Part shown: positions 1-64,000 of the stretch, one piece after another
Position numbering within the stretch: the first letter of the stretch is position 1
Layout of the letters: every line of letters starts with the position of its first letter
Source of the DNA: an uncultured delta proteobacterium
GTDB taxonomy: Bacteria; Desulfobacterota; Desulfobacteria; Desulfobacterales; JAFDCJ01
DNA length: 64,000 nt
Direction: 5' to 3'
NCBI GenBank assembly: GCA_963769935.1
Contig: CAVYNY010000022.1
Coordinates: forward strand, 710,941 to 774,940
The notes under the pieces: generated by a model
The model's input: only the letters and a program-made list of their open reading frames with translations
What the model was told of the DNA's origin: nothing
Databases searched by the model: none
Program-made: the position numbers and the translations under genes

Positions 1-334
1 GATAAATTTTGCTCTTGGCATCATAACGGGCGTGAAACGATTCGTCGACTCGTCGACAATCTTTAATCACAATATCATCCGGTAATAAACTGTTGAGTCC
101 TTTTTGAATTGCTTCCGGCGCCAATTCCGTTTCGCAGCGGAAATTGGCCACCTGACCGCAGGCATGCACGCCGGCGTCCGTCCGTCCGGAGGCGCATAGA
201 ACGACCTGTCTGGCGGTCATTGCCAGCAACGCCTTTTCGATTTCCGCCTGAACACTCCGATCTTCCTTTTGGCGCTGCCAACCATGGTAATCGGTGCCGT
301 CGTACTCAATGATCATTTTAAAATTTTTGACCAT
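1..334 (-). CDS. truA: tRNA pseudouridine(38-40) synthase, 5' part (runs off window start)
   Basis: Manual translation from ATG at 334: MVKNFKMIIEYDGTDYHGWQRQ...ASGRTDAGVHACGQVANF...FHARYDAKSKIY, containing the TruA YDGT/GWQ, GRTDAGVHA and FHAR motifs. Not in the ORF track. Confidence 0.93.
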   Translation of the reverse strand, partial: MVKNFKMIIEYDGTDYHGWQRQKEDRSVQAEIEKALLAMTARQVVLCASGRTDAGVHACGQVANFRCETELAPEAIQKGLNSLLPDDIVIKDCRRVDESFHARYDAKSKIY

Positions 335-396
335 GGGTCGTCTATCCCGTTTATTCCAACATTGAAAGCCTGGCCCTTTGGCACAGGATTTTTTAC

Positions 397-1308
397 TTAT
401 ATCAACAACGCCGCGGACAGCGAAATAAATGATAACAGGGTTGACAGCGCGATGGCGGCCGAGGCGAGTTTCGTATCACTGTTCAATTGGGAGGAAAGGA
501 TATACAGTGCCGGCGAGGTGGGTAAAGCAAAATAGATCAGGCCCACTTTCAGGGCGATGCCCGAAACCCCGAACGCCGTTAAGAACAGGAAACCGGCGGC
601 CGGCAGTACGAGCAGCTTGAATGTCGATGCAATCAGCGACAGTTTAAAATGATCTTTGATGCCGTCCAATGATAGCGCTCCGCCGATGGAAAGCATGGCC
701 ATCGGCAGGGCTACGAATGAACACAACCGCAGCGTGCTGTCTATGAACGGCGGGAAGCCTTGCGCCCAATGGGCGTACAATATACCGCAGATGCAGGCCA
801 GTATCAGGGGGTTGGTGATTAAACCTTTAGCGGTCTGGCGGATACGCTCGGCCGGCAGCATTTTTACTCCTGAGAACCAGATGAGGGTGGATACACACAG
901 CACATTGATGATGGGAATGATTATCCCGATTAAAATTCCGAAATGCTGGATGCCTTCCTCGCCGAGCGCAGTCAAGACAATGGCCACACCAATGTACGAG
1001 TTGAATCGGTAACAGCCTTGCGAGAAGGAGCCTGCTTTATAGTCGGGCACTTTGCAAAGCACGATGAAGGTCGTGCTCAGCACATAAACGGTCAATACAG
1101 CACAAATGACGGCTTTGTACAGGCCGGAGCTGCTGGACAAAGCCGTGGAAGCGCCGCCGATTTTCCAGAAAAGCAGCAGGGGGAAGAAAATATAGTAAAC
1201 AAGCCGGTCGGCCGTTTTCAGGAACACATCATTTGTAAGCTGCCAACGCTTCAACAAACTGCCGAAAAAAATCAATGCAAAAACCGGAAACAGACTATTT
1301 AAGACCAT
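397..1308 (-). CDS. AEC (auxin efflux carrier) family transporter
   Basis: About 10 hydrophobic helices; motifs LVYYIFFPLLLF, RFNSYIG, NPLILA, LPTSPALYILSSQL. Start set at MVLNSLFP (1308) rather than 1356. Confidence 0.85.
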   Translation of the reverse strand: MVLNSLFPVFALIFFGSLLKRWQLTNDVFLKTADRLVYYIFFPLLLFWKIGGASTALSSSSGLYKAVICAVLTVYVLSTTFIVLCKVPDYKAGSFSQGCYRFNSYIGVAIVLTALGEEGIQHFGILIGIIIPIINVLCVSTLIWFSGVKMLPAERIRQTAKGLITNPLILACICGILYAHWAQGFPPFIDSTLRLCSFVALPMAMLSIGGALSLDGIKDHFKLSLIASTFKLLVLPAAGFLFLTAFGVSGIALKVGLIYFALPTSPALYILSSQLNSDTKLASAAIALSTLLSFISLSAALLI

Positions 1309-1413
1309 ATATGTTAATTGACAATTTTGTGCGATTCTGTCAAATGAAACCCTCACCAGCCGGATGATATTTTTTAAAGATGAAGTCTTACGGATAAGAA
1401 TAAAAGGAAAAAT

Positions 1414-2601
1414 ATGATGGAAAAGATGGGATGTCCGGGTTTTAAAGCTGCGGGAACGGCATGCGGACTGAAAAAAAACGGACGCAAGGATCTGGGACTT
1501 ATTTATTCGGAACTGCCGGCCAATGTTGCCGGATTATTTACCCGCAATCGGGTGCAGGCGGCTCCGGTCCTGCTCGACCGGCGACGAATCAGCACCGGCA
1601 TCTGCCGCGGCCTTATTGTAAACAGCGGTAACGCCAACTGCTGCACCGGGGAGCAGGGCATGCAGGCTGCGCTGCGGATGGCGCAAACAGCTGCCCGCAG
1701 CCTGGGAGTGGCCGAAGAAGAGATGCTGGTGGCGTCGACGGGAGTCATCGGCGAGCCGTTGCCCGTGGAAAAAATAGAGGCCGCCGTCCCGGGGTTGATC
1801 GCCGCCATGCACCCAGAGGGAATCGGGGATCTCGCCGAAGCGATCATGACCACGGATACCGTCCCCAAGGTTGTCCGCCGCCAGGCGGAACTTGAGGGCA
1901 AAACATTTACCGTGGCAGCCGTAGCCAAAGGGGCCGGCATGATCCGTCCGGATATGGCCACTATGCTGTGTTTTGTCATGACCGATATTCAGGCCTCGGC
2001 CGCTGCGCTCAGGGAGATGCTGGCGGAATCGGTCGATCGCTCCTTAAACCGGATCACAGTGGATGGGGATACGAGCACCAACGACACGGTTCTCTTAATG
2101 GCCAACGGCCTGTCCGGCATCGCGGTTGATAATCAGATCCAGCGGCATGCGTTTCAGTCCGTACTTGATGATGTTCTGATCACCATGGCCAAATGGCTGA
2201 TCAAAGATGGCGAGGGGGCCACCAAGCTGGTAGAAGTTATCGTTAAGGGTGCGGCATCGGATCAGGATGCCCACAGGATTGCCGACACGATTGCCAATTC
2301 CAATCTGACCAAGACGGCCCTCTTCGGCGAAGACGCCAACTGGGGCAGAATTCTGGCAGCCGCCGGCCGTGCCGGGGTGCCGCTTGAGCCGGTAAAAATT
2401 GATATTGCGTTCGGACCGGTTTTAATGGTGCAAAACGGTCTCGGCTGCGGTAAGGCGGTGGAGGCCGAGGCCACCAGAATTCTCAAGCAACCCGAGTTCG
2501 AGATTACCATTGATCTGAAAATGGGCAGTGGGACCGCCAGCGTCTTCACCTGCGATTTTTCCATCGACTATGTAAAAATCAACGCGAATTATAGAACGTA
2601 A
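1414..2601 (+). CDS. argJ: Bifunctional ornithine acetyltransferase/N-acetylglutamate synthase
   Basis: GLKKNGRKDL, NSGNAN, STGVIG, IMTTDT, KGAGMIRPDMATML, DTSTND, DGEGATK, DANWGR motifs. Confidence 0.97.
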   Translation: MMEKMGCPGFKAAGTACGLKKNGRKDLGLIYSELPANVAGLFTRNRVQAAPVLLDRRRISTGICRGLIVNSGNANCCTGEQGMQAALRMAQTAARSLGVAEEEMLVASTGVIGEPLPVEKIEAAVPGLIAAMHPEGIGDLAEAIMTTDTVPKVVRRQAELEGKTFTVAAVAKGAGMIRPDMATMLCFVMTDIQASAAALREMLAESVDRSLNRITVDGDTSTNDTVLLMANGLSGIAVDNQIQRHAFQSVLDDVLITMAKWLIKDGEGATKLVEVIVKGAASDQDAHRIADTIANSNLTKTALFGEDANWGRILAAAGRAGVPLEPVKIDIAFGPVLMVQNGLGCGKAVEAEATRILKQPEFEITIDLKMGSGTASVFTCDFSIDYVKINANYRT

Positions 2602-2607
2602 TCCTGA

Positions 2608-2735
2608 TCCGCCGGAGGCGGAGAATTGAAAATTGAATATTGAAAATTGAATATTTTTGGATGTCGCTTCGCTCCGTTTTTCTAAAAATGGCCAGAATTT
2701 CTTAAATATTCAATATTCAATCGAAAATATTCAAT
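2608..2735. repeat. Inverted heptamer-arm element (WATTGAA)n...(TTCAATW)n, preceded by mini-hairpin TCCGCC-GGA-GGCGGA
   Basis: Left arm AATTGAA AATTGAA TATTGAA AATTGAA (2624-2651); right arm TTCAATA TTCAATC..TTCAAT (to 2735). Fills the argJ-pseudouridine synthase spacer. Confidence 0.8.
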
Positions 2736-2746
2736 AATCCATAGCC

Positions 2747-3472
2747 ATGACCCTCATGCGCCTTCAAAAGTTTCTTTCCGCGGCCGGCGTCTGCTCGCGC
2801 CGGAAAGGCGAGGAATACATCAAAGCCGGGCGGGTTGCCGTCAACGGCCAAATTGCAGCTGAACTCGGCACAAAAATTGATCCGGACAGGGATCTGGTGC
2901 AGGTGGACGGAAAATCGGTCAAATCTTCCCAGCCTTATGTTTATATCGCATTGAACAAACCGCAGGAGTATGTCACCAGCTGCAGCCATCCGGGCGAAAA
3001 GGTTGTGATTGACCTGGTGGATATTTCCCAGCGGATTTATCCGATCGGCAGACTGGATAAAGATTCCACCGGCCTGTTGCTTTTAACCAATGACGGACGG
3101 CTGCACCATCGGCTCAGCCATCCCTCCTTTGACCATGAAAAGGAATACGACGTCACCACGGCCCAAACCATCACGGATGGTGCCTTGGCCAAACTGGCCG
3201 CCGGGCTGCCGCTGATGGGCACCAAAACCCGCCCGGCACGGGTCCGTCGGATATCAGGCAAAAGGTTTCGGATTATTTTACAGGAAGGGAGAAACCGCCA
3301 AATCCGCCGCATGGTTCGTAAAGTGGGCGGTCAGGTGACCCGGCTTAAACGCATCCGGGTCGGCGACGTCAACCTGGGGCGCCTGCCCCTGGGAAGCTGG
3401 CGCCATTTAACCGAGAAAGAAACGCATCATCTCCTATCCCCGATTATTCGGGACGAGCAAGGACAAATTTAG
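2747..3472 (+). CDS. rRNA pseudouridine synthase, RsuA/RluB/RluF family with S4 domain
   Basis: MRLQKFLSAAGVCSRR (S4), LNKP, GRLDKDSTGLLLLTNDG, EGRNRQIRRM. Confidence 0.93.
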   Translation: MTLMRLQKFLSAAGVCSRRKGEEYIKAGRVAVNGQIAAELGTKIDPDRDLVQVDGKSVKSSQPYVYIALNKPQEYVTSCSHPGEKVVIDLVDISQRIYPIGRLDKDSTGLLLLTNDGRLHHRLSHPSFDHEKEYDVTTAQTITDGALAKLAAGLPLMGTKTRPARVRRISGKRFRIILQEGRNRQIRRMVRKVGGQVTRLKRIRVGDVNLGRLPLGSWRHLTEKETHHLLSPIIRDEQGQI

Positions 3473-3636
3473 AATATTCTGCGATGTCGACAATTCCTCT
3501 CACTTCTACCTATTTTGCTGAAACTTGGAAACTTTTGTGGTACTATTTTCACAAGGCTTCTGTGAGATCAACGCTTTTTTTTATATTTTTGCTGAGCGCA
3601 GTCTAAAATTGAATAAAAAAGGGTGGAGCAGCAATT

Positions 3637-4947
3637 ATGATTACCTTTGAAGCATTGATTGCCAGGCAAACTAAGATTGCCATAGTCGGTCTGGGATATG
3701 TCGGCTTGCCACTGGCGGTTCAGCTGGCAGACCATTTTTCGGTTGTCGGATTTGATTTGAAGACCAAAAGAATTCAGGAGCTTCGATCCGGCTTTGACCG
3801 CACCCTCGAAACTTCAAAAGCGCAGCTCGGCAAATCCGATTTACACTATACGGATGATCCGGCAGACCTGACAGCCTGCCGGCTGATTATAATAGCCGTT
3901 CCAACCCCCATTGACGAATACCGGATTCCGGACCTGAGTCCGCTGCGGGGAGCATCGCAAATCGTCGGAAAGCATTTGCAAAAGGATTCATGCGTTGTCT
4001 ATGAATCCACCGTATACCCGGGAGCTACCGAAGAGGTTTGCATCCCGATTCTGGAGGCGGAATCCGGTTTGAAGTGTGGGCAGGATTTTACGGCGGGATA
4101 CTCTCCGGAGCGCATTAATCCGGGTGACAAGGTTCACACGTTGGACAGAATCATGAAGATTGTCGCCGGCTCGGACCCAGCCACTTGCGAGATGCTGTCC
4201 AAGGTGTACGGCAAGGTCGTGCAGGCGGGAATCCATCGCGCATCCTCAATTAAAGTGGCCGAGGCTGCCAAAGTGATCGAGAATACTCAGCGGGATCTGA
4301 ATATTGCCCTGATGAACGAGCTGGCCAAGATATTTGAGATTATCGGCATTGACACCCATGAGGTTCTGGAAGCCGCAGGAACGAAATGGAATTTTTTGCC
4401 GTTCAGGCCCGGCCTGGTGGGCGGCCATTGTATCGGTGTCGATCCCTATTATCTGACATTCAAGGCCGAGGCTTTGGGCTATCACCCTGAAATGATTCTG
4501 GCGGGCCGGCGGATCAACGACGGCATGGGCAAACATATTGCCGAGCGGACGGTGAAAATGCTCATCGGGGCCGGCAAACAGGTGCGCGGCGCCCGGGTGG
4601 CCATACTGGGCATCACGTTCAAGGAAGACGTGCCCGACCTGCGCAACACCAGGGTGGTCGATATCATCAAGGAATTAAAAGATTACGGTATCAACGTTCT
4701 GGTCAGCGACCCGCTGGCCGACCCGGACGAGGCGCAAAAATACTATGGCGTAGAACTGCTGCCCCTCGAAGCGATTCGAGCTGTGGATGCCGTCATTCTG
4801 GCCGTCATGCACAAGGCCTACCGCGAAGGTGGTTTGGAGGGTCTCGCGCGGTTGGGCACCGACAGCAAGGCACTGATTGTGGATGTCAAAGGGTGTTTCA
4901 GCCCGACCCAGGCCCTAGAAATGGGCCTTTCATACTGGCGGCTGTGA
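3637..4947 (+). CDS. Nucleotide-sugar dehydrogenase (UDP-HexNAc dehydrogenase, TviB/WbpO-like)
   Basis: GLGYVGLP, YESTVYPG, YSPERINPG, KVIENTQRDLNIA, GLVGGHCIGVDPYYL. Confidence 0.92.
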   Translation: MITFEALIARQTKIAIVGLGYVGLPLAVQLADHFSVVGFDLKTKRIQELRSGFDRTLETSKAQLGKSDLHYTDDPADLTACRLIIIAVPTPIDEYRIPDLSPLRGASQIVGKHLQKDSCVVYESTVYPGATEEVCIPILEAESGLKCGQDFTAGYSPERINPGDKVHTLDRIMKIVAGSDPATCEMLSKVYGKVVQAGIHRASSIKVAEAAKVIENTQRDLNIALMNELAKIFEIIGIDTHEVLEAAGTKWNFLPFRPGLVGGHCIGVDPYYLTFKAEALGYHPEMILAGRRINDGMGKHIAERTVKMLIGAGKQVRGARVAILGITFKEDVPDLRNTRVVDIIKELKDYGINVLVSDPLADPDEAQKYYGVELLPLEAIRAVDAVILAVMHKAYREGGLEGLARLGTDSKALIVDVKGCFSPTQALEMGLSYWRL

Positions 4948-5050
4948 TTCAAGGTCCGACCGGGGCTGTAAATTCAGTTTGTATTTTGCCTTAAAATTAG
5001 ATACGTTTCTCGGCACCGGAAAATAATCAGCGCTGAAAGGATTACCGCCA

Positions 5051-5728
5051 ATGCTTCACAACAAGTATGAAGAGATAAGACACCTCATCTGGCAAGAAGA
5101 GAAAAAGCATCTGATGAAAAAAGTTGCTTTTGACCTGATAGTTAGTGATGCGTTGCGAATCGGCGAGTTTATACTTTACTCCGGGAAAAAGAGCCCCTAT
5201 TACATCGACCTCCGGCAGACAATCTCAGATCCGGCGACCATGGATTTGATTGCCGAATCCCTGGCTCGAATCATAGACAATGAAGTTGGCCGCGACAAAT
5301 TCGACAAGATAATGGGAGTTCCGACAGCGGGCGTCCCTTTCACGGCCCTCGTGTGCCAAAAGTTGTCCAAGCCCATGCTCTACTACCGCAAGGAAAAGAA
5401 AGAACATGGTGTCCGCAAAAAAATTGAAGGCAAGATGGATGCAAATGACCGCATCCTCATGATAGACGATCTTATCACCACCGGTAAGAGTGTGGTTCAG
5501 GCGGCAGAAGGCGCCCGGGAGCAAGGCGGACAGGTCACCGAGCTGGTAGTGCTTTTAGACAGAGAGCAGGGAGGGCGCGAATTCCTCCTGTCCAACAACA
5601 TCCGGCCCCACGTTCTATTCAACGTTTCCGAGGCCTTTAAATGGCTCAATGAAGTCAAGTTGCTGAGCGACGATCTTTACCAGGTGATCACGGATTATAT
5701 CCAAGCAGAAAAAGAATCCCGGGGGTGA
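5051..5728 (+). CDS. pyrE: Orotate phosphoribosyltransferase
   Basis: SGKKSPYYIDLR, RKEKKEHG, PRPP-binding ILMIDDLITTGKS, LLDREQGG. Confidence 0.88.
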   Translation: MLHNKYEEIRHLIWQEEKKHLMKKVAFDLIVSDALRIGEFILYSGKKSPYYIDLRQTISDPATMDLIAESLARIIDNEVGRDKFDKIMGVPTAGVPFTALVCQKLSKPMLYYRKEKKEHGVRKKIEGKMDANDRILMIDDLITTGKSVVQAAEGAREQGGQVTELVVLLDREQGGREFLLSNNIRPHVLFNVSEAFKWLNEVKLLSDDLYQVITDYIQAEKESRG

Positions 5729-5890
5729 GCAAAAACTCATATGGGATTGCAACGGTCGGCGCCTGCGGGCGGAAATCATCATTTGTTCGTTGCCGGGTGG
5801 GGAAAATCTTGTCCGGCAAACATATTAAACCGGCCCGACTGTTGAATGGAGAGGTTGGTTGCAAGTCATCCAGACAAGCCTGATGGCGGT

Positions 5891-6652
5891 CTAAACTGCG
5901 CTCGCACCGCCATCCACCAACAGCGTCTGTCCGGTGATAAAATCCGAGGCTTCCGAACATAAGAATAAAACGGGCCAGGCCACGTCCACCGGCGCAGCAA
6001 TTCTTCCCAGGGGAATGGTTTTTACGATTTGCTCATAAAGATTTGCATCCGACCAGAACGGCTCACTGAATTTGGTGCGAACCATGCAGGGTGCGACCGC
6101 GTTGGCCTGAATGTTAAAGGGAGCCAATTCCTGGGCCATAACCTTGGTCATCATCTCAAGGCCGGCCTTGGCCACCCCGTAAATTCCCATAAAGGGCGCC
6201 GAACGCCTTGCGGCAATCGATGATATGCTTACAATCTTGCCTTTTTTCTGTCCCCGCATGAGTTGACCCGCTTTACGAGCACACAAAAATGCACCGTTCA
6301 AATTGCTGTCGATGATTTTATTCCATAGTCCGGGGTCGGCATCTACCAAGCCCGTCGCAATGTTCATACCTACGTTGTTGATGAGTCCGTCGATGCGGCC
6401 GAAGGCCTCGATGGCCGTTTGGAACAGCCGGTCAACTTCTTCGGTCTTGGCGACATGGGCTTGAACGGTTTTTAAACAGTCGCCGGCATTGATCGCCGCA
6501 GCGGCCGCATCCAATCCTTCCTGTTTGCGGCCGCAAATTACAACCTTGGCTTTCTGATTCAACAGAAGTCCGGCGATTTCCAACCCTATACCCCGGCTGC
6601 CGCCGGTCACAACAAATACTTTATTTTCAAGATTGAAAGACAATTGCGCCAT
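5891..6652 (-). CDS. SDR family NAD(P)-dependent oxidoreductase
   Basis: TGGSRGIG, INNVG, YGVAK (YxxxK), NAVAP, FITGQTLLVDGG. Confidence 0.93.
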   Translation of the reverse strand: MAQLSFNLENKVFVVTGGSRGIGLEIAGLLLNQKAKVVICGRKQEGLDAAAAAINAGDCLKTVQAHVAKTEEVDRLFQTAIEAFGRIDGLINNVGMNIATGLVDADPGLWNKIIDSNLNGAFLCARKAGQLMRGQKKGKIVSISSIAARRSAPFMGIYGVAKAGLEMMTKVMAQELAPFNIQANAVAPCMVRTKFSEPFWSDANLYEQIVKTIPLGRIAAPVDVAWPVLFLCSEASDFITGQTLLVDGGASAV

Positions 6653-6695
6653 GGCGTCTTCCTTATTTCTGTTCTCTGTCTTCCGGCCGCTGCTC

Positions 6696-8501
6696 TTATT
6701 CGATATAGAGCTTTTGTCCAGGATAGATTTTACTTCCGGAATAAAGCTGGTTTAAAAAAAGCAGGCGATTGAGCGACATATTGTGACGGACGGCGATTAC
6801 GAAAGGACTGTCGCCCGGCTTCACCTCATAGGTAGACAATCCGTCGACCGCCGCCGGCGCCTTGTCGCCCGCAAAAATCGTCAGGAGCTGCCCCTGATAA
6901 AGATTGGTGGTAGTCAGATTGTTAAGTTCCTGGATTTTGGTCGTCGTCGTGCCGTATTTTCTGGCGATGGTCCACAGCGAATCGCCTTTGGCGACGATGT
7001 GGGTAACGGTCTCGGCATACGCCGCCTGCCGGACAGTCTGCGGTTCACTTTTCATATAACCGCGCTGGGGAACTTTTAAGCGTTGACCGGCCACAATGAA
7101 ATTTGAACGACGCAAATTATTGGCCCGCATAATTCCGCCGACGCTGGTACGATACTTTCGTGCAATAACCGACAGTGTTTCTCCGTGCCGAACACGGTGA
7201 TAGACATACGCCGGCTGGGGAGGATTCGATATGGGAATTTGATCCAATTGGGCCAGCAGCGATTCGCCGGAGCCCTGCGGAATTTTAAGCGCATAGTTGT
7301 CGCCCGGTAAGATGTGATAACGCAGTTCCGGATTCAGCTCTTTTAAAACCTGATCATCGACATGGATAAATTTGGCTACATCTTTCAGACTGACCTGTTT
7401 GTTGACAAGGACGGTATCGAATTCCAGGGGCGGCTCGACGGAGACCTGATCCAGCCCATACTTTTCCAGGTTGTTCAGCACGTGCAGGGTGGCCAGAAAG
7501 CGCGGCACGTAGCGGGCGGTTTCCCGGGGCAGGCGTTCGTACAGATCCCAGAAGTTGTCCAGGTAGTTGACATTTTGACTGCGAATGACCATCAATACCC
7601 TTCCTTCACCGCAATTGTAGGCTGCCAGAACTGTGGCCCAGTCACCGAATATGTTGTGAAGTTCTTTGAGATATTCGATGGCGGCCTCGGTTGACTTGGC
7701 CGGGTCCATGCGCTCATCGACGAATTTGTTGCGATGCAGGCCGAATTTATAGCCGGTTGAGGGAATAAACTGCCACAGGCCCAGGGCCCTGGATCTTGAA
7801 AGGGCATTGACCTTGAAGCCGCTTTCGATTAACGGCAGCCATGACAACTCTTCCGGCAAGCCGGCTTCCCGGAAAGCCTTTGCAATATCCTGGCGATAAC
7901 GGCCGGAGCGCCGGAAGGCTTCCTTAAAAAAGCTGCTTTCGCTGCCTTCCGTGAAAAGGTTGATCTCAGCTTGAACGTGTTGATTTACAACCACCGGAAT
8001 CTCATTATGGCTTCCGTTGACCACGATATTACGCGAAGCATAGATTTCCAGAATGCGTTTGGAAATCATAAAGCGCAAGTCTTCTTTTTGCTGAATAAGT
8101 TTGGGTTGATCCGCCGTATCAACACCCAGAATTAAGGCATAGGCCCGATCCAGAGCATCCAATGCATTTTCGAGTTCACCCTGCTGCCAGTAGTCCTGGG
8201 ATGATTCACATAACTCGAGGGCTTCATCAAGATCCGTCTGGATCTTCTGGGTGGAAGAGGCATCGGTTTCCAGGCCGTCATCACTTTTCGCCTGCCCGGC
8301 GGTGGCGTTTCCGGCATCTGTTTGATCCGGCTCACTATCGGCAGTAGAATCCAGCTGTTGATCTTCTCCTGCCGCAAGGCCGGCGGTTTTTTCCTGAAGA
8401 TTGGGGTTGGGTGATCCATTATGGTTGAAAGAAACGTGGGAGCATGCGCTTAAGAAAAAAAGCAGCAGAATGGGCGGAAACAACTGGCGTAGATTCATCA
8501 A
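6696..8501 (-). CDS. MltD-like lytic transglycosylase lipoprotein with C-terminal LysM repeats
   Basis: Lipobox LSAC; SLT motifs IESGF, GLWQF, AAYNCGEG, LPRETARYVP; three LysM repeats (HRVRHGETLS, HIVAKGDSLW, YEVKPGDSPF). Confidence 0.92.
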   Translation of the reverse strand: MMNLRQLFPPILLLFFLSACSHVSFNHNGSPNPNLQEKTAGLAAGEDQQLDSTADSEPDQTDAGNATAGQAKSDDGLETDASSTQKIQTDLDEALELCESSQDYWQQGELENALDALDRAYALILGVDTADQPKLIQQKEDLRFMISKRILEIYASRNIVVNGSHNEIPVVVNQHVQAEINLFTEGSESSFFKEAFRRSGRYRQDIAKAFREAGLPEELSWLPLIESGFKVNALSRSRALGLWQFIPSTGYKFGLHRNKFVDERMDPAKSTEAAIEYLKELHNIFGDWATVLAAYNCGEGRVLMVIRSQNVNYLDNFWDLYERLPRETARYVPRFLATLHVLNNLEKYGLDQVSVEPPLEFDTVLVNKQVSLKDVAKFIHVDDQVLKELNPELRYHILPGDNYALKIPQGSGESLLAQLDQIPISNPPQPAYVYHRVRHGETLSVIARKYRTSVGGIMRANNLRRSNFIVAGQRLKVPQRGYMKSEPQTVRQAAYAETVTHIVAKGDSLWTIARKYGTTTTKIQELNNLTTTNLYQGQLLTIFAGDKAPAAVDGLSTYEVKPGDSPFVIAVRHNMSLNRLLFLNQLYSGSKIYPGQKLYIE

Positions 8502-9010
8502 TTCAATTCCTTAGGGTAGTCAGATATTCAAAACAACTTTCGGAAACCGGCGCTCATTTTTGATTTTAATTTGCACACAAGTATTGATTAATCAAAAATA
8601 AGTAAAATTGTCAAGGGTTTATAAAATTTTTTTTTATCGATAAAAGAAACCGGCTGCCGGGGGATATTTCAACTATCCCTTTCGATCAATGCTAATTTTA
8701 TGCCAAAATTTTCAAAGTCCCTTTTCAAATCAAAAATAATGCTTATTTTGCAGAGCTGTACACAGGAACGACAGTTGATTCCGGATATAATTTCTTACGA
8801 GGGGGGGCGTTGATATCATTAAAATTTTTTATATTTGACGGGAACTGCAGGCGTCCAAACCGAAAAATCAGACAAATTTTTGACGGTTAATTTTAATTAT
8901 TGAAATTTAAGCAGATTTATCATATACGTAAAGACAACCTTTTTTATGTGTATTATGGATAGCGGGGAGCCGAAAATAAAATCAGACGATCATCTGCTTT
9001 TGACTTTCAA

Positions 9011-9145
9011 TATTCCATTTTTCCAGTATTCCATTATTCCATGAGTTTTCTGGCGGCAAACACCACCCCTCTCTCCGAGCCGTAGGCTCTGCGAGCCGGA
9101 AGCTGGAGTGAAGTCAAAGCCCGGCCCTCTGGGCCAGGATTCTTT
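9011..9145. repeat. 8-bp TATTCCAN array plus GTAG-hairpin (REP-like) unit
   Basis: TATTCCAT TTTTCCAG TATTCCAT TATTCCAT (9011-9042); CGTAGGCTC-TGC-GAGCC hairpin (9081-9097), related to 58862-58878. Confidence 0.55.
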
Positions 9146-9419
9146 ACATATACTGGAGGTTACATTTTGACGTTACGGGTACTTTAAATTGGGCAGAAGC
9201 AATTTTTAAAGGATTTGTTTGAAATTTAGAGAAAATCGATAATTAAAGATAAAATAAGCAATTATAGTCTTATAATCGGATTTTATGATGAATAGTTGTA
9301 TTTTATTGGACTTGATATTTTCATTAGAGATCGTTAAAAAAGTTTGTTTTAAGTGTAGGGGGCCTGTCTCAACCATTATCAATCATTTTTGATATGATTT
9401 TAAGAGGTTAAGTTGTGAG

Positions 9420-9495
9420 GCCAGCGTAGCTCAGCTGGTAGAGCAACTGATTTGTAATCAGTAGGCCGGGGGTTCGAATCCCTTCGCTGGCTCCA
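9420..9495 (+). tRNA. tRNA-Thr(TGT)
   Basis: Cloverleaf GCCAGCG...CGCTGGC, anticodon arm ACTGA-TTTGTAA-TCAGT, TTCGAAT loop, encoded CCA. Confidence 0.96.
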
Positions 9496-9668
9496 GATGT
9501 AATTTCGGCCGCAGCCGTCTGGCGGAGCCGGCTGAAAATGAATGTTGCCGAGACAATAAGGCTCATAATCCTAATTTTAAAGGTTCGGCTGGATCCGGAG
9601 GATGACGGGCACGATAATCATCGTCCGACCTCGCAGGGTCTCCGGACCAATTTGTCAATAACCAGCAC

Positions 9669-9753
9669 GGTGGGGTTCCCGAGCGGCCAAAGGGAACAGA
9701 CTGTAAATCTGTCGGCGAAGCCTACGGAGGTTCGAATCCTCCCCCCACCACCA
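9669..9753 (+). tRNA. tRNA-Tyr(GTA)
   Basis: GGTGGGG...CCCCACC, anticodon arm ACAGA-CTGTAAA-TCTGT, long variable arm, CCA. Confidence 0.96.
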
Positions 9754-9914
9754 GCCTGAAGATAAGGCGTATGTAGGAGATTTCGGAACATTATATCGGG
9801 ATCGTTGAGAGACTACATGGCTTCCTGCAGGAGTTTATTGCACGGTTAGAGGAACCTTTTGTCGTTGCCTTCACTGATGTCTCTGTGTCGGGGATAACGC
9901 CTGTAATCGTACGA

Positions 9915-9990
9915 GCGGGAGTAGCTCAGTTGGTAGAGCTTCAGCCTTCCAAGCTGGATGTCGCGAGTTCGAGTCTCGTCTCCCGCTCCA
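9915..9990 (+). tRNA. tRNA-Gly(TCC)
   Basis: GCGGGAG...CTCCCGC, anticodon loop CTTCCAA, CCA. Confidence 0.96.
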
Positions 9991-10060
9991 GACTGATTTT
10001 TTTATGGAGATTTACCCGAGCAGGTAAAAAGGGAAACTAAAAAGGTACCCAATACAAATC

Positions 10061-10137
10061 GCCCACGTAGCTCAGTAGGTAGAGCGCTTCCTTGGTAAGG
10101 AAGAGGTTCAACGGTTCGATTCCGTTCGTGGGCTCCA
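10061..10137 (+). tRNA. tRNA-Thr(GGT)
   Basis: GCCCACG...CGTGGGC, anticodon arm CTTCC-TTGGTAA-GGAAG, CCA; canonical position upstream of tuf. Confidence 0.96.
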
Positions 10138-10257
10138 CTGAAAAACCTGCCGGTCAAATTACGATCGCAACTTGGGTGCGGTCTTTACGCGGGTTGCATT
10201 TTCAGACGGAAACCTCGACATGAAATAATATCCTAAAAACCATGGGAGGAAGGAACG

Positions 10258-11453
<1,196 letters not shown>

Positions 11454-11472
11454 AAGCTAAGGAGTCCTTCAG

Positions 11473-11622
11473 GTGAGAATAATTGTTACCCTTGCATGCA
11501 CTGAATGCAAACGCAGAAATTACTCGACAACCAAGAATAAGCGCACGACGCCGGATAAGCTGGAATTTAGCAAATATTGCCGGTTTTGCCGCAAGCATAC
11601 GCCGCATAAGGAAACAAAATAG
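11473..11622 (+). CDS. rpmG: 50S ribosomal protein L33 (Zn-ribbon form)
   Basis: Manual translation from [52 protein letters not shown]. Confidence 0.95.
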
Positions 11623-11735
11623 GCGATCACACGCGGATCAAGCAGATCGAGGGACGCAGCATTGTCGTAATTCAATACAGGAACTTGCAAACTCGGCTGA
11701 TCATTGGCAATTGCCAATTGCGAAACCGATGATGC

Positions 11736-11811
11736 AGGCCAGTAGCTCTAACGGTAGAGCATCGGACTCCAAATCCGGGTGTTGGGGGTTCGAATCCCTC
11801 CTGGCCTGCCA
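11736..11811 (+). tRNA. tRNA-Trp(CCA)
   Basis: AGGCCAG...CTGGCCT, anticodon loop CTCCAAA, CCA; usual rpmG-tRNA-Trp-secE position. Confidence 0.96.
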
Positions 11812-24585: not shown

Positions 24586-24957
24586 ATGCCGACAATCAAC
24601 CAGTTAATTAGGAAGGGCCGCAAGCGGATCAAGAAAAAAACCAATACACCGGCCCTCAAGAGGGCGCCCCAGAAAAGAGGGGTGTGCACCCGTGTTTATA
24701 CATCCACGCCCAAAAAGCCGAATTCCGCCCTGCGCAAAGTTGCGCGCGTTCGACTAACCACCGGTGTTGAAGTTACCGCATATATTCCCGGCATCGGGCA
24801 TAATTTGCAGGAGCACTCGGTGGTTCTGGTTCGCGGCGGCCGGGTCAAAGACCTGCCGGGCGTGAGGTATCATATCGTCCGGGGAACCCTGGATACGCTG
24901 GGGGTTGAAGATCGAAGACAGAGCCGTTCAAAATACGGGGCCAAAAAACCGAAGTAA
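24586..24957 (+). CDS. rpsL: 30S ribosomal protein S12
   Basis: [30 protein letters not shown]. Confidence 0.99.
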
Positions 24958-24971
24958 AAATGGGATGAAAG

Positions 24972-25077
24972 TTATCCTTTATTCGTTACGGGAGAGCACA
25001 ATTCCCAATCCAGCAGGTACAGGCAGTGATCGACGGATAACTGATAACCATCAACCGATAATTAATAACTATTAACA
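24972..25077. repeat. Heptamer-arm element (TTATTSG)...(ATAACYR)n between rpsL and rpsG
   Basis: Right arm ATAACTG ATAACCA TCAACCG ATAATTA ATAACTA TTAACAA; degenerate left arm. Confidence 0.65.
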
Positions 25078-25092
25078 AACAGTGGTGAAAGC

Positions 25093-25563
25093 ATGCCGAG
25101 AAGAAGAGAAGTACCGGAGCGACCGGTTACCGCCGATCCCAACTACGACAGCAAGCTGGTGTCGAAATTCATCAATTGCGTCATGCGAGACGGCAAAAAA
25201 AGTACCGCTCAGTCGCTTCTATACGATGCTTTTGGCATCATGAAAGAAAAATCCAAGGAATCACCGGTCAAGATTTTTGAACAGGCGGTAGACAACGTCC
25301 GGCCGTTGATTGAAGTAAAATCCAGACGAGTCGGCGGTTCGACCTATCAAGTTCCCACTGAAATTCGCCCCTCGCGGCGAACCGCGCTGGGGATCCGATG
25401 GATTATCGGGTATGCACGCCAACGACCGGAAAAAGGGATGGCCAAAAAACTGGCGGCAGAACTCATGGATGCGGCCAACAATCGCGGCGCATCGGTAAAG
25501 AAAAAGGAAGACACCCATAAAATGGCGGAAGCCAACAAGGCATTTGCGCATTTTCGCTGGTAA
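25093..25563 (+). CDS. rpsG: 30S ribosomal protein S7
   Basis: [35 protein letters not shown]. Confidence 0.99.
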
Positions 25564-25570
25564 GTCAAGA

Positions 25571-25655
25571 AATTGAAGAGGGTCAATTGACAATTAAAGA
25601 TTGATCCGTGGCGCGGAATGCGACCGCAGATCATCAATGGTCAATGATCAATTCA
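25571..25655. repeat. Inverted heptamer-arm element (AATTGAM)...(TCAATGR) in the rpsG-tuf spacer
   Basis: AATTGAA..CAATTGA CAATTAA AGATTGA ... TCAATGG TCAATGA TCAATTC. Confidence 0.65.
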
Positions 25656-25673
25656 AAAGGGGAGGAAGGGACG

Positions 25674-26868
25674 ATGTCGAAGGCAAAGTTTGAGCGGACC
25701 AAGCCGCATGTGAACGTAGGCACGATCGGTCATATCGATCATGGCAAGACGACGTTAACGGCGGCGATCACCAAGCATTTGGGCATGAAGGGGATGGCGG
25801 ATTTTGTTCCGTTTGATCAGATCGACAAGGCGCCGGAGGAGAAGGAGCGTGGCATCACGATCGCCACGGCGCATGTGGAGTATCAGACCGCCAAGCGTCA
25901 TTATGCGCATGTGGACTGTCCGGGGCATGCGGACTATATCAAGAACATGATCACCGGAGCGGCGCAGATGGACGGAGCGATACTGGTGGTGGGCGCCGAT
26001 GATGGTCCGATGCCGCAGACACGGGAGCACATATTGCTGGCGCGCCAGGTGGGGGTGCCGCAGATCGTGGTATTTTTAAACAAGTGTGACATGGTGGATG
26101 ATGAGGAGTTGATCGAGCTGGTGGAGCTGGAGTTGCGGGAGTTATTGGACAAGTATGAGTTTCCGGGCGATGACACGCCGATTATCCGGGGCAGTGCGTT
26201 AAAGGCGTTGGAGAGTGATGATCCGGATTCGGCGAGAGGCCAAGTGCATATTTGAGTTAATGGATGCGATCGACTCGTTTATTCCGGAGCCGCAGCGCGA
26301 TATCGACAAGCCGTTTTTGATGCCGATTGAGGATGTATTCAGCATTTCGGGACGGGGCACGGTGGTGACGGGGCGCGTGGAGCGCGGGGTGGTGCATGTG
26401 GGCGATGATGTAGAGATAGTGGGGATCCGGCCGACGTTTAAGACGGTGTGCACGGGAGTGGAGATGTTCCGCAAGCTGTTGGATGAGGGTCAGGCGGGCG
26501 ACAACATCGGGGTCTTGCTGCGCGGCACCAAGCGCGATGAAGTGGAGCGCGGGCAGGTGGTGGCGGTACCGGGCTCGATCACGCCGCACACCAAGTTCAA
26601 GGCGGAGGTGTATGTATTGAGCAAGGAGGAAGGGGGTCGACACACGCCGTTTTTCAGCGGCTATCGGCCGCAGTTTTATTTTCGCACGACGGATGTAACG
26701 GGGATATTGACGTTGCCCGAGGGTGTGGAGATGGTGATGCCCGGCGACAACGTAACGATCGAGGCGCAGTTGATAACGCCGATTGCCATGGAGAAGGAAG
26801 TTCGCTTTGCGGTACGCGAGGGTGGTCGTACGGTGGGCGCAGGGGTCGTCAGTGAAATTATCGAATAA
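25674..26868 (+). CDS. tuf: Elongation factor Tu, copy 2 (one apparent +1 indel near 26236)
   Basis: Full EF-Tu sequence split over ORFs 25608-26255 and 26215-26868. Confidence 0.96.
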
Positions 26869-26886
26869 AAGGAAAGAGTTAAGGTA

Positions 26887-27198
26887 ATGATAACGAATAC
26901 CAAGATCAGGATCCGGCTCAAGGCTTACGATCACAAGCTGTTGGATCAGTCTGCTACGGATATTGTTGATACAGCGACAAAGACCGGCGCCAAGGTGGTG
27001 GGACCGATTCCCTTGCCGACACGGATCAATAAGTATTGTGTGCTGCGTTCGCCTCACATTGATAAAAAATCACGTGAGCAATTTGAAATGCGAACACACA
27101 AAAGACTTTTAGATATCCTTGAGCCCACGCAACAGACAGTAGATGCGTTGATGAAGCTGGATCTTTCGCCGGGGGTCGATGTCGAGATAAAGCTTTAG
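26887..27198 (+). CDS. rpsJ: 30S ribosomal protein S10
   Basis: [32 protein letters not shown]. Confidence 0.99.
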
Positions 27199-27360
27199 TT
27201 TGCCATCCTCCATTTAGGGGTTTGAGGGGTTGGGGGGTATGACAATTGATGATTTTCGAACCCCTAAATTCTTGGTTCCCGTCAAGACTGAGCAATCATA
27301 CCTGCTAATAACTGAGGCGATTAGAAAGATAATGCCTGTTCACAAGGGATGTGTTTGGCT

Positions 27361-27996
27361 ATGAGTAGAGGACTTTTAGGAAAAAAATTGGGGATGACGG
27401 GGGTGTTCACCCCGCAAGGACGATATATCCCGGCTACGGTTATTGAAGCCGGCCCGTGTGTGGTCACCCAGATCAAAACCAAGGCTGCGGACGGTTATGA
27501 TGCGCTGCAACTGGGATTTGGCGCCAAAAAGACAGAACGGGTGAACAAACCGCTGCAGGGCCATTTTAAAAAGAGCGGTGAACGATGCTTTGAATATGTG
27601 AAGGAATTTGCGGTTGAAAATCCTGCTGATTTCAATGTTGGTCAGGAAATCACCGTTGAAATGTTCAAGGTAGGCGAGAGAGTCGATGTCGCGGGGAAAA
27701 CAAAGGGACGCGGTTTCGCCGGCGCCATCAAGCGCCATGGTTTTCATCGCGGTCCCATGACCCATGGCAGCAAGAATGTTCGTCCGCCGGGATCCATCGG
27801 TTCGAGCGCCTGGCCCAGCAGAGTGGTCAAAGGCAAGAAAATGCCGGGTCATTTCGGTGATGATCGCAGGACGATTCGCAATCTTGAGATCATCGACATC
27901 CGCTCCGACGACAATTTGATTTTGGTAAAAGGGGCGGTTCCCGGAGCCGAACGCGGCCTGGTGACTGTTAATAAACTCAAATTCAAACGAGATTAA
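27361..27996 (+). CDS. rplC: 50S ribosomal protein L3
   Basis: GLLGKKLGMT, KGRGFAGAIKRHGF, KGKKMPGH. Confidence 0.98.
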   Translation: MSRGLLGKKLGMTGVFTPQGRYIPATVIEAGPCVVTQIKTKAADGYDALQLGFGAKKTERVNKPLQGHFKKSGERCFEYVKEFAVENPADFNVGQEITVEMFKVGERVDVAGKTKGRGFAGAIKRHGFHRGPMTHGSKNVRPPGSIGSSAWPSRVVKGKKMPGHFGDDRRTIRNLEIIDIRSDDNLILVKGAVPGAERGLVTVNKLKFKRD

Positions 27997-28038
27997 ATGA
28001 TCCGGTGACATGGATTGACAAGGTGAATGAGGAAAGAT

Positions 28039-28662
28039 ATGCCGGTCTTAGATGTCCAAAATGTAGAAGGCAAAAAAATCTCCCAGGTGGAGCTTGCGGA
28101 TGATGTTTTCGGTGTGCCGGTTAAAGCCAACGTCCTGCATCAGGTCGTCACCATGCAGTTGGCCAACCGACGAGCAGGTACCGCCGCTGTCAAGCATCGC
28201 GGCGATGTAAAGGGCAGCACGAGAAAGCTTTACCGCCAGAAAGGAACGGGCCGTGCACGCCGGGGAGACATAAAGTCCCCTCTGTTGCGGGGCGGCGGTG
28301 TTGTATTCGGACCTGATGGAAGAAATTATACCCAAAAAGTTCCCAAGAAGGTCAGAAAGCTGGCACTGAAGATGGCGTTGAGCAGCAAGTTGAATGAAAA
28401 TGAGGTGATGGTGCTGGACCGGTTTGAACTGGAAAAAATTAAAACCGGCGCCTTCGTCGATGTCCTGAAACAGTTGAAGCTTGAAAATGCTCTGTTTATA
28501 ACCGAAAAAAAGAATGAGAACTTGGAACTTTCATCCCGCAACGTGCCGGACGTGAAAGTACTCAGAAGCGAAGGCTTGAATGTCTACGACATTCTTAAAT
28601 ACCGGACATTGGTTCTGCTGGAGCCTGCGGTAAAGAATATTGAGGGGAGACTGCGCGCATGA
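28039..28662 (+). CDS. rplD: 50S ribosomal protein L4
   Basis: [20 protein letters not shown]. Confidence 0.98.
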
Positions 28663-28946
28663 CTGCACATGAGATTATCATAAGACCCCTGATCACCGAA
28701 AAAACCAGTATCCAAAAGGAAATGTTCAATCAGGTGAGTTTCGAGGTCGATCGGCGGGCCAATCGGATTGAAATCAAGCGGGCGATTGAGACTATTTTCA
28801 AGGTCAGGGTTGCCGACATAAAAACGATGCAGATGATGGGTAAAACCAAACGCCGGGGACGGACCCTCGGCAAACGGCGTGACTGGAAAAAAGCGATTGT
28901 TAAATTGACGCCCGGGGCAAAAATTGAATTTTTTGAAGGGGTCTAG
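28659..28946 (+). CDS. rplW: 50S ribosomal protein L23
   Basis: [14 protein letters not shown]. Confidence 0.97.
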
Positions 28947-28967
28947 AAATAAGGCTGGGAGAATATA

Positions 28968-29795
28968 ATGGCAATTAGAAAAGTGAAACCGACATCTCCG
29001 GGAAGACGCTTTCAAGCTTACTCCTCGTTTGAAGAGGTCACGAAATCCACGCCCGAAAAGCAGCTTTTGAAAGTGCTTAAGAAATCGGGCGGCCGCAATG
29101 TTTACGGCCGCATAACCTGCAGGCATCGCGGCGGAGGCAGCAAACGGCACTACCGGATCATCGACTTTAAACGTGATAAAATCGGTATTCCCGCCAAAGT
29201 TGCTGCGATCGAATATGATCCCAACCGTTCGTGCAGAATTGCATTGCTGCATTATGTCGACGGTGAAAAGCGCTATATCCTGGCTCCGCTGAACCTGGCA
29301 GTCAACGATATCGTCCAGTCCGGTCCTGAGGCTGATATCAAGCCGGGCAATTCGCTGCCTTTGAGCAACATACCGTTGGGTACCCAGATCCACAACATTG
29401 AACTGCGTCCCGGAAAAGGCGGCCAGATTGTAAGGAGTGCCGGAACGTTCGCTCAGTTAATGGCCAAAGAAGATCGGTATGCATTGATTAAATTGCCGTC
29501 CGGTGAGGTGCGCATGGTTTTAATGAATTGCAAAGCCACCATCGGGCAGCTGGGCAATGTGGCCCACGAGAACATCGACCTTGGCAAGGCCGGGCGCAAA
29601 CGGTGGCTGGGAAGAAGACCGAAGGTCAGAGGTGTTGCGATGAATCCGGTTGACCATCCCATGGGAGGTGGCGAAGGACGTTCTTCCGGCGGTCGCCATC
29701 CCTGCAGTCCGTGGGGGATGCCTACCAAAGGCTACAAAACCCGCAAAAATAAGACCAGCGATCGTCTGATCGTTAAAAGGCGCACTAAGAAATAG
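28968..29795 (+). CDS. rplB: 50S ribosomal protein L2
   Basis: [24 protein letters not shown]. Confidence 0.99.
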
Positions 29796-29909
29796 TTTAT
29801 AACCACTCAGGGTTCAGAGGTTTAAGATTCGTCTCCTTATCCTGATACCTGATCCGCTTTAACTAATAACCAGTAACGAATAACTATCAAACAGTCCGTG
29901 AGGGTATTT

Positions 29910-30191
29910 ATGCCGCGCTCGTTAAAAAAAGGTCCATACATTGAACAGAAGCTGTTGAATAAGGTGCTGGTGGCCCAGGAGACTCGCAGCAGCAGGGTCA
30001 TCCGAACATGGTCAAGGCGTTCAACAATTGTTCCGGAAATGGTTGGTATTACCCTGGCCGTTCATAACGGCCGTAAATTTGTGCCGGTATTTATATCGGA
30101 AAATATGGTTGGCCACAAATTGGGAGAATTTTCGCCTACTCGAACCTTTTACGGGCACGCGGGTGATAAGAAGTCCAAGCTAAAGCGGTAA
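29910..30191 (+). CDS. rpsS: 30S ribosomal protein S19
   Basis: [20 protein letters not shown]. Confidence 0.98.
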
Positions 30192-30222
30192 ACCGCAACA
30201 CTCTGGAAAAAGGAAAACGACG

Positions 30223-30567
30223 ATGGAAGTTAGAGCCGTCTCAAAATACGTTCGCATTTCGCCGCTTAAGGTACATAAACTGGTTGGTGCAATTAAAGGC
30301 AAACCGGTCGAAAGCGGGCTGCAGATACTTAAGTTCCTGCCTCAAAAAGCGGCGGGTATTTTGGAAAAGACCATTCGTTCAGCCGTTGCCAATGCAGATC
30401 AAAATGCCGATATCGATATCGATTTGCTGGTTATACGCAATATAACAGCCGACCAGGGGCCGACCCTGAAACGTTGGCGGGCGCGAGCACGGGGCAGGGG
30501 TACGCGCATTTTGAAAAGAACCAGTCATATTACCGTTATTTTAGCAGAAGAAACGGCGTTAGCATAA
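30223..30567 (+). CDS. rplV: 50S ribosomal protein L22
   Basis: RISPLK, SAVANA, RARGR..KRTSHIT. Confidence 0.98.
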
Positions 30568-30579
30568 AGGAGGTCAAGG

Positions 30580-31233
30580 TTGGGCCAAAAAGTAAATCCG
30601 ATCGGATTAAGATTAGGCATCGTAAAAACGTGGGAATCACGCTGGTTTGGAGGAAAGAAATATGCCGAATATATTCTGGAAGATCACAAACTTCGCAAAT
30701 TTATCAAGCAAAAACTCTTTCATGCCGGTGTTTCACGGATCGAAATCGAGCGATCGTCCAAGCGTGTCCGGCTGCGCATCTATACTTCCAGACCAGGAAT
30801 CGTGATCGGAAAAAAGGGGGCCGAGATATCGCAGCTTAAAAAAGAGCTCGAGAAAATGACCGTCCATGAAGTTCTCATCGACATCCAGGAAGTCAGGAAG
30901 CCGGAGATAGAGGCCCAACTCGTAGCAGAAAATGTCGCCCTGCAGATTGAACGAAGAGTCGCCTTCCGTCGCGCTATGAAGCGCGGTGTTTCCTCTGCCA
31001 TGCGTTTTGGTGCGTTGGGGGTGAAGATCATCTGTGCCGGACGCTTGGGGGGCGCTGAGATGGCCCGCACCGAATGGTATCGGGAAGGACGTGTGCCCTT
31101 GCACACGCTGCGTGCCGATATAGATTACGGTTTTATCGAGGCCCGCACCACCTATGGGATCATTGGTGTTAAAGTGTTCATTTTTAAAGGAGAAATCCTG
31201 AAAAAAGATCAGCTCCAGGTCGAGCCCGCTTAG
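30580..31233 (+). CDS. rpsC: 30S ribosomal protein S3
   Basis: [34 protein letters not shown]. Confidence 0.99.
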
Positions 31234-31391
31234 GGCACTGTAGCAATCGCTCGACGGACTTTTTTATCTTGAAATTTTAAACCTGTAACAATTGATTTTC
31301 GACGCATGTTTTGCAGGGCCGGTTCGGTTCTCACAAAGCTGAATTTTAACAGGTAATACGCCTTGCACCGCATGCCCCAGGAGTTAGTACT

Positions 31392-31808
31392 ATGCTGAGC
31401 CCCAAAAAAGTAAAATTTCGCAAACAGCAAAAGGGCCGAATGCGCGGTGTCGCGCTGCGTGGCTGTACCCTGAATTTCGGCGAATACGGTTTGCAGGCTA
31501 CCGAATGCGGGAAAGTCAGTGCCAAGCAAATTGAGGCCGCCCGTATTGCGATGACCCGCCATGTGAAAAGGGGGGGGCGAATTTGGATTCGTATTTTCCC
31601 TGATAAACCGTTTACCAAGAAACCCGCTGAAGTCAGGATGGGTAAGGGTAAAGGCCCGGTGGAGGGATGGGAGGCTGTCATTCGTCCCGGCCGAATTCTT
31701 TATGAGATGCAGGGAGTTTCCAAGGAAATGGCCAAAGAAGCTCTGCGGCTTGCTGCCCATAAGCTCGCGGTAAGAACGAAATTCGTCGAGAGGAGCGAAG
31801 CCTTATGA
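31392..31808 (+). CDS. rplP: 50S ribosomal protein L16
   Basis: [22 protein letters not shown]. Confidence 0.99.
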
Positions 31809-32014
31809 AAGCCAGTGAGATCAGAGACATGAACCTGGACGAGATGCATCGCAAGGTTTCTGATTTAAAAGAGGAGTTGTTTAATTTGCGATTTCAGCAT
31901 GAAATCGGCCAGCTGGAAAATCCTCAGCGGATGAAACAGGCCAAACGAGATATTGCCAGGCTGAAAACGATTATCAAAGAAGCTAGCATCAAGGAAAAGG
32001 AAGATAACAGATAG
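31805..32014 (+). CDS. rpmC: 50S ribosomal protein L29
   Basis: [16 protein letters not shown]. Confidence 0.97.
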
Positions 32015-32280
32015 TGGCTGCCATGAAACAACGAGGAATGAAAAGAGAGTTGGTCGGGACGGTCGTCAGCAATAAGGCGGACAAAACGGCAACCGTACTG
32101 GTAGAGCGATTGGTTAAACATCAGATGTATCAAAAATTTGTAAGAAGACGCGCCAAGTTCACCGCTCATGACGCTCGCAATGATTGTCAGATAGGTGACA
32201 AGGTGCTGATTTCGGAGTCTCGCCCGCTGAGTAAAACAAAAAGGTGGCGGGTGGTCAGAATCGTTGAAAAGGCTGTTTGA
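32014..32280 (+). CDS. rpsQ: 30S ribosomal protein S17
   Basis: [22 protein letters not shown] (start may be ATG 32023). Confidence 0.97.
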
Positions 32281-32301
32281 TTATAAAGGGAAAAAAAGAA
32301 A

Positions 32302-32670
32302 ATGATTCAGGCAGAAACACGACTAACCGTGGCTGACAATTCAGGAGCCAAGGTGCTCTATTGCATCAAAGTGCTGGGCGGCTCCCGCAGGCGGTATGCA
32401 TCCGTCGGAGACATTATCGTCGTATCAGTTAAAGAAGCCATTCCGAATGCCAAAGTCAAAAAGGGAGATGTTTTAAAGGCCGTGATTGTGCGAACCAAAA
32501 AGGAGATCAGACGACCGGATGGTTCCTTCATTCGATTTGACGATAATTCGGCCGTATTAATCAATGCTTCCAGAGAGCCCATCGGAACCCGCATCTTCGG
32601 TCCCGTAGCCCGGGAGCTGCGCGCTAAAAGATTCATGAAAATTATTTCCTTGGCACCGGAAGTGCTTTAA
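32302..32670 (+). CDS. rplN: 50S ribosomal protein L14
   Basis: [20 protein letters not shown]. Confidence 0.99.
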
Positions 32671-32676
32671 ATTTTA

Positions 32677-32804
32677 GTTATTGGTTATTGGTTATTTGTT
32701 ATTCAGCGGCGGAATTTAATCGACTTGGCAGATAAATGCAGAGCTATGAAGCATAAAAGCAGATTCCACTCCTTTGCTGCTAATAACAAGTAACTAATAA
32801 CAGC
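32677..32804. repeat. Inverted heptamer-arm element (GTTATTG)n...(AATAACW)n between rplN and rplX
   Basis: GTTATTG GTTATTG GTTATTT GTTATTC ... AATAACA AGTAACT AATAACA. Confidence 0.8.
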
Positions 32805-32826
32805 TATTCGTTGGAGAAAATGGCTT

Positions 32827-33156
32827 ATGAAGGCAAGTAAAATCAATATAAAAAAAGACGATAAGATCAAAGTTATTGCCGGCAAGGACAAAGGCAAAAT
32901 CGGGAAAGTATTGAAGGTCAATCGCAAAACAAATCGCCTCCTTGTCGAGAAGATAAATATTGTCAAGCGTCACACCAGACCGTCGCAGAGTAACAGACAG
33001 GGCGGAATCGTCGAAAAAGAGATGCCGATCCAATGGTCCAATGTCATGGTGATGTGCAACAAATGTGTTACGCCTGCACGTGTCAAGATGCAGCGCCTGG
33101 AGGATGGGAATAAAGTCCGCGTTTGTGCAAAATGCGGTGAAACGCTGGACACCTAG
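32827..33156 (+). CDS. rplX: 50S ribosomal protein L24
   Basis: [11 protein letters not shown] (KOW), [15 protein letters not shown]. Confidence 0.97.
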
Positions 33157-33178
33157 TATCGTTTGCCGGAGGATCATA

Positions 33179-33718
33179 ATGTCACAGTTGCAAGAGTTTT
33201 ACGAAAAAGAAGCTGTACCGGAGCTGATCAAGGCTTTTAATTATAAAAATGCCATGCAAGTGCCCAGGCTTGAAAAGATTGTTCTCAATATGGGGCTGGG
33301 CGATGCGATTCAAAATATTAAACTGCTGGATTCGGCTGCCGCGGAGCTCAAAATTATAGCCGGCCAGCAGCCGGTAATTACGCGTGCCAAGAAATCGATT
33401 GCCGCCTTCAAGCTGCGTGAGGGAATGCCTATCGGTTGCATGGTTACTTTAAGACGCATTCGGATGTATGACTTTTTTTACAAATTGGTGAATATCGCTC
33501 TGCCTCGAGTCCGCGATTTCAGGGGAATTTCAAGAAAGGCGTTTGATGGCCGCGGCAATTATTCCCTGGGGGTCAGAGAACATATTATATTCCCCGAAAT
33601 TGATTACGATAAAATCGACATCGTCAAGGGCCTAAACATTTGTGTCGTGACCAGTGCTAAAACCGACGATGAGGGCCGGGAACTTCTGCGGCTGTTAGGC
33701 ATGCCGTTTAAAAATTGA
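33179..33718 (+). CDS. rplE: 50S ribosomal protein L5
   Basis: [32 protein letters not shown]. Confidence 0.98.
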
Positions 33719-33902
33719 GGTTCAGAGGTTCAGAGGTTCAGGGTTCAGCGCCGCCGCCGGCCGCCGGAGTCCAAGCGCCTTGGAGGGCGGCCAGTTTGAT
33801 CGAAGAGGAAACTTCTTGCATGAAGTTTCATACAAAGGCTTTAAATAAAAATTGAACTGCTATCCAAATAACCTTGAACGCAGAAACCTGAACCATGGAA
33901 CC
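33717..33902. repeat. Inverted heptamer-arm element (GAGGTTC)n...(GAACC)n with GC-rich core, between rplE and rpsN
   Basis: GAGGTTC AGAGGTTC AGAGGTTC AGGGTTC ... CTTGAAC..CCTGAAC CATGGAAC; core related to 58913-58980 on the opposite strand. Confidence 0.75.
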
Positions 33903-33923
33903 ATCATTTATTAGGAGGATGTT

Positions 33924-34109
33924 TTGGCAAAAAAAGCGCTTAGAAACAAAGCGGTGCAAAAACCAAAGTTTAAAGTCAGATCTTATAATAGATGTCCGAT
34001 TTGTGGCCGACCGCGGGCTTTTTTGAGAAAGTTCGGCGTTTGTCGGATTTGCTTTCGCGTATTTGCATCCGAGGGCAAACTGCCCGGCGTGGTGAAATCA
34101 AGCTGGTAA
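33924..34109 (+). CDS. rpsN: 30S ribosomal protein S14 (short Zn-binding type Z)
   Basis: [17 protein letters not shown], 61 aa. Confidence 0.97.
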
Positions 34110-34165
34110 CCAGTGACCAGAAGCCGGAAACCAGGAGCCGAAAAAAAGATTAACAGGAGAAAACA

Positions 34166-34564
34166 ATGGCGATTAGTGATCCAATAGCTGACATGTTAAC
34201 CCGCATCCGCAATGCGGCCAAGGCAAAATTTAACAGCGTAGATATCCCTGGTTCGACTTTAAAAATCGAGGTGGCAAAAATATTGAAAAGTGAAGGATAC
34301 ATCCGGAACTATAAATTCCTCAAAGACGGCAAACAGGGTATTCTACGCGTTTACCTCAAATATGGCGCGGGCCAATCCAATGTGATTTACGGGCTCAAAC
34401 GTATCAGCAAGCCCAGCAGGCGGATTTATCTGAGATGCAAGGAGATAAAGCCGGTGTACAACGGCATGGGGATTGCGATTTTATCGACTTCCAGGGGAGT
34501 CATGACGGATAAAAAGGCCCGGCAGGAAAAAGTCGGCGGTGAAGTACTCTGCCAGGTCTGGTAG
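34166..34564 (+). CDS. rpsH: 30S ribosomal protein S8
   Basis: [29 protein letters not shown]. Confidence 0.98.
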
Positions 34565-34583
34565 CATTTAGGGGGAGTAGCAT

Positions 34584-35123
34584 ATGTCTCGAGTAGGCAA
34601 AAAACCGATAACAATACCCGGTAAAACCAAAATAACTTATAGCGACAAGTTGCTGGTCGTCGAAGGTGACAAGGGCAAGCTGAGCCACACCGTTCATCCG
34701 GCCATCGATTTAGCTATTGAAGATGGCGTCTTGAATGTGACCCTGGATACCGAAGGTCGGAACAGCCGGGCTTTGCAGGGGCTTACGCGCAGTCTGGTGG
34801 CCAATATGATTGTCGGTGTGAGTCAGGGGTTTGAACGCAGGCTGGAAATAAACGGCATCGGTTATCGTGCCGAAGTCAGCGGCAGGCAAATAATTCTGCA
34901 CGTCGGGTATTCAAATCCCGTTGCTTTCGACCTGCCGGATGGAATAACGGCCACCGTTGAAAAAAACAACAATATCAAGCTGTTCGGCATCGACAAACAA
35001 AAAGTCGGTCTTGCAGCAGCTGCAATTCGAAGAATTCGGCCGCCTGAACCTTACAAAGGCAAAGGCATCAAGTATGCCGAGGAACATATTCAAAGAAAAG
35101 CCGGCAAGACCGGCACCAAGTAG
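34584..35123 (+). CDS. rplF: 50S ribosomal protein L6
   Basis: MSRVGKKPI, RPPEPYKGKGI. Confidence 0.98.
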   Translation: MSRVGKKPITIPGKTKITYSDKLLVVEGDKGKLSHTVHPAIDLAIEDGVLNVTLDTEGRNSRALQGLTRSLVANMIVGVSQGFERRLEINGIGYRAEVSGRQIILHVGYSNPVAFDLPDGITATVEKNNNIKLFGIDKQKVGLAAAAIRRIRPPEPYKGKGIKYAEEHIQRKAGKTGTK

Positions 35124-35250
35124 AATGAATAATGCAAATTGAATATTGAATATTGAATAATTATGGAATGCTTCCAAACTAAATCTATCAAGAACCGCCA
35201 AGCGAAGCGGCATCCACAATTAGTCAATTGTCATTAGTCATTTGACATTT
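35124..35250. repeat. Inverted heptamer-arm element (ATTGAAT)n...(GTCAWTW)n between rplF and rplR
   Basis: ATTGAAT ATTGAAT ATTGAAT ... AGCGAAGCGGCATCCACAATT AGTCAAT TGTCATT AGTCATT TGACATT. Confidence 0.75.
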
Positions 35251-35266
35251 CCAAGAGGAAAACATT

Positions 35267-35636
35267 ATGGGGTCTATGAACATTCGACAACAGGCTCGTT
35301 TGAAGAGACAGAAAAGAATCAGAAAAAAAATTCAGGGGACGGCTCAGCGACCAAGGCTCAGTGTATTCCGCAGCGCACGACACACCTATGCGCAAATCAT
35401 TAGATGATTCGCAGGGCCGTACGCTGATGGCGGCATCTACCGTTGGATCTAAAGCCAAAGATGCGCCTGAATTCGAAAACAAGGTTGCAGCGGCAAAACT
35501 TGTCGGTAAACTTATCGGCCAACGAGCGCTTGATAAAGGGATTAAGCAGGTAGTGTTTGATCGTAACGGGTTTTTATATCATGGGCGAATAAAGTCTCTC
35601 TCAGAAGGTGCCCGCGAAGCCGGGCTGGTTTTTTAA
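35267..35636 (+). CDS. rplR: 50S ribosomal protein L18 (apparent +1 indel near 35402)
   Basis: [45 protein letters not shown], then shifts to [13 protein letters not shown]...[18 protein letters not shown]. Confidence 0.93.
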
Positions 35637-35690
35637 TCGCGTATTTTTGATATTTCTTTTACTTATTTTTCGAGCGAAGGAGGCAGGATC

Positions 35691-36184
35691 TTGTCAAAAC
35701 AGGATTCAGATGAATTTCAGTTAATCGACAAAGTGGTTCATATCAATCGGGTGGCCAAAGTCGTTAAAGGCGGCCGCCGATTCAGTTTCAGCGCCATCGT
35801 TGTCGTCGGGGACGGCGATGGTTCTGTTGGCTTCGGTCTGGGCAAAGCCGGTGAGGTGCCGGAAGCCATACGCAAAGGGGTTGAGAAAGCCAAAAAAAGC
35901 ATGGTTAGCGTACCGCTCATTGAAGGTACCATCCCTTATGAGGTGGTTGGTAAATTCGGTGCTGGACGGGTCATGCTGAAGCCTGCTGCCCAGGGCACCG
36001 GTGTGATCGCCGGCGGCGCGGTACGGGCCGTTCTCGAGGCTGTCGGTGTGCAGAATATTCTGACCAAATGCCTGGGATCGCACAACCCGCATAATCTGGT
36101 AAAGGCAACCATCGAGGGACTTCAGCAATTGAAAGCCGCGCGCAGGTCGCCTCCAGACGCGGCATCGGTGTTGAGGATTTGTAG
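35691..36184 (+). CDS. rpsE: 30S ribosomal protein S5 (apparent -1 indel in A-run near 36134)
   Basis: [24 protein letters not shown]; restoring one A gives [22 protein letters not shown] (TAG 36182-36184). Confidence 0.94.
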
Positions 36185-36389
36185 AGCGGTCACTGGCGAT
36201 CAGCGACTTTTTGCAATGCGCATGTTGCCGGCGGGCACTTAGCTCGCCGGATAGTGAAGTCGTCAAACAGACAACGGCAGATTGGGGAAAACCTGCAGCT
36301 CAGTTTTCTGATGGCTTTAGCTGCCAAAAGACGTTGGGCCAAGGGCCCCAAACCAATACCCGGCGAAGAAGGAAAGGTATAATACTCAG

Positions 36390-36586
36390 ATGGCAGGAAT
36401 GTTAAAAGTTACACTTGTAAAAAGTATGATCGGTCGGCCCGAAAAGCATCGTAAAGTTTTAAGAGGAATGGGATTGACCAAGCTCAATCGAACCGTTGAA
36501 CTGCAGGACACGCCTCCATTCGGGGGATGATCAATGCCGTTTCTCATTTGGTAAAAGCTGAGGAGAAAATAAATGAAGCTAAATGA
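36390..36586 (+). CDS. rpmD: 50S ribosomal protein L30 (apparent -1 indel near 36516)
   Basis: MAGMLKVTLVKSMIGRPEKHRKVLRGMGLTKLNRTVELQDTP / IRGMINAVSHLVKAEE. Not in the ORF track. Confidence 0.92.
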
Positions 36587-37015
36587 ATTATCACCGGCCA
36601 GGGGATCGCGCAAAGCTCCAAAACGTCTCGGCCGCGGCGTAGGATCCGGCCGCGGTAAGACCGCCGGTCGCGGCACCAAGGGATTGAATTCCCGCTCCGG
36701 CGGAGGTGTCCGTCCCGGCTATGAAGGCGGTCAGATGCCGTTGCAGCGCCGTCTGCCCAAGCGTGGATTCACCAATAAATTCAAGAAAAATATCGTGGTA
36801 ATTAATATCCGGGATCTGGCAAAATTTGACAAGGGCAGTGTGGTGGACGCGGCGGCGCTGCTCAGGCGGGACTGGTCAAGGGCAAAAGAGACGGCAGTCA
36901 AGCTTCTGGGACATGGCGAAATCAAAATTCGCCTTGGATGTAAAAGTCAACTCAGCCAGCCAGAGTGCCAGGGAAAAAATTGAAGCAGCTGGCGGCAAGC
37001 GTAGAGGTATTATAA
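36573..37015 (+). CDS. rplO: 50S ribosomal protein L15 (several apparent indels in 3' half)
   Basis: [39 protein letters not shown]-terminal VKLLGHGE and [11 protein letters not shown] lie in shifting frames. Confidence 0.93.
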
Positions 37016-38331
37016 TGATCGGCAGCGGGTTCCAAAACATATTCAAAATACCCGAACTGAAAAAAAGAATTTTTTTCACGATGGCGCTTCTCGTTGTCTA
37101 TCGTATCGGCGTGCATGTGCCGGTGCCGGGTATCGACAGCATCGCGCTGGCTTCATTTTTCAAACAGGCTGAAGGGACCATCTTCGGAATTTTTAATATG
37201 TTTTCCGGGGGCGCTTTCCAAAAGCTTTCCGTGTTTGCCCTTGGCATTATGCCTTACATCAGTGCCTCGATTATCCTGCAGCTTCTGACGGTCGTAATTC
37301 CGCATCTCGAGCAGTTGAAAAAAGAAGGTGAACAGGGGCGCAAAAAGATCACCCAGTATACCCGTTACGGTACGGTGATCTTGAGCATTATTCAGGGATT
37401 CGGTATCAGTGTCGGTCTTGAAAGCATGACCTCACCCGGCGGTGCCCCCGTTGTCATGTTGCCGGGATGGGGATTCCGGTTGATGACCGTTATTACCCTG
37501 ACTGCCGGTACGGCCTTTATCATGTGGCTGGGCGAGCAGATCACCGAACGGGGCGTCGGCAACGGCATATCTTTGATTATATTTGCCGGAATCGTCTGCC
37601 GACTGCCGGCGGCAAGCTTCAATACCGGGCGTCTGTTATCGACCGGGGAGATGGGAATATTTGCGATATTAATTTTAGTCGTGTTAATGGTCGCAGTTGT
37701 CGCGTTTATCATTTTTGTCGAACAGGGACAGCGCCGCATCCCGGTGCAATATGCCAAACGGGTGGTCGGACGCAGAATGTATGGCGGCCAGAGCACCCAC
37801 CTTCCGTTGAAAATAAATACTTCCGGTGTCATTCCGCCGATTTTTGCTTCTTCAATTATTATGTTTCCGGCAACCATCGGCAGCTTTGTTAAAATAAGCT
37901 GGATTCAAAATATCACTGGTGCCATGCGGCCCGGCAATGTTGTTTACGAGCTGCTGTTTGTCGGATTTATATTTTTCTTTTGCTATTTTTACACTGCCGT
38001 CACCTTTAACCCGGTTGACGTCGCCGACAACATGAAAAAAGCGGGCGGGTATATTCCGGGTATCCGTCCGGGCAAGCGCACGGCAGATTATATCGATAAG
38101 GTGTTGACACGCATTACCCTGGGCGGTGCAATTTATGTTTCAGCAGTTTGCGTGCTCCCTTCGATTCTGATCACGAGATTCAACGTACCGTTTTATTTCG
38201 GCGGCACAGCCCTTTTGATCGTCGTTGGCGTGGCTATTGATACGGTAGCCCAGATGGAATCTCATATGTTGAGCCGGCATTATGAGGGTTTCTTAAAAAA
38301 GAGCGGTAGTAAAATGAAAGGGCGATATTAG
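37015..38331 (+). CDS. secY: Preprotein translocase subunit SecY
   Basis: [56 protein letters not shown] overlaps the rplO stop (TAATG). Confidence 0.98.
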
Positions 38332-38333
38332 CT

Positions 38334-38552
38334 ATGGCGAAAGAAGAGGCCATTAAAGTGGAAGGCGTTGTGCTTGAGACTTTGCCGAATGCGATGTTTA
38401 AGGTAGAGCTGGAGAACAAGCACCAGGTGCTGGCGCATATCTCCGGCAAGATGCGCATGCACTTTATTAAAATTCTGCCAGGTGATAAAGTGACGGTTGA
38501 ATTGTCACCCTATGATCTTTCGCGCGGCCGAATAACCTACCGGTCAAAGTAA
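38334..38552 (+). CDS. infA: Translation initiation factor IF-1
   Basis: [32 protein letters not shown]. Confidence 0.98.
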
Positions 38553-38555
38553 GGA

Positions 38556-38734
38556 AATTGAAGATTGAATAATGAAAATTGAATATTTGAGGTTTTCAAT
38601 CTTCAATTATCAGGTGTTGTTGGCGGGACAAATTAAATTTTAACAAGCGACGGGATTATTTGATCCTTTTGAGAATATGGCACAAAATATAATAACGACA
38701 GCATTCCACAAATATTCAATATTCAATTTTCAAT
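38556..38734. repeat. Inverted heptamer-arm element (ATTGAAN)n...(TTCAATW)n between infA and rpmJ
   Basis: AATTGAA GATTGAA TAATGAA AATTGAA ... AACGACAGCATTCCACAAATA TTCAATA TTCAATT TTCAATA. Confidence 0.8.
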
Positions 38735-38750
38735 AAAATAGGAGTTTTAA

Positions 38751-38864
38751 ATGAAAGTCAGAGCATCGACCAAGAAGATTTGCCCCAAATGCAAGATCGT
38801 CAAAAGAAAAGGGGTCGTGCGGGTAATTTGCGAGAACAAGCGACACAAACAGAGACAGGGATAA
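38751..38864 (+). CDS. rpmJ: 50S ribosomal protein L36
   Basis: Manual translation [37 protein letters not shown]. Confidence 0.97.
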
Positions 38865-38877
38865 AGGAGGTTACGTT

Positions 38878-39264
38878 TTGGCAAGAATTGCAGGGGTTGA
38901 TTTACCCAGGAAAAAACGGATTGAAATTGGTCTGACCTATATATATGGGATCGGCAGAACGGCATCCCAGAATATACTTAGCCAGCTTCACATCGATCCT
39001 GAAACCAAAACCGATGATTTGACCGAAGAGCAGATTAACAATATCCGCAAGGCCATTGATAGCAACTATAAAGTGGAAGGTGAGCTCCGTACGGAGGTCT
39101 CATTGAACATTAAACGGTTGATGGATCTCGGCAGCTATCGGGGGCTTCGTCATCGGAAGGGGTTGCCGGCCAGAGGTCAGCGCACAAGCACCAATGCCCG
39201 CACCCGTAAGGGACCCAAACGGGCCGCAGTAAAGAAGAAGGGTGCCGCTACGAAGAAGAAGTAG
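38878..39264 (+). CDS. rpsM: 30S ribosomal protein S13
   Basis: [27 protein letters not shown]. Confidence 0.98.
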
Positions 39265-39392
39265 CTTCTGGTGATTTCGGATTTAGGAATTCGGATTGCG
39301 GATTATTTGAAGGAAGAATATCGTTTTTATAACCTGTCATCTTTAAAAAAATGGTGACTGCCCAAACTATAGATTTATTGCAGGGAAAATTC

Positions 39393-39779
39393 ATGGCTAA
39401 AAAAACGCGGATTAAAAAAAAGGTAAAAAAGAACGTCTCCAATGGTGTGGTTCATATTCAATCGACATTTAACAACACGATTGTGACGATAACCGATTCG
39501 GTGGGAAATGTTGTTTCCTGGTCAAGTGCCGGTGCTCAGGGATTCAAGGGATCACGCAAAAGCACCCCCTTTGCTGCTCAGATGGCAGCTCAGGACGCTG
39601 CTAAAAAGGCCATGGAACATGGAATGAGAACTGTGGAAGTTTATGTCAAAGGACCCGGCCCCGGGAGGGAATCTGCTCTGCGAGCCCTTCAGACCACCGG
39701 GTTCAACGTTGTGACCATCAAAGATGTGACTCCCATTCCTCACAATGGTTGTCGTCCACCGAAACGACGCAGGGTTTAA
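39393..39779 (+). CDS. rpsK: 30S ribosomal protein S11
   Basis: [39 protein letters not shown]. Confidence 0.99.
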
Positions 39780-39780
39780 T

Positions 39781-39838
39781 AGTTAATTGTTATTTGTTAA
39801 GGGTTATTCGAATAACCAATAACAAATAGCTGATAACT
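39781..39838. repeat. Compact inverted heptamer element with almost no spacer, between rpsK and rpsD
   Basis: AGTTAAT TGTTATT TGTTAAG GGTTATT CG AATAACC AATAACA AATAGCT GATAACT. Confidence 0.8.
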
Positions 39839-39861
39839 TCAGTAATACAGGGAGGAAAAAT

Positions 39862-40491
39862 TTGGCACGATATACAGATTCCGTTTGTCGGCATTGCCGA
39901 CGGGAAAATCTAAAACTCTTTCTTAAGGGCGATCGCTGTTATTCGGATAAGTGTGCCTTTGATCGTCGGGGATATCCGCCGGGAGAGCATGGCGAGCGCC
40001 GCAGCCGAAAACTGTCGGACTACGGTATCCAGCTGCGTGAGAAGCAAAAAGTAAAGCGGATGTACGGTCTTTCTGAAAAGCAATTTCATTTGTTTTTTGA
40101 ACGGGCGGATCGTCAGAAAGGCATCACCGGCACCAATCTGCTTGTCTTGCTGGAGCGTCGTCTGGACAACGTCGTCTATCGGTTGGGTTTTGCCAACTCG
40201 CGGGCCCAGGCCCGGCAATATGTTCTCCATAAGCACTTTTTGATTAACGGAAAACGGGTCAACATTCCGTCTTTTCTGGTCAAAATCGGCGATACTGTCG
40301 AGGTGCGCGAAAAAAGCAAAAAGATACAGTCGCTGCAGGACTCAATGGATGCGGTGGTTCGCAGAGGTGTTCCCCAATGGCTTGATCTCGAAAAAGATGC
40401 CATGAAAGGCAACATAAAGGGATTTCCGGTGCGTGAAGATCTCACCATGCCGATGCAGGAACAGCTCATCGTTGAGCTTTACTCCAAATAA
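39862..40491 (+). CDS. rpsD: 30S ribosomal protein S4
   Basis: [29 protein letters not shown]. Confidence 0.98.
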
Positions 40492-40714
40492 TATTTACCA
40501 ACTCGTTTTTATCGGGTTGTCGTTAGCGGGTTATGGGATTCCAGGTTCAGAGGTTCAAGGATCGACGTCGAAGAATGGCCGACGGTTTCTGAGGAGTGAG
40601 GGCCAAACGCCGGAAAGTTGAACCTGATGCCGCCTGTCGTTTTTGCTACCGGGGCCTGAGTGACCGCAGATTGCGGTCGAAAAATCAAAACCTGAAATAG
40701 TCAGGAGATTAAAA

Positions 40715-41734
40715 ATGCCGTCAGAGGACCTTATGTACATGAACTGGCAAGAAATGATGATGCCAGAAAAAGTTCAGGTTACCAGCAATCCATCCTATGG
40801 GAAATTTGTTTGTGAACCACTTGAAAGAGGCTTTGGGATTACAATTGGCAACTCGCTGAGAAGAATCATTCTTTCTTCTTTGTATGGTGCCGCCATTGTG
40901 TCGGTAAAATTTGATGCAGTGATGCATGAATTTAGTGCTATCCCAGGCATTCTGGAAGACGTTTCCGAGATTATTTTGAATTTAAAAGAAGTGCGATTCA
41001 AGGTTGCCGATCCGGAACCCAAGATGGTGCACATTGATACAAGCGGTGAAAAAGAAGTCATGGCCGGCGATATTATCAGCGACGACGGCAGATGCGAAGT
41101 GCTCAACCCCAAGCAGCATATCGCCACGCTTTCCGATCAAGCGGTTCTCAAAATGGAGATGAAAGTTCAGATCGGCAAAGGCTATTCGCTGGCTGAAGCC
41201 AACAAGGATGAGGATGCACCGGCAGGAACCATACCGATTGATTCCGTTTTCTCACCGATCAAGCGCGTTAACTTCACGGTTGGAAACGCCCGGGTTGGCC
41301 AGCGCACCGACTATGATAAACTTACTCTGGAAATCTGGACGGACGGCAGTATTGTGCCGGAGGATGCGGTGGCCTATTCGGCCAAAATTTTAAAAGAGCA
41401 GATGTCAATGTTTATCAACTTTGATGAAAAGGCTGAACCCAAGCAGCCCAAAAAGGCCGAAGACCGGGAGTCACCGGACTTTAATGAAAACCTTTACCGC
41501 AGTGTTGAAGAGCTTGAGCTTTCCGTCCGCAGTGCGAATTGCTTGAAAAATGCAGATATTAACAAAATTTATCAACTGGTCAGCAAAACTGAAGCGGAAA
41601 TGTTGAAAACAAAAAATTTTGGCCGAAAATCACTGAATGAGATCAAAGAAGTATTATCTGAAATGGGCCTTTCGCTTGGGATGAAGCTTGAAGGGTTTAC
41701 GCCGTCCGAGGAAGAAACTGAAGAAGGAGAGTAG
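40715..41734 (+). CDS. rpoA: DNA-directed RNA polymerase subunit alpha
   Basis: [47 protein letters not shown]. Confidence 0.99.
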
Positions 41735-41742
41735 GCAGCGCT

Positions 41743-42579
41743 ATGAGACATCGTAAAGCCGGAATAAAACTGAATCGAACCACTAGTCATCGCAATGCCA
41801 TGTTCAGAAACATGGTGACTTCATTGCTTAAATATGATCGTATCCAGACCACCGAGACCAAAGCTAAAGAACTCAGGCGCTGGGCGGATTACTTGGTTAC
41901 ATTGGCCAAGCGGGGTGACTTGCACGCCAGGCGTCAGGCCCTTGCCATTGTGAGAGAAAAAGAGGTTGTGCACAAATTATTTGAAAATGCTGCCGAGCGG
42001 TTTGGTGCAATTGCCGGCGGCTATACCCGAGTCGTTAAACTGGGAAGGCGGCCGGGCGATGCCGCGCCGGTATCGCTGATTGAACTGGTGGTGTCGCAGG
42101 ACACCCCAACGAAGAAAACCAAAAAGAAAAAAACTAAAGCCAAGGCGGCACCCCCGAAAGCGGCCGATGATAAAAAAGCCGCGGCCGAGGAGAAGACGGA
42201 AAAAGGCGAGGACCAGAAGCCGGCAAAAACCGCCAAAGCAAAAGGTGCTGCGGCTGGAAAAGCGGCCAAGTCCGGAGTGAAGACCCAGAAGACGGCTAAG
42301 GCCAAAGCCGAACCCAAGGAAGCGGGCGATGCGGAGGCGGAAAAACCTGCTGCCAAGGAGCCTCCGAAAAAGAAAGCCACCACCAAAAAAGCAGATAAAA
42401 CGGATGCGGACACGGAAGATACAGCTGGGATGAAAACCGGCGAGGCCGCGAAGGAAGATAAGGCTGAAAAAACGGCCAAGGCTGCTCCCGAAAAAAAGGC
42501 CGCGGCTAAAAAAGAGGACGCCCCCGATTCCGCGAAAAAAAAGGAAGCGAAACCCAAAAACATCGAAGAAGACAAGTAG
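41743..42579 (+). CDS. rplQ: 50S ribosomal protein L17 with ~160-aa Lys/Ala/Glu-rich C-terminal tail
   Basis: [32 protein letters not shown], followed by low-complexity tail. Confidence 0.97.
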
Positions 42580-42622
42580 CCTCCAACCGTTGGTTCATAT
42601 TCGTTTGAAGGCTGAGCAAATA

Positions 42623-42661
42623 AAAGCCCCGTCGCTGATGCGACGGGGCTTTCTGTTGTTT
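42623..42661 (+). terminator. Rho-independent terminator of the alpha operon
   Basis: AAAGCCCCGTCGC-TGAT-GCGACGGGGCTTT followed by CTGTTGTTT. Confidence 0.85.
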
Positions 42662-42751
42662 GGTTGAAATGCCTGCCATTTGGGATAGATCGAAAATTAC
42701 CGGCATAACCTATTTTTTAATAAAAATGATTAGCGTCCATAATTTTAGGCA

Positions 42752-43015
42752 TTTTAGTGCATTTTAGGCACTTTAGACATTTTTTCTAAAGCCTCCTTCG
42801 CCGCTTCTTTCACTTCTGCGTTATATTCTCCGGCCAGCACCTCTTCCAGCCATGCTGCGCCCGGCGGTCACCGATTTTCCCGAACATATAGAGAATATCT
42901 CCTTTCACCTGGTCGGGCTGCCGGTGAAATCCTTCCCATAAGAAGTTGATTACTTCGGCTGCCATGGTGCGGCCGCGGCCGGTTATTTCTGCCACCACCC
43001 GCAACGCGCACCGCG
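42752..43015 (-). pseudogene. Truncated, frameshifted HEAT-repeat-like protein fragment
   Basis: RVVAEITGRGRTMAAEVINFLWEGFHRQPDQVKGDILYMFGKIGDRRA / AWLEEVLAGEYNAEVKEAAKEALEK. No upstream coding continuation; 3' end runs into 9-bp TTTTAGGCA repeats (42743-42784). Confidence 0.45.
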
Positions 43016-43102
43016 AAACCTATGGAGAGCCAAAGGTCATTGACTAATCGCTTTTGACGGTGATATGGTTCATTTCTCAAATAGGAGAAAGGAGAAAAAC
43101 CG

Positions 43103-43606
43103 ATGAATACCTCAAAAATCCTGCAGGATAAGATTGTGCTGATGGTCGATGATGAGGTGGATGTGACGGATACCGTGAGCGAAGTCCTGGATATGTGCTT
43201 GGTCCGCACGGCGAATGATTACGATACGGCGCGTCAATACTTGATGAGCTACACCTTTGATATCGTTATTCTGGATATCATGGGGGTAAACGGCTTCGAG
43301 CTCTTGAAAATTTCCGTCAAACGCGGCTTTCCTACCGTCATGCTGACGGCCTATGCCTTGACGCCCGAAGCCCTCGAAAGATCCATCAAACTGGGAGCGG
43401 TCTCCTTTTTACCAAAGGAAAAAATGAGCGAGTTGGATGATTTCATCGCAGATGTTGTCCTCAAAGGCGGTCAACCGGTGTGGGGAAAACTTTTTGACAA
43501 GCTTGGCGGCTTTTTTAATAAACACTTTGGACCGGACTGGAAAGAACGCAACAAATTTTTCGAGGAATTTGAAAAAACCATTCTGCTGCAAAAGAATGAG
43601 AAATAG
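43103..43606 (+). CDS. Single-domain response regulator (receiver plus short aromatic tail)
   Basis: VDDE, ILDIMG, MLTA, LPK; no DNA-binding domain. Confidence 0.88.
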   Translation: MNTSKILQDKIVLMVDDEVDVTDTVSEVLDMCLVRTANDYDTARQYLMSYTFDIVILDIMGVNGFELLKISVKRGFPTVMLTAYALTPEALERSIKLGAVSFLPKEKMSELDDFIADVVLKGGQPVWGKLFDKLGGFFNKHFGPDWKERNKFFEEFEKTILLQKNEK

Positions 43607-43644
43607 TAGATTAACTCAAGACGCAAATGCACACCAAACACTAA

Positions 43645-43800
43645 GGGTTCACGAAAAAATTAGTTCACAATTTTAGGCGTTGCGGCGCCCGGCTGGCAAG
43701 GCGCGAAAACGCAGGAATATCTGGATATTCCGAGCTTTCGCAACGCAGCCAGACGGGATGCAGCGGCGTATAAAATGTGAAGTTATTTTTGAGTGAGCCC
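43645..43800. mobile_element. MITE-like 156-bp palindromic element flanked by TAA
   Basis: Ends GGGTTCAC...GTGAGCCC with ~32-bp imperfect TIRs; central GGAATATC-TG-GATATTCC; TAA at 43642-43644 and 43801-43803; no ORF. Confidence 0.7.
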
Positions 43801-43891
43801 TAAGCACAAAATAACAGACACGCTGGCTGATACAAGCTCAGCAACCCCAGCGTTATGGCCGGCTTAAATTGCCGGGGAGGTCTACCAAAAC

Positions 43892-44803
43892 TTGCCTGTC
43901 TCAAAGCTGTTACCCCTTCCTGAAACCATCCAGCGGTTTGTTCCCGACGGCAGTTCGGTCGCCCTGGGACTTTCGCTTGAATCTCTCATACCTTTTGCCG
44001 CCGCCCATGAGATTATCCGGCAGCACAAAAAAAATCTCACTTTAATCGGACCGATATCCGATATTTTGTTTGATCAGGTTATTGGCGGCGGATGCGTGCG
44101 GCATGTCCGGGCGGCGTGGGTTGGAAATGTCATCACGGGCTCCTGCTACAATTTTCGTCGGGAAATCGAGACCGGCTGCCTCGCAATAGAGGACCACTCC
44201 AATCTAACCCTGGCCATGGCGCTTCGCGCCGGCGCCATGGGAGTTCCCTTTATGCCCGCCCGCACAGCGCTGGGCAGTGATCTGTTTAAGACCAATACTG
44301 CTTTGAAAACGATAATCTGCCCCTTTACCGGTGATCGGCTGACTGCTGTAGCGGCAATCACCCCCGATGTTGCCATCGTTCATGTTCAGCGTTCGGATGA
44401 ATATGGCAATGCCCACGCCTGGGGCAACCTGGGAGTAGCCCGTGACGCCTGTCTGGCCAGCCGCCGGGTTATCATTACGGCTGAAGAAATAGTGTCTGCG
44501 GATTTAATCAGCCGTGATCCCAACCGCGTGATAACGCCCGGGTTTCGTGTCAGTGCCGTGGTTCATTCCCCGTGGGGAGGACACCCGTCCCCGGTACCGG
44601 GCTGCTATAACCGTGATCATCAGGCCTTTATCGACTATCGCGACGAGAGCCAAACTCCGGCGCTGTTTGCGGATTGGCAGAAACGCTGGGTGGACGGCAT
44701 CCGCGGTCCTCAGGAGTACTTGGATTTGCTGGGTCAGGAACGGTTGGAAGGGTTGACCATAAAAAATCATGATTGGTCGGAACCGGTTGATTATGGATAT
44801 TAA
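43892..44803 (+). CDS. CoA-transferase subunit A (glutaconate CoA-transferase GctA-like)
   Basis: PFAAAHEIIRQ, LRAGAMGVPFMP, PDVAIVHVQRSDEYGNA, IITAEEIV, GGHPS; TTG start. Confidence 0.88.
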   Translation: MPVSKLLPLPETIQRFVPDGSSVALGLSLESLIPFAAAHEIIRQHKKNLTLIGPISDILFDQVIGGGCVRHVRAAWVGNVITGSCYNFRREIETGCLAIEDHSNLTLAMALRAGAMGVPFMPARTALGSDLFKTNTALKTIICPFTGDRLTAVAAITPDVAIVHVQRSDEYGNAHAWGNLGVARDACLASRRVIITAEEIVSADLISRDPNRVITPGFRVSAVVHSPWGGHPSPVPGCYNRDHQAFIDYRDESQTPALFADWQKRWVDGIRGPQEYLDLLGQERLEGLTIKNHDWSEPVDYGY

Positions 44804-44804
44804 C

Positions 44805-45197
44805 GGGGTGCGGGTTGCGCGTTGCGGGTTGCGGGGTATTCGATTGCGGATTTTGGATTGAAAAGACTTGAGTGCCAAGTTGCGGATTGCGAGTGGGGCG
44901 CCCGGGCGTGCCGGTTCATAGCTAATAGCTGATAGTTGATAGATGATAGTTCATTGTTGATAGTTGAGGGTTGGCAGCGTAGGGAGCATAGACTGGGGTA
45001 TCTGATATAAGGTTTAAGGTGTACGGTGTAAACGATTTTGACAGTGGGAGCGGTTTTTAACCGCGATTAACTCGGTCTGGCAGATACCTATGGTCGTGGC
45101 TGCAACCCAATCCTACTAAAAGTCAATCATCGTTTTTTTAGGATCAGATATCCTATAACCTGTACTTAACCCGTAACCCGCAACCCGTAACGCGCAA
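44805..45197. repeat. Nested composite of several heptamer arrays around a REP-doublet-like core
   Basis: Outer (GGTTGCG)n / (YAACCCG)n arms; inner GATTGCG, TGATAGT and TAAGGTK arrays; central GTGGGAGCGGTTTTTAACCGCGA ... TCGTGGCTGCAACCCAATCCTAC (45044-45116). Confidence 0.75.
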
Positions 45198-45247
45198 CAG
45201 ACGGCCCAGACAATTAGAAGTTGCCTTAATTGAAGAGAATAAAATTT

Positions 45248-46024
45248 ATGCACAACCACCCTAAAAGCTATAATCCCTCCCTGCTGATGATTACGGCGGC
45301 CGCTCGGGAAATTGCCGATGGAGAGGTGGTTTTTGTCGGCATGCGCCTGCCCCTGCTCGGTTTTCTGCTGGCCAAAAGCACCCATGCGCCTGAAGCCATA
45401 GGGGTTTATGAGTTGGGCATTGTGCGCAATACGGTTGCGCCGGAACCGATTTTGACCATGGGAGATTTGCCGAACCTGCACCGCGCCCAGTGGCTGGCCG
45501 ACACGGCCGACGCCATGGGATTGCTGCAGCAGGGAGGGGTGGATGTCAGTTTTATCGGCGGGGCCCAGGTGGATCGTTTCGGCAATCTAAATACCAGCTA
45601 TATCGGAGGCATCGAAAAAATCGAAACCCGCCTGCCGGGCAGCGGCGGCGCGTGTGATCTGGCCTGCCTGGGAAAGCGGCATATCATAATCATGAACCAC
45701 CAAAAAAGACGCTTTGTCCCCAGGGTGGACTATATAACTTCCCCCGGTTACGGCAATGGTGCCGGCTGGCGCGTTCAGATGGGTCTTCCAAGGGGGGGAC
45801 CCGCTGCCGTCATTACCACGCTTGGTGTATTGCGCTTTGATCCGGCTACCTGTGAAATGGTCCTCAGCGCAACTCACCCCGGAGTGACCGTCGAGCAAGT
45901 CTGTCAAAACACGGGGTGGCCCCTAAAGGTTGCCGATGACTTGGCTGTGACGCCGGCGCCAACCTCAAAAGAACTGGAAATGATCCGACGATTTGATCCC
46001 GCGGGGTACTGGTCAGGGGACTGA
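45248..46024 (+). CDS. CoA-transferase subunit B (GctB-like)
   Basis: VFVGMRLP, VYELG (putative catalytic Glu), GGAQVDRFGNLN, RLPGSGGACD, VDYITSPG. Confidence 0.88.
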   Translation: MHNHPKSYNPSLLMITAAAREIADGEVVFVGMRLPLLGFLLAKSTHAPEAIGVYELGIVRNTVAPEPILTMGDLPNLHRAQWLADTADAMGLLQQGGVDVSFIGGAQVDRFGNLNTSYIGGIEKIETRLPGSGGACDLACLGKRHIIIMNHQKRRFVPRVDYITSPGYGNGAGWRVQMGLPRGGPAAVITTLGVLRFDPATCEMVLSATHPGVTVEQVCQNTGWPLKVADDLAVTPAPTSKELEMIRRFDPAGYWSGD

Positions 46025-46195
46025 CAGATTGACGAATGACAAATGACAAATGACGAATGGCAAATTGAGGATTTTAATCTTTAGGATTTTCTCTTGAAAT
46101 AGAAAACATTGATGTGATATAGCCACAAATATTTAAACGCTCTTTGGAAAATGAATGGGTTTTAGGGTAAACGGTTGAACTACTAAAAGGAGGTT

Positions 46196-47284
46196 GTGAT
46201 GAAAATGAAACGGTTATCATCTTGCGTGACACTCGTGCTCGTCGTCTTCTGTCTGGTCGTAGGTCCGGCTTTGGCTGCCGGCCCATCCCTGGATGCCTGG
46301 AAACCCGCCTTCGATCCGTCGGGTGCCAAATATAAATTTATCGTCTCCAATGTTTCTCACCCGGTGTTGAAAGGGGTATACGCCGGTTTTGCCATTCGGG
46401 ATGAACTCTGGAAGCGCACCAACGGACAAATGTATCTGGATTACAAACCTTTTTCCATGCTGGGCGGCGAGGTCGAGGTGCTTAACCAGCTGCAAATGGG
46501 AGCCATCCAGGGCATGGCGGTCAGTTCGGTCGCGTCAACCAACCTTGGACCGCGTTTTGGCTTGGTAAACCTTCCGTTTTTGATTGATTCCTTTGAAAAA
46601 TTGGACAAATTCGTCCACAGCGGCAAGCTATTTGATCATTTTTTGATGGCCATGGATCATCAGGGCATCATGGGTGTCGATATCTGCAGCTATGGTAATT
46701 ACGGTTGGGCAACGACCGTGCCGGTCAGGGACATCGCCGATGCCAAAAAAGTTAAATTCCGCATCGCCGAAGCTGCCGTGAACAAGCTGACCTACCAGGC
46801 CTGGGGCTTTAACCCGGTTGTCATGCCGTGGCCCGATGTCCCCGTAGCCTTGAAGCAGGGCGTTATCACCGGTCTGGACCATACCCTGACGGTCTGCAGT
46901 ATTACCAAGAAATTCGAGGTGGCCAAGTATTTCACCGAGGTGAATTATGCCCAGGGTCTTTTTATCTGGATTTTCAACAAGACCTGGTTCAACAGTCTGC
47001 CGGCCGATCTTCAGAAAACCCTTGTTGCAACGGTGAAAGATGCCTGTGCCCAAGCGCGGGTCGCCGCCAAACAGCAGGAGCTGGAACAACGCCAGATTGC
47101 CCAGAAGGATTACGGTGTCGAATTCTTTCAATTGTCCCCAGCCGACATGCAGACCCTTACCAAAGAAGCAGATTCAGTCCATAAAAAATTTGCTCCGGAA
47201 ATCAACGAACTTTACAGCAGCGATCAGTACCGGCCGAAAGATTACCTGAAGGAAGTACAGGATTACATGGGCTATAAACCGTAA
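46196..47284 (+). CDS. TRAP transporter substrate-binding protein (DctP family)
   Basis: Signal peptide ending ALA; LGGEVEVLNQLQMG, KFRIA, PVVMPWPDVPVALKQGVITGLD. Confidence 0.9.
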   Translation: MMKMKRLSSCVTLVLVVFCLVVGPALAAGPSLDAWKPAFDPSGAKYKFIVSNVSHPVLKGVYAGFAIRDELWKRTNGQMYLDYKPFSMLGGEVEVLNQLQMGAIQGMAVSSVASTNLGPRFGLVNLPFLIDSFEKLDKFVHSGKLFDHFLMAMDHQGIMGVDICSYGNYGWATTVPVRDIADAKKVKFRIAEAAVNKLTYQAWGFNPVVMPWPDVPVALKQGVITGLDHTLTVCSITKKFEVAKYFTEVNYAQGLFIWIFNKTWFNSLPADLQKTLVATVKDACAQARVAAKQQELEQRQIAQKDYGVEFFQLSPADMQTLTKEADSVHKKFAPEINELYSSDQYRPKDYLKEVQDYMGYKP

Positions 47285-47387
47285 ATTTCGGAGTCAGCTG
47301 TTTATTTTTGCATAAGCTTTACCGAAGGGGGGCTTAATAAGCCCCCTGTTGTTCTTCTGTAAAGGTTGTTCGCTGAGGGCTTCATCC

Positions 47388-47891
47388 ATGTTTGGAAAGA
47401 TCTTAAAATTTTTGGACCGAGTTTTGACCTTCTTTGAGGAATGGACCTTGTTTATCAGCGTGATCGTCGCCCTGATTGCTCTGTTTTTCAACGTTGTATT
47501 ACGCTACGGCTTCAACTATTCCCTGGCCTGGTCGGAGGAGCTCGTGCGGGAGGTCATCATTTACACCACCTTTATCGGCTGCAGTGCGGCGGTTAAGAAT
47601 CGGACGATGATTAAAATCGACGCATCGGTACAGCTGCTGCCCAAACTCAAGATGCCACTGACGTATTTCAGCAATTTTGTCATCATGGTTTTTTCCGTCC
47701 TGATGATGTACTACGGCTGGTTAATGGTGGAACTCCAGCAGCGCACCCACCAGAAGACCATTATCATGGAGATTCCTCTGGTCATTTTGTATGCCATCCT
47801 GCCGTTGATGGGCGTGATGATGTTCATTCGGGCGATCCAGGTTACTTACGAAGACATTATGGAACAGCGCGCCAAGAAAGACGAAAATTAG
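47388..47891 (+). CDS. TRAP transporter small permease (DctQ)
   Basis: Four TM helices; VVLRYGFNYSLAWSEELVR. Confidence 0.9.
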   Translation: MFGKILKFLDRVLTFFEEWTLFISVIVALIALFFNVVLRYGFNYSLAWSEELVREVIIYTTFIGCSAAVKNRTMIKIDASVQLLPKLKMPLTYFSNFVIMVFSVLMMYYGWLMVELQQRTHQKTIIMEIPLVILYAILPLMGVMMFIRAIQVTYEDIMEQRAKKDEN

Positions 47892-47930
47892 CTTCTACGG
47901 ATTAAGCTGCCAAACGGGGAGATTCGGTAA

Positions 47931-49226
47931 ATGGAGTTGAGCCACATTATTATTCTGTCGATTTTATTGGGATGCATGGCGACCTATGTTCCCGTTTTTA
48001 TGTGCCTGTTTTTTACGGCGGTTTTGGGTTTTGTTTTTTTCACCGACGTTCCGATCCTGCTGTTGGCCCAGAGCCTTTTTCGCAGCATGGATAATTTTGC
48101 CCTGGTGGTGGTTCTTTTTTTCATTTTATGCGGCAACATCATGACAGCCGGTTCGATTGTCGAAAAGCTGATCAATGTTGCCAATTCCGTGGTCAGCTGG
48201 CTGCCGGGCGGTTTAGGTATGGCGGGCGTTCTGGCCTGCGGTCTGTTCGGCGCCATTTCCGGATCCACCGTGGCAACCGTGGTGGCCCTGGGCGGTTTCA
48301 TGATTCCGGCCCTGATAGACAACGGCTATCCGCAGAAATATGCCCTGGGATTGATGACCACCTCGCCGAATCTCGGGGTGATTATCCCTCCCAGCATCGG
48401 GATGATTCTTTACAGCATGATCAGCAACGTTTCCCTGGAAGGGCTTTTTGCGACCGGATTCCTGCCCGGTATCCTGATCATGTTCGGGGCCTGCGTTTAT
48501 ACCTATTTTGTGTTTCGCCGGAAAAAAGAAATTATACGCATGCCGATTCCCAGCCCGAAACAGCTATGGCTGGTTTTTAAAGACGGCTTCTGGTCGCTGA
48601 TGCTGCCGGTGATAATATTCGGCGGCATCTTTTCCGGCGCCTTTACGGCCAACGAAGCGGCCGTTGTCGCCTGTGTTTATGCCTTTATCGTGGAGCTTTT
48701 CATACACAAGACCGTTAAGTTTAAAGATGTTAAAAAAATTACCGTAAGCTCGGCGGTGACCTCGGCCACTTTGTTGATCATCGTGGCCGGTGCCACCTGT
48801 TTCGGCCGGCTGCTGACGATGGAGGATATTCCCGGGAAAATTACCGAATCCGTAATTGCCACGATTCAATCACCGGTCATGTTTTTGCTGGCGATGAACA
48901 TTTTGCTGCTGATCGTGGGCATGTTTATGGACATCATTTCCGCCACCATGATCCTGGGTCCGGTATTCCTGCCCATGCTGGACGCTTTTCACGTGAACTG
49001 GATGCATTTTGGATTGATTATGACGGTCAACCTGGCCATCGGGTACTGCACGCCGCCGATGGGCGTCAGTCTCTATATTACCGGTGCCATCGCCAACAAA
49101 GATCTGATCTATGTTTCCAAGTCGGTTATACCGTTTCTCGCCATTCAAACCGCTGTGCTATTTCTGATAACCTATTTTCCGGATGCGGTGCTGTGGCTGC
49201 CGAGAATGATGGGCTACCTGAGATAG
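47931..49226 (+). CDS. TRAP transporter large permease (DctM)
   Basis: FGAISGSTVAT, IIPPSI, FTANEAA, GYCTPPMG. Confidence 0.93.
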   Translation: MELSHIIILSILLGCMATYVPVFMCLFFTAVLGFVFFTDVPILLLAQSLFRSMDNFALVVVLFFILCGNIMTAGSIVEKLINVANSVVSWLPGGLGMAGVLACGLFGAISGSTVATVVALGGFMIPALIDNGYPQKYALGLMTTSPNLGVIIPPSIGMILYSMISNVSLEGLFATGFLPGILIMFGACVYTYFVFRRKKEIIRMPIPSPKQLWLVFKDGFWSLMLPVIIFGGIFSGAFTANEAAVVACVYAFIVELFIHKTVKFKDVKKITVSSAVTSATLLIIVAGATCFGRLLTMEDIPGKITESVIATIQSPVMFLLAMNILLLIVGMFMDIISATMILGPVFLPMLDAFHVNWMHFGLIMTVNLAIGYCTPPMGVSLYITGAIANKDLIYVSKSVIPFLAIQTAVLFLITYFPDAVLWLPRMMGYLR

Positions 49227-49309
49227 TACCGGTTATAGATGACGACGTTGCCTAATCCGCCTAAAAAATGGCGGACAAGATTGACTAAAATTAAGGAGAC
49301 GCGTTTACA

Positions 49310-49867
49310 ATGACGGCAAAGCAATCCTTTCTCAAGGGCAAGCATATTCTGGCTGTGGATGACGAGCAGGATGTATTGGACAGCATCGTTGAACTTCTGG
49401 AAGAATCCGAAGTCGATACGGCACGCGACTACAAAAGTGCTTCCGACAAGTTAAAAGGGCGGCGCTATGATCTGGCCATTCTGGACATTATGGGGGTGAA
49501 CGGCCTGCAGCTGCTGGAAGAAGCCGTGGCAAGGCAGATCCCGGCTGTAATGCTCACCGCCCATGCCATCAGTCCCGCAACGCTGATGGATTCCATTCAA
49601 AAAGGTGCCATTTCCTATCTTCCCAAAGAGAGGCTGGTCGACCTGGATAGTCTGCTAAACGAGCTGCTGGAAGCTTACCAGAGCGGAGAACCGCCGTGGA
49701 AGCTGCTTTTTGAAAAACTCGGCGATTATTTTGATCAACGTTTCGGGGACGAATGGAAAGAAAAAGACCGTGAATTCTGGTCAAAATTCAGTCGAACCTA
49801 TCAGATCGGAAAAGGTATTCAAGAGCGTCTCAAGCACGATAAAAGAATTCTGGACAAGGGAATTTGA
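49310..49867 (+). CDS. Single-domain response regulator, paralog of 43103-43606
   Basis: AVDDE, ILDIMGVNG, MLTAH, YLPK, WKLLFEKLGDYFDQRFGDEWKE. Confidence 0.88.
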   Translation: MTAKQSFLKGKHILAVDDEQDVLDSIVELLEESEVDTARDYKSASDKLKGRRYDLAILDIMGVNGLQLLEEAVARQIPAVMLTAHAISPATLMDSIQKGAISYLPKERLVDLDSLLNELLEAYQSGEPPWKLLFEKLGDYFDQRFGDEWKEKDREFWSKFSRTYQIGKGIQERLKHDKRILDKGI

Positions 49868-49903
49868 ACCCCTGATTCCTGCTGATTTTCCGAGCTTTCT
49901 TGC

Positions 49904-49968
49904 TTGACACACCTTCCGCCTTCCTTTATATTCGAAATCTTAAACTTTAAAATCGTATACAGTATACG
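49904..49968 (+). promoter_or_regulatory. Sigma70 promoter plus palindromic operator upstream of the glutaryl-CoA dehydrogenase gene
   Basis: TTGACA (49904-49909), N17, TATATT (49927-49932); palindrome CGTATAC-A-GTATACG (49954-49968). Confidence 0.65.
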
Positions 49969-50080
49969 GTTACTTTATTGATGTTCCGATGATGATGATC
50001 CGTTTCTTTGATCGCCGATTTTAGCCGTTTTGGACAACAGGAATACCGATTTAACAAAAATATAATCAGGAGGATTTAAA

Positions 50081-51244
50081 ATGGACTTTAGCCTGCCGGA
50101 AGAACTTGAGATGCTCAGGGACATGGTGCGTGATTTCGCCAGTGAGAAAATTGCGCCATTCGCTGACGAGTGGGATGAAAAACATTATTTTCCGTATGAA
50201 GAGGTTGTCAAACCGATGGGAGAGCTGGGTCTGTTCGGGACGGTTATTCCGGAGCAATACGGCGGGTCGGATATGGGCTGGTTGGCGGCCATGATCGTCA
50301 CCGAAGAAATCGCCCGGGCATCAAGTTCGCTGCGGGTCCAGATAAATATGCAGACACTGGGCTGTGCCTATACGATTTATACTTACGGCAGTGATGAACT
50401 CAAACAGAAATATATCCCCAAACTCGTGAGTGCCGAGTACATGGGTGCGTTTGCCATGACCGAACCGGATGCAGGCTCCGATGTCATGGCCATGAAATCC
50501 AGGGCGGAAGACAAAGGCGACCACTGGTTAATGAACGGATCCAAGACCTGGATCTCCAATGCGGATGTTGCCGATGCCATCGTTTACTATGCCTACACCG
50601 ATCCATCCCAAGGGGCCAAAGGGCTTTCGGCCTTTGTTGTCGAAGTGAAGAACTTTAACGATATCCGGACAACAGCTTTGGATAAAATGGGTTCCCGCTC
50701 ATCGCCCACCGGTGAAATCTACCTGACCGATACCCGCGTTCCCAAGGAAAACATTCTGGGAAAGCCGGGCGACGGGGCCAAGATCCTTTTTGGTTCACTC
50801 AACCAGACCCGGCTTTCGGCAGCTGCCGGAGGAATCGGCGTGGCCCAGGCTTGTCTGGATGAGGCCATTAAATATTGCAAGGAACGCAAGCAGTTCGGCA
50901 AGCTCATCGGTGAATTTCAGATGAACCAGGACCTGATCGCCCAGATGTCGGCTGAAATCGAAGCCGCACGGCTTATGGTGTATAAAGCGGCCTGGGCCAA
51001 AGATCAGGGCCGGTTGAACAACGGACTGGATGTGGCCCAGGCCAAGTACCTGGCCGGTGAGGTAGCGACCAAATGCGCCAATTACGCCATGCGGATTCTG
51101 GGTGCCTACGGATATTCCACCGAGTATCCGGTGGCGCGCTTTTTCAGAGATGCCCCCACTTATTCCATGGTGGAGGGCTCGTCCAATATCTGCAAATGGA
51201 TTATCGCGCTGGATCAGCTGGGAATTCGCAAGGCGAACCGATAA
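50081..51244 (+). CDS. Acyl-CoA dehydrogenase, most likely non-decarboxylating glutaryl-CoA dehydrogenase
   Basis: Closely follows my recollection of the Desulfococcus multivorans enzyme: GWLAAMIVTEEIAR, LRVQINM, GRLNNGLDVA, GAYGYSTEYPVARF, MVEGS, ALDQLG.RKANR. Confidence 0.85.
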   Translation: MDFSLPEELEMLRDMVRDFASEKIAPFADEWDEKHYFPYEEVVKPMGELGLFGTVIPEQYGGSDMGWLAAMIVTEEIARASSSLRVQINMQTLGCAYTIYTYGSDELKQKYIPKLVSAEYMGAFAMTEPDAGSDVMAMKSRAEDKGDHWLMNGSKTWISNADVADAIVYYAYTDPSQGAKGLSAFVVEVKNFNDIRTTALDKMGSRSSPTGEIYLTDTRVPKENILGKPGDGAKILFGSLNQTRLSAAAGGIGVAQACLDEAIKYCKERKQFGKLIGEFQMNQDLIAQMSAEIEAARLMVYKAAWAKDQGRLNNGLDVAQAKYLAGEVATKCANYAMRILGAYGYSTEYPVARFFRDAPTYSMVEGSSNICKWIIALDQLGIRKANR

Positions 51245-51246
51245 AT

Positions 51247-51387
51247 CCGTTGGCCCGTTGGCCGGTTTGCCCGTGTGCCGGTTAGGCGGTTCACCCGTTT
51301 AGCGGTTAATCCGCCGCATCACATTTACTGATTAAATCGATTTAGTCCTTTTTAACCGGCAAACGGGCCAACCGGAAACGGGCTAAC
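51247..51387. repeat. Inverted 8-bp-arm element (CCGTTGGC)n...(AACCGGCA)n
   Basis: CCGTTGGC CCGTTGGC CGGTTTGC CCGTGTGC CGGTTAGG ... AACCGGCA AACGGGCC AACCGGA AACGGGCT. Confidence 0.75.
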
Positions 51388-51464
51388 TCTAAATCAGGTT
51401 AGAAGCTTCTAAATAAAATACAATACTATATGAACCAATTTCATTAATCTGAGAGGAATTCGTT

Positions 51465-52253
51465 ATGGAGATAATAGTACTGGTCAAACAGGTGCCGGAC
51501 ACCGAATCGCTCGTCGAGATTGCAGATGATGGGGTGTCCATCAAAAAACAGGATATAAAATGGGTGATGAATCCCTACGACGAAATTGCGGTCGAGGAAG
51601 CCCTGCAAATCAGGGAAGCCCAGGGCGGGAGCGTGACCGTTGTTTCCCTGGGCGGCCAGAAGGCGATTGAGACGATCCGCACGGCTCTGGCAATGGGCGC
51701 TGATAAAGGGGTTCACATCAACGATCCGGCTGCCGAAGGCAGTGATGCGCTGGCAACCGCAAAAATTCTGGCGGCCGTTTGCAAAGAAATTCCATTTGAG
51801 TTGATCATTGCCGGGCATCGTGCAGTGGATGAAGACAATTACCAGGTCGCATCCGGCGTAGCTGAATTTTTGGGAATTCCCCAGATTTCGATGGTGATCA
51901 AAGCCGAATTGCTGGACGGCAAAATCAGATGCCAGCGCACTATTGAAGGCGGCACCGTCACCGTTGACGCGGCGCTGCCGGCCCTTTTTACGACCCAGCG
52001 CGGGCTGAATGAACCCCGCTATGCCTCCCTGCCGGGCATTATGAAGGCCAAAAAGAAACCCGTGGATGTGAAAACTATTGCTGATCTGGGCATCGATCCG
52101 GCCACGGTCGGCGCGGCCAACCGGAAGGTAAAGATTAAAACGCTGAATTTTCCGCCTGAAAGACAGGCGGTTAGAATGATTGAGGGCGAAAGCGTCCGGG
52201 ACAAAGCCGCCGAGCTCGTGCGGGTTCTGCATGAGGAAGTGAAGTTAATCTAA
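51465..52253 (+). CDS. etfB: Electron transfer flavoprotein subunit beta
   Basis: VKQVPDTE, NPYDEIAVEEAL, ALAMGADKG, NEPRYASLPGIMKAKKK. Confidence 0.96.
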   Translation: MEIIVLVKQVPDTESLVEIADDGVSIKKQDIKWVMNPYDEIAVEEALQIREAQGGSVTVVSLGGQKAIETIRTALAMGADKGVHINDPAAEGSDALATAKILAAVCKEIPFELIIAGHRAVDEDNYQVASGVAEFLGIPQISMVIKAELLDGKIRCQRTIEGGTVTVDAALPALFTTQRGLNEPRYASLPGIMKAKKKPVDVKTIADLGIDPATVGAANRKVKIKTLNFPPERQAVRMIEGESVRDKAAELVRVLHEEVKLI

Positions 52254-52333
52254 GGGGAGCAATCTGCAAATTCCACTATTCCAACGTTCCAATATTCCAT
52301 TTGGGGCGAAGTTCCAAACATAAGGAGATCGAT

Positions 52334-53299
52334 ATGGCACAGGGTGTGTTTGTTATTACAGAACAAAGAGATGGTGCTTTTCGCAAAGTGTCTTTCGAAG
52401 CCGTCAGTGAAGGCAGACGTGTGGCTGATGGTCTGGGCGCCGAGGTGACCGCGGTGGTTTTGGGTTCCGGCATTGAGGGTATCGCAGGTGAACTCGAAAA
52501 ATATGGTCCCGATAAAATTCTGGTAGCTGATGATCCGTCCCTGACGGATTACACAACCGATGCTTATTCCAATGTCATTGCCGGTTTGGTGCAATCCGTG
52601 GACCCGGCTTTGATCGTTATCGGCGCCTCTTCCCAGGGCAAGGATCTGTCGGCAAGATTAGCTGCCAGGCTGGATGCGGGGTTGGCCATGGATAGTACGG
52701 CAATCAAACTGGATAACGGCAAATTGACCTTTACCCGTCCGATGTTCGGCGGGAAAATATTCGCCGATGTAGAAATCGAAGGCGGCCTGCAAATTGTTGC
52801 CATTCGTCCGAATGTTATGGATATTGCCGAAACATCCAGGGCGTGTGCGACCGAAAAGGCTGACGTCCAGGTGGGTGAAGTTAAAACATCGGTGGTTGAA
52901 AAAAGTATGGATACCGGAGATAAAATCGAGTTGACCGAGGCCGATATCGTGGTTTCCGGCGGCCGCGGTACCGGCGGCAAATTCGATCCGATTGAACAGC
53001 TGGCAGCTGCTTTAGGTGGAGCGGTTGGCGCTTCGCGTTCCGCGGTTGACGAAGGCTGGCGGCCCCACAGTGATCAGGTCGGGCAGACCGGCAAAGTCGT
53101 CTCGCCCGGTATGTATGTCGCCTGCGGTATCTCCGGTGCGATCCAGCATCTGGCCGGTATGTCGACTTCCAAATACATCGTGGCCATCAACAAAGATCCG
53201 GAAGCACCCATTTTCTCCAAAGCGGACCTGGGAATTGTCGGAGATCTGTTTGAAGTAGTCCCGGCGGTTGTAGAAGAAGTGAAGAAGATCAAGAGCTGA
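52334..53299 (+). CDS. etfA: Electron transfer flavoprotein subunit alpha
   Basis: [50 protein letters not shown]. Confidence 0.96.
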
Positions 53300-53345
53300 T
53301 TCTTTATTCCCGGTTTAGGGGGTGACCAGAAAAAAATAAATTAAT

Positions 53346-53422
53346 CACGAAAGCGCGAAAGCACGAAAGCACGATAAATAGATAAATTTAATTGCGAGTT
53401 TTCCAAATTTCGTGGTTTCGTG
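53346..53422. repeat. Inverted 8-bp-arm element (CACGAAAG)n...(TTTCGTG)n
   Basis: CACGAAAG CGCGAAAG CACGAAAG CACGA ... TTTCGTGG TTTCGTGA. Confidence 0.75.
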
Positions 53423-53456
53423 ATGAAATACCAACTACAAAGTAGAGGAATCTTGA

Positions 53457-55127
53457 ATGGACGAAACCAGAGAAGCGTTGGAGTTTGATGTGCTTTTTGT
53501 CGGCGGCGGCCCGGCCAATCTGGCCGGTGCCATCCATTTGTCGAATCTGGCACGGCAGAAGAAAATGGAGATCGAGGTTTGCCTGATAGAAAAGGCGGAA
53601 ACCATCGGCGCCCACTCCTTGAGCGGGGCTATCTTGGACCCTGTTGCCGTGAAAGAACTCGTACCGGATTATTTGACCAAGGGGTGCCCGATCGAACAAT
53701 CCGAATGCCGGGATGAATTCTACTATCTGACCCGTACCCGCAAATTTGGCGTTCCGTTTACCCCCGGTTACATGCACAACGATGGATGTCATATCATCAG
53801 CCTTTCAAAATTCTGTGTCTGGCTGGGGGAAATGGCCGAAGAGCTGGGCGTCAATGTATTTCCCGGTTTTGCCGGAACAGAGGTGCTCTATGACTCGGAC
53901 GGCAACCGAATCATCGGCGTGCGAACCGGCGATAAAGGCATTGACAAAGACGGTAATAAACGCTCCAACTTCGAACCGGGTGTCGATCTGAAGGCCAAAA
54001 CAACCGTCTTCGGTGAAGGACCCAAGGGCAGCCTGCTGCGCGAGGTGGGCAAAAAGCTGGGCATATTTGAAGGTAAAATGCCTCAGGTGTTTGAGACCGC
54101 CGTCAAGGAAGTGATCGAAATTCCGAAATCCAATGCTTTCAACTCCTCAGCGACGACGGTCATGCACAGCTTCGGTTATCCATTAGGCCTGGATACCAAG
54201 GGCGGCGGATTCCTCTACAAGATGAAAGACAACCGGGTGGCGCTGGGGTTCGTGGTGGGGTTGGAATATGAAGATTCCCTGCTGGAACCTTACCAGGCCT
54301 TTTTGAGTTTTAAAAGACATCCGCTGATAGCCGAGATCATAAAGGGCGGCAAGGTGCTGCAGCAGGGGGCCAAGACCCTGTCGGCCGGCGGTTTTTATAC
54401 CATGCCGCGGCTGGCGGTGGACGGTGCGGTTTTTGTCGGGGACAGTGCCTCCATGCTGAACATCCAGAGGTTGAAAGGCATACACACAGCCATGAAATCC
54501 GGCATGCTGGCCGCCGAAGCCATCATCGAAGCGCTTGAGAAAAATGATTTTTCCAGAGAGGCATTAAGTCTGTATGAGCGGAAGGTTTCCGACAGCTGGA
54601 TTCAGAAAGAACTTTATGCCGCGCGCAATTTCAGCCAGGCGCTCTCTAAAAAGGGAATCGGCAAATTTATCACGATCGGCGCTCAGTATCTGAGCGGCGG
54701 CCGGGGATTTATCGATGCGATGCCCATTGAGGAGGATTGCACCACTTTGAAACCCCTGGAGGGCCGAATCGCAAGCCGGACCGAATCCCCGGAAACTCAG
54801 GACTTTGACGGCAAGCTCTACCTGGATAAGCTGACCGGACTTTACCTTTCCGGCACCTCCCATGAGGAAAACCAGCCCTGTCATCTCAAAATTCCGTATC
54901 CGGACCTCTGCATGACCGAATGCTACAATAAATTTGGCAGTCCCTGCACGCGTTTCTGCCCGGCGCAGGTGTATGAACTGGAAGAGGATCCGGATGGAGC
55001 CAGACGGTTGAAATTGAATCCTTCCAACTGCCTGCATTGCAAGACTTGCGAGATCAAAGATCCGCTTAGAAATATCATCTGGACCTGCCCCGAAGGGGGC
55101 GGAGGACCTAAGTATTCTATTTTGTGA
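53457..55127 (+). CDS. ETF:quinone oxidoreductase (ETF-QO family, FAD plus C-terminal 4Fe-4S)
   Basis: VGGGPA, HSLSGA, KGIHTAMKSGMLAAE, FCPAQVYE, NCLHCKTCEIKDP, PEGGGGP. Confidence 0.93.
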   Translation: MDETREALEFDVLFVGGGPANLAGAIHLSNLARQKKMEIEVCLIEKAETIGAHSLSGAILDPVAVKELVPDYLTKGCPIEQSECRDEFYYLTRTRKFGVPFTPGYMHNDGCHIISLSKFCVWLGEMAEELGVNVFPGFAGTEVLYDSDGNRIIGVRTGDKGIDKDGNKRSNFEPGVDLKAKTTVFGEGPKGSLLREVGKKLGIFEGKMPQVFETAVKEVIEIPKSNAFNSSATTVMHSFGYPLGLDTKGGGFLYKMKDNRVALGFVVGLEYEDSLLEPYQAFLSFKRHPLIAEIIKGGKVLQQGAKTLSAGGFYTMPRLAVDGAVFVGDSASMLNIQRLKGIHTAMKSGMLAAEAIIEALEKNDFSREALSLYERKVSDSWIQKELYAARNFSQALSKKGIGKFITIGAQYLSGGRGFIDAMPIEEDCTTLKPLEGRIASRTESPETQDFDGKLYLDKLTGLYLSGTSHEENQPCHLKIPYPDLCMTECYNKFGSPCTRFCPAQVYELEEDPDGARRLKLNPSNCLHCKTCEIKDPLRNIIWTCPEGGGGPKYSIL

Positions 55128-55257
55128 ATTGAAGATTGAAAATTGAATATTTAAGGCGTTCCGTCTTTTTAATTTATTGGGACTTTCATTATCTAAAAAA
55201 AGCTGAAAACGACAGCATCCCACAAATATTCAATCTGCAATCTTCAATATTCAATTC
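55125..55257. repeat. Inverted heptamer-arm element (ATTGAAN)n...(TTCAATM)n
   Basis: AATTGAA GATTGAA AATTGAA TATTT ... AACGACAGCATCCCACAAATA TTCAATC TGCAATC TTCAATA TTCAATT. Confidence 0.8.
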
Positions 55258-55329
55258 CGGGGGCATCCAAAAAACTGATGTCCGCCATGACTCTCTATTC
55301 AGCTATCAGCGCACAAAAAGGGGTTTATT

Positions 55330-55737
55330 GTGAGCGACGATGATATTGTCGAAAAAACCAAACGGACGGCAGAGCTGTATTTCAAAGGCGTAACGGAAGA
55401 AAAACCGTTTGACCTGTGGCGGGCATTTGACAGGGGGTTGGCCCGGGATCTCTCCTTGTTTATTACCGGGCAGATGTATGCCCGGGAAAAAATACCCCAC
55501 AAGACCCGCCAACTGATAACCGTGGCGGCGCTGACGGTTTTATCCCGGCTTGATGAACTTCGGCTGCACATTCAGGCGGCCTTGAATGTGGGCTGCACCC
55601 CCCATGAAATCGCCGAGGTCATTTTTCAAACCGCCATTTACGGCGGAATGCCGGCAACCAACTCGGCCTTGAAAACCTTAAAATCAGTGCTCCAGGAAAA
55701 AGGCCTTTGGCCGCCGGCGGAGCGCTCCGAGAAATAA
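55330..55737 (+). CDS. Carboxymuconolactone decarboxylase (CMD/AhpD-like) family protein
   Basis: KTRQLITVAALTVL, ELRLHIQAALNVGCT..EIAEVIFQTAIYGGMP. Confidence 0.85.
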   Translation: MSDDDIVEKTKRTAELYFKGVTEEKPFDLWRAFDRGLARDLSLFITGQMYAREKIPHKTRQLITVAALTVLSRLDELRLHIQAALNVGCTPHEIAEVIFQTAIYGGMPATNSALKTLKSVLQEKGLWPPAERSEK

Positions 55738-55791
55738 GGAGCGCTGCGCTTGTCGAAGATCCCTTCTTACCACATTCCCGTGCTTTCGCAC

Positions 55792-55821
55792 TTGACACAA
55801 CCCCTTAATTTCTTTTAGACT
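55792..55821 (+). promoter_or_regulatory. Putative sigma70 promoter for the ACT-domain gene
   Basis: TTGACA-N18-TAGACT about 85 bp upstream of the start. Confidence 0.45.
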
Positions 55822-55904
55822 TCCCAGGCGATAAATATTAAGTTTTCGGTTTCACGGCAGGACATCCCCCGAATATCATCTATAAATTTTTAATGGAGGA
55901 ACTG

Positions 55905-56348
55905 ATGAAGTTAAAACAAATTGTGGTATCCATTGAAAACGCTCCGGGCCGTTTATATGAAGTCACCAATGCGCTGGGACAGGCCGGCATCAACCTGAGA
56001 GCGCTCAATCTGGTGGACACCGGCGCATTCGGTCAGCTGCGGCTGCTGGTTTCAAACGTGACCAAAGCCAGGCGGATTCTGATGGAAATGGCCATACCGG
56101 CCCATATTAATGAAGTCGTCGCGGTTGAAATCGCGGATAAACCCGGCAGTCTGGCACAGGTTCTCAAACTGCTTTACGAGGCAAATGTTCAGGTAATTCA
56201 CACGTATGCCTTCATCGGTTTTTCCCAGGGCAAAGCGGTGATGATTTTTCGTTTCAGCGACAATGACAGGGCCATCGAAGTATTGCAGGCCAATAAAGTC
56301 AATTTACTGGATGCGGATGCTTTCGGCATTCTTGAAAATGAATCCTAA
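55905..56348 (+). CDS. Tandem ACT-domain protein
   Basis: QIVVSIENAPGRL..AGINLRAL and VAVEIADKPGSLAQVL. Confidence 0.85.
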   Translation: MKLKQIVVSIENAPGRLYEVTNALGQAGINLRALNLVDTGAFGQLRLLVSNVTKARRILMEMAIPAHINEVVAVEIADKPGSLAQVLKLLYEANVQVIHTYAFIGFSQGKAVMIFRFSDNDRAIEVLQANKVNLLDADAFGILENES

Positions 56349-56395
56349 CATTCCATTTGGGGCGAAGCCCCTAACTTGACTTCGTCGGTGCGTCT

Positions 56396-58708
56396 ATGAC
56401 CCGCAAGGAAAGAGACATCAGGCCGGAGATCGAAGAAACAAAAATCCAGAAAGACCGCTACCGGGTGCTTATCGAGGATGTGGCCGATGGATTTTACGAA
56501 GTCGACCTGAACGGAAACTTCAAGTTTTTCAACGATGCGCTGTGTCGAATTTTCGGATATGCGAGAGAGGAGATTCAGGATCACAATTTCACCGAGTTCA
56601 TGGATGAAGCCAATGCCCGCATTGCCTACGAGTCATTTAACCGGATTTATACAACCGGCGAGGGCATTGTTGATATCAAGTGGCAGATCTCCCGCAAGGA
56701 TGGCAAAAATCGGCATCTGGAGATATCCGCCAACCTGATTGCAGATGAACAAGGTCAAGGCATCGGATTCAGGGGTATTGCCCGGGATGTCACTGATCGG
56801 GTTTTGGCCGAACATGCCCTGAAAACCTCTGAAGAGTGTGCCCTGGAGCTGTCTCAGACCAGCCGCCTCGCCGAACAGCGCTACCTCGGCTTCCTTAATT
56901 TTTTGCCCTACCCCGTATTCGCTTTTAATCTGGACGGTACCGTATCCTATCTGAATCCGGCCTTCGAGAAAGTTTTCGGCTGGACCCTGGCGGAATTGGA
57001 AGGTAGGATCATACCGTCGTTTATACCCGACGATTTGAAACAGGCGACCCGTGAGGGCATTCAGCAGTTGTTCGATGAAAAAGTTCTGCACAGCTTTGAA
57101 ACCAAACGTTTCACCAAGGACGGCCGTCTGTTGGATATCGTCATCGACGGCGCTATTTTTTATGATGAGGAAAATCAGCCGGCCGGGCAGGTAATTACGC
57201 TGAGGGACATAACCCGCGAAAAGCGTGATGCCAGAATCAACCAGGCGCTTTTGCGCATTGCCAGAGCGCTGCATCAATATCGCGGTCTGGACGAGCGTCT
57301 TGAGTTCATCACAAAAGAAGTTCAGCAGTTAATGCAGGTGGAAGGCGCATCCGTCATTTTGCTGGATGAGGATAAAAAGGAGTTTTTCTTTCGTGAATCG
57401 GCCTATGATGATGGTGAAACCGGCCGGAAAATGAAGGTCATCCGATTCCCGGTTGACAAAGGAGTGGCGGGCCATGTTTATCGGACCGGCAAGCCCTACA
57501 TAGCGCCGGATTACAGCCAAGATCCTTATTTTTTTCGTGAGGTGGACGAAAAATCCAGTCATCAGACGCGCAGCATGCTGGACGTGCCCCTTCAGATCCA
57601 GGATCGTCTGATCGGCGTGCTGTGCGCCGTGAACAAGAAAGACCGAATCTTCGATCAGCCGGACATTGATCTGCTGACAGCCATCGCCAACTATGTCGCG
57701 CTCCCCATTGAAAACGCCGCCATCAATGAAGAGCTCAAACGCTCTTATCAGGAGGTCCAGAACCTGAACCGCGCCAAGGACCGTGTTATTCATCATCTTT
57801 CCCACGAACTGAAAACGCCGGTATCCATCTTAAGTGCCTCCCTGAGCATTCTGAGAAAAAGGCTCGAAGGGCTCGAGGATCGCAACTGGGATAACATCAT
57901 TGATCGCGCGCAAAGAAACCTGGACCGCCTGCTTGAAATGCAGTATGAGATTGAGGACATCCTGAGGAAAAAGGATTATAAGATCCATTATATGCTGTCA
58001 TCATTGCTGGATGCCTGCGCTGATGAACTGGAGGCCCTGGTAACCGAGCACCTGGCAGAAAATGACATTATTGATCGGCTGCGGCAGCATATAGACAACC
58101 TTTTCGGACGTTACGATGTCAAATTAGAGACAATCCGGCTGGATCAGTTTGTCGAGAAGAAAATCAAGGCTTTGCAGCCGCGTTTCGCCCATCGCCGCTG
58201 CCGGGTCGAAACCCGGACAGTGGCCGTACCGGCTATTTGGATTCCGGTGGATGTTCTCGATAAAATTGTCGAAGGCCTGGTGCGAAATGCTGTCGAGAAC
58301 ACCCCGGATAGCGGCCGCATCATCGTTTCGGTGAGGGAAGGAAAAATCGGACCTGAATTGGAGATCGCCGATACCGGTATCGGCATCAGCGAGCAAAATC
58401 AGCGGCTGATATTTGATAATTACTTCACGGCCTATGACACCATGCAGTATTCCTCCCGCAAACCCTACGATTTCGGCGCCGGCGGCAAAGGATTTGACTT
58501 GCTGCGGATGAGAATTTTCTCGGAGCGCTATCATTTCAAACTCAACATGAGATCCAAACGCTGCCGCCTGATATCAGAGGAGGCGAATACCTGCCCGGGC
58601 AATGTTGAAGAATGCGTCCGTGACAGGCAATCTGAGAATTGTCTGGATTCAAGTGGCACCACGGTGACGGTTCAGTTTTATCCGGCAGAGTGGTTTGAAA
58701 AACAGTAA
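56396..58708 (+). CDS. Cytoplasmic PAS-PAS-GAF sensor histidine kinase
   Basis: Two PAS domains (FNDALCRIFGY; LNPAFEKVFGW), GAF (GVAGHVYRTG, IGVLCAVNK), H-box HLSHELKTP, N-box LVRNAVENT, DTGIGI. Confidence 0.92.
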   Translation: MTRKERDIRPEIEETKIQKDRYRVLIEDVADGFYEVDLNGNFKFFNDALCRIFGYAREEIQDHNFTEFMDEANARIAYESFNRIYTTGEGIVDIKWQISRKDGKNRHLEISANLIADEQGQGIGFRGIARDVTDRVLAEHALKTSEECALELSQTSRLAEQRYLGFLNFLPYPVFAFNLDGTVSYLNPAFEKVFGWTLAELEGRIIPSFIPDDLKQATREGIQQLFDEKVLHSFETKRFTKDGRLLDIVIDGAIFYDEENQPAGQVITLRDITREKRDARINQALLRIARALHQYRGLDERLEFITKEVQQLMQVEGASVILLDEDKKEFFFRESAYDDGETGRKMKVIRFPVDKGVAGHVYRTGKPYIAPDYSQDPYFFREVDEKSSHQTRSMLDVPLQIQDRLIGVLCAVNKKDRIFDQPDIDLLTAIANYVALPIENAAINEELKRSYQEVQNLNRAKDRVIHHLSHELKTPVSILSASLSILRKRLEGLEDRNWDNIIDRAQRNLDRLLEMQYEIEDILRKKDYKIHYMLSSLLDACADELEALVTEHLAENDIIDRLRQHIDNLFGRYDVKLETIRLDQFVEKKIKALQPRFAHRRCRVETRTVAVPAIWIPVDVLDKIVEGLVRNAVENTPDSGRIIVSVREGKIGPELEIADTGIGISEQNQRLIFDNYFTAYDTMQYSSRKPYDFGAGGKGFDLLRMRIFSERYHFKLNMRSKRCRLISEEANTCPGNVEECVRDRQSENCLDSSGTTVTVQFYPAEWFEKQ

Positions 58709-58732
58709 ACAGGAGGTTGTCGTTCGTCAATG

Positions 58733-58980
58733 CCGACACCTGACACCTCATCTGAAACCTCCTTAAATTCGATGCCATTTTTACGAAGTGTCTCACCGCT
58801 GAGAGCGCTGAGAGCGCAGAGATTAATTTAACTTTTCTTTCTCGGCGTTCTCCCACCGGGGCGTAGGCCCTATGGGCCAGAGGCGGCGGGCTCTGCGGTG
58901 AACTATTATGTTTCTTTTTCGATCAGACCGGCCGTTGTTTTGGCCGGCGGCTGGGCTGGCACTGACACCTGAAACCCGAA
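58733..58980. repeat. Composite of 7-bp (CTGAMAC) arrays, an inverted 9-bp (GCTGAGAGC) element and a GTAG hairpin
   Basis: CACCGCTGAGAGCGCTGAGAGCGCAGAGA ... TCTCGGCGTTCTC [CGTAGGCCCTATGGGCC] ... CTCTGCGGTG; flanked by CCGACAC CTGACAC and CTGACAC CTGAAAC. Confidence 0.7.
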
Positions 58981-59054
58981 AGGTGGAGTGAGCCAAAATC
59001 AAAATTTGTTTCTATTGGGGAATAATTTGCATCATCTTACAGGAAATATTTATT

Positions 59055-59867
59055 ATGAACCAATCAGATCAGAAAAATCCTTTGCCCCAGGGGAATCCGC
59101 AAATATCGAATCAATTTTTTCGTGAAGTTGAAATTCAATTTCTCATTCACGAGCTCAAAGACCCGATCGCGGTTATCGAAACCGGCTTGCGGACCCTGCT
59201 GGAGAAACAGGATAAATTCGGCGCCCTGTCTTCCAAGCAGGAAAATACGCTCAGACGCACCCTGCGAAACACCAAAAAAGCCCGGGCGATGCTCAATGAT
59301 TTGCTTGAAATCGGACGTTCGGAATCCGGCTGTTACAGCTGTTCTCATTTTCGTCCGGCAAGCTCCGTATATCAGGCTTTGAAGGATGCTCTGGAAATTA
59401 TGACCGGTCCCTTATCGGATGAAATCGGCAAATACCAGGCCGAAAAAGATGCCGCTGAGCTGTTGCTGCGAAACGGGATCCTTGTTGAAATTTCCGCCCA
59501 GGTGCAAAACACCGAGGTTTTCCAGGATGAAGTCAAATTCAGGCAGATTGCGGGCAATCTATTTAAAAATGCCCTCCACCATCGGCGGGAGCGGGTCAAC
59601 ATCTCGATGGATGTTGCCGGCGACCATCTGTTGCTGGCGGTGACCGATGACGGGCCGGGAGTCGGGCCCGAGCATCACGAAATGATATTCAAACGCTACG
59701 TCCAGGTTGCGGAATGTTCCATGGTCCCCCGCAGAGGTCATGGCCTCGGCCTGGCGGGCGCCCAGATTTTGGCCCACTGCCTGGGAGGAGATATTAAAAT
59801 CGACAGCCGCAAAGGTCAGGGCGCCACGTTTCGGTTGACGCTGCCGGTGAAAATGGCGGGGGAATAA
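59055..59867 (+). CDS. Histidine kinase without sensor domain (HisKA + HATPase only)
   Basis: LIHELKDP, NLFKNALHH, DDGPGV, GHGLGLA. Confidence 0.88.
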   Translation: MNQSDQKNPLPQGNPQISNQFFREVEIQFLIHELKDPIAVIETGLRTLLEKQDKFGALSSKQENTLRRTLRNTKKARAMLNDLLEIGRSESGCYSCSHFRPASSVYQALKDALEIMTGPLSDEIGKYQAEKDAAELLLRNGILVEISAQVQNTEVFQDEVKFRQIAGNLFKNALHHRRERVNISMDVAGDHLLLAVTDDGPGVGPEHHEMIFKRYVQVAECSMVPRRGHGLGLAGAQILAHCLGGDIKIDSRKGQGATFRLTLPVKMAGE

Positions 59868-60196
59868 TTCGACTGCGATAGATATCAAGTCGTGCAAGTT
59901 ATGTTGAGTTGGGATAGCGCAATTTCCGTTTTTTTTTAGATACTCTCAAAAAGCCTCTAATATTTAAAAGCAACCTTCCGGGCGTAGTCCATTATTGACA
60001 ACCTACCACCATGTATTACTTTAAGCCGTAAAGAGATTTGAATCCGCTGGGGCAGTGGAGATAGATATTCTACCTATATTATGGCTAATGCAATACTCAC
60101 CTTCTCTTTGAAGTACTTTTCCAAGATGTAGAAAAATTCGACTGAGGTTAAAGCCTTTGTGCTGGTAAGTCTCTGCGAATTAATACTTCCTTGCTA

Positions 60197-63100
60197 ATGG
60201 ATGAGCGGATGGCCCGAGCAACAAACGCCAGCTTAAACATTACCGCAATCCCAGTTGATGGAATGGACTATCTTTATGATGGCTCCGTCGTCATACCCGG
60301 GGTGCATCTCCGCTGGGCCTTTACTCCGGAAATGGGGTTTCCCCAGAATGGTTTTGAGCTTTACCGTCGACGCCACAGTCAAACCGAATTCGGACTGGAA
60401 CGTCAACCTTGGCAACGCATTGCCAACCTGGGTTTGCCGCATTTAAATCGTACTGGACGTCCATCGAGTGCGGCTGACAAGGCCTCCGGCCTGAACCTGG
60501 CCCTGGCGCGCCTCGAAACCAGTATTATGAATCCACGACTTGCCACATACCGACGCAAAGCCGGCGAATTGATTGATCTGCTGGATTTGCTGCTACCCTC
60601 CGACATGTATAACTCGAGACTGAACAAACCTGGCGATACGGTGTCTATCGGCATTCAGGACATATTGCTTTTAGCAGGTCTTGATCCTTATGCCGCCCGT
60701 ATGCTGGGGCTTTATTATATCGATAACGACGTGGCGCCCGGGGAGCCGGTAGATTATTTCGTTCGTGGTCAATGGGGGCACAGTTCCTGGCCGCTTAAGT
60801 ACCGTCGCTTCTCCAATCGTCGTTGTGAACCTATCACTGATCCGCCACCAGGTTGCTGGCAGCTGGATGACATTGTGGCTACCAGTGCCAGGGCCGTTGA
60901 GGTGTCTTTTGTCGCCGGCACTAGTCCCGCTGAAGATCATTATCTGTTGGCCCTGCGCGGCACACCCGCATTGCCCTTGCGATTGGTGTTTCCCGAGCTG
61001 GTTGAAGAAATACAGATTGACATTCGCCGTACGGACGGTGAGCCACAATGGCGGGCACTGGCCAGCAGTTATGTCGACATTATTTATGCGGACCAGGTTT
61101 ATGATGTTGCCGGCAGCCCCCACACTACGTTAAGCGGTACCGCCGACAGGGTTACGATTACCGCGGAACACGGATTCGGAATCAAGCGCCTCGAATTGTA
61201 CGACGACGAAGGCTTAAGTTATTGGGAGTTACTCGGCATTGGCTACCGACAGCATAGCGAGCCAAATGATGATCTCGATAGCCAGGTATTGCACGTCAAC
61301 CCGCCCAGCTTGACCACCCCGTTTGTCCGCCGCGATATTTTACTTGATCGTCCCGTAATCACGCCGAGCGTGCATACGCTCGACACCAGCGATAAACCCT
61401 TGTCGTTGGGCGAGGACGGTACCGTGCCACTGAGTACTACGCAGGTGGAGTTGGCGGCGCGCATCGACGACAATCGAAGCAATATCGCCGGCCCGCTTTC
61501 GCCGGTGCGCATGCACGTGCGGCGCAACCATCGAAACGGCAGCCGGGGCGAAGTGCTGTTGACCGATAACGGTATATCCCGGATCCGGCAGCAGCGACTG
61601 ATTGCGGCCTGGAAGTTGGATGGTAGCAGCCGCGATTCGCGCGATAGTGTGGACGGTGCGCGTTACGATGGCGAAAATTTCGGTGCGCCCAACTATCTGT
61701 TCTTCAGCAGTTTGAAATTTATCTCCGGTGTGCAAACCCGGCGGCAGGCGCTTGAGCTATATACCGAGAACTCAGAGGCTAAAACGCGGGGCGGGTTTGT
61801 TCGATATTCGAAGATTGTCGAACTCTACTCGCTGAGGAATTATCTGCGCCTGCAGTGCTGGGTGGCGCCGCGCCCCGGACAAAGTTTCCCAACCCTGATC
61901 GGAAACAATTATCAGCAAGGATTCTGGCTGGGATTGGAAAGCAGCGAGAGCGATGAGCATTTTCGCTTGCGTTTCTGGCTGAACAATCAACGCTATTCAT
62001 CGAGCGGTACGATTCCGGCAAACCGCAATGCGCTTTACTGGTCGCAGGTGGGTGTCGAATACAATGGCAAGTCTTTGTGCTTCTCCATAAATGGTGTTGT
62101 TGACAGCGTTCATCCGGCACGATTGGGTTCGGTTCAAGCCAACCCTGAAAAGACTTTGTGCCTGGGTGCCGAATATACCGCATCCGACGCCGATGACCTT
62201 GCCGGGCATTTCCCCTTTTCGGGCGCAATTGCCGAAGTTCAGATCTGGGGTGATTTTTATCAGGCGCCTCAGCTGGATTTGTCCGACCTGCTTGCGGCCT
62301 TCCCACTGGATCGCTCATTGATTGATGGACGGAGTGATATTCCATTAATCATTGAGCCGGTTTTATCGAAAGCATTGCCTGAGCCGCCGGGCACACCATC
62401 GAACATTTTCCAATTCATCGCGGACCTGTTTTGGTTATTGATAAATTTTATGCGGTCTTTGATCGGATTTTCAGAGAGTTCCGCACCGTCGGGCGAGCCC
62501 AAAGGGTCCGAGATTTTTCAGCAGGAACACCCCTTTTCGAGTAAGGCCCATTCGCTCAAACTTGACGGTCGAAACTTTCTGAAAGTCGAATCGCACCCGG
62601 TTTCGTTGAAAAATCATGAACGGCTTACGGTACAGCTATGGGTGAATCCCGCCGCCCACCAATCGCGGGCGGTATTGATCGATAACAGCAGTGATAGTTT
62701 CATGTTGGAGCTGGCCCCGGCCGATACGGGGTATCGAGTACAAACCTGGCTTAACGGACGGAGCTTTTTGACCGAATCGGAAATCGCTTGGGGTCAATGG
62801 AGTCACCTCAGCGTGAGCTACGATGGCCGCAGCGTGCAAACGCAAATCAATGGCGAGCCGGATACCGAAGAGCCGGCATCTTTGGGGCCGATTGCCGTAA
62901 ATCAGGATGAAATACTGGCCATCGGCGCCGATTACGTCTCGGAAACCGCCAGCGCACTCGCATTTTTTCGCGGCCTGATCAGCAATATTTTCATTTGGTC
63001 GAGCGCGCCCGAACCCAGCAGCCCCGTTATCTTGAGAGACAAAACCGATTTGCCGGCCGATGCCGCTGACACCGATTTTATCGAGCACAATGTCCCCGAT

Positions 63101-64000
63101 GGATGGTATGACTACCAGGTGCAGGGTGTGGACGTGTTCGGCCGCACCAGCCCCTGGTCAAGCAAACGCAGAGTTGTTGCCGAAGATACCGTTCCTCCCC
63201 CGGCACCGGTTAATATTGGCGGCTGTTTTTTGCCGCTGCGCGGCAGGCTGGTGCGCAGGGATGCCGATAATTATATAACCGATATCAATTTTCCAATCCT
63301 GGCCACCGGCAGCTCCGCCGGCACCACCGGAGGTACCTTACTGGAGCCGGGCGATTTGGCCCGGTATAACGCCCAATGCTTTCGTGTGGCGGCTGAAATC
63401 GATGCCGCGCCAAAAAGGCAGGTTTTCGAAATCGCATCAGCTGCGCTGGATGCCGGAAGCCTGAACCTGCGATTGCGAGAAGCCTTGTTCCCCATGCTGA
63501 TACCGGGTGTCGATGATCTTGTGGTTATTGAATTTGATGCGGTCGTCCGCGTGCGTTGGGCCTGGACCGGAATCCAGCGTTTGAATGTACCTAAAGCAAG
63601 CGCATTCAGAATATATATCGCGCCGGCGCGTGCTTCGATAACCGACGGGGAACTGGACTGGGTCGATACCTTGGAAGAGCGGCACTGGGGCGATCCCTAT
63701 CGGGAAGTTCCCATTGCAACGCCGGCGTCCATAGATTCTCATCAGATTGCACCATTGCCGGCAACGCGCCTGACGCTGGAAGCAAAGCAGCACCTGTTCG
63801 AAGATGCAGAGCATCCGATCCTATGGATGCCGGGCCTAAGAGATGCTGAGGCCGATGCCAAACACCGGGTTTACCGCATCACGATCAGCGACATTTTATT
63901 GCCCGAGGCGCAGCGCTCCCCCGATGCCGCCAATTATGTTTCCGCCGCTCTGGTTGGCTACAACCACGATCCGGCCGTGCAGGGTTGGCGTGCATATCCG
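60197..64000 (+). CDS. Very large hypothetical protein (>1268 aa, open at window end) with two LamG/ConA-like domains and FN3-like segments
   Basis: Manual translation of frame +2 from ATG 60197 shows no stop to 64000. LamG-like motifs IAAWKLDG..CWVAP..WSQVGVEYNG..SINGV..FSGAIAEVQIW and LTVQLWVNP..WSHLSVSYDG..QINGE..FRGLISNIFIW; FN3-like YDYQVQGVDVFGRTSPWS..DTVPPPAP. Confidence 0.85.
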   Translation, partial: MDERMARATNASLNITAIPVDGMDYLYDGSVVIPGVHLRWAFTPEMGFPQNGFELYRRRHSQTEFGLERQPWQRIANLGLPHLNRTGRPSSAADKASGLNLALARLETSIMNPRLATYRRKAGELIDLLDLLLPSDMYNSRLNKPGDTVSIGIQDILLLAGLDPYAARMLGLYYIDNDVAPGEPVDYFVRGQWGHSSWPLKYRRFSNRRCEPITDPPPGCWQLDDIVATSARAVEVSFVAGTSPAEDHYLLALRGTPALPLRLVFPELVEEIQIDIRRTDGEPQWRALASSYVDIIYADQVYDVAGSPHTTLSGTADRVTITAEHGFGIKRLELYDDEGLSYWELLGIGYRQHSEPNDDLDSQVLHVNPPSLTTPFVRRDILLDRPVITPSVHTLDTSDKPLSLGEDGTVPLSTTQVELAARIDDNRSNIAGPLSPVRMHVRRNHRNGSRGEVLLTDNGISRIRQQRLIAAWKLDGSSRDSRDSVDGARYDGENFGAPNYLFFSSLKFISGVQTRRQALELYTENSEAKTRGGFVRYSKIVELYSLRNYLRLQCWVAPRPGQSFPTLIGNNYQQGFWLGLESSESDEHFRLRFWLNNQRYSSSGTIPANRNALYWSQVGVEYNGKSLCFSINGVVDSVHPARLGSVQANPEKTLCLGAEYTASDADDLAGHFPFSGAIAEVQIWGDFYQAPQLDLSDLLAAFPLDRSLIDGRSDIPLIIEPVLSKALPEPPGTPSNIFQFIADLFWLLINFMRSLIGFSESSAPSGEPKGSEIFQQEHPFSSKAHSLKLDGRNFLKVESHPVSLKNHERLTVQLWVNPAAHQSRAVLIDNSSDSFMLELAPADTGYRVQTWLNGRSFLTESEIAWGQWSHLSVSYDGRSVQTQINGEPDTEEPASLGPIAVNQDEILAIGADYVSETASALAFFRGLISNIFIWSSAPEPSSPVILRDKTDLPADAADTDFIEHNVPDGWYDYQVQGVDVFGRTSPWSSKRRVVAEDTVPPPAPVNIGGCFLPLRGRLVRRDADNYITDINFPILATGSSAGTTGGTLLEPGDLARYNAQCFRVAAEIDAAPKRQVFEIASAALDAGSLNLRLREALFPMLIPGVDDLVVIEFDAVVRVRWAWTGIQRLNVPKASAFRIYIAPARASITDGELDWVDTLEERHWGDPYREVPIATPASIDSHQIAPLPATRLTLEAKQHLFEDAEHPILWMPGLRDAEADAKHRVYRITISDILLPEAQRSPDAANYVSAALVGYNHDPAVQGWRAYP

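Follow-up and report, generated by a model that had tools for sequence, protein, structure and literature searches.

Intergenic 7-9-nt tandem arrays of an uncultured sulfate-reducer relative as probable arms of small palindromic elements, likely gene-less relatives of a four-helix-bundle gene cassette

The window analyzed here, a 64,000-nt stretch of the genome of an uncultured sulfate-reducer relative, raises the question of what the short tandem arrays in its gene spacers are, including those inside ribosomal operons. The original prediction had listed 25 such sites, and TRF (score ≥30) placed the start of an array on, or a few bases from, 18 of them (2624, 9011, 15511, 27216, 32677, 33717, 35124, 38556, 39273, 39781, 42743, 44805, 46027, 51247, 52270, 53346, 55125, and 58794). 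At 13372, 24972, 25571, and 29808, only the second array in the spacer passed the threshold, the named left tract being weaker and discernible by eye, and TRF was empty at 19886, 40514, and 58733, where two or three loose units are present at most; the presence of short-period arrays was thereby confirmed with three sites unsupported. Genome-wide, the 7-9-base intergenic arrays were confirmed to be real and very numerous, as 1.35 Mb of intergenic DNA compared to five dinucleotide shuffles held 1111 period-7 arrays (30-44 in shuffles), 540 period-8 arrays (35-61), and 320 period-9 arrays (27-40), a 9- to 30-fold excess. These arrays use more than 1200 distinct units and occur in 1562 of the 4805 intergenic regions of at least 60 nt, with gene borders taken from a crude ORF map.

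In each element, tandem units of 7, 8, or 9 nt form a left arm that is followed by a core and a reverse-complement arm; read inward on either strand, the arms are G/A-rich with little C and many stop triplets. Complementarity of the arms was borne out genome-wide, as 680 of 2302 arrays had a reverse-complement partner (local score ≥24, distance ≤500 bp) compared to 163 direct, 49 reversed, and 127 complemented partners in the controls. The inverted layout claimed for the window was sustained for eight strict pairs (2624/2705, 15511/15600, 32677/32782, 35131/35219, 38557/38711, 44814/45167, 51247/51354, and 55128/55224) and not for the remaining listed sites, which have a solo array or, as at 29808, two unrelated ones. 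Approximately half of all arrays are solo, as are about half of the listed sites, which do not fold in RNAfold. Of the array spacers, 12 of 24 had a folding z of −2.3 or lower (60 shuffles each); among ten array-free control spacers, 43607-43891 alone was clearly better than its shuffles (z −7.8) and 49868-50080 was borderline (z −2.0). Control spacer 43607-43891 is itself a palindromic repeat.

The non-ribosomal spacers of the window hold both paired and solo forms. The complete family A member at 2609..2736 (TRF; arm score 32, z −2.6), flanked by argJ and a gene for a pseudouridine synthase, comprises a GC mini-hairpin (2609-2623), a left arm of ATTGAAW units (2624-2655), a conserved core of about 49 nt (2656-2704), and a right arm (2705-2736). 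It is similar over its full length to 161 places in the genome, family A being the commonest family, and shares its unit-variant order and core with eight other copies. A family-A-type element at 55125..55255 (score 40, z −3.3, 156 places) starts at the stop codon of a FixC-like gene. The spacer at 53346..53430, with a CACGAAAG x3.6 left arm and TTTCGTG right tracts (TRF, z −4.0), belongs to a dispersed element of about 100 nt found whole at 59 places, and a dispersed element of about 250 nt at 58797..58990, in which a GCTGAGAGC array accompanies a GC-rich core (TRF, z −3.2), has 112 places, alignments of up to 251 nt, and multi-copy depth. Arms of 8-nt units of CCGTTGGC / GCCAACGG type follow the glutaryl-CoA dehydrogenase gene at 51247..51387 (score 43, z −7.3, 14 places), and a nested element lies between two CoA-transferase subunit genes at 44804..45198 (arm score 40, z −3.9), with outer GGGTTGC / GCAACCC arms at 44804-44838 and 45167-45198 and inner arrays such as GTTGATA at 44914-44967. 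Solo arrays include TATTCCAT x4 upstream of the tRNA cluster (9011..9042; TRF, 47 similar places, no fold with z +0.4), TTTTAGGCA x4.6 downstream of the rplQ terminator (42742..42783; TRF, 56 places), TGACAAA/TGACGAA starting inside a stop codon (46022..46065; TRF, z +2.3), and ATTCCAAT just upstream of the start codon in the etfB-etfA spacer (52270..52299; TRF).

Within the ribosomal operons, TGTCAGT arms downstream of rplL (15511-15541 and 15600-15622 in 15511..15622; score 26, z −5.5) have no other genomic copy, and the same holds for the rpsL-rpsG spacer (24971..25076; weak GTTAT-type left tract, right array 25029-25076, z −1.5) and the rpsG-tuf spacer (25571..25655; ATTGA-type tracts, GC-rich center, right array 25633-25652, z −3.0). 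The rplK-rplA spacer (13374..13475; GTTGCGG-type left tract, CGCAAC-type right array at 13427-13475, z −1.9) is site-specific with two other places. In the rpsJ-rplC spacer, a AGGGGTTTG array accompanied by a short tract complementary to it (27216..27285; TRF) gave no significant hairpin (z 0.0), and the GGTTCAG-like array and TAACTAA array (29860-29886) of the rplB-rpsS spacer (29808..29886; z −0.9) are short, unrelated, and non-complementary. Arms of GTTATTG x4 and TAATAAC type enclose a 78-nt core in the rplN-rplX spacer (32677..32801; score 30, z −4.5); the GGTTCAG(A) array of the rplE-rpsN spacer (33717..33905; TRF), with CTGAACC-type right tracts at about 33875-33905, begins inside the stop codon; and the TGAATAT array of the rplF-rplR spacer (35124..35250; score 25, z −2.3), with an ATTTGTC-type right array, lies directly 3' of the stop. 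The infA-rpmJ spacer (38557..38735; score 33) has an ATTGAAK left arm, a 130-nt unique core, and an ATTCAAT right arm; its arms and junction match at 118 places, and the junction motif is that adjoining a four-helix-bundle gene elsewhere in the genome (G000:C13:92564-92884). Further downstream are a solo GATTTCG x4.6 array between rpsM and rpsK (39273..39304; TRF, z +0.3) and, between rpsK and rpsD, GTTATT/AATAAC-type units that form a 63-nt hairpin around a 2-nt center (39780..39844; z −5.6).

The arrays had been said usually to start a few bases past the upstream stop codon, and this applies to approximately 11 of the 25 window sites, which start within 8 nt of it (15511, 32677, 33717, 35124, 38556, 39273, 39781, 44805, 46027, 51247, and 55125), and not to the remainder. 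A general preference for gene 3' ends was supported by densities of 1.5-1.8 arrays per kb in spacers with a gene 3' end compared to 0.78 per kb in divergent ones, and 384 of 2065 array-to-stop distances were 10 nt or less compared to 114 of 1911 array-to-start distances. Downstream of the stop, the tract contains little C (only 11%).

The evidence supports the assignment of most paired arrays to multi-copy families dispersed in the genome, which goes beyond local slippage alone. At least five other look-alike places (alignments ≥45 nt) were found for 393 of 496 paired elements and at least five near-full-length copies for 203 of 496, and the window spacers 2602, 55128, 38553, 58709, 53300, 42730, and 9000 have 47-161 matching places each. 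Identity among the near-full-length copies reaches only 69-91% (median 78%), so none of the insertions can be shown to be recent. One family of about 112 nt keeps its unit-variant order, the short inner motifs GGWATTCTRTC and GGATGTCGC, and a core of about 48 nt, and nine copies with a common arm variant order and core have unrelated flanks. The motif GGWATTCTRTC occurs 96 times compared to about 15 by naive expectation, 67 of these within 25 nt of an array. The family-A arm pattern has 173 matches in this genome compared to 0-4 in seven same-genus genomes, 30-116 in seven genomes of other genera, and at least one in 84 of 301 genomes of the order, its reversed control mostly giving 0. The copies examined showed neither a target-site duplication nor a target motif. 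The statement that units differ between sites under one architecture describes the site-specific arrays, mostly in ribosomal operons, and not the many sites that share units, variant order, and inner motifs.

Closely related strains and species differ in whether an entire element is present, missing, or replaced, as supported by the comparison of orthologous spacers, which are not static and identical across relatives. The rplN-rplX spacer measures 156 nt here, 21-229 nt across 18 same-genus genomes, and 0-38 nt in nine of 11 other families of the order, in agreement with the claim that normally tight spacers are widened; its array site shows drifting units among the 18 genus members and two empty (tight) sites. 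The rplE-rpsN unit is common to most genus members with varying copy number, down to a single unit in L013. In a related strain, the rplE-rpsN core (33741-33873) is replaced by 98 other letters with the arms kept, 35128-35267 of rplF-rplR by 72 other letters, and the etfB-etfA site has 193 other letters. In contigs, the sole form of RNA evidence and derived from libraries that may hold DNA, three RNA runs bridge the rplN-rplX spacer with one unit fewer at 32677, three lack 150 nt of infA-rpmJ (left arm and core, 38560-38711) with the right array kept, and one has a unit fewer at 46022..46065. The rpsK-rpsD hairpin is replaced by 7 letters in an X4 contig, X3 and X5 contigs breaking at both of its ends, and a DNA contig carries one extra GTTGCGG unit in the 44804..45198 element. 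Changes in situ comprise one-unit gain or loss, unit drift, and loop replacement.

Some of these changes would also be expected if the arrays were purely local simple-sequence repeats, made on the spot by polymerase slippage, with template-switch palindrome correction copying expansions between arms and nothing moving. The strain differences at 32677, 44820, and 46027 are 7-nt indels of exactly one unit, units drift via intermediates at the orthologous rplN-rplX site, rplE-rpsN varies in copy number, the truly site-specific arrays lie mostly inside ribosomal operons and could have arisen in place, target duplication is lacking, and heptamers are in excess in many bacteria (Mrazek 2007, as relayed in PMC4679880). 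As a full account it is nevertheless unlikely, since unit-variant order, inner motifs, and the 48-nt core are conserved across unrelated loci, the look-alikes of the 393 paired elements and the species-specific burst of one arm type are left over, and whole elements alternate with tight 0-12-nt empty sites.

Selection for host regulatory RNA hairpins, such as intercistronic processing or stabilizing stems, attenuators, or Rho barriers whose abundance reflects use and not spread, is less probable still. The location after stops and within operons, the depletion in divergent promoter spacers, the persistence of arrays in corresponding ribosomal-operon spacers throughout the genus, and the bridging of rplN-rplX by contigs from those RNA libraries agree with such a role, and the C-poor post-stop tract would disfavor Rho loading. 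Arm mismatches, however, numbered 210 G.U and 191 A.C, and pairing is therefore not visibly maintained at the RNA level; elements are missing or replaced in essential operons of related strains, two genus members have tight rplN-rplX spacers, and about half of the arrays are unpaired. The hairpins matched no Rfam family and are not terminator-like: a scan of 24000-43999 gave 34 sites, no excess over the 26.6 ± 4.4 of shuffles, the rplQ terminator (42623-42652) being the sole strong one. Of the long mRNA hairpins originally proposed, those of the 12 spacers folding better than shuffles are predicted structures, and a general role is countered by the solo sites and the lack of G.U excess; an mRNA-hairpin role of the arrays stays a prediction.

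The suggestion that the arrays are empty versions of a cargo-bearing element was substantiated for TIGR02436 genes, which encode a four-helix-bundle protein. All seven such genes of this genome are flanked by arrays, and four-helix-bundle genes are enclosed by the same arms and inner motif as gene-less elements, which makes the arrays likely gene-less copies of the cassette. In the genus, 31 of 36 loci had an inverted upstream/downstream flank score of at least 30 (three of 36 in the reversed control), and in five other genera of the order most of 24 loci had arrays of reverse-complement units on both sides. The syntenic loci of C20 and C13 occur filled, as empty arms that share the inner motif (L154), as a solo array (L153), and as tight 0-12-nt spacers. 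Only two, perhaps three, of five other genomes with a family-A arm burst hold a four-helix-bundle gene with such arms; the window and 110 ribosomal-operon loci contained no such gene.

The constant company of these genes would also be accounted for if the arrays were binding sites of the four-helix-bundle (Avd-like) or another repeat-reading protein, with the inverted layout reflecting protein architecture. The many solo arrays and the related units at close paralogues in different loci fit this idea, arm similarity being 85 for non-syntenic gene pairs whose protein score ratio is at least 0.6, compared to a background of 37 (27 pairs). Below a ratio of about 0.6, arm similarity does not track protein similarity, which argues against deep protein-to-unit specificity, and with the more than 1200 units facing only seven four-helix-bundle genes and the conserved cores and whole-element turnover unexplained, we regard binding sites as improbable. 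A REPIN-RAYT type system, in which a domesticated Y1 (IS200-like) transposase mobilizes paired palindromic repeats, would suit the intergenic hairpin-forming inverted pairs without target duplication and the 11 Y1_Tnp matches in the genome but is very improbable, as the arm sequences are many and not one per transposase and, RAYT genes being typically flanked by their own repeats, none of the 11 has flanking 7-9-nt arrays, so that RAYT also fails as a cargo candidate.

Among known repeats, the small dispersed repeats of Nostoc, described by Elhai and colleagues in 2008, are reportedly very small and mobile and are associated, in cyanobacteria, with tandem heptamers and hairpin contexts. A close likeness is to the ORF-bearing intervening sequences of 23S rRNA, described in PMC4990558 as a stem of complementary termini whose loop may hold an S23p / TIGR02436-type four-helix-bundle ORF, with a patchy, selfish-looking distribution; the cassettes here have the same build. 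The present elements differ in lying between protein genes instead of in rRNA helices, in arms that are long 7-9-nt tandem arrays and not a unique 28-bp stem, and in hundreds of copies without an ORF. Reported heptamer repeats (the long SSRs of Mrazek 2007 and Calothrix STRR, as relayed in PMC4679880 and PMC4692102, and Beggiatoaceae TAACTGA, PMC4679880) similarly occur in ribosomal-protein operons, are patchy phylogenetically, and include solo arrays just upstream of starts; those reports concern one or few units as direct repeats, whereas here more than 1200 units are used, a third of the arrays are inverted pairs, and conserved cores and a cargo gene are present. Xanthomonas GGGAATC is reported to form 70-75 convergent array pairs per genome, possibly stem-loops, with array length varying between species, but it is a single G-rich unit interpreted as forming G-quadruplexes, and the paper (PMC4692102) found no mobile-element link and mentions neither S23 nor intervening sequences. 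REPINs or REP with RAYT (PMC3116915) and MITEs are likewise short, intergenic, palindromic, and multi-copy with lineage-specific bursts; here, a flanking RAYT gene, target duplication, and a related full-length transposase-bearing element were not identified, and the arms are internally periodic and unit-variable. No paper was found stating a link of such arrays to a four-helix-bundle gene.

On balance, the arrays are somewhat more probably than otherwise the arms of a large population of small palindromic elements, likely gene-less (non-autonomous) relatives of the hairpin-armed TIGR02436 cassette, that would fold into long hairpins in operon transcripts. The non-autonomous mobile or RNA-structural system originally proposed is upheld in part, for its multi-copy families, whole-element turnover, and one cargo; neither target duplication nor an RNA-wobble signature was found, so the mode of mobility and any RNA role are inferred only, and no mobilizing enzyme was identified. 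The elements may spread by copy-and-paste without target duplication, perhaps via a hairpin intermediate, with the four-helix-bundle protein as a possible participant or mere cargo. The stop-rich inward-facing arms would render landing at gene ends harmless, and the site-specific arrays of the ribosomal operons may be insertions of long standing that diverged at their present sites. Once transcribed, the hairpins may be cut or tolerated in the manner of the intervening sequences of 23S rRNA, whose stems RNase III is reported to cleave midway, as in Coxiella burnetii (PMC4990558).

The arrays are best read as the arms of palindromic, tandem-unit-armed elements, mostly gene-less, that are related to a four-helix-bundle cassette of the 23S rRNA intervening sequence (IVS) type. 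In the 7.99 Mb assembly (41 contigs, G+C about 51%), where the window occupies C22:710941-774940, TRF returned 1553 rows of period 7, 873 of period 8, and 868 of period 9 genome-wide, and 60 rows in the window. Most array sites named in the original prediction were recovered, with a TRF row in place at 18 of 25; four more had a row solely for the other array of the same spacer, and 19886, 40514, and 58733 had none. An excess over shuffled spacers had been predicted and was evident in a 1.35 Mb intergenic set derived from a crude ORF map (coding fraction 0.83), where period-7 arrays numbered 1111 versus 30-44 in five dinucleotide shuffles, with 540 versus 35-61 for period 8 and 320 versus 27-40 for period 9. 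As in long SSRs, a short unit is iterated longer and more often than composition predicts by dinucleotide shuffling, and on the crude ORF map an array is present in 1562/4805 intergenic regions of at least 60 nt.

According to NCBIfam, the window runs from argJ through a tRNA cluster and the first tuf copy into nusG-rplKAJL-rpoBC, rpsLG-tuf-rpsJ, and the S10/spc/alpha operons up to rplQ, followed by genes for a CoA-transferase, a TRAP transporter, glutaryl-CoA dehydrogenase, etfBA, and sensor kinases. RplX relatives in named public contigs were uncultured Desulfobacterales MAGs, including 'Olavius sp. associated proteobacterium Delta 1'. The gene fusA is absent between rpsG and tuf (25563-25608), so that the str operon order is rpsL-rpsG-tuf-rpsJ (NCBIfam), and the rplQ product (41743-42579), an L17 of 278 aa, carries a long extra stretch at its C terminus and scores below the cut-off of the NCBIfam 'sunset domain variant' model. 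Each of the two tuf copies (10258-11476 and 25608-26868) is broken across two or three frames; the rplR and rplO genes (35267-35636 and 36211-36983) likewise appear frame-broken. Assembly indel errors are likelier than pseudogenes, because single-base indels at 35400, 35651, 36130, and 36514 distinguish the window from independent contigs, among them those of a DNA run with ≥99% identity.

The predicted inverted pairing proved real and far from universal, an inverted partner within 500 bp being found for 680/2302 arrays compared to 49-163 in three controls. Neighboring array pairs matched as reverse complements in 208 of 1856 cases and as direct repeats in 48. Merging yielded 496 paired elements genome-wide, each a left array, a core (median 78 nt), and a reverse-complement right array, with eight inside the window, and complementary termini making a long stem were present in window elements and gene-bearing copies. 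The expected hairpin folding held for half of the window spacers (z ≤ -2.3 in 12/24) and was weaker in the remainder; among ten array-free control spacers, 43607-43891 reached z -7.8, 49868-50080 was borderline at z -2.0, and the other eight were weaker. The region 43607-43891 is a distinct dispersed palindromic repeat without heptamer arrays, showing 79 intergenic BLAST hits and very high multi-copy depth.

Slippage and dispersal of the elements both happen, and dispersal dominates. Length change by a whole unit was visible as exact 7-nt indels in related-strain contigs, which came from three RNA runs at 32677, from a single DNA run at 44820, and from a single RNA run at 46027. The rplE-rpsN spacer retained a recurrent GGTTCAG unit at variable copy number with a minimum of one unit, and the rplN-rplX spacer of 18 genus members carried GTTATTG, ATGACGA, or TTGAATA units with intermediates between them, being array-free in two of the 18 (21 and 36 nt). 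An origin in place with unique cores had been suggested by array-masked BLAST (E ≤ 1e-6) and was abandoned, as this search lacked sensitivity and unmasked searches reversed its result. Unmasked, seven window spacers had 47-161 similar places each, and no similar place in the genome was found for eleven, mostly ribosomal-operon ones. Genome-wide, 393/496 paired elements had at least five look-alikes, 203 had at least five near-full-length copies at 69-91% identity, and motifs were enriched in the inner flanks of the arms. In the commonest dispersed family, family A (ATTGAAW-type arms), nine copies agreed in unit-variant order on both arms and had a core of ~48 nt in common, within unrelated flanks, and the window element at 2624-2736 is one copy of this family. 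The family-A arm pattern occurred 173 times in this genome; counts were 0-4 in each of seven others of the genus and 30-116 in each of seven from other genera of the order, a distribution that is a patchy burst as of a spreading element.

Other dispersed repeats were also encountered. The small GC hairpin CCGCC-N-GGCGG was rejected as the true mobile core, being intergenic in 80/401 copies, no more than other GC palindromes, and adjoining only a subset of family-A copies. A separate ~35-nt repeat family (TCCGCC-N3-GGCGGATCC) with a T-run ahead of the motif was found genome-wide, and 58797-58990 represents a ~250-nt dispersed element present at 112 places with a GCTGAGAGC array and a GC-rich core.

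Orthologous spacers, for which presence or absence in relatives had been proposed as a check, were far from static, with elements present, absent, or replaced. In contigs of a strain 90-99% similar to the window, the infA-rpmJ element lacked its left arm and core (150 nt) and kept the right array alone (three runs), 7 letters stood in place of the 63-nt rpsK-rpsD hairpin, the rplE-rpsN and rplF-rplR cores were occupied by other sequence, the etfB-etfA site held 193 other letters, and the dispersed palindromic repeat at 43641-43807 was missing (165-nt skip). The claim that normally tight spacers are widened was borne out for rplN-rplX, which was tight (0-38 nt) in 9/11 outgroup families, and ribosomal-operon arrays faded as distance from the genus grew. 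The ribosomal-operon copies are best read as old and site-specific.

Tandem spacers held 1.78 arrays per kb and convergent ones 1.51, versus 0.78 for divergent spacers, and arrays lay within 10 nt of a stop codon in 384/2065 cases versus 114/1911 for start codons, the positions of which are unreliable in the ORF map. A palindrome presents the same arm first on either strand, so orientation relative to the gene is not scorable and intrinsic polarity was used. The inward-read arm contained 8364 G versus 4493 C, with G exceeding C in 363 elements and the reverse in 120; arrays abutting a stop codon had 11% C and 1220 stop triplets versus 595 of their complements. The arms would close all three reading frames inside 21 nt whichever side is entered, and landing at gene ends would be harmless because of these stops. 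In a second large family the arms are C/A-rich and built of AAATYMC units (e.g., G000:C1:122494 and C18:99257, contigs of the genome under study), the inner motif AATGACCRAAA was seen on 49 arm sides, and the polarity is the reverse of that of the G-rich majority. The elements may spread by a duplication-free route and settle after stop codons, and once settled would change as units slip and loops are exchanged; how they move, what the protein does, and what becomes of the RNA hairpins are matters of inference.

The rplN-rplX spacer was bridged by RNA-library contigs, which show no ends and come from libraries that can hold DNA, in agreement with co-transcription. The predicted mRNA hairpins lacked a wobble-pairing signal, G.U and A.C being equal in arm mismatches (210 vs. 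191). In 24000-43999, the only strong intrinsic terminator (GC stem plus T run) was at 42623-42652 after rplQ, array hairpins were absent from the terminator list, and the total count was no higher than in shuffles; the Rfam search matched tRNAs alone. Equal mismatches, dispensability of the elements from strain to strain, and the lack of terminator or Rfam likeness do not fit a selected RNA structure. Duplication-free flanks and array-free Y1 genes do not fit a known mover, Y1 being the transposase family examined. MITEs have terminal inverted repeats and high copy number in common with the elements, but the target duplication is missing here, as family-A flanks showed neither a target-site duplication or other direct repeat nor any motif apart from the unit. 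A REPIN-RAYT system, of which the inverted pair of a conserved, multi-copy hairpin-forming repeat in family A and others is reminiscent, is unlikely, and the proposed RAYT candidate was rejected, since 7-9-nt arrays adjoined 0/11 PF01797 (Y1_Tnp) genes and no cognate array-flanked Y1 gene was identified.

The palindromic elements are linked to TIGR02436, a small four-helix-bundle (S23p-type) family and a relative of Avd, the DGR accessory protein. The suggestion that such a gene might lie between paired arms was confirmed at all seven TIGR02436 matches from the profile search of the genome, each gene being flanked by arrays with units reverse-complementary across it. TIGR02436-type genes were held by 23/23 genus genomes searched (1-17 apiece), the inverted flank score was at least 30 at 31/36 genus loci versus 3/36 in a reversed control, and most of 24 loci from five further genera within the order had reverse-complement-unit arrays on both sides. 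At the syntenic locus on contig C20, arms and gene were present in six genomes (one partial), five had spacers of 0-12 nt, and one had a 93-nt array relic. The syntenic locus on contig C13 was filled in two genomes, tight in two (1 and 7 nt), represented in a fifth by nothing more than a solo ATTCAAT array, and occupied in another by empty paired arms having the same inner motif as those around the C13 gene. The junction beside this gene was found again at window 38557-38735 and 55125-55255 and in relatives' rplN-rplX cores. Non-syntenic close paralogues had a mean arm score of 85 versus a background of 37 (27 pairs), and no protein-arm co-variation was detected below a protein score ratio of ~0.6. 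Because arms are related only among close paralogues, gene and arms co-travel over short times, with no deep protein-to-unit code. Among five genomes with a family-A burst, a cognate-armed TIGR02436 gene was found in two, perhaps three (two assemblies being 72% and 88% complete). Ranking TIGR02436-flanking units among genome-wide unit families was dropped, as size-biased sampling favors abundant units by chance.

The relative G007 has six ≥99% identical copies (L141-L146, six contigs) of an element of ~1.3 kb or more with a four-helix-bundle gene at one end, adjoined by an IS91-like zinc-finger transposase ORF (recognized by eye); this gene is a passenger of the IS91-like element and a special case. 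Inverted arrays of common units also bracket ordinary 400-580-aa genes in the genome under study (C9:119921-121804, C34:73835-75815, and C3:96624-98085), where they are probably the arms of two adjacent elements, the genes not being cargo.

A stem of complementary termini is common to the IVS-type cassette and the window copies, whereas the IVS may carry an S23p/TIGR02436 ORF in its loop and lies in a 23S rRNA helix. Neither the window nor any of 110 ribosomal-operon loci contained a TIGR02436 gene, and no window copy is inserted in a 23S rRNA helix, all lying between protein or tRNA genes. The window copies are at most gene-less relatives of the cassette, because the gene is absent there and present in seven elements elsewhere.

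To our knowledge, the heptamer repeats tallied in many genomes have never been explained. A full-text literature search found heptamer arrays nowhere tied to four-helix-bundle cassettes, with overlap possible with the 'small dispersed repeats' of Elhai (2008). The Coxiella IVS is described as 428 nt long, closed by a terminal stem of 28 bp, bearing an S23p ORF, and cut by RNase III in mid-stem; for it, 'transposition remnant' and 'ORF needed for mobility' are given as open hypotheses (PMC4990558), and TAACTGA direct repeats are reported, ribosomal operons included (MacGregor, 2015; PMC4679880). Convergent heptamer pairs number 70-75 per Xanthomonas genome, without a link to mobile elements, in an account that states that detailed literature on heptamer repeats does not exist and that lacks the terms S23 and intervening sequence (Rehm, 2015; PMC4692102); the scale here is ~2000 intergenic arrays and ~500 paired elements. 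A tentative and rather doubtful extension is that STRR, TAACTGA, GGGAATC, and the thousands of arrays here are the arms and gene-less descendants of a single, widespread class of mobile cassette with hairpin arms, the full-length form of which would carry an Avd-like TIGR02436 gene and the rRNA form of which would be the classical 23S IVS, inserting in transcribed spacers or hairpin loops without target duplication and bringing its own stops in all frames.

The genome is an unusually rich case, in which families are clear, strains differ by gains, losses, and slipped units, elements reside in essential ribosomal operons, and the link to a small gene family related to the 23S IVS is consistent. 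In practice, such arrays disrupt short-read assembly, lead start-codon and ORF calls astray, and are usable as fast strain markers. If the link is causal, the elements would constitute a new kind of small mobile element, the four-helix-bundle family would gain a testable role, and the swollen operon spacers of some lineages would have a reason.
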